DNA of 63,890 nt, counting the filler, from Sluysia triapertura (Eukaryota), in the NCBI GenBank assembly GCA_046118255.1. It is 5 parts of 5 records of this genome, joined end to end, with 100 filler letters (N's around TTAATTAATTAA, not from the genome) between each part and the next. Parts side by side here need not be neighbours in the genome. Positions count along the whole stretch, not along the records: positions 1 to 11,985 come from JBJNIA010149940.1; positions 12,086 to 28,649 come from JBJNIA010201153.1; positions 28,750 to 40,374 come from JBJNIA010182712.1; positions 40,475 to 52,898 come from JBJNIA010110756.1; positions 52,999 to 63,890 come from JBJNIA010191874.1. One strand, given 5' to 3'. A model generated the notes under the pieces. That model saw only the letters and a list, made by a program, of their open reading frames with translations. It was not told the DNA's origin and made no database searches. The position numbers were made by a program, and so were the translations under genes. This document shows positions 1-63,890 of the stretch, piece by piece. Numbering within the stretch: the stretch's first letter is position 1; the number at the start of each line of letters is the position of its first letter.

Positions 1-149
1 AGTGTTCTTTAGTTTTATCATATACATTATTGTCATTCTTGTCATTTTAGTAATAATAAATTGTGTTACGAAATTTTGTTTAATATTACATTATCGACTT
101 AATTTTTGATTTTTATTGTCGGGTGTTTAAATTTTGGGAATAATAGTTA

Positions 150-620
150 GTGATACCATAAGAGAACATTATTGAAAAAATATATTTAATAAATTGACTA
201 TTAAAACTATCGAGATTCCTTTAAGTCATATTGAGTCGCAAAAGCCAGTAATTTTTAAAGACGCAACAATAGAATAAATTATTAAAATATTATTTATTGG
301 GCACTAACTAAGGAGCATTTTTATTCAGATAAAATATTAGCTTATACAGTTACAGAAACGTCCTCCTCACTACATAAGATGTTTATTGTAGCCGGACCTT
401 GCTCAAAAATATTTTGCCGTGATTAGAAAAACAAAATATTTTTGATAAATTTCATTAAATAAAAACGATACCAACAAATTTGAAGATTTTGATATTTTAA
501 CAATTCATTCATATTGTCTTCATCGCAATATTTCTGAAATATTTCATAATAATGCAGTAATTTTACATTCTTCGACAGTTTGTTGTAGATTTTTGAAAAA
601 TAATCGATAGAGTCCCCTTC
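150..620 (+). mobile_element. possible highly decayed Penelope-like GIY-YIG endonuclease remnant
   Basis: Broken frames give FEDFDILT...HRNISEIFH, which resembles the C-terminal GIY-YIG motif of Penelope elements. Many stops are present, so support is weak. Confidence 0.2.
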
Positions 621-1499
621 ACCTATCTTATTATCACTGTAGATTCTATTTTAGAACATTAAATGATAATGTGGTTATGGAGTGATGGTTTTGATTAAAT
701 TTTGATAGAGTCGATAATGTGTCTTATAAAATTATATAAAATTAAGTGGTTTTGTCACAAAATTAATTAATTAATTAAAACAATTAGGTTAATTAAAAAT
801 AAACAAAGAAAAATTAATAAATTATTAGGTAAAGAAAAACTTTAATAGCCGAAGTCAAAAGAGTAAACAAAACTTGCGGGTCGCGCTCTTCCCTTTTGAA
901 GAACACTGTTTAGATGATATTATTCATTGAAAATTTAATCATTTGATGCAAATTAAAAAATTATTAATTGATTATTTTTGCAAATAGTAAATGGAGAATT
1001 ATGCAGTGTAAGAAAGCAATAGAATATATTTCATATTCTATCAAAATTTATTAATATTGCACAGTCACATTGAAAATGGACGAATCAATTAATTTTTCTT
1101 TCCAGTATTATTTGAAATGCAATACTTAGTGTGACAATATTTTTGCTGATAGTAAAATTTAAAAATTAAAAATGATTTGGTGTCTCATTTCAAGGAAAAA
1201 GTTTGTACAATATGAACAGAGTTTAATATGAACATTTAAGTCAAAAATTATTGAAACCATATGGTTTTCATGGAAAATTGAGTTTTATATGTTGTAGTTT
1301 GTAATAGTTTAATTTACCCAACAATTTTGATTTATACAAAATGAAGCTTTCATAACACCTTTTACTTTAGGTTTCAAAACTTCTATTCTTAGGTTAATAT
1401 TCATCAAACTCAAGAGGAAGACTAAATTTAAAAGTTTATAATTAAAAAACGAAAATTCATAAATACCGAAATTTTTATTAAACTCATGAAATTTCAAAT

Positions 1500-2886
1500 T
1501 TTTATTGTTTAGCAAGTTCATTGTACATACAATACTCTCGATTAGCCACGTTTCGCTATTTTATTATAACCAATGTTGTTATATATTTCTGAAGTTGTTA
1601 TTCCAATGCATTTTAGTAAATTCGTAAGTCTGAACAGATGATCTGTGTAAGACGAATATTCGGTTTTATGATTCACTACTTGATTAACTGTGTGTGCATA
1701 TACACAATTGATTCCGAATTTCGTGGATCTATCATTTAGGTCACTACTACATGGGCAAAGTGCTTTTCTAATACATTGATTTGAATATGATGAATTACTG
1801 AAATAGTTGAAATTGGATTGACAGTGACTGATGGAAAGTACGTTAAATTCTTGAACGTATAGCTAAAATGATGACGTTTATAAGGGTCATTGTAACGATA
1901 TACAGAACGTATTTTCAATTCTTTTTTACACTTGCCTTTGTACTCGATACTTAACTGTGATACATTCATTCGTAGAACTTTATTTGAAATTAAGTTAGGC
2001 TTGTATTCATCGTTCTTCTCTTCAAAGGTTTGAAAATATTAATGTTCAATATCTTACTTTCTTTAACTCGTATATTGATCATAAGCATTATTTTAAATGG
2101 AATAGAGTAATTATAAATCTTACCAGCAACTATTGGTGCAAATTTTACACTTTGATTCAAATAAATGGCCACAACATGACTAATTATGTCTACTCTCATT
2201 CGAAAATTCAACCTTTCTTAAGTCATCAAAAAGTTATCTTTATTATTTTCAAATAGTTCTGTACAAATTATCATCATAAATTCATAAAAGGTATGCTCTT
2301 TTAAATTTTCATTGGATCTATTCTCTTTTAAAATCGAATGACATTGAGAAAATATATTAATACAGTGATCAATGTTTGATCTCATATTATTGTCGAAACT
2401 GGTGGTGAGAATTCTCAAATTACAAATTTCACGTTTCATAAGATTGAATATATTTGGATAGCAATTTATAGAGGTAATAGTATGCTCTAAATTTTGATTA
2501 ATAAATTCTCTTGAAACATTGATATCGAACCTAGGATAGAGCGCAGGTAAATAAATATAATAAATGATGAATTCATCAATTTTTTCTGAAATACTAATAT
2601 ATAAACATTTTTGTCGTTCTTGAATATCATGTTCTCGATTATAGTTACATAAATTTAATAAAATAGTTTTGTTTGATGTAGTGGTAAATTGGAATTCAAT
2701 TGTTAAAGTCATTATATTCATATTTATAGGTTTGATTGTTTGAAATCTCAGATCTACAGTTGATACTCGTTTTACGAAACGTTTGTCTATCATTAAATCT
2801 AGATTATCCATAGTATTTAACGATATAATTATAAATAATTCACAAATTGTGCATTTACGATTTGAAAATAAAATATCAGCATCCAT
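1500..2886 (-). pseudogene. intronless cargo ORF of hairpin-cassette copy A, disrupted, unknown product
   Basis: Three consecutive minus-strand ORFs (2218-2886, 1990-2211, 1736-1969) with coding-like composition, separated by stops or frameshifts. They start ~170 bp from the hairpin at 3055. Confidence 0.55.
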
Positions 2887-3054
2887 TTTAATTTATTTGT
2901 TGATTTTAAAATATAAATGTTAACTTTTTGTTATTGATTAAAATTGCTTGCGCCGTTTTTGTTACTAACAATTGGTATGTGATAATTATTGTATCACTTT
3001 TTTAGTACGAATCAAATTACGCAACAACATAAGAACAAAAAAGAGCTTGTTTTG

Positions 3055-3155
3055 ATTGGTTGTTCAACCAGAGTGATAAAAATAATGATCATGAACAACC
3101 AATAATAGCGTTAAAACGAAACATGATTGACAGGCAAACCACGATCAGTGGTGAA
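3055..3155. repeat. hairpin cassette copy A (truncated)
   Basis: Perfect 12-bp arms attggttgttca (3055-3066) / tgaacaaccaat (3092-3103). These are followed by ccacgatcagtggtga, which matches the left arm ccactatcagtagtga of the hairpin at 59412, and then by pogo sequence. Confidence 0.65.
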
Positions 3156-3159
3156 TTTT

Positions 3160-3600
3160 AATTTAGATAATGATGGTACACAAGAGATATGATGCGAAAA
3201 GGTTGATTTGTATCAGCAGTGGTTTGGATTTCGAAAGCATGGAATAATGTAAAACCAGCGACTATCTCTAATTGTTTTACCAAGTCTTTCTAAAATGCAT
3301 CTGTTAAAGAAGTGAATACTGAATGTGATGACTTTCCATGTTTTGAGATTAATCCAAAATTTTATGAACACCTCTTGCTTGATCTAGTAGAGAAGTATGA
3401 AAAAGAAAGTTCTGAAAAAGAGGAAACAAATGATAATTTTGTTGAAGAGGTAGAAGATTCAGTAATGACAGGATACGAAGTCTATGAGTAAGCAAAAAAA
3501 ACTTGAAAAATACTTTCAAGCTAATATTCCTTATAAGTTGAACAAAATATGGGATCTGATTAATGCAATTCAAAGAGAAAATGCATCTAAGAAATTAAAA
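3160..3600 (+). mobile_element. pogo/Tigger transposase C-terminal remnant
   Basis: Translates to AVVWISKAWNNVKPATISNCFTK, the typical DDE_1 C-terminal 'AW..V....I.NCF' motif, followed by an acidic tail. Confidence 0.7.
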
Positions 3601-4791
3601 ATCAGACTTTATTAGGTTTCAAAGGAATAAAAATTATAATAAATAAGTATAAATACAAATTTTCTGGAAATATTTGTTATTGATATCTTAATGGATATTC
3701 ATATGATTTTTAAAATGAACATTTGAAAAAAGTTGTACTACGCTAAATTTAGTACAATAATTTAGTTCAACTCTAAAATTAGCCTAATATAATTATAGGT
3801 GTAAATAATTTCTAAATTTAGTTCAATACAAATTAAATGATACACAAAACCAATAATCAATAAATATTAGTTTTAATAATTTGTTTATAATATATTAAGT
3901 AGTATAAAATTTAATAAATAAATTAATAATTTATTTAAAATTTAAAAATTATAAAATTTTAAATAATAAATGTTTGTACACATAAAAATATAGATTTTTT
4001 GTAAATTTTGCTTTAGGAAATTGTTTTACTAAATTTCAAGGTCATATTATATTAATTTATAAATGTATGATCTTATAATTCTTGACACACAAAAAAACAT
4101 AAAATTCTATAATTATTCCTCGGTATTAACAGTGATCATATTTTACAATTCCACGTACAGCAAAGAATTTTTTGCAAATGCTCTTCAATTTTTATATATT
4201 CTGTTATAGTTAGTTTATATTTGTAAGTCAAACCTATTCTAAATAGGTAGTAAAATTATTTTGAAAGATATTTTTTTAAAGTGAACTGTTAAATTAAAAT
4301 ATTTATTAAAATTTATTAAAATTATTTTGATTATATATTAATCATAATAAATTTTTATTATTTAATAAATTTTCTATTATTTATGAAGTCATCTATTTGA
4401 AACCATTGTGCTATCCATTTTATTCCTTCAATCGATTAGTGTATCCTTTATTGTATTATTAATAAACTTAAAAATTGTTAATAAACTTGTTGATTTAATT
4501 TTGATTATTTAAAAATACTAAAGGAGTGTCGTTTATAATCATGCGGTTATAAACTTGACTTAAAATTATAATTATTGATTCGATTTAGTAAGGATAACGT
4601 TTATAATTACATGGTAGTAAAATCTAACGCAAAAATACTAAATACTATTATATATTATTAAATACTATTATATATTATTATATTAATTAAACCTCCAATT
4701 AATTGCATAAGTGTTTAAGTCTATGATCGTAGGGACTCACATATTAATTTTCACATTATATATTCAAACTTAAAATTTCTCTACACACATA

Positions 4792-5910
4792 CAGGGTGTC
4801 CCAACAGAAACTTAAAAAATTAGATCTCAAAAACGACAAATTTAATAAGTATTTGTAGTATTTACAAATGTTCAAAATGTCCTCCTTGAACTTCAATACA
4901 AGCACGCCATCTTTTGACAACACTGCGACATACTTTCTGGCAAATTTTCTCTGGAATTTGGCTCCATTAGTGCTGAATACTTTGTTTTAGCTGTCAATTG
5001 TCTTATGCTTTTAGGCATAAATTGCAGCGTCAGATCCGGAGATATGGCAGGCCATTCGATTTGTCCTCGGCATTCATTCCAACATCTAGGAAATGTTTCA
5101 TCAAGCCATTGTCGAACATCTTTGGTGTAGTGCGCAGGTGCTCCATCATGTTAAAAACGAAGATCATCTAAATGGGGCAACTTATTAACAATAGGAAACA
5201 CTTTAGTCTTCAGCATATCACTAACAGTTCCTTCACATTAACAGTTCCTTCAAAGAAGAATAGGCCGGTGCCAGCGATTGACTTTCAATAATACCATGAA
5301 GTCCCAATAAACACTATTAACATGTCCATTCAGTTTGAAGCAAGCTTCATCACTCCATAAGATGCAATCTGGAAAATCTGGTGATTCTTCACAAAATTGT
5401 ACAAAATTATAATCGTTTATCCGGGTCATCCTCATTTAGGACATGAAGAAAATGAGGTTTGTATGGTTTTAGACCAATGTCATGAAAGATACGATGGAGT
5501 AAGGTTCGAGAAATGCTCAGCTCTTTCGATTTTATAGGAGATTGAACAAATGCAGCTGAACGAACTGTTTACGGATGGCACACTTCCAATTTGGATGCAA
5601 GATTGAACATTGTCAACTTACTCTGAAGTTTTTATTCTTCAACATGTTTGTAACCAGTCCGTGTATAGTAATGCATAATAACGAAGATATGTTGGTTTAA
5701 ATCTAAAGTCCTTCGCTGCATTTTTAAGAATGAGGGTCCAGAAGCGCACGATGAACAAAAATCAATAAGATCATGCAACAAAAGTTATTCCAAAGACTTC
5801 TATTCGCAGAAGGAAATGAATAGTAGTGAAGATAAGATAAAATGTCATAAAAGAAATTACATTTGTCGTTTTTGATATGTAATTTTTATTTAAGTTTGCG
5901 GTTCGGTTAC
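4792..5910 (-). mobile_element. Tc1/mariner-superfamily DNA transposon, decayed
   Basis: Left end TA|CAGGGTGTCCCA. A ~35-50 bp TIR pair (gaaacttaaaaaattagatctcaaaaacgacaaat versus 5861-5897). Minus-strand motifs ILWSDEACFKLNGHVN, HDGAPAHYTKDVRQWLDETFP and IEWPAISPDLT. Confidence 0.9.
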
Positions 5911-6444
5911 TTTAAGTTTATATAATTCATTAATTCATTATTTAAGTTTAATTAATTCATTAATTTAAAGGTCCTCTCAGTTTCCGTATTCACGTATTAA
6001 TTTTTTGAGTGTTTTTATGCTACTAATATGCGAAGCACGTACAAATTTAAAATCAGAATACCAGAAATTAACTTAAAATAAAAGACCTTTATACCATTGA
6101 AATTATTAAAAACCACTTAGCTTACAAGAGACTTATAAATTTACTATTATATAAAGTCTGAAATTTGCGCTTTATATGTATTCTTATTGTTAATTTTACA
6201 AAATGTCTCCTTTTTCTTTTTGGTATCAGTTTTACAAATTTAAATTAATTTTGAATTCATATTTAAAATGCTTGTACAAATGCACAACCATTAGTTTATA
6301 TTTTGTCACTAGACCTTTCAATATTGTTTTGATAATACAATATTATAAGTACAACACATTAAAATTATATAAATGAGTTGTAGTATATGGTTCAGAAAAG
6401 TATGCAAACGTGTCATATAAGTTAAAATAAAAATACATATTAAC

Positions 6445-6594
6445 CTCATTCGATACAATATCAGTAAGGAATCGAATAGAAAGTTGAGATAATCGAACTT
6501 TTTTCAGTAAATTTGGTAACCACTTGATTCTTGTGGACTTAGAATAATAAATCCATTTTATAATTGCTTTGTAGACTGATTCTTCACTATACAC
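6445..6594 (-). CDS. internal exon of a Kelch-like (BTB-BACK-Kelch) gene, BACK domain
   Basis: 150-nt AG/GT-bounded exon encoding VYSEESVYKAIIKWIYYSKSTRIKWLPNLLKKVRLSQLSIRFLTDIVSNE, matching the BACK pattern 'E..V..A...W......R......LL..VRL..L...FL'. Confidence 0.85.
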
Positions 6595-6840
6595 CTAAAT
6601 TACATTGTATTTAACTTATTAATATGGTTGTGTAAACTACCCTAATATAGTTGTGGAGTAAAAATAATAATGATTTGAAGCAAAATGGTAATAATAGCAA
6701 TAATTTGAATAGAATAATAATAATAACTTTATTGTATAACAATAACAATTTAGAATTGGGATAATAGAAATCTATAGTCGAGGGATTATTATAGAACGAG
6801 ATTATTGATTAATGAAATTAGAAGAATGAACTACCATGTG

Positions 6841-7720
6841 TATGGTGGTCAACCCTTAATACTATTAAAATTTTATAAAAGTAACCTTAACATTTTAATA
6901 TTCACACATTATCTTATTTACAATCTTATAACTCACACTTCACATTTACATTCAATACTACCAATTTAAACCAACAAATCCATCAAAAAGACATTACTCG
7001 ATATTCATAATAATCAAACAACACCTTAAATCCATCATTTTCATTACATAACTACTAACACAAAAAACAATAACATTCAAAACAACAAGAAAACAAAACA
7101 CGTATAACAGTGAACTATAACCTTTCAAATATACTAAGAGCTATACTATAATTTATTGTTTCGCACTTACTAAACCACACTCTTCTCAATGTATTTTTTG
7201 TTCGCAATCTCTCAATGTTTAAATGTCGTTTTCAGCCACTCTAACATCCTACATTTTACCACATAACACAAGCATTCTTACCATATAAGATTACGACAAG
7301 TATACGTAAAGATCTTTAGTATAAATATATGCAAATTTTATTTCTCTGTTAATTTAAAATATGTTAAGAATTAAAAGAACGAGACAGAAAGGTCGTGTAT
7401 ACTTATTACAAGAGATTTATGCATTTTGATATTTTTATATAAAAGTAATATTAGGAATAATAACAGCTTTATCATTATTATTATTATCAAAAATTTCATA
7501 AATTTGAATTAATTTGGTAAAAATTGTTACTAACATCACCAGTGTTGACATTGTTCATTACTGTCCACACATTTATGTCAACACTGATGATGATTAATCA
7601 TTCACAGCAGTCATTTTTGTTGTAATTCTAAATTTTGAATCAATGTTACTGGCCATCCAACCAGAACCAAGTTTATAAATTTCCAGACAAACAATTCTGG
7701 TTGGATGACTAATTACCGAT
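6841..7720. mobile_element. LTR-like hairpin-cassette copy B (inverted relative to the other copies)
   Basis: Terminus tatggtggtcaacc (reverse of GGTTGGCCACTACA-like), a CA-skewed tract, the conserved motif at ~7385-7430, and hairpins 7534-7592 (18-bp arms) and 7654-7707 (13-bp arms). Confidence 0.75.
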
Positions 7721-7802
7721 CATCTAACACAAAAATAAAAGTTTTAATAATAAATAAAATTTAAACATTAAAAATTTTGAGAAAAAATTTTACAAAATTA
7801 TC

Positions 7803-8880
7803 ATGGACAAGTTGCATTCTCAAATTCTGGATCAGCAAAATAACTATTATCAAAACGAAGTTCAAAAGTAACAATATAACTACAAGTTTTACATATAATA
7901 CGTCAAATGTCATGGAAATTAGTTAATGTTTTAGTGATATTATTATCATACAATCCTACAATAAAACATTTCGGTTTAATGATTCAGGATATTCACACAT
8001 TGTGCCAAAACTTATTACCTTTGCTAGGATTCTATTAGAAGTTAAACGCTTAAAAATTTATAAATCATTATCCTCATCGAATGATCATAATCATCTCAGC
8101 TACTATAATGTATCTACTGGGAATCATGATATAATTCAATAATTAAAATTTGAGTCAAATGTAGAACTAATTAAGTTAATCGTTGTATCGGTTCAAATTT
8201 CAAATATTTTATGGCGATTATACTTTCTCAAATGTTACAAATACATAATCACAATAGAACCAACTATTATATCAGAACTACTAATAAATTCAGCTTACGC
8301 TAGTCGATATAATACCACAAATCTGCAAGTGTACTTATTAGGTTGCATTCAGAGATCAGAAAGTCTAAGTGATCCAACAAATATGTTTTAATCAAAGATA
8401 ATGAAGACAGTCAATTTTGTATCAAGTGGTTCACATGCCCAATTCATTCTATCATCATTATTCATTTAGGTGTATTAAATTTAAAGTCATGTTTACACAA
8501 AAAATACAAATGCTTGAACCAAAATTAAAGGTTAATAAATCACCCAAGGTGATACTGATTCTAGAAGTCACGAAATATTTAACTACGTTCATATATACCT
8601 GAAATTGCGACGTAAGGATTGCATATAAGTAAATTTAATGATCAAAGCTGTGTAAGGAATACGCTCATCTCTTCATTTTTTATACCGGTAGAACTACTAA
8701 CAAACTTGTTCCATACTCAACCATTGGCGAATCGACATTACGAAGATGACAAACCTGATATCTACTACTTGAGACCAATGAGTGTATTACTAAAATTTTT
8801 CATAAATTAGATGTGCAATTTTTTGTTTAGACGATCGATCAGAAGATGGGATTCGTGATGCGCATGGAGATGCGGCGACA
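7803..8880 (+). pseudogene. disrupted intronless cargo ORF of copy B
   Basis: ATG at 7803, ~95 bp after the hairpins, on the strand predicted by the inverted orientation. About 1 kb of coding-like sequence broken by stops (short ORFs 8417-8602 and 8619-8810). Confidence 0.45.
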
Positions 8881-9769
8881 AAATTAATATTTCATAGTTT
8901 AATAAAAAATAAAATCCTTAGAGTTTTTTACACGTCTTTTGTTCATTCATATAAATTGTATTTTGATAAATTATATAATAATTTTAAATATTTAATACTT
9001 AGCAAAATATTAATAATAACCGAGTGTATGTAAAGTTAATAATCAAATATCATAATTTTTTGTACAAAAGAATTTTGAATTTAATAAATGATTTTAATAA
9101 TTTGAAAGTAAATTTTGTTAATTTCATAAAAATCACACTAAATTGGTGTCACAAGACAATAATACTACTAAAATATGTAAGATGTTTTTCACAATTTTCT
9201 AAACTGACTTATAAATATGTTTCGATATTTTGAACACATTACCGATAATTTGCAATTACGTTTTTGGACCATTTAGCTAATAATTTAATGTTATTAATTA
9301 AATTTTTCGGAGCATCTTTGGAGTATAGGGGACCATATTTCTGATTTTTGGTAGATATTTTGGATGATAATTTAACATTGTTAACTAAGTCCTTTTTTAT
9401 ACTGGTAATTTGTATAATATCTTAATTCATTTAACTTTGTAAAAGAATAATTAACAAAATTTAAATTTTTAATAATTAAAATAGGAGTAGTCTATTAAAT
9501 TCAAAATTGTGAGTGGTGCGCTTTATTTATCATAATTGTAGTTAAGTTATTCTAATTTTGCGTAAATATATTTTAGTGCATCAATAATTAGTGTTGACTT
9601 TGAAACTAAAGGGGAGAATTTGGTCCAGGGTAAAAATTTGAAATTCTCATAAGGCACTTCCACCTCTTACTTCAGAGACAAGTTTTAGGGTTTTGAGTTC
9701 TGTACACCAATTTAGGGTGTGAGCTATTTTAAGTAATGAAACAGAATAATTGTTACTGGTATTTTAAAA

Positions 9770-11179
9770 TATAAACCTCAAAACCCCTAATGTTGTTTTA
9801 TTATTTAGGTCGATTATAGCTTTGAACCTACAATATCTATGAGATGATATTATAATTTGGCTTATTGAATTACAAATTCTAAATCTTATTATCAAGTTAT
9901 TGAGGGCAACATAAAATATCCTATCTCTTTTTGTTTCAAGATATTCGAGGTTTTTATTACCATGTATACACATCTAATAATTAACGAATTATTGAACACG
10001 CTGAGAATAATATTTATTAAAATATCAAAAATTTTAATAAAATAGTTAATAAATTTAGGAACTGAATGGACTATTCTATCATTTGTCAAAATTCTTCGCA
10101 CTGCATCACTAGGTATTGTGTTGTACCTACCTATACATAAATCTAAAATATTTACCCAATTAAAATAAGAGTAAAAATAAATAAAAATTTACTAGAGATG
10201 TTTTCTTAAGGTTAAAGTCTTCATCTCCTTCTTTATCTTCCGCTGTGACAAAAACCAAATTTCCAATTTGTTTGTTTCTAGTTGTGTATTGGTTTCTGCG
10301 AAAGTGTAATCCGAAATGACGATGAACTTGTGTCTTTATTATACTCATTACGTTGAAGTTTAAAAAGTTTTGGAAGACTGTGACATGTCTTTGAATGAAT
10401 GGATGTTGTTGATTAATTTTATTAGCTGGTCGTAATATTCCGCTCAAGGAACTAATATCGTCTTTTAGAATCACGTATAAAACGCACCTTACCACAATAC
10501 TAGTCCGTTCATCCGTTTCTACTTTTAATCGTTTAATTCTATATGCATTTTGAACAAGTTTATCTACTTCAACATTTAATCGTTTAATTATATACATATC
10601 TTCAACAAGTTTATATACTTTTACATTTAATTGTTTAATTATATACATTTGTTCAACAAGTTTATATTCCGCTATTTGAGTCACTTGACCCATAATACGC
10701 TCACTAAGTGGAAAACGTACAATATCGTAATGACAATGCTTTATAACTTCATTCGGAGCATCATTTATGATTACATCATGTAGTTTACTAACTAGCATCA
10801 GTTGAAGAGTTACCAAATCATTTTTTGTTACAATTTTATAATAATCTGGATTGTTAACATGATTAAGACTGCCTATTAATTCACGTATTTCTTTAATACA
10901 ACTTGGACATTGTGACGACATTTCGTTTTGGCCATAATCGTCTTTGATTGTTACTTTTATAATCCTTTTAAGCTCTTGTAAATAACACTCATCACTTACT
11001 ACAACACATCTGTTTTCCATGATTTTTAATGACGATTTTTGTTTCATGTGAACTATACGATAGCCGGATTCTGCTCCCATTACTTTTGAATATTTGTAGC
11101 GTCTAGTTACATTAGCACTAATAAACATTGTTTCAGACATAATGCATAAAAATGAATTTACAATAAAAGAACTATACAT
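9770..11179 (-). CDS. intronless cargo ORF of copy C (339 aa plus probable frameshifted C-terminus), unknown product
   Basis: Longest ORF in the window (10160-11179). It contains a 3x 17-aa tandem repeat. Coding-like frames continue to ~9770. Confidence 0.65.
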
Positions 11180-11222
11180 GTTTTATTTTTAGCTAGTTGT
11201 TGATAAAAGAGTATTATTATTG

Positions 11223-11985
11223 GTCATACAATCAGGCCTTTAAAAAAGAATGATGCATAAAAATAGGTCCTGATTGGGTGACGTGTGCAATACTTGTAGT
11301 TATAATTAAAAAATTATTACTTACTGATGATTGACCATCATCAGTGTTGGCACTTTAATAAGAATTGTGATACATAGTGTCAACACTGGTGATGATAGTG
11401 ACCAGTTTATATTGATTAAAATTAAATGAATTTATTTAAATAAAATAATTTAATGATTGATAATAATATTATTAATTATAATTTTGTTATTATTATTATC
11501 AATAAAACGCATAAAATTTCTTTAAAATATTACATACATGATCTTTTCTTTCTTTCTATTTATTTTTCTCGACATATGAAATTAAAATAAATAAAAATTG
11601 ATAAAATTGAACGAAATACGGACGGTAACATGGCACACTATGCTCGAATTATCGTCGTTATTTCGTTGTGTGACATTGAATTGCTTAACTGCATTGTATT
11701 TTGCTTAAATACTTGAAAGGTTTTGGTATGATGAAATAAATAAAAAATGTATTTGGGACTAAATTCCTGAGTAAGAATTGTTTTAAAGAATTGATAAATA
11801 CACTTAATCTTTGAAGTTATAATAATTGAAGTCTTGAATTGAATAAGAGAGTGTTAGAATAAGTTCTTCAATGTTAATTGAAGTTTATGTTTGAAGAAAG
11901 GATTTATGTATTGAAATATAATGGTTAAAAGGTTTATTGATAAGGTTGTAATTCATTGAATTTAAAAGGGGAATTACAATATAAC
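11223..11985. mobile_element. LTR-like hairpin-cassette copy C (runs into gap)
   Basis: Hairpins 11223-11282 (caatcagg/cctgattg core) and 11336-11394 (19-bp arms, two G:T pairs). Conserved motif at ~11505-11550. Segment 11880-11985 aligns with 47100-47205. Confidence 0.8.
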
Positions 11986-12085
11986 NNNNNNNNNNNNNNN
12001 NNNNNNNNNNNNNNNNNNNNNNNNNNNNNTTAATTAATTAANNNNNNNNNNNNNNNNNNNNNNNNNNNNNNNNNNNNNNNNNNNN
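11986..12085. other. artificial contig linker (44N-TTAATTAATTAA-44N)
   Basis: Six-frame stop 12-mer inside Ns. Identical spacers occur at 28650-28749, 40375-40474 and 52899-52998. Confidence 0.97.
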
Positions 12086-14398
12086 TGAGTAATGTAGAAA
12101 AACATTTATATTTTTATTTATTATTTTAATGCAAATATTTTAAAATTAATTTTCATAGTCGAATGAACAGGGTTACTCTAGTACTGCATAAGTAAAAAAG
12201 AAAAGGTAATATTTTTATATTTTTATTAAATTGAAAATCGATAATTTTAGTAGAACTATGACATACGAGGCACCAAGTTTCAAGCGAAAAGTTTTATGAA
12301 TTGTGAAGATTTAAATATATTCATCGTTATGATTGTGATAGTCGGATTATTGGCGGAGTTTTTCATAATTATGCATGAAAATTTAGGATAACGATTTACT
12401 TTCTACTGAGAAATATTTAGATTAATTATATTCTGTCGACCGAAATGCAAGCAGATCTCCGATGTAATTTTCTTTCTTGATATGATTCAAAATTACAGAA
12501 TGAGAGGAATGAATAATAGTGCTCTTATTAAAATAAGTTGGCTCTAATTAATCAGCGAGTTTATATGAATTGTGGGACCAGTTTTCAGAATTACTTAGTT
12601 GCTTTCTAATTTTGCTTGCAATTAAATGGGAGACTGAACAACACATATTAAGAGTGAACTTTGTAAATTTTTAAAAATAATACAAAAAATTAAAATTGTG
12701 AGCACTTATTAATTAGTGGAAATAAATAATATCCAAAAATTAGAATTTCAAAATGAATCTATTGCATTTAAAATCCATTTATTGTTAACAATATTTTTGT
12801 TAATCACGTTCTGACTTTGCTGGTTAACTTTCAAATATATCAATCTTTATATGATGTTTTAGAAATGCTGGTGGACAAAATGGTGTGCGAAGTGCATGAC
12901 TTACGAGATCGTTTGAATAAAATGGAAGAATTACAATTAAAACTGAGAAATCAATTTACAAACATGGAAAAACTAGTACGAGAAAAATCCATGGATCTTC
13001 TTATTCTAGAGCCTATGTCATACGTTTATGCAAAGTTAGTCTTAACTATTTCGCTTTAATTGATATCTCTAAACGATTCGATTTAAATTTTACTTTTGTA
13101 GTAAATAACTTTGTTGTAATGTAATAAATTTTTTGTTTCTTTAATGTTCGTTTCTTCACTGTCTTTTAATTTGATTACTTTAAGCTTTTTTCTTGAGAAT
13201 TTAGATTCTATTTATCGATTGCCAAAATATTCAAATATTAATTTATACTATTAGAATCCTCACTATATGTTATCAATTCAAATTACTTTATAAAATTCAC
13301 GATTGTCTTTAAGATTATCACTTGATATTGAACTTAACTAGAGACGTGAGTTATAATACTCGTCCTAAATGTTTAGGATGAAAGTGCTTAATAATTAATA
13401 TCTTTAATAGTCTTACTTCTTTATGTGGTTTAACTCTTAAAAAACTTAATCTATTAAAAATTTCATGAACTGTCTATTTTAAGTTTATATAAATATTTTT
13501 TTTAAATTTAAATTTAATTTATGTAACAAAGAAAAAACAAGATAAAATCGAAAAAAATTATTTATTGATAATTAAATGTTTGATTTTACAAAAAAATATT
13601 TCGTAGATTAGTAATAAAATAATAAACAAAACTACTAACAGATAATTTAATCAAATTTCAATGTCAAATAATTGTTATATAACTCGTAAATTCGATTGAT
13701 GGTTTCTTCTAATTGATGTGGAATTACAACTTTTATCGCAAGATTTGGAGAGAATTTTTTGTGTGATATCGACGAAAAACAATTCCTTTTTATAAAATTT
13801 TTTATATAGAATTCTAATTTAAATTCCTTTTTATATTGTAATTGAAATACAAAATTCCAAAACTTATACAAAATTCCTTTTTTATATATATGTAATTATA
13901 TAATTAAATTTCTAATATGTACAAAATATAATTATATGTGTGATTGAAATAAATTATATATGTAATTCTAATTTAATTTTTTAAATTTCTAATATGTGCA
14001 ATTCTATATAGTAACAAATTTTAAGAAATTCCAAAATAGTATTTATGTGTATGTAATTAACAAGTTATAAATAGTACATAAAAATTTTTAAGTAATAAAA
14101 GTACATATTTATAAGTAGTAATACATAAAAAATTTTTAAGTAATAAAAGTATATATTTATTATTCTTATTTCCTTTCTACGAAATATTAAATTAAAATTT
14201 TAAAATTTATAAATTAAAATAAGTGAATATTACAATTAAAATTTATGATATATTACTATTAAATGAATATAAATTAAACTATAAAAAATAAATGAATATT
14301 ACAATTAAAATTTATGAATCAATGTTAAAATTTATAACTATGAAAATATATTACTATTAAATAAATAATATTTATTAAATGAATATTTATCACCATGA

Positions 14399-14400
<2 letters not shown>

Positions 14401-14458
<58 letters not shown>
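14401..14458. repeat. (TTA)n microsatellite
   Basis: Perfect run of ~19 units. Confidence 0.95.
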
Positions 14459-14459
<1 letters not shown>

Positions 14460-15399
14460 TGGAAAAAATTTTAAAGACAAAAGTTAAGACGCAAAAACGA
14501 TTTATTCAAAAATTTATATTGTTAAAACTGAATTATAGAAAATATACTATTCGTTTTAAGATGTTAATTAGTTTAGTAACTTTAATAAAAATGAAACTTG
14601 TGTGATTTAAGTAAAGTAAGATGAAATCTAATGTGAAATATGTAAAATGATATCCATCAGTATTTTAAATATAAAACGACAAAACATAATTAAATTATAC
14701 ACTATGTATAGGGCCTGTACTCAATATAATGTATTTCATTTATGTGTTGTATGATCATTATTCATTAGTACTACAAATGAATTTAAGTAATTTGGAAAAA
14801 ATAATATGTAGCTGCTACATAAATTTGTGAAACTAACTCAGACAAACGCATTTATATTTATTTTTGTGAATCTGCGCTATGTAAAATGTTCATTGATTGA
14901 CACATTTTGAGTTGCTTGTTTGTAAAGGTTTAAAAATATAGAATGAGAAAAACTGTGAAATGTTTCGGATTGAGAAATCAGGTGAAATGAGTTTTGCCAC
15001 TACACTTTATATATTTAAAATAATAAAACATTTGTAAAATTAATTAAATATATAAGTACATTAATATGTGAAACATAATTATAATAATGTAACTTTTTTG
15101 TATATTTGTACTACTTTGGATTTAGATAATTAAATTTTGTTAAATACTGAACTGATTATATTTATGATGTATAATGTATTGTAATTAAATCACATCTATA
15201 TTTTTTGATTATTATTTATATTATTAATTTGGATTATTTTGGATTTTAATATCTGAATATATAAGCTTAATTTTGTAAAATAAATCAATTTCTAAATTTA
15301 ATTTTAAATTTTGTTTTATGAAAAGAAACTTTGTAAATTTTAAAATTATAAGAAGAAAATTATTATTTGTTTATTATTATTTTATTATCAAGTACGACT

Positions 15400-16700
15400 T
15401 ATATATCATTTAAAATAATTTTTTAAAATCATTTATACACACAAAATAACAAATTACAAGTTGTTTTAAATATTTACAAGAAAATTTATTTTTTGGAACC
15501 AATTTATTGAAGACATTTGGACAAGCATTTAACGATTTTCTTATTTCGTTAGTTCATTTTTAATTAAGTTTAACATGCTGTTTAAGTACTTCTATAAATT
15601 CTTACTCAATATTATTTAATAAAACGTGTTTCCGGAATCATATAAAGATTCCCTTGTAAAATCATTACTAAATTAATCACTATTATATTAACTTTATTAA
15701 GTTAATATTGTAAATTATTATTTACTGAGTATCGTTATATTATCAATTTTTTTGTATAATTGTATTTTTTGCATAGTATAATTTCCGAAATTATTTATTA
15801 TTTTACCATTTAATAAAAGATTCCTTTAAAGAATCTTGTGTAATTTATATAGACGTAAAATTCATAAATTCCGTCTAATATTTAGTTGTTTCCGAAGTTT
15901 ATTCGGATTTGTAAAATCAAAAATTTTATAATAAATCCTTTTTCATAGGATTTTCGTAAAATCATATTCAATAGTTATCAAGATTAAACTTCAATAATCA
16001 CGCAAAATTAAAAATCTTATAACAACCAGATAAGTAACATCCATATTAAATTTTGTAATTTTAATTTCTTTACTTGAAATTCAACGGCTAAGTCTAGTAC
16101 GTTGGTGGATTCACCATAAGAAAATCTTCTACTTTATTCGTAAGTCTAAGTAAAAAAACTTTAGCAATATAATTTTAAGTTTGCAAGTATCTTATATATC
16201 TTATCTATAAAGTGATTCTGAAGGATGAGTTCGGCTACAGTAAGTGTCTTAAAACCTGATTCATTATCTTTTCATTATTTTAAGTATAAAAATTCAATAT
16301 TTCGTAATAAGAAATTAAAATTTGTCTTTGTTTAATGAATTCGGTCTTTTTAAAACAATTGTATACACAGTTTCAACCTTAACATAGCATTCTGTATTCA
16401 AATGTTATTCACAAAAATGTACTTTTCTAAGGTTCTAAAGTTTAATTTTTATAGTGATTTTGATTTCGAGCAAGCATAAATTTTCAAAAATTTATTTATA
16501 TAGACAAAGTCTTAGATTGGGTATGATTCGTTTAGGATATTTGGATGTTGAATTAATCTTGCAAAACAGATTTTCTCAGTGTTTTGTATTTGCTGTGGTT
16601 TTCTTAAAGCTAAACTTACGGAAAAATAAAATTGAGCCGGGTCCAGTTACAGTAAACGTCTTACTATAATTACTTTAAAAATACGTTTAACACGTTTGGA
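15400..16700 (-). pseudogene. decayed gene homologous to the copy D1 cargo (43000-44151)
   Basis: Colinear similar blocks: 16078-16140 versus 43858-43935 (caacggct...agtacgttggtg), 15630-15680 versus 43440-43490, and 15935-15960 versus 43675-43700. Confidence 0.5.
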
Positions 16701-17093
16701 GGGTCCTAAACTTAAAATATCACAATGAACAAAAAATAATTACTTTAATTTTAATAACTAAATATAAAAACTAACGAATCTTTAAAATATTATGCAACAA
16801 AAATAATAGAAATAGAAAAACAAAAGACTTGGATTTTAAAATCAAAATCCTTTTGGGATCTTTGATTTGTTATCTATTTCAAGTTAAGTAGAAGATTTTC
16901 CCTGAATATATCGGGATCCATACAATAATAATGCTTAAATTTCATTTTGCCTGCATTTTATGATTTTGGCTTATATGAAAGTCCAAATCTCCTTAAAATG
17001 AAATAAGTTACCCTTGCATGGAAATCGATTAAAAAACTCCAATCCGGCTTTCAAGCGAACTGCTAAAACACTGAACGAATTGAATAATAAATT

Positions 17094-17230
17094 CAAAATG
17101 GCGGTGCTATATACGGACTAGTTGTAAAATGGCGCTGAATTTTGTTAAACTAATTAAAATGTTGCTAATTTATATACTTGTCATCAGCCAATAAAAATCG
17201 ATGGAACATTCTAGAACATTCTAGAAGCTT
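17094..17230 (-). promoter_or_regulatory. heat-shock-element promoter: HSE + CCAAT + TATA + two YY1-like motifs
   Basis: gGAAc aTTCt aGAAc aTTCt aGAAg (17203-17227) is five perfect alternating nGAAn units. CCAAT is at 17188, TATATAAA on the minus strand at 17169-17176, and AAAATGGCG at ~17095 and ~17126. Confidence 0.65.
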
Positions 17231-20200
17231 TATTCTATTTATAGAAGCGAATTTTCTTTTTTAGAAATTTTGTTTTCTTTTTTAGAAAATAAATTCCTTT
17301 TTTGGGAAATAAATATTTTTAAAGTGTTTTTAGACATTTATAAATAATTTTAAATGGTCGTCATGACAACGGAACATATTTTTACTTATTTATATTCAAA
17401 ATTTTCATTCAATTTTATTTCCAGGTGTCTATTTTCATAATAAAATTTAATAATTATTTAGAAGCTGCTTATTTACGTGACTTACATATAATAAAAAAAA
17501 ATAAAATTATAAAATTTTGGGCCTATATTATGTTAGCAAACAGATAATATACTAATTCTGATTAAATGAAAGAGTAATATTTGGGTATTATTTATCATTA
17601 TTGTACGACATAATATTTTGATGATTACCTTGGATTATTTTTCATTCTCACATTTTTTGAAGTTTTTATTCACGTAAATGATACATTATCCATTTACATT
17701 TAACGTTAATATCAAGAATTATAAACTCTTTACGAGTGAACATTAATATTTTTATAATTATAATATGAATTTTATTTATTTAAATTTGACAAAACGTAAT
17801 TTATTTATTATTTTTTAATTAAATGCTAAATCTTTTATTTAATTATTTAGATACGGAACAAGGAACTTGAATCTTTCCTTATAATTTGCACTTTCACCAA
17901 TATCAAAGTAAAAAAAAGAAATTTTAAATAGATTAATCAAGTAAAAAAAATTACCAATTATTAATGCAGATATTCTTTATTTTAATAAACATCTAAGTTT
18001 TATAACAATACAATACTTTTATTAAGATAATATTTCAATAGGAAAATTTAGATTACAATAGCTATGCAATGTTTTTATACTTTTAATTTTATAGTCTTAA
18101 ATTTTTTAATGCAATATTTAAAATTTTTATATTTAACGTTTACAGTGACAATGAATTTTAGCGATAATTCATATTATCAAATAGAAAGTTTAATTTTAAG
18201 TAACATAAAATGTTATGATTATTTGAATTCAAGCAAATTAATAAATAAACCTTAAAATTATATCTAAAAACAAACAATACAACAATTATTTAATTATTAA
18301 TTAGTAAAAATGTTCGAAAAAACTTTCCTAGAGTTACTGATCAAATATTATAAACAGATCAAATGATGAATTAAAAGTTATGAAATTAAAATGTAACAAA
18401 AGAAATAATTATATATAATCAAAGTTTCAATAACTTTGTGATTAAAAAAGAATTTATAATTTTTAAAGTAAATTTAACTTTAAAATAAGTAATAATTTAT
18501 CGAACTAAAAATTAACGAATATAATGAACGATCTAGGATTACATATTTCACGAACTTTATTTTACTCTATTTAGTGTGGTGGCAAGAACTCTCAAATAAT
18601 TTTATTATATATCGCTTTTTACAAAACAACCCATCAATCTTCAATTTACATAAGAAATAACGTTGTATGATCTTCTTAATTCTTCATTTCAACTCATTCA
18701 AACGTTGACTAAAATAAGTCATAAGTCTTCATTAATACATACAAATGTTTCTTTAAATTCAAAAAGAAATTTGTAATTAAAAACCAAAAGGATCATCATC
18801 GTTATCAATTTTAATAGCATATTCGAAGTTTTTTCGGATTGATTTATTTAAATTTAAATTTATAAATCATTCTACAAATAAAACGCATTAATATCATTTA
18901 TTATAAGTATTCTACATTGTTTCAATGCAATGTTATCTATGCAGCAACTATTCAGTTTAAGATGCTTCTAAGAAACAAAAAACATTTTGTTTATTAAATG
19001 ATAGAAAATTTTCAACTCATCACCGAACGAATAAGTAAGTCAAATTAATAATTAAGTAAAGAATCAGACGAAACAATAGATGATCAAGTAAAATCATCAT
19101 ATAGACTGGATTTATTTCATCGACACGTTCGTGACTTCATGTTAAAATCGATATCACAACTATTTTTTCATTCGTTTTCAGACACTATTACATAACTCAC
19201 AACCACAAGTCAAGTAGCCTTATTAAATATTATGGCTTTCTTTTCTTCAAATCAATTTAAATTTTTGAAATCTAATTATGTCTAGATATAATCAGTGAAA
19301 TATTGAGGAATTTGTAAAGAAATGTGAAATTTCAATGCCATAGAATCTCAAAAAAATTTGTTTATAGAAAAACTTTGCGAAATCGTAAAATGATTAAATA
19401 TAAATTCACATATAAATAATATCATTATTATTTATTAAATTAAAACAGATTTAATTCATTTTTATCTTTTATGGTCGAAAATGAACAATAAGTTCAGTCA
19501 TGATGGTGTAAGTAGAAAAGTAATTGATAAAAATAGGAATTTTCAAGATATCAATGATAAAAAACAAACTTATAAATTTTTTTAATACAAATGAGAATGA
19601 ATGTAAAATACGAACAACTACCATAAAATTTTCTTTATGATCCTGTATCATACTTTTCTTTGATTTTTCTATTTTTATTTATTTGACATGACTTAGATTA
19701 TGTTATAATGGTGTTATGTTAAAATCAATACAAGCATACACCTCGATAATGACATTTAAAAATGAAATAGAATGGACTTATTTAATAATCACAATTTTAT
19801 GGTTCTACTAGAAGTTTGTCAATCAGTGAAAAGATATATAAGGATAATAGAAATATTACTTTATTTCTCTTATCATTACTAATTATTGAATTATCATTAT
19901 TATTAATACTACATTGTTATTGTCTAATTATTCTAATCCATCTCCATACATGGAAATGAAATTTTATTATGTTGTTATGGATATATTTTTGTGTATGCAT
20001 ATTACATTGAATTATTATTATTCATATTAGAATGATGATAATTAGTTTATCAAGAATTATTATAAAAGTTTATCAAGATAGTAAATTATTTTCAAGAATA
20101 ATTGGCTATTTTCATTTTGTTGTAATAATTAATACTTGGTTTATGAGTTATTGTGGGTGCTAAAGGACAATGATTGATTAAAAAATAACTAAATTTATTT

Positions 20201-20655
20201 AACTCATTTAGTAACATATTTTTTTATTTTGTTGATTTTCACATTTGTTCACTATTTGAAAATAAGCGAAATACAAAATACTCACCGTCTGCTACAAGCA
20301 ATATGTATAATATTATGTTAAAAATTCTTTGCTCCAAGTGGTGTACGTAAAATTCCAAATGAGGATTTTGGCAGTTAATTGGTTAGTAATTATTATTCTT
20401 GTCACCTTAGTCAGGTCACTGTACGTGTTTTTAATTATATTATTGTTATTGATGAATTTTTATAATATTAATAATAATGATAATAATTGCAGTATAATTT
20501 GCAACAATAAAAATAGTAATCACATCATCGAATGAAAAGCAGAAACACCAAAATAGAATATTATTATTCAAAAATCGTACATTATTTATTTTTTAGTGAC
20601 CTTCAATCAGTTGAACAATAAAAGAGAGAAAAAATCTATTATTATTATTATTATC

Positions 20656-20687
<32 letters not shown>

Positions 20688-20849
20688 TGCACGTAAAATC
20701 ATAGATAAAATAAATAAATCCGCGTTATTTTCACATTTATTAATTAAAATCCATATTCGAATACTAAATCATATTATTTTGTATCATATACAAAATAATA
20801 TGATACGATTATAACTGATATAATAAAATCGTTTTAGAAGTGGTCTGAC

Positions 20850-22980
20850 TACCACATATTATTCGCCATTTTTCGCAGGTAATTTGTTAAATAATCAATG
20901 ATTATTCAGGCGGAGTGCACCAACCCTTAAAATATAAATCTATAATGAAAACATCTCACTAAATGTTCCATTCACATCACTACTTATAAAGATAAGTATT
21001 CAAAATGAAACATAATACGATACTTTTTCTGAAATTCTTCAAAGTTTTTATGAATTCCATAAATCGGATTAAAGTCATCGATTCTGAATTGTTAATTTTG
21101 GAAAGAAGTGTAATCAAGAATATCATCTTTTGTTGGAATGATACAATAAAAACTATTCAGATTATGTGTTTAATATGAAATGAATAGTCTTATGACTACC
21201 TCTAGAATGTTATTAGTTGTGCTAGTAAACTCTCTAACAATCAAGAATAACTTAAAATGATTTAATTCAAATAACAGTCCTAGACATTAATTTTCAATAC
21301 GAGAAAAGCGAATTTATATATCAAGAAACTAACATGAAACGTATATGTTTGTTGTCATTTACGTAGTAATACTATTTATAGTCCAAATATTCTGATTTCC
21401 AGAGGATCTTCTTATGTTCTCGTTTGATTTAATGTAATATCCTAAATGAAATGAGCACATGTCATCTCATATCATTCATTTTCTTTACAAATAGGACATC
21501 ATCCATAATAATTTACTTCTTTAATTATGTCATCATGGAATAATCGTTACGTTTCGATTTTAACACCTCGTACTATGTTTGCAGGTTGTAGCAATTTGGC
21601 TCTATGAATTCATTTAAAGGAAATACTTTTTAAAACTTATAGCATCTTATTAATGGTCAAATGGTTAAACGATCTTCACATGATACCTTTAGAATCACAT
21701 TTATATATTTTGTCAGTGTTATTCCTTCTGCATACCTTACTTTTATATTTATGCATGTTAGAGTCACTTTTCTGATTATTCAGATTACAGGTATGTTTAC
21801 TAATTTCCATATAAACATATGGAAATAATTATTAACATATAAGGTAATAATATTATCCTTAGCACTGAATGTGAAACTCTTAGTCTTACCCACTTCTAAA
21901 AAACCTCAGCCTTTGATAGCGCTATTTCAAATAGTTTTGCGATGCTATCCTCTTCCAGCCAATTTTTACTATTAGAGATGCTGTAGTTTCTAACTTTCAC
22001 CCAAATTCTCCTAATGACTCAATTTTACCTTGATTTGATTTTTAAAAAATTTGCGGCTTAACAAAACGAATACACTATCCGAAGTATTCATAAAATATTT
22101 TTAGTACAACATTATAACTGTCTTTGTCTTCTTTTAACTAGATATAAATGTCTAATCAAGATCTACTTAAGGAATTTATTATTATTTTTAATAGGGAACA
22201 AATATCTTTTTTAAAATTTTAAAAATCACTAATTAACAATATCTAAGATTAAACTAATGATTAATTTTCATTTATGAACAAGATTTTTAAAAGATACCTT
22301 AAGCATTGTTTCTGTAAACAAGCAAAATCACTATAAAAATCAAAGTGTCAAGCATTTTAAGTGTGCATAGGAGTGTCATATACATCGTTAAAATGTATTT
22401 TAATTTGGATATTATACCTACTTGATAAGTTTGTTTCCTCAGAATCAAGAATAAATTTGTCCACTAAATCGAATAATTCTTCTCTCCAGGAATTATTACA
22501 ATAATTTGTTATTGTTGTGTGATTACAGTTAAAATTACCGCATTAATCAATATTTCTCACTGACATTATATTAAAGCCAAAAGTTTCTCATTACTATTCT
22601 ATAATTAGTATTTCTCTATAGCTAATTTTACTTTACAATTAAATATAAGTATTATTCCGTATAATAGTTAATTTCATTCTATAATATAACTTTTGTCATA
22701 TAATTCATTTACATACGCCTGGTTAATTTGTACTATTCGTATTTTTCAGTGCTTATTTCTCACTTCTATTTTTGTATTTCTATGTTATTTCTCTTCCAAT
22801 CTCTATCTTTTCCTTCTAGCTAATTCATTGTGATAGTTTCCATTTTTCATTCACTTTATTCTATTTTCATTTTCTTTTATTGTCTTCTAAGTTTAAGAAT
22901 ACTTTTGAAATATTTCTTTCCAGTATTTTTTCCAACAGTATTACAGTTCTTTGAACAGCTTCTTTTATTAAAATCTATTT
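20850..22980 (-). mobile_element. possible highly decayed LTR-retrotransposon gag/pol remnant
   Basis: Coding-like purine skew on the minus strand, degenerate zinc-knuckle-like Cys spacing near 22560-22650, and a DDIL fragment near 21120. No intact ORF. Confidence 0.25.
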
Positions 22981-25900
22981 ATTTTAATTAAGTTGTATAT
23001 ATTTCATTAAAAATAAATAAAACAGACAACGTATTAACGATTTATAATAAAATACTACAATAGTATTTAAATAAGAACTACATTTTAATAAATTTTAATA
23101 AGTAATACATGTTTTAATAATAACACATCAAATTTCGACAAAATTAAAATCGTTTATTAACCCACAATTTATTGTTTTCTTAAATTTCAGATAAACAAAC
23201 TGAAATTATTATATGTAGAATATGAAATAAAATATTTTAATAAACAAATATAAAGTACACTCCATGCATTAAGATTAAATATTACTTAGTATTAAAAATA
23301 GTTACTAAACTGATTATTGCTTTAATTATTAATATCTTGCTGAGAGTACATAGAAACTCTTGATTAATAATTTTATTTAAACCTTTTTTAAAATCATTTT
23401 AAGCAAACAGATAGTAATATTTTTAATGTATTTTGTTTTGCAATTAACTTATGAAAGTATATTACAAATGTAAAATAAAAGTGATAAATTCTTATAAAAC
23501 AGCTCATCAGAATCCAACGCGATCTATATTAAAATCTTTTTGTCATAATTAGTCTTATTTTTTTTAAAACTGTTTTCTTTTTATTATTTATTTATACTTA
23601 AAAATATTTTTTCATTAGTTTAATAATTTAAAAAAATGTATGCCCTATCAATTTTAGAATTTTTATTATTGTTTATTACTTTGATTTTTAATTATTATTA
23701 ATTTGATTGTTATTAATATTATTATTCATACAAAAATATCATATTTATGCTTTATGAAATAATACTTAACTAATTTACTCTTACTTGACTATGCATCTTT
23801 TTTAAATGTTTTTTAAATTATTTCACTGTAATGATTTTCAATATCAAAATAATTATTTCTTTAAAACTGCTTATAAATAAATCAACATTTATAACTTTAA
23901 TGAACTTTAATGAAAATAGTGGAAGTAGTTTAAAATTAGTGATTTTTACAAAGAATAAAGCAATACCATGCATATCAAAGTTGACATTTTGAAAACGAAA
24001 AATGTATTCATTTATAATTAAGATTGAAGTGGTACATTTCAAAGTGTAAATTATCTACTTGTCAAAACTATAAAAAAATTATAACTAAAATATTTTTAAA
24101 AAAATAGTACTGTAATGAGAATAATATTTTATAAATTGTTTAAGTATTATTATATAAATAATAATTGTTTGCTTAAAATTTGATAGTTGTAATAACAGTA
24201 CGCTTTTACTTAATAATATTAAACGTTTATATATTAAAAAAGGATTACATAATAATAATTAATTAATATTAATTATTAAATATAATAACTATTAATTTTT
24301 ATTATATTTTTTTTATTAAGTCAACATTATTTTATCAATTTTATTTTATTTTATATTCCAAAAAAATAAATTTTAATATTGTTATTTCTGACATCGCTGT
24401 AAATAACTTAAAAAATTGTATTTTTAGACAATATTGTGTTTATGGAAATGATGTTAGGCAAAATTGAATTTTGTTATGAAATTAAAAATCAAATCAACTC
24501 ATTTGTATAATAAAATTTTTGGAAAAGAAAAATAAGTTTTCAAAAAAGAAGTGTTTACTAAAATAGAAAACGAAAAGTTTGGATTTTTCTAGAATTTTCT
24601 TTTAATATTACTAGCTGATGACTAGTGTATATAATGACACATACACAGAATGGTACAATTTTAACACACACACACACACACACAATTTTTTGTATACAAT
24701 TCAATCAAACTAGAATTTGATTTTACAGCCACCATCTTGAATTTCAATCTTGAGGTTAATACATTAAAGTGTACGTAAAATTATTTTCAATTAATTTTCT
24801 TCATCCCGATTTAATGAGGGAAAAAATTTATAATTAAAATCTTTAACTTAAATTATTTTGTTTTATCTCTTTAAATCATGTAATGTTATTGTTTATGTGT
24901 ATATATTGAGGATGTTTAAAATCATCTTTCACTTTTATCAAAAATCATTGTAGAGCTAAATGCAAATATGCCTGTAATAAAAATTGCAATAAAATTCGTG
25001 AAAGATTTGTGTCAGTCAATAAATTCATTACATATTCAATTTCATTTCGTTAATTCAAAGTATTGTAAAAAAAATTATCGCTCTTTTGAAGCTGATAAAT
25101 CAGCTACATACACATTTTCTGTGCTACTTTGGCGTGGCAATTTATCACGCTATTATAGATTTATGCGCTTTAAATAAAATTATTATTATTGTTTACAGTG
25201 TTATATAAATATTAATTATTAATTAACATTAATATTGTTATTATTATTATTTATGTAATTATTATTGTTATTATAAAATTATCATTATTATTATTAATGT
25301 ACATTATCATTGTATTATTAAGATGAGTAACATCCTAGCAATTTAAAAAATGACAAATTTAAGTATCATAAATTGATCAGAGAAATAACTAACACATTGA
25401 TCATCAGTATATCCAGATTTATGTTCTGTCCCATTTCATTTATTATTCCGACTAATACATTTACTCACTTCTGTAAAAATTTTATTTCTCTGTATTATTC
25501 TTCAAACAATAACCAACTGTTAATTTTTCACGATTTTAAATGACCACTATTAATCGTTAATTTTATGTAAAACTTTCGGTGGTTGGTTTTTAGATTCTAA
25601 ATTAATTCACTACCTTTTTAATTACGTAATGAATTTTTCTGTTCTTTCTACAAAATTGTGTTTTTGATATGTTTTTAATTTTTGCTAAAATATTTCATTT
25701 TTATATTATATAATCAAAAAAATAATTTTAATGTTTTTATTGATATAAATTTTTGTTAGTATTAAAAGAAATATGTAAAATAGCTTAATTATATTGTTTC
25801 ACTATAAATAAGTATAATATAAATAAATTCTAATGAGAAATCTGCATGAGATGTAACGGAACTTGTATTCATTTTAATGATGTTGTGACAGTACTTAAAC

Positions 25901-26059
25901 TTTAAAATAATTTGTTCAATAAAATGCAATATAATAATAATAATAATTATTATTATTATTATTTTGGGATTTCCAATTGTGTATGAGGAAATGAGGGAGA
26001 AACACATGGAGCTATAATATAAAGAGAGAACTGGTACAAATTGATGGATTGAACATTAT

Positions 26060-27180
26060 GAACTTTGTCGGAATATGAATCATGAAAATAAAACCTTCTA
26101 TAATAATGTTAACAGCTAAAGAATAGCTTGGCATTACAAAGACCTATATAAGGTGTATAGACCTTTGAGGTTCTTAATCTTGAGATCATCTAATACCTTA
26201 TTAACCTTTAGGTATTCTTGAAAACTTGATAAAGCATTTAAAGACCTTAAAATCTTTCAAATATTTGAGAAATAAAATCATTATTATTGGTATTAATAAT
26301 AAATTTAGTAATAATTAACATGAAGAAGTAGAAAAATGAATCAGAGAAGTGAAGGTGAAAACATCTAGAGCCCCCTGACTGCCTTATAAACTGCTAAATA
26401 ACTTTAAAATCTTAATAAACCTTTAAGCATAAAATGAGATTAAGTCTAAAAATAGATTAATTAATTAAAATCTTAATTAACTTAAATAAGAAAAAGTACG
26501 TTTTTTCTGAACAACTTTTGAATGCGAAAGGCTGCCTTGAATTTGAAACTGTTTATGTATTTGTTTTGAAATGACCTTTTGATGAAAGTATGGTTTGACC
26601 CAGTTCATACAAGGAAAGCCTAAATATTGAACAAAGTCAAATTTTAATTAATTTTTAATTATGGAATGTTGAATTTTTTTATAGTTGGAATGATGAAAAT
26701 ATAATGAATGGAATACGAGGAGAATCTAGAAGTTAGCTTGAAATGTTTGTGAGATTCTTTGTTAGAGAATAAGAATGTGAAACATTTTCCAAAAGGAAAT
26801 TGGGTGTGAAAAATTAAAAATCAATTAAATTCTAAAAATTGAAATTTAATACATTTTTTTTATACATGCTAACATTATTGATTGTTATTTTAATGTGAGA
26901 ATTAATTTAAATAAAAATAGATTGAGTACAGTAAAAAAGAATGATGGTTAGTAATAAATCAAATTTTTGTGTTTTGTACCAAATGAAGTTTGACAGAACG
27001 TACCATGTAATTGTCAATGTTGTCGGTCTGATTCTCAAAGAGGTTTTGATAATTTATATGAAAAAGTGTTTGATTGTGAAACTCAGGATTCATTGGATGC
27101 TGAAAGAGTATAAAATGAAAATTTTAAACATTTTACAACACACTCAAAAAACCACAATATCAAGATCCATGTTTGGGTGA
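26060..27180 (+). repeat. dispersed repeat family 2 (~1.1 kb), copy 1
   Basis: Colinear with the reverse complement of 55285-56460 and with 40090-40374 (e.g. aataattaacatgaagaagtagaaaaa, tttgacaga.cgt.ccatgta.ttgtcaa, gattctcaaagaggttt). Confidence 0.85.
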
Positions 27181-29783
27181 ATATTAGTTTATTTGTTATT
27201 ATTTTAATTATTTTAATTAATATTTGGGGATTTCCACTTAATTTTTCTTTATTATTGTTATTAAAATAAAATTTTTGGAAAACTTTTAATTATTTTGTTG
27301 TTGGTTATTTTAATTTTATTGCTTTTGACAAAATAAAATTTTTCGGAGGAAGTTTAATTTTGTTAAGCCAATTATTTGATTATTTTAAGCCATTGATAAA
27401 ATGATTTTTGGGTGGATTTGGGTGTCCAAATTATTTTATAAAATTTAATTGTTTTTAAGTTAGGTTAAAATTATCTAAAAATATTTAAGCATTATCACTA
27501 GTTTCTTTGGATGGATTGTTGTGTCCTTAATATTATTATAAACATTATTGTTAATCTTATAATTTTAGTCATTTTTATTATTGTTAAGTAGAGACTTAAA
27601 CTAGCAATTTGTATTTGATTTTTGTAATTATTAAATTACTGAGTTGTTTGATTTGATTTAAAAACTTAATTTTGGGTTGAATAAATATCATCGTCAAAAT
27701 AGGAAAAATATAGTGAGTACTGAAATTACTGAAATAAATTGATACTGATTTATCGTAACTGATAATTTTCAAAGACGCAACATTATTGCTTTGATTTTCT
27801 TAACCTAACCTGCAGCAAAATAAATTTTAACAGCGTCCTGATACAGTATACGACTTATGACATGAAGTGGCATACCTGTAACTAAAACGTCAATTCGTAA
27901 AATATTATTGCTAGCTTGTTCTTCTGAAAATTCCCTTAATTTGCTTTAATTGGTAATCTACCGCACGTTTTAATTCAATAATGTAATTATTTTTACTTAG
28001 AATGTATTTATTTTTAATTGATAGAAAGTTTGAGGTTCTTAATATAATTATTGTCTTCCTCATAAATTCAACTAGTAACGTTTTTTATTATATTCTCTTA
28101 ATTAAAATGCTTCAATGCTTCGTTAATTTGAAAATTGATTATAAATTCTAAAATCAACCGAATAAGGAAACACAATGTTGATATAATTTTAAAATATTAT
28201 TAACAAATTATGATTACCTAATTATATACTAATCGTTCTTCATAATAAAACTCAACTAGAGAAAAATAAATACATTTCAGCAATTTAAAATTTAATTTTT
28301 ATAAATTGACAATATTTTAGAAATAATTTTACTACTCAGAAAATCGGGAATCAAAAGTTTTAAATAAAATTGATTTTTAATATATTTTGAAATTTTGACT
28401 TCTAAAGTTAAAACTACCTTAAATAGAAACAACTGATTAAATCTGATTGCTGAACTGGATGTTGAACTGATTTAATGCTTAATGTTGAACTGTTTCCCTG
28501 AATTAAATTAGCATGTAAATTTCCACAAAATTTTTGAAAATTGTTTATTTCAAGTATTTAAACTATTTAACTCCTTAACTCGCACACTCGAATTAACTCG
28601 AGCGAGGTAAACCTGCAGAAATGAGCACACTCGAGTTAATTTGATTAATNNNNNNNNNNNNNNNNNNNNNNNNNNNNNNNNNNNNNNNNNNNNTTAATTA
28701 ATTAANNNNNNNNNNNNNNNNNNNNNNNNNNNNNNNNNNNNNNNNNNNNCCGTCCATCGAAACAAGATTTCAAGCTACCTAAATAATATTTTCGATCAAT
28801 CATAGGCAAAACACGGAAACCTAAGGTGCACCACGCGTTGTCGAGTGGTACATTTCTTAATATTATCTCGGAAATGATACAATACTCGATCTGCAGCTGT
28901 AATTTGTCAACCTCGAATAAAATTTGATGATTATTTGAATTTATTAAAATTATTAATTCGTACAGTTTGACATTTCACGTGTTTCAAATTTATGGAAACT
29001 TAATTATTATTATTATTATCAATAATAGATGTATATAATCAAAACATAATCGTAACTTGTTCATTTGCTGTAACTTATAATGTTTTAAATGATGATTTAT
29101 TTGTGTGTTTTGATTTTAATCAATCGATAGTTATGCTAAGTCACAGTTTATGCAAATGAAAAACACGTAAGTTGGTATTCAAGATGACTAAACTTATTCA
29201 TGAAGATTACTATCAAAAGTTATCTATTACCAAAAATCCTATATATTTATTGGTGAATACATCTTTACAGAGAGCTGATATACCTATATAATATTGTGTC
29301 GAGAAATGTGGGTACATCAACGGTGGTTTTGATGTACGTTGTTTGTATGTGAAAGATGTACCAAACAAATCATTTTGACAAATAGTCGTGATGCCACAGA
29401 AGTTAAGCCCCGTGAAAAAGGTATCGAAACATTATGAATTCTACACGGATATCATAATAATTCATCGTTATTCGATTATTTTGAGTTTTATGAAAAGCAA
29501 GAACATACTGGTATTTCAATGACCGCTGCACGAACACCACCAGCAGCAGCATCACTAGTTCCAGGATCAAATTACTTAACTGCACATTCACATTATTTGG
29601 ATCAAATATTTCCATAGATAAGAAATATATTAATCACTCGAAATTGATTTCATTGGTTCATTTTTCTTTTCCAATTATATCAATTGGTCCTCCGTGCATA
29701 CCAATGCCGCCACCAATAAATATAGAAATTACATTATTACAATAACAATATACAATTTTATAGTATTCAAGATTTATTAAAAA

Positions 29784-30329
29784 GTGGTTTATATGAAAAA
29801 AGCTATGGATGATGCTAGAAAATATTTGTTATTTCCACAAACTCGTAATAGAATTTTGACTGAGATAGTAGAAACTTCCATAGGAGAGTCAGGTGATAAA
29901 CCAAATTATGAAAGGTTATTATTAGCGGATCATTTTGAAAGAGCAGCGAAAGGAGCAATGAAAATGATGTGGTGGAAGTTTTCTACTTTTGGTCAAACAA
30001 TGGCTGGATTTATGGGAGTATATTATATAATTATTATAATAAAGTTTCTTCAGCAAATATTATCTACCTATGAGTTATATAAAATTATTGGCTTCAGTTG
30101 GAAACTAATTTTCGGTATTGTTCCTTGGCTAGCTAGACCATTTATTTCAAAAGGTCTGCATGGAAGACTTTCTAAATTAAAAAAACATAATACAGTAGAA
30201 AATGAAAATATAGAATTGAAGACTCGATTATCGAATGAAACAAAATCCAAAAAGAATAAAAATCCTAAAATCTACCCAAAGATTGCATATGAATTGTACA
30301 ATGCCATAAATCCTCACAGCAATATATAA
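29784..30329 (+). pseudogene. chuvirus-type glycoprotein (retrotransposon env-like) C-terminal fragment
   Basis: LLFPQTRNRILTEI...WWKFSTFGQTMAGFMGVYYIIIIIKF...LYKIIGFSWKLIFGI follows the membrane-proximal pattern 'MFP.E....L..I ... W..F..FG...AG..G ... GWS..L' of Chuviridae G proteins and their retroelement-borne copies. Confidence 0.75.
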
Positions 30330-31049
30330 ACGTAATGTCTGAACAAGTAAAAACTTCATTAACTACTAATAGTACGAATGTTAAATTACTGGAAGATTAT
30401 GAAATATTTAAGAAAAAGGTAAATTTGTTTGTCAGATATATAATAATGAATGATTTATTTTAAGCGCTTTTGAGTACTTTGCAGTAGAAATGATTTAATA
30501 ATGTATGATTTAATAACACATGAAAAAAAGTACACTCTATATTGCATATCAAACATTTATTATACAATAAATACAAATGTTAATGGAAATATTTTAAAAC
30601 GTCATTGGAATAGTGTCTCTAAAAATTAAGTAACAATATAAATTTTACTCATATTTTTATATCGAAATTATATCTAAACCTTTTCAGTACCTTTTTTCGA
30701 AATTCTATTTTGTTTTGTTTAAATGTTTTAATTAATTTATTCGAAAAGCGACTGATGGTAAGTTATATTAGTTGTGCGTTATCTTAATTTTATTTTAGAC
30801 AAGAAAACCGACGATATTAACTGAGGTTAATTAAAGATTATTTCATGTAATTCTTATAATGCCAAAAGCTGACAAAGATAAATTAATAACATTCTGACAT
30901 TAAAACCTAAGGTGCAGCTGGCGTGGTAGGGTGGTACATTTCTTAATATTGTCTCGGAAATGATGCCACCGCAGCTGCAGACTAGGAGTTCCTCGGCTGG
31001 AAAACACAAAGAGAGGAATAAATTACTCCAAACAATTCGATGTCTATTG

Positions 31050-31365
31050 ATTTTAATCAAACGATGATTATGCTAAGTCAAAGAGTTTATACAAATGAAA
31101 AGCCCGTATGCTGGTATTCAATTGGTACTGATATATCAGATCACTCAAAACTAATTAATGATGATCATTTCCAAAAGTTATCTATTATCAAAAGTACTAT
31201 ATATTTATCGGTTAAGCTATCTTTACAGATAGCTGATGATTAAACACTATTAAACATGATGGAATTATTAGTACAGAAAATGGTAAATCTACACTCACAA
31301 TACAAGAAGCAATGATGGAAAATTTTGGTAAATATTGTTGAGCAACTAAATCTATGGTAAATGTT
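31050..31365 (+). pseudogene. immunoglobulin I-set (titin/twitchin-like) domain fragments
   Basis: EKPVCWYSIGTDISDHSKLINDDHFQKLSIIKST and ENGKSTLTIQEAMMENFGKYC fit the I-set core W and 'TL.I.......G.Y.C' motifs. A second copy of the first piece is at 29120-29285. Confidence 0.6.
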
Positions 31366-32163
31366 TTATTGGTGACGGACAGATGATGCTCTTATTAATG
31401 GACCTAAAGAACTTCCAAAATCTAATGAAAATTCTATTAGAGAACTTCTTTTTAGAAATACAGAAGAACCAAAAACAGCAAGCTCGATTTTATACAGTTC
31501 AATTTAAAAAACACTTAATCAGTCAAGTATTGAAGAACGGCAATCCAGTAAAAATGACGACACTATTGGGTGAACAGTGAATGTGAAGACTCATTTAATT
31601 CAGTGGAAAAAGGATATATTTATTTTGAATTAAATGTCAGGAGGTGTGCACAACAAAAAGCTAAATGTGCTTATGAAAGATGATATGACAAATGTCATTA
31701 GTATGACCAAATGTATTTGGAAATCATTAACATTGTACAAGATTATGCGAATTACGTATTAAATGGAAAAATAAACCTGATCCACAAATTGGTCGAAAGT
31801 TATCTCAAGTTGTTCTTTCAATACCAAATGTTGATAAAGAGGAATTAATGACATTCTGACATTAAAACCCAAGGTGTAGCAGGCGTGTTCGGAAATGATA
31901 CAACACTCGATCCCACCGCTTACAGACTAGGAGTTGTTCGGCTCTATTTACGGAAAACTTGGAAAACAAAGACAGGCACAATAAATTACTCCAAATAATT
32001 CGATTAACAAGTTTATACCTTAGTAGTTGTAAGTTATGGAATTATTTTCTTTTATTTTAAAAATAAAACCGACGAAGTAATGAATAACGAAGTAGTGAAC
32101 AAAGTTGACAGTAGCAAATCAAAGAATAACAAAACTAGGCAAATATATGGAGATTGTAGTTCC

Positions 32164-32196
32164 CCAAATTTGTGGTTTTCACATCCAAGAAATTAT
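32164..32196 (+). pseudogene. RPS29: 40S ribosomal protein S29 N-terminal fragment
   Basis: PNLWFSHPRNY matches the RPS29 N-terminus (LxWSHPRxY/F). Confidence 0.7.
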
Positions 32197-32754
32197 TATC
32201 GTGAAATGATTTTGTCACATTTCCGAAAGACTATGATCATGAATATTTTTGCACCTGCAATCGCATTATTATGAGAACGTGGGATTGACAAACTGCCTGA
32301 ACGGTAAAATGAAGTGATCGATTGTAGAGGAATCAGTGGTTAAATTGACCACATTACACACTGTATGGGAAATAAATAAAGAAACTAAATATATTTAAAT
32401 CGAGTAAATTTGGAAACTTGTATTATTTTATTACAATAGCATAATACAATTGTATTTATATTATTTAATAATCAAAGAAATTATACTCGACATTACATAA
32501 AAAACATTTATCATACAAGAAATACAAATGCTAAGAGAAATATTTTCAAACACTATTAAAACATTTTCTCCAATAAGATATTTTACAGTTTATTTTTCGA
32601 ATTTCTCCTTTTGTTTTGTTTAAATGTTATTATTAATATATTAAATTAATATTTGAAAAATGACGAATTAATGAATAACGAACTTGTGAATAAAGTTGTC
32701 AGTGGTAAATCAAAGAATAAGAAAACTAAACAATTAGTTGGAGATTGTAGTGTT

Positions 32755-32899
32755 CCAAATTTGTGGTTGCGCTTTTCACAACCAGGTAGCAGATCATGCC
32801 GTATTTGTAGTTAATCTCACTGTATAATTAGATAATATTTCTTTGTGTCGCAGATGTTTCTATGAAAACGCTCAGATTATGGTCTTTAAGAAAGTTTAA
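32755..32899 (+). pseudogene. RPS29: 40S ribosomal protein S29 pseudogene
   Basis: PNLW...PGSRSCRICS...HCIIR*Y..LCRRCFYENAQIMVFKKV*, with frameshifts. Confidence 0.85.
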
Positions 32900-34773
32900 A
32901 TACATCCAAATAATAAATATTTTCTAGCTTCTTCAATAGTTTTCTGATCCTATAATCCACTTTTAATTATATCTTCAATTGTTGTGAATTGAATGTTATG
33001 TCATCATTCTTTATAAATGATATGTTTGAATGTACTTTATCTCATTGCATATGCTACTTTATTAGCTATTAATATAATAGGAAGTTCTTGTAATACATTT
33101 TCTTGAAGAACGAATGATGAATTTGAAAATTGTAACAGTTAAGAAATTATGTTTCAAATACAAAAATTAAAATGATAATCATATATGTATATTGAGTGTA
33201 CATATTTTATCGAAAATGATACAATACTCGACTTCGAGTTTATCTGCTGCAATTAGATAACCGATACATCAGAACAATCCCATGAACAAGTGTACACCTT
33301 ATTAGTTGTATGTTTTATAAAAGATAACCGACAAATTAGTGAATAAAATTGACAGTAGTAAATCAAAGTATAAGAATAAGTGTATTCCGTCCATCGAAAC
33401 AAGATTTCAAGCTAGCTAAACAATATTTTCGATCAAACCTAGGAAAAACACGGAAACCTAAGTTGAAGCCCGAGTGGTTGAGTGGTACATTTTTTAAAAT
33501 CATCTCGGAAATGATACTACACTCGATCCGTAGCAGTCATTGATGATATCTAATGGTAAACTATATGAAATAATCGACTAGTTAGAACACGCGATTATGC
33601 AGTCACTTAAAATTTTTCAAAATTTTAAGATTTTGATACATTTTAATCAAATTTCTAACTAACTTTCAATTAAATATATTTAAATTAAATAAAATTAAAA
33701 TTCAATTTATAGTTAATAAAATATTTTAGTAAACCACTTTTAATCAAGTTTATATTAGTGTTTTAACCGAAAAGGTAATCTAGTCGATTCTACTCATATT
33801 TCACCAGTATTCACATAGTAAAGCAACTAAAAAATCTCCCAAAGAAAAGATTAAGTGTTTATGCTCTTATTTATGCTAAAGCCTTTATTAATCTATTCAA
33901 AAAATTCATATTCGTGAAATTTTTTAACAATATCATATATATTAGCATAATTATATAACTAGAAAAAAATATTTTTATTAAAAATTACTTTTAATTTAAA
34001 AAATAATGACGTACTCGTAATTTTCAAATAAAAATATCAATATTTTAACACATGTAAAATGCAATTTATTGTAATTACTATATTTGTTTAGTTGACTTAA
34101 TTGCATAATTATACTATTTCTTATTTTAAACTGTATAAGAGTTTATCATTTTTTAATCTACTACATGTACTATTTTAAAATTCAAGACAATTATTTCTTA
34201 TTTTTGTAATTAAATATTTAATTATTTCAAATAAGTAATTTTATATATTTCAATTCATTATGAACTTTATTTTATTGATACTCTAAATCTAATACAAATC
34301 TGATGAATAATAACATTAACGGCTATAATAACACTCCGTATTTAAGTAATTCGAGTTTGGGATTATTAGCTTCTAATCATCAAATCAACATTTTACAGAT
34401 CCTAATGCATTTAATTATTGAAGTACTCAAAAAGGAACTGGTCAAATGTGGAATAATTTTAGATATTTAATGTTTAATAAAATTTTTGACTGCAGATTAT
34501 TTACTGATATGTACACCTATTCCTCGTTTTACACGGTTCAAAAAAATTGAAAATTTGTTCCTTTTGATCTCAGGCAGTTTATATTCAGTATATAATTTTA
34601 AATTTTATGAACCGTGTCAAAAACTGCAAAACTTTATTTAATATCAGATTCATCTTCAGTAATTTATTTACTTTATGAAAATATTTTAAAATTATGATTT
34701 TGTTTAAATGAATCATGAAATAATTTAAACGAGTGTGAAAAATCAAATATCCAGTAAAAAGAAACAATAAGAA

Positions 34774-35321
34774 ATGAATGATTTTGTTACTTTCGCTTTC
34801 TTTATTTTAGTCTTATTTTCGTTGCATTATTCCGAAGGCGTAGAAAGTCAAAGTAATGTAGTTCTAATTTAATAATGATTTAAGATATCACATTTTGTGT
34901 TATTAATGTAGCAGCTTTAAAAGTTGCTACATTTCAGTATTTGAATATAAGCGAAAAATATTCTATTCAATGTGAATTGGGATCAACTCTATATGATTGT
35001 ATGGATAAAATTGATAAGATGACTGCAGATATATTAAATGTAATATTGGTTCAGCCTTCTATGCTGTTCAAAATTTTGGTATTAGGCCATTTGAGGTAGA
35101 AAGCTACAATGATTAAAAATGATATCATATACATCAAATGCGGTCGTAATAAAAAGTAAAATTACTGATCCTAAGGATTTACAAGGTAAAAGTGCGTGCT
35201 TTTCAGGTGCCGGGTCGGCAGTAGGTGGGGGATATTCATTATCTACACTAATTCAGAAAGGATGGCTTAATATATCTTACTGTAACAGTGATTTGAAAAA
35301 TGTGAATAATTTTTTACAAGA
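34774..35321 (+). pseudogene. transferrin/melanotransferrin-family 5' fragment (signal peptide + partial N-lobe)
   Basis: Signal peptide MNDFVTFAFFILVLFSLHYSEG, a 32-nt GT-AG intron (34853-34884), then ITFCV, YDCMDKIDKMTAD, NAVVIKSKITDPKDLQGKSACFSGAGSAVG. Frameshifted and truncated by the repeat module. Confidence 0.8.
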
Positions 35322-36212
35322 ATAAGTCAAAACCTTATTCTAAGGTGCAGTCGTAAAGGTAGAGTCGTATATTTCTTAATATTATCTCGGAAATGATACA
35401 ATACTCGATCCTCAGCTGCAATTACTGAAAACTTAGAAGAAAAGCAAAGCCATGCACAGTAAATTACTCCAAACCATAGCCGATTAACCAGACACTTCCA
35501 TGAACAGGTTTTCACCTTATTAGTTATATTTTATATTAATTTTATTTTAGAAAAGAAAACCGACGAAGTAGTGAATAAAGTTGACAGTAGTAAATCAATG
35601 AATATGTGTATTCCGTCCATCGAAACAAGATTTCAAGCGAGCTAAACAATATTTTCGATTAATCATGGGAAAAACATGAAAAAGTTAAAACCTAAGGAAC
35701 AGCCCGCGTTGTCGAGTGGTAAATTTCTTAATATTATCTCGGAAATGATACAATACCCGATCCTCAGCTGCATATACGGAAAACCTAGAAAAAACAAAGC
35801 CAGGCACAATACATTACTCCAAACGATAACCGATTCAGCAGAACAAGTGCATGAACAAGTATACACCTTATTAGTAGTGAATAAAGTTGACAGATGTAAA
35901 TCAAAGAATAAGCAAATAGTTGGTCGATCTAGTCATGCTGTCTGCGATATTCATGGTGTTATATTTAAGATTGTTAAGGTAGCTAATGTATCATTATTCG
36001 CTTTATTCAAAACTAATGTTATGAATTTGTTTCTTAATATTATCTCGGAAAAGATGAAACATTTGATACCACCTCAGCTACAGACTTCGAATTCCTCGGC
36101 TGCAATTACGGAAAACTTTGAAAACAGAAGAACTCGAAAAGACAAAAACAATCTCCTGGAATTGTTTCAATAATAGATCATATGAAAGAAGATCCGAAAT
36201 TAATGCTAAAGT

Positions 36213-36299
36213 AGTAGCAGATCATGCCGTGATTGGGATAACACACACCGTATAATTAGAGAATATAGTCTGTGTCGTAGATTCTTTAAGAAAGTTTAA
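36213..36299 (+). pseudogene. RPS29: third RPS29 fragment
   Basis: agcagatcatgccgt...gtataattaga...tgtgtcgtagat...ctttaagaaagtttaa is colinear with 32787-32899. Confidence 0.7.
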
Positions 36300-38239
36300 T
36301 TAAAATATTGTTTAGTAAAGTTTCACATTTCACATAAGTTTATTGCGTCTATCGAAACAATATTTTCGATCAATCATAGGAAATACGCGAAAAAGTTAAA
36401 ACCTAAGGAGCAGCCCACGTGGTCGAATGGTACATTTCTTAATATTATCTCGGAAATGATACATTACTCAATCCGCACCTGCATAAAAAATTAATCTCAA
36501 TATTTTCAATAATCACAAAACAGAATAAATTCGATATTAATCCACGCATTTAATTTTAAATTTTTTGAACAGTGTAAAACGAGTGATGGTTGAAATTTTA
36601 TGTATGTAATACAGTGCAACATTATTATTCGATGGCACTTTATTTTTAATTATATATTTATTAATTATAATAAATTATCACATGCTCTGTCAAGCCGCAT
36701 ACGTTACCGAAACATAATAATATATACACAATCCACAGTGATAATAAGAGGTAGATGATAGGTTGTACGCGCTTATCCTCACAAATATAGAACCAACTAC
36801 AGTCGTCCCTTGCGTTAATGAACAAGGCCGCAGAAAAAAGAGCGTATATGATATGGATGAAATGACAGAATTTAATGAAGTTAATAGTAAAGGCAAAATC
36901 TAATAAATTAGATCACTGAAATAATTTAAAATATTTTAAATATAAAAAATTTAAGAAGTCCGATGCAAATCAATCAACAAGTTTGAATCATTTCAAAAAG
37001 TAAGTTCATCAATTTTAATTTCATTATAATAGTACAAGTAATATATGTGTGGCGATTATTATTATTTTGCAATTATTATTATGTTATGTATCAATGTTAT
37101 GCTACTTATTTTTTTCGGAATTGTATTAATTTATTTTTCTGCAACGTTTCATTTTCAAATTCAGAAGTCACTTTTTAGAGTTTCATACGTTAACGATGAA
37201 TTTTCTTTAAGTACTAATAATAATAATAAATGTTTGATGAACGTTTCTTAAAAGAAAGGAGTTATAATACAATGTAGATCATCTTCCGAAAGAATAATAA
37301 AGATATTAACAACACTAAAAGGCCATAAATACATAATGAATCCATCCTTATTAAGTTTTATTAATTCTTGTTTCATTTAATGTTTATTTATTTAACGTTT
37401 AATTTTTCTTATAATAATGGTAGTAGATTTTAATAATTCTGATTTTTAAGCATATTTTCTTTCCTATAACTAACATCATTCAACGTACAATAGTTTCACA
37501 AATAATAAAATTTAACAAAATTTATTTGTATGTTTATAAATTTGTAAATATTGTGCAACTTCATTTTATTTCATTCAATGATTAATCACGTTCATAAACT
37601 TCATAGACATATTCTATGCCATTTTCCATTTGAATTTGTTCATCAACATTTGGTAGTCTAAACAAAAATATATCAATCATTCATAAAACATTATTGATTT
37701 GAAATTTATAATAAACATAAACTTTCATCTCGACCATAGATAAGCTAAAAGTTATCCACACCTTGCATTTTAGTTCAGTGAATAAAGTATTAAAAGTTTT
37801 GAATTGTTTTAGAATAATGTGAAAAAAATGCTTGAAGAGTTAAAATTAATATAGAAAGTTGTAGTAAGAATTGTAAAGACATTGACAATGATCAGTACGA
37901 ATTTAGTAAGTTATTAGAGGTTAAAGAAACTTCAATATTCAAAATTATTTGGGTTAGAATATACATTGAGAATAGTTCAAACTAAATTTCAACGCTGAGA
38001 ATAATTTCAATCTCCAAACACAAATTTCTATTTCGATTAAAATGTACGAATACAATCACATAAGTATTTTTAATTGCTCATATAAATAAGTTATGATAAA
38101 CCAACAGCTTTTTGTTATTATAAATTATTAATTTTTAAAATTTACAAATTATCTGTATCTGTTGTCGTGAAATAAATTACAAACGTGTCTCTAGTTTAGA
38201 GGTAGACTTGCACAATGTTTTAAAATCAAAATTATTTAG

Positions 38240-38473
38240 CAACGTTGATTGAAGAATTTTTCGACCAAAAATCACCAGGCTTCTTCAAGCGCGAGATTGA
38301 CAAACTGCCAGAACGGTAAAAGGAAGTGATCGATTGCAGCGAGAATACTTCACCGATTGAGATATTTGTTTTTTTCTAATGATTTAATAAATTCATTTTG
38401 TTATCTGGAATTTTTTGCATGGTTTTTATTCTTGTACTTGTAAAAAACCGAACGAACTTATGCATCAACCCAA
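38240..38473 (+). mobile_element. mariner 3' end remnant
   Basis: FFDQKSPGFFKREIDKLPER*KEVIDC..EYFTD* followed by the TIR-like end cgaacttatgcatcaacccaa. A shorter piece is at 32270-32335. Confidence 0.85.
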
Positions 38474-39165
38474 TTTATGTACCAATAAATTTCTGATAAA
38501 GAAAGAACGTTATTGAATTTCCGTAGTTATAATATCAAGGTATGCTTCTGCTGAGTTGGTACGCATCAGTAGTGTGCAGAACGTCGCATGAAGTACATAG
38601 GGATCCATTTACCCCAATAAAAATGCAAAATTGTTCAATCACTAAACATATTTCTTGCATCTGTATCTATTTTAATGTGTTTATTATACAAAAAATTAGA
38701 AAGACGTCATGTTTAAAGGGTTAAATTATAAATGTTTGTCAATATTTTTATGAACGAATGAAAATTGCTCAGTAACAAAACTAAAAACAAAGTATTTTAG
38801 AAAAATTAATAACCAAACCTTTTTAAACAATAAAATGACAGTGTTTTATTTCCAACTAGGGTGAAATATTCACACATTTATTTTCTAGGAATATTCAGTG
38901 CATTTCTAAATAAAATACGGTTTGAAACCCCAAATGTAACCTGTGTTAATTAAAACGACAAAATTATCCGAGTAATTTCCTACGAGAAAAACATTCTATG
39001 ATAAAACATTCTTATTGCATATTAATTGTATTCAGCAGTTCTATAGAATGAATGATTACATAAATGTTTCAGGAATCTTACATTAAAAACTCAAATCTTC
39101 TCAAAACTTTTACGTAATAAATAAAAATTTTATTCATTCTTTACTTTTAAATTAATTTAATTTAC

Positions 39166-39538
39166 TTTTTAAATTCCTTTAAGCCGTCACTTTTCAAAAA
39201 TTCATCACATGGTCGTGCCATAGCTAAAATATTTTCAGTAATCCTAAAACACGAATTTATGAATTTCATCAAAACTTTTAACCATGAACTATATAAACCT
39301 TGTATAGCTGTTTCTTCAGATGAACGCTTTGAAGGCCATGAACAATTGCTACATTTTTTTCCATGGCAAAATAATTTACAATAATCACCTTTCACAAGTT
39401 GAGGTTTGGTAAAACCAACTTTGTCTTTATTATTATTTGTTCATTATTCATTTATTTAAAACTACCCATATCAATGTATTCGGGATCAATATCTTCTTTA
39501 GAATATATATGAAATTCTTCATCACTAAGTATATCCAT
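39166..39538 (-). CDS. PTPDC1: 5' exons of a PTPDC1-like protein tyrosine phosphatase gene
   Basis: Exons 39538-39466, 39424-39283 and 39243-39166 are joined by 41- and 39-nt GT-AG introns in frame. They encode CKLFCHGKKC...EETAIQGLYSSWITENILAMARP, compared with PTPDC1 'QAIKGVYSSWVTDNILAMARP'. Confidence 0.85.
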
Positions 39539-40089
39539 AACTTAAATTATATTAATGGAGTTAAGTATACTTTCATTAAAAATAAATATAATTTATAACA
39601 AATTGAAATACTTTTATCATACTTTTTAATTCTATTTAATTTATATTAGTAACCTATAATTTATTTAAAGAAATTACTTAGTAAAATAAAATTATCATTA
39701 TTGAATTACTTTGTAAAAATTGAAAAAGTTTCAATAATATTTTGATAGTAATAATTTCTTAATTTCAATGATTTCTTAAGTGAGTATCTTTAGTGACATT
39801 TATTGACTAAAGTATTTTTTTATTATAATTTTGTTGAAACAAGTAACCTAGTATAAAAGCGATGATTTCGCCTGTGATTCAAGGTTTACAATATAACTTG
39901 TCCACATGATTTTGCAATGTAACAAGCTTATAAAGAATTGTGGAAGTCAATAATTACAAAGGATATTATGGAAGTTAACCTTTTTCGTAACTATTCCGAT
40001 ACCTTCACGGGCTCGATACATTTTTTTGGATTCCCCAACTGCAGATCAGAAGATGAATGAGAAACATGTAGAATTATTAGATGAATTAA

Positions 40090-40374
40090 CGTCTATAATA
40101 ATGTTAATACTTTGGAGTTCCAAAGACTTATATAAGGGTTTGAGATCTTGAGATGGACTTGAAGAACTTGAAGACCCTAGTGACCTTTGAGTATTTTGAA
40201 ATATCGATAAGCATTTAAGATCTTTTAGTAACTTCATAAAGTGTATAAAATCTTTAAAATGCTTGAGAAATAAAATCTTTGTTCAAAATAATAAAGTTAA
40301 GTTTAACATAGTAATAATTAACATGAAGAAGTAGAAAAAGGAATCAGAGAGGTGAAGGTGAAAACACCCAGAGC
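40090..40374 (+). repeat. repeat family 2, copy 2 (runs into linker)
   Basis: Matches 26130-26372. Confidence 0.8.
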
Positions 40375-42999
40375 NNNNNNNNNNNNNNNNNNNNNNNNNN
40401 NNNNNNNNNNNNNNNNNNTTAATTAATTAANNNNNNNNNNNNNNNNNNNNNNNNNNNNNNNNNNNNNNNNNNNNTTTAAAATATAATAATGATTTTAAAT
40501 ATTAGTTGATAAAAATAATATTACAATAATAATTACAAAATAATAAATAATTACTTGATTTATTTCCAAAACGACGATGGGTTAAATTATAAATAGATTC
40601 TTTTAAAATTAAATCCTTGAAATAAATCTTTTATTAAATCTTTTTATAAAATTAAAATTACAAATTTGATTAAATCCTTTTATTTATGAAATAAAATTAT
40701 CAACTGCAAATTTATCGAATAAAATTATTAAATTAGACCTTTACTATAAATTACAAAATTACGTATTAAATCTGATCTTGGTATTTACTATATCTTACTA
40801 TATTTACATTTCGACGACCTTTATTCTACATTATTATTATTATTATTTTATTAGTAATATAACTATTACTGTTATAATGTTTTTCATCAATTACAAAAGT
40901 AATTAGTACAAATTAATTTATATTTTTTTTAAAATGTTTTAGAACATTCTGGAATTTTTGTGTTATTACATTTTTAATTTTTTTCTAAATCAAAATATTT
41001 AAAATATTAAAATATTTTTATATTATTAAGTTTGGTAATTTTTGAAAACCTACTTTGGTAAAATTACAATCACTTTCTTATCTAATGTGCTTTTGTGAAA
41101 GTAAGTCTTCACTACTTGAATAATATCTGAAAATAATTAACAATTATAACTGATACAAATACATTAACTAATAATAATACTCGAAAATTACCAAATAGCA
41201 ATATTTAGATTACCATCAGTACCTCTGAAACCACTACCTTAAAATAAAGGCGATATTGCAGTTCTTGTTGCGATAAACTAGTCTTATTCAAGGGGCACAT
41301 TTTAAAGAGCAAGAGATAAGAATTAAATATTTTTGAAGTTATCTAAAGATAAAGGTTTGCAATTCTTAGATGTATTACTTATGATATTTTAAGTTTTCGC
41401 TTTTAAAATTATAATTCATCCATTACATATATAATTCGAAATATCGGTTTTATTTAGTGGTACCAGTGAATTGGTGCAGAATTTAAAATTAATTATTAAC
41501 CAAACATTTGGCGAATACTACTTGATATTATGATCGATATTATCATACTGAATTTGTTGCTAAGTGAATTGTTATCATTTTACTTTTGTTTTAAGTAATT
41601 TTTATGCTATTATAAAATACTTGGAAAAATTTGTTACCATTTCCTTAGGGATATATGAGTTTAAATTTTAACAATAATTTCAAAGATTTAAAATTTGAAT
41701 TTGAAAATCTAAAGTTGATTTGATCGTCTTTTTAAGTAAGATAAATATGTTAGATTATTTTAGTACATTAAATTAGTGTTACTACTTTTCACAAAAAAAT
41801 CAATAATTTCTTAGTTTTATTTCATTAGTGAATCACTACTTAATGAATGTTTATTGACATCATAAATATGATATTTATTAGGAATGTCTATTTTATAAAA
41901 TTGTGTATGAAATTGTTCTTATTTTCTAAATTAAAAATGAATTACTTACAGAAAACTTTCTTTAGAATACTAACACTTTTTTGCATAAAAAATTGCAAAA
42001 TAATTGTTTAAATAAAATAATTTTTTTATTTATTTTAATATTATTTATTTAAATTAATATTATTTATTTATATTTAAATTAATTATATTTAAATTATTTA
42101 TATTTAAATTAATATTATTTATTTAAAAATTTAATTTATTTAGAACAATGATAATTCTTTTATATTCTTTTATAATGCTATTTCATTTTATTTAAAACTT
42201 TGACAAAAATAAATTTCAATTTCGGTAAAATATGCTTTAATTAATAAAACTTTAAAATACTTAAATATCGAATTTCTTTATAAAAATAAGATTAATAAAT
42301 AATTAATCTTTTCATAATGAACTAACAACTGAAATGAAAATACAGTTTAAAAAGTAAATACTTGAAAATAAATGAAAAGTGTAAATTTATAAACGCATAT
42401 ATACTACTTTTATTCGTAACTTTATATAATTCTATTTATATTTATAAACAACTTATCAAAGAATAAAATATTATGAAAAATTAAAATAATTTAAACAAAA
42501 TAATTGAAAGCAAAACTTAAACTATTTAAAATTAATAATATTTTTAGAAAAGTTTTTAGAGATATATTTTATAAGCAAAATAATTTTAAAAAATTAAGTT
42601 TGCAATTTTTATATATGCTTTATTAAAAATGATTTTCAAAATATCAGAATAAATGAAAGTAAAGTAATCAAATAATAAACAGATTTGGTAATTTTTTTCG
42701 TTTTATCAAAAATTCATATTTCATTAAACATAAGAATTAAATAACTTTTTAACGACTTTATTATTATATTTTATTAATTATATTTTATTAATATTTATTT
42801 TATTTAACCATTTTATATTGTTGTTGTACATACTAACTAATTACATGATTATACGATTATAAACTATTACAGGATTATACGTATATTTATTATAAACTAA
42901 TATGTGGTGTTTATTGATATTTTAGGTACATTTATTATTTAATTGTGTATATTATTATTTTATTCAGCATATTTAATTTTTATTCAACATATTTAATAT

Positions 43000-44151
43000 T
43001 TGCAATTATTACATTTTATTGGATTTATTTAAAAACTATACTAAAGTATATTATATTTTTTAATATTAAATATTTTTATTAAATAATATTAATTATTAAA
43101 TATTTTGTTAAACATTAACGTGACGATAATTATTTCAAAAAATTTTAATAATTCAAATCTTTTTAGTTGTTTTAATTTGATCTCTCAGGGTCAAGTTAAA
43201 ACAATATTTAAATGAAAATTTTTCAATATAAATTCATTCATTGTTTTATACTTTAAAAAAATCAAAGCAAGATAATCATCCAGTTTTTCAGAAAATAATT
43301 TTTAATCGACGATCTAAATGCTTGGAAAGAAATTTCATTATTATTAATTTTATTGTCATTGTCACGTTAGTATAATTATTTTTAAGTCTAGATAAATCTT
43401 TATCTTTAGTAAAATCTTAAGTAAAATATTTTGTAATAAATCTGGATCATATAACGATCCATGGTAAATTATTAAATCAAAATCAATACACAATATAACT
43501 AGTTACATCTAGTTAAAGCAAACTTTATTATTATTTATCTCTTTTTAAAGATTATTGTGTTAATAAATTTTTCATATATTGCTGTTTTTTCTAAATTTAA
43601 AATTTGCTAAAATAACTAATACGTTTTCACACGCTAGATTTTAACTCTAGCAGGTAATATTTCTTTTTAAATCAATCCCATATAACGGGATTTGGTAATA
43701 TTACGAAATTTAAACTATTTATTAACCAAATTTTAAAGAATATATATATTCTAGAAAAGAAGCTACATAATTAACATTAACTGATTTTAAGATAACTCCA
43801 GAAGTGAGATAGATATAAGATCGACTTTGTTAGGCAAACCTCGCACTTTATATAGTAAAATCCAACGGCTGGCCCTCACTGGTAAGTCCAGTACGTTGGT
43901 GAACTCACATTAAATTTTAAAATCTTCTTTTATTCTCATTCTCACAATTGTTATTATCTTCGATAATTTCCGCATTATTAATTAAGGTAACATTAGGTTT
44001 GTAGAAGTTTTTATATTTAACAATATATATGTTATTATCAGCATTAACATTAGCAGAAAACCCTTCTTCTAATTAGATATAAGAAATTCCCAATTTGTTG
44101 CATTAGTAAAGTCAATAACTCCAAATCCATTTTCTTTAACATTACTGACAT
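43000..44151 (-). pseudogene. decayed cargo ORF of copy D1
   Basis: ATG at 44151, ~110 bp from the hairpins. Broken frames include DLIIYHGSLYDPDLLQNIL. Homologous to 15400-16700. Confidence 0.45.
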
Positions 44152-44261
44152 GGATAAATTTTTTGTGTTTCTATTTTTACAAAGCTATTAAATTTTTTGA
44201 AAAATAATTTATGAAAAATTTTTACCTATTAAAATTTTTGTACTACAACATCAACCTAATT

Positions 44262-45080
44262 GTCCATCCAACCAGAAGACGTATAAAATTAATGATCAGA
44301 ATAACTCTGATTGGACGACCACTATTAAATATTACAAACTAATTAATTGAACGATGAATCACCATCAATGTTGACGTGAATTTATATACAGTAATCAGTA
44401 ATGTCAACATTGATGGTGGTAGTTACTGATTTACAAAGTACATAAAATTAATAAAGATGTTAATATTAACAATAACAATACTAATATTATTATTATCAAT
44501 ATTAATTAAAAATAAAATATATAAAATACATAAATTCTTTGTGGAAAGGTCTGTACATAAACTTTCTTTGATAATCTTTAATTTCTCAACTTATTTAAAG
44601 TTAGAGGTAAAGAAGGAACATGATATTTTATGATTGACTTTCAAGTTTTGATGCTACATCATCCTTGTGTTAAAATAGTATTACAAGCTGAAATGCTATT
44701 GAAATGTAATTGATTGAGGCCTAAATACCTTAGAATATTATTCTTGTGTTTTGAGATGAGAGATACAATGCTTTAGATATGGGGTTATGAGTTTGAATTG
44801 TGACGAGTAATGTCTTAAAAGACACCATTTTATGGGTGTTGTTATTGTTGAGGCGAGTGTTGAATAGTAGTTTGGAAGAAGTTTTAAAACTAAAGTTTTA
44901 AACTTAATACTTATCTTTAAGGTATAAGCTGGATTTGAGGACGTATTATTATTTTTATTATGAATATTCAGATTAAATAATATCTTATAATAAATTTTAG
45001 AGTTTCTCAAATAACAATATATATTAAACCTATATTTGAGGTTATTTTTTACAATATAATTAGTTTTTATACCATTGATT
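44262..45080. mobile_element. LTR-like hairpin-cassette copy D1
   Basis: Hairpins 44265-44317 and 44360-44418 (perfect 16-bp arms caccatcaatgttgac/gtcaacattgatggtg), conserved motif at ~44522-44570, and a GT-rich tract. Confidence 0.8.
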
Positions 45081-45227
45081 AAGGTTCTAATAAAAAAATA
45101 TAAACTAAAATTAAGATCCTATTACAAATAAAAATGTGAATATGATTTTTAATTTGCCAAATTTTGATGAATTTGAAAAAAAGAGTAACTGCACCACAAC
45201 GACCATTATACTCGATTCGCCGCCATT

Positions 45228-46460
45228 TCACGATCCTATAATTTTCTTGATTAGAGAATTGATGTTCAATAAAAATTCATAAAAATTGTCTGCGACCGTA
45301 CCTGTGTCTTTCAGTAATGACAAGATATATTGATGACTTCCTTGTATAGTTGTAGTCTTCAGTTCATAATCGTATCCTGTTTCATCTATCAATATGTAGG
45401 TCATACCAGGATGACTCAAAATCGATTGGACCACAATTTGACTAACTCGAAATAAGTTTAGTATTCGGTCGAACAAATTACTGGAAACTACTCGTAATAA
45501 ATATCGACTTATATTCTGATTGACTGCATTAATGTAGTGGTTATCATGTTCAGCTTCGACTAATTTGCGAAGGTCTGTCAGCATATTTCCAACTTTATCA
45601 AATACGAAATCATTATTCTTGAATAGTCTACCTTTTACTGTTGGAGTTTTAATTAAAGTGGATTTTATTCTTAAATGCAAAAATTCATATTGATGTAGCA
45701 ATAATTTAATTATCGGATCAATGGAACTCATTTTTAATGTCACATTTGAATATTGACTACATCGCATTAAACTAGACCCATTTCTTTCATGATAATATGC
45801 TAAAACTGAAAAACGATTATTAACATGCATTCTGGATGATATAAAAATATTTTCATGACTAACACAAAATGGAATCATAACATATTTACCATAATTGTAA
45901 TTATTAGACCATAACGATTTTGGAAGGTGGGCCCACTTTCCTGATATTAGAGATTTTAAGAATTCATGTTTTGGTTTAAATAGATTCCAACAATTTATAT
46001 TAATCCTGAAAGTTGAATATAAATTGAATACAAATTGAACACAATTGAATACAAATCATCTATCTTATCGCTGTTGATAGCCTTATTTAAAATTAATATT
46101 AGATTGTTTAATTCTTCACATAACTTCTTTGATAAATCCTAACTGTATACTTTAAAATCTTTAGTTCTTGACATAACCGTAAAATCGTTAACAATTTTTA
46201 CACTATCAATAGTTCGCAATAGCGAAGAAAATTCTTTATCTTTTTGTTCTGTATCAATTATCATCATATAATGAATAGAATGACATAAAACGCCAGTTAA
46301 GACATGCGTTGAAAACTGCATTAATCTTGAATCAATATTAATGCATGGTGTAATAAAATCATTATTCATTTTAACATTTGAGTCCAAAGAAAATCTTAAT
46401 TTTAATTTTTTTGGTTTGTATACAAAATTGCTAATTGTATCAGCAAATTTTCACTGTCTA
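45228..46460 (-). pseudogene. intronless myotubularin-related (MTMR9-like) pseudophosphatase cargo of copy D2
   Basis: PH-GRAM-like GVLCHSIHYMMII...LLRTIDSVK...TKDFKVY, then CWNLFKPKHEF, RFSVLAYYHERNGSSLMRCSQ and a Cys-less P-loop region GMTYILIDETGYDYEL, all in myotubularin order. One stop at 46139 and one frameshift at ~46030. Confidence 0.8.
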
Positions 46461-46538
46461 TATTTTTTAATTTTTTGTCTGGAAAAAATTTTGGTTCTAG
46501 CCACAATACTAGTATAATATAGTCTCTAATTCTGTCTG

Positions 46539-47677
46539 CCCAATCAGAGTATTTTCAATGATGTTCAGCACTAATCTCTGATTGGGTCATAAATAAATTG
46601 ATAAAAATTAATTTTTACTACTGACCGTCATCACTAGTGTCATTGAAATGACATTTTTTAGTTACATAAAGAGTACTGATGACGGTAGCAACTATTAGAT
46701 TAAATTTTTAAAATTAAAATTTAATATATAATTAATGACAATATTAACAATAACAATAATAACAGGAATAATAATAATAATAATAATAATAACAATGTGA
46801 TTATTGTCATTATTATTATTGTTAACAATTAAAATTTACATGAATCTTTTGTACAATATTCCACACGATCTTTTTCTTTGTATTTTTGTCTTTATATATA
46901 TACATGAGATAAAAAGGAATAAGACAAATGTTGTACTGTGAAGGAACAACAATAACTAAGTATATAATGCATCATTTGTAGTTGTTGCTTCACAGTATGA
47001 TAATGAAATCTTTAAAGTTATTTAAGATTTGTTTTGAAAGATGTAATGGTTTAGGTTGTAAGTAAAATGAAGAATGTTAGAATAGTTTATTGAAACTTAT
47101 TGAAGATTCATAGTTTGAAAACAAGATTTATGCATTGGATAGAATGGTTTGAAATACTTAATGAAAGGTTGAAGTTATTTTAATTTTAAAAGATGCTTAC
47201 AAAATAAATTTTAATATATTATTATGTTATTGCGAATAATTGTGAATAATGAATATGTGTATATGAAGTGGAATTAGGTTGGTGTTGTTGATTAAGGTTT
47301 TAGATGGAAATGATGTATGTTTCTAAGGTACTTGTTGACGTTGTTGAATAATGCTGTTATGTTTATGGTTTGTGAAGTTTATATTGTGATTGTGGTTTGT
47401 TTGTTGAAATATTTTATGAATGAATGTTGTGAATTATTCGAGGTTAAATGTCGAAGTTTGTTGTGTTGTGGATGGTTGAAATGTTAGTTGCATTGTTGAT
47501 ATATGTGAGTTGATGAGGTGTTGTAATTATTGAATGTTATTTTATGGTGTTTGTGTTGGTGAAGTTCGATAGTAAAAAGTGTGATTATTTTAAAATTTGA
47601 ATTTTAGTGAAATTTAGTTTGTGAATATTATATGTAAAATTTTGATTAATTTTAAATTATGAGTGTTGGCCACTACA
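46539..47677. mobile_element. LTR-like hairpin-cassette copy D2
   Basis: Hairpins 46539-46586 (cccaatcagag/ctctgattggg) and 46624-46686 (accgtcatca/tgatgacggt). Motif at 46830-46880. GT-rich tract ending gttggccactaCA at 47677. Confidence 0.8.
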
Positions 47678-48699
47678 ATCTTAAGTGGCTGAGTTTTTCT
47701 TTTATTTTCTTAATATTCCCATCTTTCAGTAGCTGGAATACACGAAAAATAAAGTTATTCGATATTATTTAAGTTTTGGTAGAAATTTAAATTATATAAT
47801 GTTAAATAGATTATTGACAAATATAAATTAAAAATTGATTATAAAGAAATGAAATTTAAATAAAATAAATAAATTTTATTACATTATTACTATTATCATT
47901 ATTATTATCAATATTATTATTATGACTATTATTATCATTATCATTATCATTAATTAAAAAATTAATTTTAAAGAAATAAAATTTAAATAAAGTAAATAAA
48001 TTTTATTACATTCTTACTAATTATTATTATTATTATTATTACTAATTATTATTATCATTATTGTCACTATTATTATCATNNNNNNNNNNNNNNNNNNNNN
48101 NNNNNNNNNNNNNNNNNNNNNNNNNNNNNNNNNNNNNNNNNNNNNNNNNNNNNNNNNNNNNNNNNNNNNNNNNNNNNNNNNNNNNNNNNNNNNNNNNNNN
48201 NNNNNNNNNNNNNNNNNNNNNNNNNNNNNNNNNNNNNNNNNNNNNNNNNNNNNNNNNNNNTTATATTATTATCACTATCATTATTAATAGTATTATTATC
48301 ATTATTATTATCATTATTATTATCATTATTATTATCATTATATTATTATTATTATTTTAATTTAGATTTTTCTTCAAACACAGATGGTCTTCCTTTTTAA
48401 TTCTATTAGTCTTAATATTTATTTATGTATTACTTCATAATTCAAACCTGAAATTCCATTTTGAATATGAAAGGATCAAGAAATTCGAAACTGATTATTC
48501 TCGTGATTTTCGTATTTCAGATATAATTGAAACATATGAAGAAGTAAATTATATTTATTGTTATCAAATATAATTAATTATTAATTATTAAATTATTAAA
48601 TTATAAATTCATTGTTATTTCTTTTGTTCAACTGAATTTCTGTAAATTCTTATATCATTTGATTATCCAATTTGTTTATATCAATTATTTACCTACCTT

Positions 48700-50110
48700 A
48701 GATACATCGATGGTGCATTTCGGCAGTTCTAAACTTAGATACTCTTGTCAGGTAAAAATTTTATTTACTTGAACCTGATCTATGTGCTTGGACAACCTGT
48801 TCGGATCTATGCGACACAACATATCTTATCGGAGATACATAAGCAACGCTCTCCGATTAGTTAAGCTAAGCGAAAAAGACATGAAGGTCGAAGATTAAAT
48901 ATCACAGCGACAGTTTCCGTTAGATTAAATTGGCTTTGTGTTTTACTACAACCTTGTATATGTCTGCAGTGTCGGTTATGAGAAATAATTAGAAAAATTA
49001 ACCGAAGCAAGTTCGGGCAGAGAAAAGTTTCTACCAGAAGATGAGGAAGATGAGAGGACAAAGATGAACGTGAAAGGCAGTGTAACGGCTCATGATGGGA
49101 CTCTTTGATATCGAATCAAAGAAGTGCAGGTGCAATGTCTGATAAAGCCATATCTGCACAAAAGCAGAAGCCTTGCTAGTTTTGAAGTGGGACAATGGGA
49201 TCTGCCTATTCCAAAATTATATGCTTTCATCGGAATTTTATCAGGCCAAAAATTGACCATTTTCGCACCTGTGGAATTCGAAATGGGGACCTTTCTTCTT
49301 TTTGAATGCTATGAAAAACTGAGATATCGCCGATTCGATAAGAGAATACAACGAATCCAAGGTCTGAATGTGAACAAATTCGCTCTAATTTCAAGCTTAT
49401 GGAACAAGTTCGTTAAAAATAGTCAATTTTATTACAAGCCAGACGCGGATCTAAGCACGGATGAGCAAATATTTTCCACGAATTTACTCAATATATGCCA
49501 AATAAACCTGACAAATTTGGAATCAAAAACCAAATATGTTATCAAATGGTTTCCATAGTTAGGACAAGATGAAAGGACACTAAGGGAATTTGCCTAACTT
49601 TTTACCGACGGACAAAAATGTTGGCTACAAAACGGACATTAGTCTGAACAATACGTACGAGCAGAAAAGAATTTTGCACACTTCCGAAAACGATAGAAGG
49701 TAGTTTGAAACTTTTTTCTACATTTTTAAAGTCAAAATCAAAAATAACCCCAAACAATCAGTTATTATAATAAAACCGAATTTGGCGTCGATATGGTTGA
49801 TTAAATGGCACGAAAATTTAGCATCAAATCCAAATGAAATATTTTTGATGGAATTAATGTTTGAATAAACAATTTGGTTGAAGATATCAAAGTAGTTAGC
49901 AGAGGAGCTCGTGACAGAGTACCACGAATATCGTGAAGAAAAAAACCAACAAGAAGGAACATCAAATAGCTCCAACAATCACAGAAAAAATGTCGTCAAA
50001 TAAGATTGTGCATAGGCAATAAAACAACCCAAACTTGTATAATTTGTAAAAGATTTGACTGCTGAAAATGTATGAATGAGAAACCAATTATCTGTAAAAA
50101 ATGTAATTAA
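48700..50110 (+). mobile_element. piggyBac transposase remnant
   Basis: RFD...KFALISSLWNKFVKNSQFYYKPDADLSTDEQ, YMPNKPDKFGIK, and a C-terminal Cys-rich domain (LCIGNKTTQTCIICKR...CKKC). Confidence 0.9.
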
Positions 50111-50249
50111 TTGATTATTTTATTTATAGAAATAAAATACGATTATTATTTCATTAGAAATCAGACATTATGTTGCAAAGTATTTCCTATAATAAATGTA
50201 GGAATTTCTTTCTAAAAATCGACATTTATTTCATAATGAATCATGTGAT

Positions 50250-50531
50250 CCCTCATATGTTTGTCTGTACTCCATAGATTCAAAAACTATACATCCAATC
50301 GCCGTGAAAATTTGGGAAATTATTAGTTATATCCCCGGGAAGGTTTTTGAAAATTTTTTAAATCAGAGTTGGTGCAACCATGGTAACCATGTTTTGTATG
50401 GATAATTTTATTATTAAATTTCATTTTGATGTAGTGTATACATTTGATCATTAATAAATTATGTTTGATGTATCAAAACTGCCTTTTTGTTCAGATTTTT
50501 AACTCAGCAACGCCTGAACTGGTATGGCTAG
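50250..50531 (+). mobile_element. probable non-autonomous Helitron-like element
   Basis: 5' tgtttgtctgt...caaaaacta..catccaatcg..gtgaaaatttgg pattern, and a GC-rich subterminal segment ending CTAG|T at 50531. Confidence 0.45.
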
Positions 50532-50792
50532 TTATAAAATAAAAGATATACTTTCAAATAAAAATAAAAAAAATATTTTATTGTGATTAAAAATAAAATG
50601 AATTTAATTATTTTTAATTATCAAATATACTAATAAATTTTCCTACCAGGAAAGTTGAAGCAGATAATATTTTAAAATCGCTCTAGGATGAATAAAAGAT
50701 TTACAAAATTAATTTTCCCTTTTCTGTGGGATACTGTTTAAACCAAAATTTTCTAAAAAGTATTAATACAAATACAAATCTTATAATTTCAG

Positions 50793-51178
50793 ACTGAATT
50801 TCCAATAGCATATATTATTGTATTTTACAAACAATCACACCAATTTCTTCGTTTATTCCAAGCCATTTATCGTCCATGGAATGTACACTGTATTCACGTA
50901 GATGCCAAATCGGATGTACAAAATATAAAATTAGCTAAACGAATAGTTAAAACATTTTCTAATGTAATATTACCAGAACGATTTATAAATGTGTATTATT
51001 CAAAAATGAGTGTATTGGAACAAGAATTGATTTGTATGAGAGCTTTATTGAAATACACTAAAGTAAAGTGGAAATACGTTATTAACTTAACTGGAGAAGA
51101 ATGGCCGTTGAAGACAAATTTAGAATTGGTACGAATTTTAAAAATAATTAACGGTTCTAATTTGACTGAAAAGTTACA
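50793..51178 (+). CDS. exon of a core-2/I-branching beta-1,6-N-acetylglucosaminyltransferase (GT14)
   Basis: After tttcag: EFPIAYII..RLFQAIYRPWNVHCIHVDAKS...SVLEQELICMRALL...WKYVINLTGEEWPLKTNLELVRILK. The 3' donor position is approximate. Confidence 0.92.
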
Positions 51179-52142
51179 GTTAGTCTATTGGTATTATCAT
51201 TACGTACAAAATAAATGTTAGGGACCCCACCTGTAGTCTAGATTTATCTATAGGATGTTTCTGAATATAGGTTAAACTAAACTTACTATTACTATTATTA
51301 TTATTATTACTATTACTATTATTATTATTATCATTATTATTATTATATTCAAAATAAAATAAAACAAAAAAATTACAATTAGTAATAAAACTATTATATT
51401 TATATACTAAGTAATAATGATAATAAAATATACTGCATCTGTTCCAAAATATGATATACATTTCTAAAATGCTTATCTAAAAAAATGTTTCTTTTTTAAA
51501 GACATATTTTTCAGGTTTAATTTTCATATACAACCAAAAAATTAATCCGCAATTTGAATATATTTAAATTTAAGGTAATTTGAATATCATCCATTATGTC
51601 TGAATATGAGAGTGATATTAATAACGAAGATGAGTTGACGAAAACATATTTTTAGTAACCCTGTTATGTAATGAAGAAGTAATAAAAGTAATTTTTGAAT
51701 GTTAACATTTGTGACAAATCCTAGTATTTAATTAAACTGAGAATTAAAGTCTATTAAATCCATATTTTGGAACAAAGTAAGAAAAACCTGTCATTATTGT
51801 TAATTTTTTATTTTAATGAGATTTTATTGCTAACATTAAATTAACATTAAAAATTAGATAATTTATATGTAACCAATTTCTTTAAGATAGAGTAACTTAC
51901 GAAATCTTGCTACAAGATAATGGATTGGATTCATAATGTAGTAAACTGAAATTTGTTTCGTACGAATGATACATGTCTTATCCAAGATAAAGATAATCTT
52001 GCATAAATAAACGTTTGTTAAAATCGTTCATATTTGATTTATGATTCAAATAATTGTTTTCAAAGAATAAAGGTTTGTTAGAAGAATCGTTTAAGTTTGT
52101 GTTTTGTAGTGACAATTTTAATTTTTGTTCTTAGTATTTATC

Positions 52143-52456
52143 CAGTGGTGGACTAAGGCTAAAGTGTGCCCTAGGCAACATTGTAATTCCGGGCCTATTT
52201 TTCAGTCATGATTTTTTAAACACATGCATAGTAAAGGCTCGATCGTATTTACACTTGTGGGTGTGGATGCATAAGCACGGGAACGCTCGTCAACACTTGT
52301 AGACTTCATTAATCAACGATTCGACATAATTTGGATAGGTTTCATCAATAATTATGAATATTACACTTTTCTATTAAATAAAAATTAAAAACTTAATTTT
52401 CGGGTCCCAAAAAATTACGGGCTCAAGGCACATGCCTAGACCTTAGTCCGCTATTG
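52143..52456. mobile_element. hAT-type MITE
   Basis: TIRs cagtggtggactaagg / ccttagtccgctattg, with an 8-bp TSD tatttatc / tatttata (7 of 8 match). Confidence 0.75.
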
Positions 52457-53118
52457 TATTTATACGCAAATCGTTGAGTGTTATTTGTTTTTCAATTAAA
52501 TGTTAGTATTTGAATTATTATCATTATTTTCGATTTGCGATGAGACTTGTGCTGCCGTGAGTGGTCTGACAGTAAAAATTATTTTTGTAAATTTTATTTC
52601 AAATTTTAATAATGATAAATTGCTCAAGTTTATCATAATATTTAAATCAATAAAACAATTTGATAATTTTATCATATTTCTTATTAAGAAAATAATTTCA
52701 AAATAAAAACCACGTTAGCATCACTTTTAAAAATACTATTGAACAATTTAGGCTATTTAATATGTAATAAAATAAGATAAAAAGTAGAGTTTTCAACCGT
52801 CCCGGTTTTTCCATGTTCTTTAACTGATTCAAAATATATTTATCCGGCGCCAATAAACTTGCGAAAAAAATTTTGAAAACATATTTGATGCGTCATACNN
52901 NNNNNNNNNNNNNNNNNNNNNNNNNNNNNNNNNNNNNNNNNNTTAATTAATTAANNNNNNNNNNNNNNNNNNNNNNNNNNNNNNNNNNNNNNNNNNNNAT
53001 TATTTGGTTTTTGCTTTTAATTTGATTTTCTTTTTAAAACATTTAATTTTAGAAAGAATAATTATTATTATTAGTTATTAAGAAAATTATTGATATTTGA
53101 TATGGAGAGTATATAAAC

Positions 53119-53277
53119 TGTTAGACTTCGTAAAATGGACTAACCGGGGATCGAACCCGGGACCATCGCTGCGCAGTTCGAATGCTCTACCATTGAGCTA
53201 TCAGCCCGTCTAACAATTTCATTTTCAATATATTCAATTATACTACTTGGCACTTTTTAGGCCTTTTTTACCCAACA
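53119..53277. mobile_element. 159-bp TG..CA solo-LTR-like element containing a tRNA-Ala-derived sequence, copy 1
   Basis: Ends TGTT...AACA with a 4-bp TSD aaac/aaac. Near-identical to 58903-59063. Confidence 0.85.
53136..53207 (-). tRNA. tRNA-Ala(TGC)-derived pseudo-tRNA
   Basis: GGGCTGA TA GCTC AATGGTA GAGC A ... TGC ... CCGGG TTCGATC CCCGG TTAGTCC A. A and B boxes are intact, with a G3:U70 pair and discriminator A. The anticodon stem is mispaired. Confidence 0.7.
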
Positions 53278-54882
53278 AAACAATTGATTTATTTTTGGAG
53301 TTAATTAAATTAATATCTATTTAATTTAAATAATATTTTGAAAGATAACTCAACAAACATGGACAACATAAAAATTTAAAAGTAAACAGAATAATAATTA
53401 CGATACAATTTTTATTGAAAGATGTTTTCTCAAACAAAATTTGTTCAATTAATTTGTTTATTACACAATTTTGATGTACATTTATCGGATTACAATCATG
53501 AGTGAATTGGGTGGTTTAGAATATTTTTATGATCATTATGTTTCAATAACACGTATGCAAAAAATATTTATTTTTACATCGTACATGTCAATTAAAGATG
53601 TTTATAAAAAGTATCATACTCGACTTTGATGAGATAGATAATTTAAAAATTAGTTATATTGTTCACGGCAAGCAAATAAAAGATAGTAGATCAAAAATGG
53701 ATGTGGTGTATTGAATTATTGTCAAGACCAGAATGATTATCCAGTAAATATAAAAATTGGTAAGCCAAAGTTAACTACAAATGAAAAATTAATTTTAGTT
53801 AGTAAGTTTCATGAATTGATTGAAGTATCACCGAAAATTATAAGCCTTTTGAATCATAGAAGTAATAAAATTTATGTTAGAGTAGTGCAAGTAAAAAAAC
53901 ATTAGTACAAACAGTCTGACTGAACGATTCTATACACCTCAATCTAAACAATTTAGTTTAAATCATGTTTATTCTTCGAACTATAAACTGACGAAGGAAA
54001 ATACTAGTATTCAAAGATTAATTACAACAGTTGATGATCAAGTTATATAAATTTTTATTAATATATTTTTAGCTTTTCACCAATTAGTTATTACAAATAT
54101 AGTAGATGTTGTGACAAATATAGTAAGATCATTAAAGACAGACGTGTCAATTGATAAGTTTTTCTCTAGTGGTTCTAAACCTTTTCATATAAATCCACAG
54201 AGTTATTCTAATGAAGACAAACACTACAAGGATGCTATTTGTTTACATGAAACTGCACCAACTGGTGAATGTTCAAAATATGGTAAAAAAGTCAATATTG
54301 TCACAGATTCTACGAATTCAAAGATAGTCTCGGTATCCAACAGATTTTAACGAATACTATGATCGAATAAATGCTCTTTTATCAAGTTTGGCAATGATAC
54401 CATTTGATATCAGTTATTCAAAAAGATTCTAAAGTAATTTTTCAATTTATTTTTATTTATGCTGATATGAATCAATTATCATATTTGTATTTCTTTAGTA
54501 ATGTCTTCAAATATTTCTCATGGCATATTCAGAATTGTCAAAACAGTTTAATAGAAAAGTTAACTTATGTTTAGATTTGATAAAAATAAATAAGTTTAAT
54601 TCTTGTCTTCACCTTTTAGTAGATCTCCAAAAATTTGAATTTAATTCAATAATAATGATTTTAATAAAATATAATATAAAAATAAATTTCAATTTTCGAA
54701 TTTGATTTTTAATAAAATTAAGTTAACATCATTAATGAAAATTTTAAAAATACAATACGATTACAATAAAATTGTTAAGTAACAATAACTTCAAAGGAAG
54801 ACCTAACACTAAATTCTAAAGATAAATCACTTAGTATTTTGATAAGTAAAATTGTGTAGGAATATTTCTTGTAAAAAGTACT

Positions 54883-55150
54883 TTAACAAAAATTACGCAG
54901 GGATTTTCTTCTAAAAATGTCTCTCAAATATCTAAAATCAAATGTTATTTTAACCAAAATTACGTAGGGATTTTTCCACTAAAAATATCTTTTAAATATC
55001 TGAAAATCAAATGTTATTTTAACAAAATGTCTTTTAAATAGCTAAAAATCAAATGTTATTTTAACCACAATAGGGACTTTCCTCTAAAAAGGTCGTTTAA
55101 ATGTATAAATATCAAATGTTATTCTAATAAAAATTACGTTGGTATTTTCT
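54883..55150. repeat. imperfect tandem repeat, ~65-bp unit, about four copies
   Basis: Recurrent aaaatcaaatgttattttaac.aaaattacg.agggattttt. Confidence 0.8.
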
Positions 55151-55284
55151 ATTAAATCACCTTAATAAAAACTTTAAACAAATTTTACTAGAATTGACAA
55201 AATATTATTAAAATTACAGCAAAATTGATTATATTATTTTAATAAAATAATAAAATAAAAATAAATGAAAACTTAAAAATGTTA

Positions 55285-56460
55285 CCCTGTGCATGGATCT
55301 TCATTTGTTGACAACCTTGATATCGTTGCGGAGTGATATTACTATTGTGCGTAAAAATTTTAAATTCTTTATACTTTCTCATCATCCAATCAATTCACAA
55401 TCTCACAACAAAACACACTCTCATACCAATCATCCAAACCTCTTTGAGAATCAAACCGACAATAACAACTTTGACAACTACATGGCACGGTCTGTCAAAC
55501 TTTATTAGGGACAAAACATAAAAATCTGATTTATTATCAACTATCATTTCCTTTTACTCTACTCAGTCTATTTTTACTTAAATTACTCCTCACATTAAAA
55601 TAACAATCATCAATACTGTCAACATACATTAAAATAATGAATTTAATTTTCTATTTTTCACACCCAATTTTCTAATGAAAAATGTTTTAAGGTTTCTATT
55701 CTCAAACGAACCATTTTACAAACATTTCGAGTTCACTCATACATTCTCCTTTTTCATAGCAATCATCTCATATTCGATTCATCACATTTGCATCACTCTA
55801 AATATTAAAAATTCAGCATTCCATAATTAAAAATTAATTAAAATTTGACTTTGCTCAATATTAAAGCTTTTCTTGCATGAACTCGGTCAAACCATACCTT
55901 CATCGAAAGGTCTTTTCAAAACAAATACATACGCTATTTTAAGTTTCACATAGAATTCGCATTCAAGTTATTCACTTTTTGTGAATAATTTTTTCTTAAT
56001 TAAGTTAATTAAGATTTTTAATTAATTAATCTATCTTTAGACTTAATTTTATTTTATGTTTAAAGTCTATTTTGTAATATAAAAGGCATTCAGGAGGCTC
56101 TAGATGTTTTTAACTTCTAGATGTTTTTCTACTTCTTCATGTTAATTATTATCATACTAGATTTATTTTTAATACCAATAACAATGATTTTATTTGTCAA
56201 ATATTTTAAAGATTTTAAATACCTTATAAGATTACTTGAAGACCTTAGATGATTATCACAGTTTAAAGAATACTTAAAGGTTAATAAAGTCTCAGACGAC
56301 CTCAAGATTCACAATCTCAAAGGTACTTTAATGCCTTCCAAGGTTTTCCAAGTCCACTTCAAGCTTCCACGATGTCTCAACACCTCATATAGGTCATTGA
56401 AACTCTAAGGTATGCACATTACTATAGATGCTTTCATTTTCATGATTCTTATTTCAACAA
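55285..56460 (-). repeat. repeat family 2, copy 3
   Basis: Reverse complement is colinear with 26060-27180. Confidence 0.85.
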
Positions 56461-57596
56461 TGTTTATGTTGTGTATTATTAATACTCTTATTTTCCAAAA
56501 TTATTAAATTAAAACTCAGTAATTAAATAAATTCAAAATCTGGGCATATTATTTATATTACCACAAGATTACAACTAAAATATTCTTTATAACAACAAAG
56601 ATACAAATTATTTATAATAACAATATAAATTATTCCTCAATGACAAATATTAACCAGGGTTGACACAACCTACTTAGATTTTCGCACCCGTATTAATACA
56701 AAATATGCTCAATATAAAATAAATTACAAACCTTAAATCCTCTAGCTCTAAATATTTATGTTAATTAATTACTAAATAATAAGCCTTAATAACAGATGAA
56801 TCAAAGCAACGTCCCTCAGCTATAAAGTTTTGTTTTCTTAACTCTTGCCTCTGGCGTTTCTACTTCTAATTTTTTGCATAAATGTAACTGCTTATAAAGC
56901 AGTTTTATGATTCTGTAAGAAATTAAATTTAGAAATTGAACAAGATGGAAATTAAAGCTGTCTATTCTCTTTTAGTCGGCAATAAGCCGACCAATTTCGC
57001 TGATTAAATTTCGAGAGCAATTTCCGTCTGTGTTCAAATTCATTCTCAATTTAATTATCCAAAGATGATGGGATTTGTAGTAAACAATGCCCTGATCTTC
57101 TTAATATCATCTAATTAAAATTTAATATTATTTTTACATTGCTACTATACTAATAACGTAATTTGTCAACTTAATTGAATGATAAATTTATTTCTCATAG
57201 GATCGACGAAGCTATATCCGGATACTATTTTGGTTTTGGTAAACTTCGAATTTATCAATTACAATAATACTAATTACAAATAATATAGTAAAAAGATAAT
57301 TATAACATTAAAATCATGACTGGTAGCTTATTTTTAAATGCCGCGGTGTTAATTATCAAATAATTGTTATTGTTGTGGTATAAGTTTATATTTAAAGTCG
57401 ATAACTTTTAAATTGAAATAAATTTTTACGTTTTTTTCTATTATTTTTACATTAGAATTAAAATCATAATATTCGTTTTTAAATTTAATTAATTGGTAAT
57501 CATTTTTAACTTTAAATGAATAAAAAACAGTAATATCTATTATACTAAAATTTAAAATTTTATTGATAGCTAAATTTGAAATTCTTTTCTTGTACA

Positions 57597-59101
57597 TCAC
57601 TTCCTTGAGATGTCTCGTCTCGTAAGCAAACTTTCCACGTTTCTAAAAAATAATAAAGAATAATAAAATACATTCATAAAAGTATACGTACGGTTAAAAT
57701 AAGAAATTATGATTACTTTTGAGTTATGATATTTGTTTTTGTCCAAATATATTTCTTTTAATGACGAAACGAGTTGTTGAATTCTTTGATCATGGTTTGT
57801 TAAGCGTGGCATCCAAGCGAAGTTATCCATGAGTTCAACTGTATTGTGTGCGTACAAACAGTTACTACCATTTCTTATATATTTTCCATCTAGAGTTGTA
57901 GCATACAGACACCAACCAGACTTGAAGTGTCGTGATTCATCATCCAGATCTAATCGTATCATTCGAGCGCCGGTAGTAGAAGCATCAGTTTGAACGTCAA
58001 TGAGTATACTGCCGTTGAGTGGAAATTTTAGAGGATTCCAATTTATAATTTCTTCAATCATTTCCGGTGTCACTAATAATTTCAATAATTCAAATTGACA
58101 CATTTGCAATCGATTAAGTTGAATTCGGTTTTCAATTTCGCACATTATGAAGTCGTATTGTAAATTTTTCAATGTCACATTTGTACCACGTTTATCAAAC
58201 AAATAACGTATAATAAATAAGTCAATATTACTTAACTTAAAAAGCTTGTGAATAATTTCTATTTCGTTTTCATTATCAATAATTAATCTTACACAAGTAG
58301 TACTTTGAGCATCATTTTTTTGCAAGTTTACATAAAACTCACAAAATCGTTTTCCCTTAGTTTCAAAATTATTTTCTATTAAACAAATATAAGAAAACAA
58401 ATTTACTTCAAACATTTGCTTTAATATATCACATGCATGTTTATCTTTAATAATTTTACTTACTTCGACCCAATAATAATATTTTTTAGACTATCGGCAT
58501 TTTGTTTGATGTAAGATAAAATTTCTTCAACATGTGATTCAGATTGTTCCGAAATTCTTCTAGAAAATCTAAAACATCGTAAAATTCTTAAATCACTTCG
58601 ATTGACATTGTTTCCAACAAAAGGGATAATATTATTTTCTAAATCTTTTATGCCATCAAAGTGATCATAATTAAAAATAATAGTTAAATCACGTTTTTCG
58701 GCTTTTATTTTCGAATTTAACTTGTGCACTGTGGCCATCAGTCGTAGAGTAGTTAATTCAAAATTTTCTTTATCATCAATTCTTTGAGTTATTGTAACGT
58801 GTGATTCAACATTCGAAAAGCGTTGAAATTGATGTTCTTCTTCTTCGGTCATTAATCGAAGAGGTAATAAATAATTAGTATAAGAAATCCCATTAATACT
58901 ACTGTTAGACTTCGTAAAATGGACTGATTGGGGATCGAACCCGGGACCATCGTCTGCACAATCGATGCTTTACCACCGAGTTATCAGACCCGTCTAACAA
59001 TTTCATTTTTTTAAATATATTCAATTATACTACTTGGCACTTTTCAGGCCTTTTACCCCAACACTACTCATTTCAGGTGTGCTTTCATAACTTGACGACA
59101 T
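57597..59101 (-). pseudogene. intronless cargo ORF of copy E (possible OGFr-like C-terminal half), disrupted by an insertion and one frameshift
   Basis: ORFs 58460-58852 and 57597-58415 join across one frameshift. Removing the 58903-59063 insert and one TSD extends the frame to an ATG at 59101 (MSSSYESTPEMSSINGISYTNYLLPLRLMTEEE). Confidence 0.65.
58903..59063. mobile_element. tRNA-containing TG..CA element, copy 2
   Basis: Ends TGTT...AACA with TSD ctac/ctac. Pseudo-tRNA at 58920-58991 on the minus strand. Confidence 0.85.
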
Positions 59102-59211
59102 TTTGTTAATAACTAAGAATGTATTTAATTTGAAAACTATATTTTTATTATAATGAAAGTGCAAAAGCTGACAATTAGCTATCTGATGATAAATCTTGTG
59201 CATTTCAGTAG

Positions 59212-60070
59212 CTGCTCAATCACAACACAAAAAGTGATAATTGATAATTTTAATTGAGCAGTCAGTAAAATGTTGAGTAACATGGAAAAATAGTACATGT
59301 AATGAACTGTCATCAGTCGACAATTAGTAAAAGAACACCAAATGATTTCAAATGCCTATCGACTGATGGCAGGCTAACTAGCAAATAAATTTTTGTATGT
59401 TGTAAATACAGCCACTATCAGTAGTGACAATAAATTGTAATTATGAATTAGTGATGTCACCACTGGTAGTGGTAGTTACAAAGTTAATCAATAAAAATGG
59501 TTAATACATAAAATAATAATAATAATGCCATTATTATTAATTTAATTTGCATAAACCTTTTAAATAAAAACAAAATCTTTCTGATGTTTCTTTTTCTATT
59601 TCTTAACATATTTAAGTTTCTTTCGTTAATATAAATGTTTTCAAAACTGAGTGTTAAAAGATTGTAAGCTTGTAATGTTTTGGATTGAATCTAAGATGTA
59701 AATTTGATAGTTTGAGATGTAATTGAGATTTTAATTTTATTAAATGATGCGTAAAAATGTTTTAGTTTAAAAATGTTAATTGATCGTTGAACTGGAGGTG
59801 AAGTTAGGATGTTGAAAACTGTGAATTAAAATGTTTTGCCATATGAAAATTGATTTTAGTGAATCTGAAAGAAATAAAATATAGCAAGGCTTTTAATACA
59901 TTCAAAAAGGTAGTTGTGGTGTGTTAACAATTATACTTATGATGTAATATTATGGAACTATGAATAAAATGTTTCTGGTGAATTTTAAATGTACGTTGTT
60001 AATCTGAAATGAATGTAGTTTTGTGTGATGGTGGAATAAAATTTGTAACAGTTATAGGTTGGCCACTATA
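59212..60070. mobile_element. LTR-like hairpin-cassette copy E (three hairpins)
   Basis: Hairpins 59212-59261, 59308-59371 and 59412-59472. Motif at ~59545-59595. GT-rich tract ending ggttggccactata at 60070. Confidence 0.8.
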
Positions 60071-61421
60071 GTTATGTAAACAAGATTTGTCTGAAATATT
60101 ACAGTGGATAAAAATGATTAAATAATAATAGTGAAAATGATTTAAATATTACATTTTAAAATCTTTAATAAAATTTTTCATTTAATTTTCGTCCAGCTTT
60201 TATTTTTAAATAAAATAATTAATATATTTTAAAATTTCAGTGTGTACTGGAACATAATTTTTCAGTTAAAAATGGTTCATTGGTTTTCTTAATGTTTGTA
60301 TTTTACTTTGAAAAATTAAATTTTAAAAATGAAATTCATCGTGATTATAATTCTTTAATATTATAAAGATACATTAATATTATACAAGTTTATTAAAGGG
60401 ATATTTTTGTAATTCTTTCTAAAATATACATTTTTAACGTAGTTATTTATTTATTTTATATGCGTTTCTAAATTGCAAATTTTTTTTATTTGTAATAAAT
60501 TACATCAAATTTTTGAATGGACAATGTTTACATTTAAATATCCATTACCTTCTTTAAAATATAATTTTTCAGAAATAAAGTAAACTACTTAACCTTCCGC
60601 CTACCAGATTGGTCTAATGGACCCGAATGTAAATACTAGTTATTTTCTAGTAATACGATACATGAAAATTGTTCGACTTCCCGATTTTTTATAGTGTTTA
60701 TAAGGTTAGTTTAAGCTACCAGTCGGGTCCAGGATATTTTAATTACGATTTAAAATGTCGTAATATCATTAAAGGTTTATTAGTGCGACAGTATAGAGCA
60801 GCTGGTTGTACAACGAGGTTCCGAGTTCCAATTCAAGTCAGTACATTTTAAATAGTCAAACACAAGTTTTTGTGACAGTAATAATCAAATACTCTAAATT
60901 CTCAAACAATTATTGTAAAATTAATAGACATAACCAATAAATATATTTAATAAAAAACAATAAATCAATTAATTTTGAAAAACAATTATAAAACGCACTG
61001 TGCTTATAATTTGCAAATATTTTCTGCAAAAGCTCAACAATATTTAACAAAAGTTTTAAGAATTTTAATGTAAATTTGTATGAACCAGTTGATTTCGTCA
61101 GATTTCATATTTTAATTTTAAGTTGTTAAAGCTTAAAAAATGTTGTTAAAAAATGCAATTAGTTATAAATAGTTAAAAATAACTAATTAGTTATTTCGTT
61201 CAATATTCGACGAAACCCAAGACACGACATTAAAAATATAATTTTAATTTATTCCATTATTCAACATTTTTGTTTTTAAGTATTTTAAATTTCTTTTTTA
61301 ATTTAAATACGAGGGTAGTAGTATAGATTTACAAAACAAGGTTATTTTTATTATACATTTTTTAAACCAAATTTGAGAAACGTTGCAGTGTCATTCAAGA
61401 AAATCAGTGTTACTTTTGCTT

Positions 61422-61499
61422 TTAACACGTTCGCTGCTGAGCGACACAAACACAAACCTCTACCTACGAGATAACTCGCTGTGGCAGCGAATATGTTAA
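61422..61499. mobile_element. 78-bp piggyBac-like MITE
   Basis: TTAA at both ends, with TIR cacgttcgctgc / gcagcgaatatg. Confidence 0.6.
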
Positions 61500-62099
61500 A
61501 ACAATTAACTTTATTTCTTGAAATAATCTGTAAAAACCTCTTAGTACACAGAAAGTTTTCCTCATATTTTTACATTTAATTTTTATTTTAGAAAAACATT
61601 TTTTTAAAATAGTAGTAAATTTAAAAATTAGCGAAATTTAAATAAATAAACCAACTATTATTTTGTCATTATTTAAGATAGAATGAAGAAAAAACAAAAA
61701 GTTACCGTTGGAACAACAAAAATTCAAGTGGATGGTGCTATAGGAAATATAAAAAGTTATAAAATATAATGTTTCGTTTGTAAAGCAGATCATGATAATT
61801 CAATGAATAACTTATACCAACTATTACAGAGAACAAAGAAAATGTAAGTGTAATAATAAATACTCATTTTAATAAAATAATTTATCATTTTTAATTTATA
61901 AATAATCTCATTTTTAATTAAAAAAATACAATCAAATAAGAGACCATAGTAAAATAAAGCACAAAGTGAAAATGGAGATGACTTAGAAAAATTTTAATAG
62001 CGAAATGCGAATGAATCTATGATTTTAAAAAAAACATATGGAACTGCATAAGTAATAATTTAAGCATAAATGCTGACACACATCAAAAATTTCCTTGGT

Positions 62100-62480
62100 A
62101 TATTGAAATTTATTAAAATGACTGATATGCGGAACTGGCTTGTTTTGGAAAAGAATGCAATCACGAACATTTCTAACAGAAAAGTAATACATTATGTGTT
62201 TATATTAGCAGACAATCCGAGAACTCGTAAAAGTTTTGCATAAAAAATTTTACCAGTCCATCTGAGTTCGTATAAGAATGCCTGAATGACTCGTTCTATT
62301 TTTGAAGACTACTTTAGAACTAACTTTTTCTCCTAAGTTAAGAGCTAGTGTAACAGTAATCATTTCAAAATTTTGTTTTTATTTAGATTATAAGCCAGAT
62401 ATCCAACTCCAATAACTGACTTAAATGGAAATTCGAAAATTTATTTTTTCTTCCAATACGCCCCTGAACCAATTAACCGT
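62100..62480 (+). mobile_element. Tigger/pogo DDE_1 transposase remnant
   Basis: NPRT...LPVHLSSYKNA*MTRSIFEDYFRTNF...FKILFL matches 'NPR....LPV.W..NKKAWMT...F..WF...F...KILL'. Confidence 0.8.
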
Positions 62481-63055
62481 CATATGCAAGGTATTTATGT
62501 ACATGATTTCATTTCGTGAGATATTATTAATCATTACTCTATCAAGTCAAATCGCCTGTGATGAAAAACAAACTCCTTACAAAACAGGGCTTAGCATTCA
62601 AATATACATCTTGAGCAAAGGTAACCTTAATAAATCTAATATCTAGTTGAAAAGCTATATTTAGATTGTTCGCGTGCGATTTTCTTCCAACAAAGTTTAA
62701 ATAATATTTTAACTGTTTTTTCTGCACATTATTTTTTCTCAAATTTTGACATTAAAAGTAATGTGCGTATTTTTTTACTTAAGAATTAGGAGATTTCCAA
62801 TATATTTGAAATAATTGTGTTTTCCAAAGAGTTAATTGTTTATTTTAAAGTTATTCATCAAGTCTCATAAATTTTATTTAAATATGAAATATTTAATGAA
62901 CATTGTGAATATTTTATACAAAATATCACGATATTTTAAAGATATTTTTAAATATTGTTGATTAACGTTTTGCTGTTTAAATTTGCATATAAATCATAAA
63001 TCGTATATAAAATCAGAAAAAAAATAATGAAAATTATGCTTAAACTTGTTAAAAC

Positions 63056-63409
63056 TTAAAATGCGAGATTTAAATCCACAAATCTGTCCTTATCTAATAA
63101 TAATTTCCCTTTTGCATCAAAATATATATCTTGTGAATTAGAATCATTATAATTCAAAGCATATTCACTATTGTGTACGCGAAATAATTGATAGATTAAG
63201 AAAGGAGGTTTCGATAGTGTGTATGAATCTGTAGACATGTTGAAAGTTAGACCAAGTATTATGTTTAATGCCGACATTTCAGTCCAGTGACAACCAGAAT
63301 ACAAGAAATGGGGCTCACGATTGAAATTGCAACCTATCGACTTTGTATTGATTGATAATGGGTGAATGCAACGTTCATTTAATGCACACTGAATCCACGG
63401 CAGCATAAT
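63056..63409 (-). CDS. terminal exon of a DUF1647-like protein
   Basis: After tttag: IMLPWIQCALNERCIHP....GC....YSGCHWTEMSALNIILG, matching the invertebrate family pattern 'W..CAL...CI.P...CHR.DQSA.N..L'. Confidence 0.7.
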   Translation of the reverse strand: MMLPWIQCALNERCIHPLSINTKSIGCNFNREPHFLYSGCHWTEMSALNIILGLTFNMSTDSYTLSKPPFLIYQLFRVHNSEYALNYNDSNSQDIYFDAKGKLLLDKDRFVDLNLAF

Positions 63410-63890
63410 CTAAACATATTCTTAAGAACAATTATTGTAATAATATAAAAACTGTTTATCGAGTAAATAATAAAATCTAGATGCAATATTAATCACTTCA
63501 CAACTTCTGAAATAATAACCAAAATGGAGTTAATATTTATGAATTTATTTGAAATAAATGTAAATAAAATAAAATACATAAAATAAAATTATAAAACTTT
63601 TTATTTCCAATTTAGATTAATCCTCATTTCTAATTTAATATATTTTTATAAAAAAAATTTAAATTAATTCAGTAAATATAAAATATAATTATTAAATAAA
63701 AAAGTAATTATTAACGATAATGCAAAAAATTTTTAAAAGAAAACAAAATAGTGAATTTTAAAGAAGAAATAATTAATACTTACTGGATTAAAGAAAGAAA
63801 GTATATTTACTTAATGGACCTTAATGGATTTTCAATTAAAAAAGCAATTAGACAGAATAAGTTAATGGAAAAAAGCAATTACAAATGAAT

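Follow-up and report, generated by a model that had tools for sequence, protein, structure and literature searches.

Paired, covarying hairpins in a multicopy gene-carrying element of Sluysia triapertura, a candidate solo LTR

Five hairpin-bearing modules were found in the window, the 63,890 nt stretch of Sluysia triapertura DNA (GCA_046118255.1, parts of five records joined end to end) that was analysed, and they belong to a dispersed multicopy family, as judged from one DNA run. The reading that we tentatively favour puts the hairpins, conserved and covarying, in a multicopy element of about 2.5-2.7 kb. This element is probably a solo LTR left by a large LTR retrotransposon, where they would serve as folded RNA signals. 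That this is a mobile, cargo-bearing element in an animal genome, with scrambled copies of host genes, is close to certain. An action of the hairpins at the RNA level is likely, membership of the LTR type a shade less so, and an element RNA antisense to the cargo is only slightly favoured. The module order is a conserved terminus, a skewed leader, the hairpins and then an intronless cargo ORF (Table 1).

Table 1. Modules, hairpins, cargos and copies in the window
Feature	Position	Strand	Description
Copy A, tentative member	1290..3160	-	ORF 2218-2892 and tail weakly similar to the Unkempt-like part of E
Copy A hairpin	3055-3103	-	12-bp perfect stem
B module	6839..7750	+	TG terminus, leader, two hairpins
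B distal hairpin	7534-7592	+	59 nt; 17/18 pairs Watson-Crick
B second hairpin	7645-7716	+	Inverted-repeat scan
B cargo	7803..8810	+	Heavily decayed reading frame; no family match
C cargo	10160..11182	-	Open 340-aa ORF; no family match
C module	11190..11985	-	Three hairpins; 5' part lost in assembly gap
C distal hairpin	11334-11396	-	63 nt; 18/21 pairs Watson-Crick
C further hairpins	11610-11667 and 11223-11282	-	Inverted-repeat scan
D1 module	44230..45202	-	Begins 26 nt past the stop of the D cargo; no long ORF behind
D1 second hairpin	44261-44321	-	Inverted-repeat scan
D1 distal hairpin	44358-44420	-	63 nt; 18/20 pairs Watson-Crick
D cargo	45228..46450	-	Intronless myotubularin-like remnant; PF06602 E 7e-12
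D2 module	46480..47677	-	TG terminus at 47677, C/A-rich leader, three hairpins
D2 distal hairpin	46624-46686	-	63 nt; outer 10 pairs perfect
D2 further hairpins	46929-47002 and 46539-46586	-	Inverted-repeat scan
Copy F, tentative member	53300..54450	+	Decayed ORF with Unkempt-type finger
Copy E, complete unit	57371..60070	-	2,700 bp; TA..CA ends, 8-bp imperfect inverted match, 5-bp target-site duplication
E cargo	57597..59101	-	Intronless TRNT1-like (CCA-adding enzyme) region, then Unkempt-type CCCH finger
tRNA-bearing very-high-copy insert in E cargo	58904..59062	-	6-bp target duplication
E proximal hairpin	59201-59272	-	100 nt from ATG at 59101
E second distal-type hairpin	59307-59372	-	Inverted-repeat scan; absent from the sequence-only list
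E distal hairpin	59408-59476	-	18/22 pairs Watson-Crick

All of the distal hairpins listed by an earlier, sequence-only reading (B, C, D1, D2 and E) are present, and a de novo inverted-repeat scan recovered B, C, D1 and E. The D2 hairpin fell below the scan threshold and was located by reading the sequence; its inner stem is interrupted by C.C, G.G and G.G mismatches, none of them a wobble. The second distal-type hairpin of E is the sixth copy, the same hairpin type being doubled there as a unit. Stems of such quality occur at 28 seed positions in the window and at none in each of six block shuffles, and so are far above chance; folding z-scores for 16 regions, both strands, range from -1.6 to -6.0. 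Module hairpins are 59-74 nt long, with loops of 21-29 nt in most stems. All six hairpin pairs span 149-183 nt, with linkers of 35-53 nt, and the third hairpins in C and D2 are about 215-240 nt distant. In 10 of 14 module hairpins the strand antisense to the cargo gives the more stable fold, and with flanks included several antisense folds reach 29-41 pairs through the centre; the lower stems vary (15-41 pairs). A covariance model of the six distal hairpins found no additional copy in the window (the next match, E 0.5, was unrelated), a search with the E arm at up to 4 mismatches did not match copy A, and no Rfam family reached its gathering score, the best on a hairpin being MIR827 (27 bits against 65). 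A hammerhead ribozyme was rejected because the core-like word sits in a paired arm and GAAA is not at the right place (by eye), as was a C/D snoRNA, whose box-like words are base-paired within the stem.

Pairing had been said to be kept despite sequence change, and it is. Both sides changed in 8 of 20 pairs across the six distal hairpins (5 of 500 shuffles) and in 8 of 15 pairs across five proximal hairpins (0 of 500 shuffles), counts that come from small samples, with the structure drawn from the same sequences, and in which a shuffle count is not a probability. The proposed drift of the loops was borne out at the level of the family: in copies of E, at 59327-59455 and among 40 of 64 variant rows, 4 of 39 arm positions and 31 of 90 loop or spacer positions are variable (Fisher p=0.005), a contrast that the other 24 rows might alter. 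However, the claimed bias of G:T pairs to the strand antisense to the cargo was not significant, at 8:3 in the distal stems (p=0.23), 18:11 for 13 stems (p=0.26) and 5:7 in the proximal stems alone. The composition of the module on the cargo strand (C about 0.17, G about 0.09) would by itself give a G:T preference of roughly 2:1 for the antisense strand, and the counts are not independent because one wobble (column 19/69) is common to B, C and E. The D1 proximal hairpin has three G:T pairs on the cargo strand, and the mismatch at 59358 in E is private to the copy in the window, another letter making up 96 % of depth. Selection on a folded RNA or ssDNA, as first proposed, has arm symmetry held while loops drift on its side, but not the strand bias, which is non-significant.

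The first 75 nt of the modules are homologous in three of six pairs among B, D1, D2 and E (0 of 500 shuffles); for D1 against D2, which are strongly diverged from each other, this stretch gives z 5.0 (0 of 500). No significant likeness was found between the 3' tails across copies. Of the two tentative members, the tail of copy A matches the Unkempt-like part of E at E 1e-4 (pairwise), and no hairpin module was seen in copy F, which has an assembly gap upstream.

The ends are clearest in copy E. An end and duplication such as those of E are found by chance at 192 of 116,632 start positions (0.16 % per start), depth drops at both sides of the copy, and a unique 1,414-nt contig starts at 60039. 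There are no long TIRs in E beyond 8 bp (z -0.2). A far end with duplication was clean in one of the four termini tested, that of E, and was found for none of B, D1 and D2; the far ends of C (cut by the gap) and F gave no convincing match. It is a weak possibility that D is nested, D1 lying inside D2, with a far end near 43162 (2 mismatches). Summed contig depth, which is not copy number, is 300-2,500 over the cargo, 2,200-9,800 at 59276-60107 and 43-211 in the flanks, with single contigs at 12-20; as many as 49 contigs overlap at a single cargo position and 78 at a single hairpin position. The DNA run behind these depths may itself be what the window was assembled from. Depth is only about 265 at 59068-59275, the proximal part of the copy, so the junction of module and cargo found in E is not universal. 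The tRNA-bearing insert reaches a depth of 5e5-8e5, and its joint runs from 58897 to 59063 with 6 letters in common.

The cargos recognised in E and D are diverged host genes, different ones standing behind one shared module. The E cargo is without the N-terminal catalytic part of the CCA-adding enzyme and is disrupted by an insertion and a frameshift near 58470. It matches CCA-adding enzyme at 38 % over 129 aa (E 4e-18), and five of its six matches are CCA-adding enzymes; the best-ranked match, P0001, was dropped as a repetitive artefact. Its finger matches PF25427 at E 1.6e-5, under the curated cut-off, and that of copy F at E 1.1e-4, so that an Unkempt-type finger recurs in E, F and, weakly, A. 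With TRNT1-like and Unkempt-like parts combined in one frame region, the E cargo is partial and multi-parent. One stop and one frameshift disrupt the D cargo. Introns were presumably lost from the cargos. No relatives were found for the E cargo by word search or in viral contigs, for the D cargo among longer proteins or for the C cargo in metagenome contigs. C and A had no usable Atlas match, PDB sequence searches with both gave nothing significant, and a single-sequence structure model of the C cargo had a pLDDT of 32 and was discarded.

If the copies are solo LTRs with a gene inside, a retroviral-type integrase would have made their ends, template switching would have captured the cargos as mRNA to give partial, intronless, chimeric frames, and recombination between two LTRs would have left single copies. 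The proximal hairpin and the inverted CCAAT-like pair may form a two-way promoter, for cargo mRNA one way and element RNA the other. With its start at the distal hairpin, the latter transcript would extend across AT-rich poly(A) signals and on into a U5-like tail rich in G and T. In transcript processing, packaging or control, it would be the shape and length of the stems that is recognised, and not the sequence of their loops. The ends of E, its 5-bp duplication and the absence of a long TIR count for the LTR type. LTR retrotransposons have TG..CA-type termini, as do E in its 8-bp imperfect TA..CA match and B and D2 in their TG starts, and duplications of 4-6 bp, as found at one of four termini tested. 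The T.G wobble on the antisense strand, the 10 of 14 antisense folds and the G-rich, C-poor tail behind the hairpins on that strand (G 0.19-0.24, C 0.05-0.08) also count for the favoured reading. AATAAA sites weigh little, as the word is common in DNA of 75 % AT. Against this reading count the single clean far end in four, the unlike 3' tails and the lack of gag-pol neighbours; by eye, no copy in the window has a primer-binding site, polypurine tract, second LTR or gag-pol beside it. An initiator-like word lies in the first arm in three of five modules (B, C and E), about 55-70 nt from the CCAAT-like arm (partly by eye), and its absence from the first arm of D1 and D2 counts against an antisense start at the distal hairpin.

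The sequence-only reading had offered, as one option, a TAR- or packaging-like signal of an R region. An LTR-like setting agrees with how copy E ends and with its target duplication, but the non-significant bias speaks for neither RNA nor DNA, and for neither strand. A TAR element needs its bulge and loop to be conserved. In B, C and E the hairpin could plausibly lie where an antisense transcript begins, but the loops vary within and between subfamilies.

The same LTR could run in the cargo direction, which we think improbable. Leader and hairpins would then be U3 and the cargo would lie in R/U5, with a start just behind the CCAAT-like hairpin, which would make every solo LTR an expression cassette complete in itself and put the folded hairpins at the 3' end of the element RNA. 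The first ATG is 44-100 nt behind the proximal hairpin in B, C and E, a normal promoter distance, and the G:T pairs of the D1 proximal hairpin fit as well. The cargo strand is C/A-rich, and because the C/A-rich strand is often the sense strand of Gypsy-like elements this would flip the inferred orientation. However, an R/U5 of about 1.5 kb would be required, and the common wobble and most fold energies favour the opposite strand, although G-rich strands fold better anyway, which weakens the excess of stable antisense folds as an argument.

No more probable is that the inverted repeats work in DNA, either as cruciforms or as paired sites for proteins at a two-way promoter, with repair between the arms, and not selection on RNA, keeping them alike. 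Near-perfect symmetry, the loop lengths, the inverted CCAAT-like words and the non-significant strand bias would all suit this. Arm-to-arm copying would be expected, though, to erase the wobble of B, C and E, which is T.G on the antisense strand and has been kept while adjacent pairs were replaced. Both CCAAT-like arms of B have altered together, with loss of the CCAAT core on both and pairing kept, which fits pairing better than factor binding, and the doubling of the distal hairpin of E as a unit also speaks against the DNA level.

It is likewise unlikely that the two or three hairpins are an element-encoded Pol II precursor of polycistronic microRNAs or endo-siRNAs. Hairpin length, the flanked antisense folds of 29-41 pairs, the third hairpins of C and D2 and the conservation of arms within family E are in its favour, as are the palindromic LTR regions of maize Sireviruses, with possible hairpin small RNAs according to the accessible text of PMC4728375. 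Against it, the two arms do not differ in conservation and pair almost perfectly, would-be seed positions differ between subfamilies, lower stems are inconsistent and no Rfam family reached threshold. A foamy virus-type dumbbell pri-miRNA, which had been put forward, does not fit. In the accessible text of PMC6950176 the viral Pol III dumbbell also has two hairpins in an LTR-like region, measures 111-128 nt and has a terminator, and BFV is also without a B box. The pairs here fail on size (6 of 6 outside that range, at 149-183 nt) and on internal T-runs: a T4+ run lies inside all six pairs on the cargo strand and three on the antisense strand, and of the three antisense pairs free of T-runs, B alone is followed by one within 40 nt. 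The six pairs all lack a B box.

Least probable of these readings is a non-autonomous cut-and-paste unit that does not belong to a retroelement, moved by a Gypsy-like integrase (Ginger/TDD-like) and packing host genes. It would account for a single unit with TG..CA-type ends, its own duplication and no second repeat, and Ginger1 and Ginger2 are described, in the part of PMC2836005 that is accessible, with ends TGTNR and duplications of 4 bp (5 bp in TDD; the one in E is 5 bp). Their TIRs of 40-270 bp are absent from E, however, and the cargos look intronless and chimeric. Helitrons make no target duplication and have a short 3' hairpin before CTRR, and were rejected since E duplicated its target and the hairpins are at least 0.6 kb from the end.

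A further reading, which we consider a long shot, is of an invertebrate retroelement lineage with swappable accessory genes inside the LTR, a two-way promoter, and shape-conserved hairpins as the RNA target of the cargo or as a small-RNA cluster. Its captured host domains (dead CCA-adding enzyme, myotubularin and others) would often be fused to an Unkempt-type RNA-binding finger. If so, control of the Tat/TAR or foamy kind would have arisen independently in a lineage other than the vertebrate retroviruses, or else a single-repeat unit would spread without an internal region. If the copies are LTRs, every solo copy would be a promoter and gene ready for use, with such cassettes scattered genome-wide, and the natural copies, in their hundreds, would provide a rare deep alignment for tests of RNA folding in a transposon.

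That LTR elements capture cargo is already known, whereas here the gene lies inside a single TG..CA-bounded unit and differs between subfamilies. No paper with such an arrangement was found, which is weak evidence of novelty as most subscription journals and Repbase were outside the search. In the accessible text of each source, the known systems compare as follows. LTR-mediated retroposition yields partial, multi-parent retrocopies (Tan et al., PMC5131818); like the E cargo, these and maize Bs1 are partial, intronless, multi-parent chimeras, with amplification continuing, but they sit between two LTRs, whereas E is one module with its own duplication around module and cargo. Retand and Grande likewise bear an accessory gene in antisense orientation close to the 3' LTR, but are plant elements whose ORF lies outside the LTR with mostly one domain (TRP28), whereas here the cargo differs between copies (PMC11963269). 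Sireviruses share fast-changing, hairpin-forming palindromes in the regulatory part of the LTR, but are a plant Copia lineage without a cargo gene (PMC4728375). Planarian Burro and plant Ogre are giant Gypsy-type elements with multi-kb terminal repeats, many copies and captured host domains, but their accessory domains are internal and not in the LTR, and no conserved hairpin pair is described in that text (PMC6431247). Burro env resembles mononegavirus fusion proteins (PMC6431247), and a fragment of that fusion-protein type, perhaps unconnected with the hairpin family, is present at 29781-30329 in the window.

The hairpin-bearing modules B, C, D1, D2 and E mark a family of cargo-bearing, LTR-like elements that looks undescribed. 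Parts of earlier papers describe Gypsy elements of giant size that have long LTRs and have captured domains (PMC6431247), accessory ORFs that are antisense and near the 3' LTR (PMC11963269), and LTR palindromes that form hairpins (PMC4728375). Among the papers listed by a literature search, none described one LTR-like unit whose host cargo can be swapped. The family would be of greater interest were it shown to encode an RNA control system.

The hairpins are real. Those of B, C, D1 and E were recovered by a motif-free scan, which also picked up another distal-type hairpin in E and several neighbouring ones, and the shorter hairpin of D2, in which 10 perfect outer pairs are kept, was identified by reading the sequence. 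Stems are 16-22 pairs long and loops 21-34 nt, and there were 28 seeds of comparable stems in the window versus none in six block shuffles. The window has a G+C content of ~25 %, few long reading frames, five assembly gaps and one N run. On the cargo strand, all five modules share a layout. It opens with a conserved terminus and a C/A-rich leader of 0.5-0.9 kb, and an AT-rich microsatellite tract then precedes the distal hairpin. Next comes the proximal hairpin, which bears an inverted CCAAT-like pair, and a reading frame lies behind it.

When the ends and duplication of copy E, a complete unit, were tested, random starts passed in 192 of 116,632 cases. Copy E has no long TIR, and the far ends of B, D1 and D2 were not found. 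In X1, a single DNA run that contains the E region and is possibly the window's own source, depth was 300-2,500 over the E cargo and 2,200-9,800 where the leader and distal hairpins lie, compared with 43-211 in the flanks of E and 12-20 for single contigs; depth itself is no copy number, and the copies likely number tens to hundreds. A unique X1 contig begins 31 nt inside the E terminus.

The E cargo includes ~290 residues like the CCA-adding enzyme TRNT1, with the N-terminal catalytic part missing; an Unkempt-type CCCH finger comes next. This cargo is disrupted by a frameshift and by a tRNA-bearing insert that is absent from other copies. The D cargo is a broken myotubularin-like frame, the B cargo is decayed, and a search found no relatives of the open 340-aa frame in C. 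The tentative members A and F have Unkempt-like remnants after different N-terminal parts. No introns are apparent in the cargos; the parent genes presumably contain them.

TG..CA ends and a 5-bp duplication without a TIR are suggestive of a retroviral-type integrase, and such an enzyme would have generated the TG..CA-type ends and 5-bp duplication here. Template switching in an LTR particle, as described in part of PMC5131818, fits partial, chimeric, intronless cargo and may have produced it. Because of the end type, the duplication, the lack of a TIR and this fit of the cargo, we read the units as probable solo LTRs that derive from a large element and hold an accessory gene within the LTR.

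Transcription of element RNA would most likely start close to the distal hairpin and run antisense to the cargo, since an initiator-like word lies within the first arm of B, C and E with G/T-rich sequence behind it, and the proximal hairpin region is most likely a two-way promoter. The rival here is an LTR of the opposite orientation. In favour of the antisense strand, the strongest clue is a single T.G pair retained at the equivalent site in B, C and E. A general bias of G:T pairs to the strand antisense to the cargo, proposed in the sequence-only reading, was not demonstrated, with antisense to cargo-strand ratios of 8:3 in distal stems (p 0.23), 18:11 in 13 stems (p 0.26) and 5:7 in proximal stems alone. 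As the module is rich in C and poor in G on the cargo strand, antisense wobbles are favoured without other cause.

The same reading had claimed compensatory arm changes and drifting loops, and both were upheld. Both sides were altered in 8 of 20 pairs, transversions among them, in the distal hairpins (n=6; 5 of 500 shuffles) and in 8 of 15 in the proximal hairpins (n=5; 0 of 500), although these sets are small and the structure was derived from the sequences tested. X1 gives an independent view of arms versus loops. Contigs were aligned at 80 % to 59296-59490, and the comparison used 40 of the 64 variant rows. Within the span of these rows, variation affects 4 of 39 arm positions versus 31 of 90 others (p=0.005). 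Position 59358, among the four variable arm sites, is a mismatch private to the window copy. The stems may be recognised by shape; the rival is symmetry of the arms at the DNA level.

Another rival is a cluster of small-RNA precursors. The foamy virus cassettes described in part of PMC6950176 are Pol III units of 111-128 nt, whereas the hairpin pairs here span 149-183 nt and carry internal T-runs (6 of 6 on one strand, 3 of 6 on the other). A further rival is a packer of Ginger-like type; Ginger elements, according to part of PMC2836005, require long TIRs, unlike copy E.

Positions of copy E and of additional features in the window
Feature	Position	Strand	Remarks
Copy E unit	60070 to 57371	-	TA..CA ends, 8-bp imperfect inverted match, 5-bp duplication
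Repeats within C cargo ORF	10517-10667		Three 51-nt repeats, in frame
Strong hairpin	28588-28644		z -3 to -6 (both hairpins); sequence unrelated to module; module-like geometry (17-bp arms, 23-nt loop); gap adjoins
Strong hairpin	61420-61501		Sequence unrelated to module
tRNA-bearing short repeat	58904-59062, 53117-53290		Summed depth 5e5-8e5; 6-bp target duplication in E
Second repeat family	28750-36500		Many pieces; conserved core between variable inverted arms, e.g. 30906-30986
Fusion glycoprotein fragment	29781-30329		Monjiviricetes-type (PF24664, E 4e-20)
Transferrin-like fragment	34850-35330		Decayed (Pfam E 0.054); within second repeat family
Core-2/I-branching enzyme exon	50787-51221		~50 % identity to named annelid and gastropod proteins
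Core-2/I-branching enzyme exon	63056-63409		
Presumed pogo-like transposase fragment beside copy A, and Tc1/mariner-like remnant	~3180-3500, 4795-5900		Putative, by eye
Further dispersed repeat	26161-27136, 55351-56324, 40172-40374		~1 kb, 74-81 % identity

The similarity of the Core-2/I-branching enzyme exon at 50787-51221 to annelid and gastropod proteins makes a lophotrochozoan animal the likely host. The tRNA-bearing short repeat forms a SINE- or MITE-like family that is very abundant, and the fusion glycoprotein fragment is possibly the env remnant of an LTR element.
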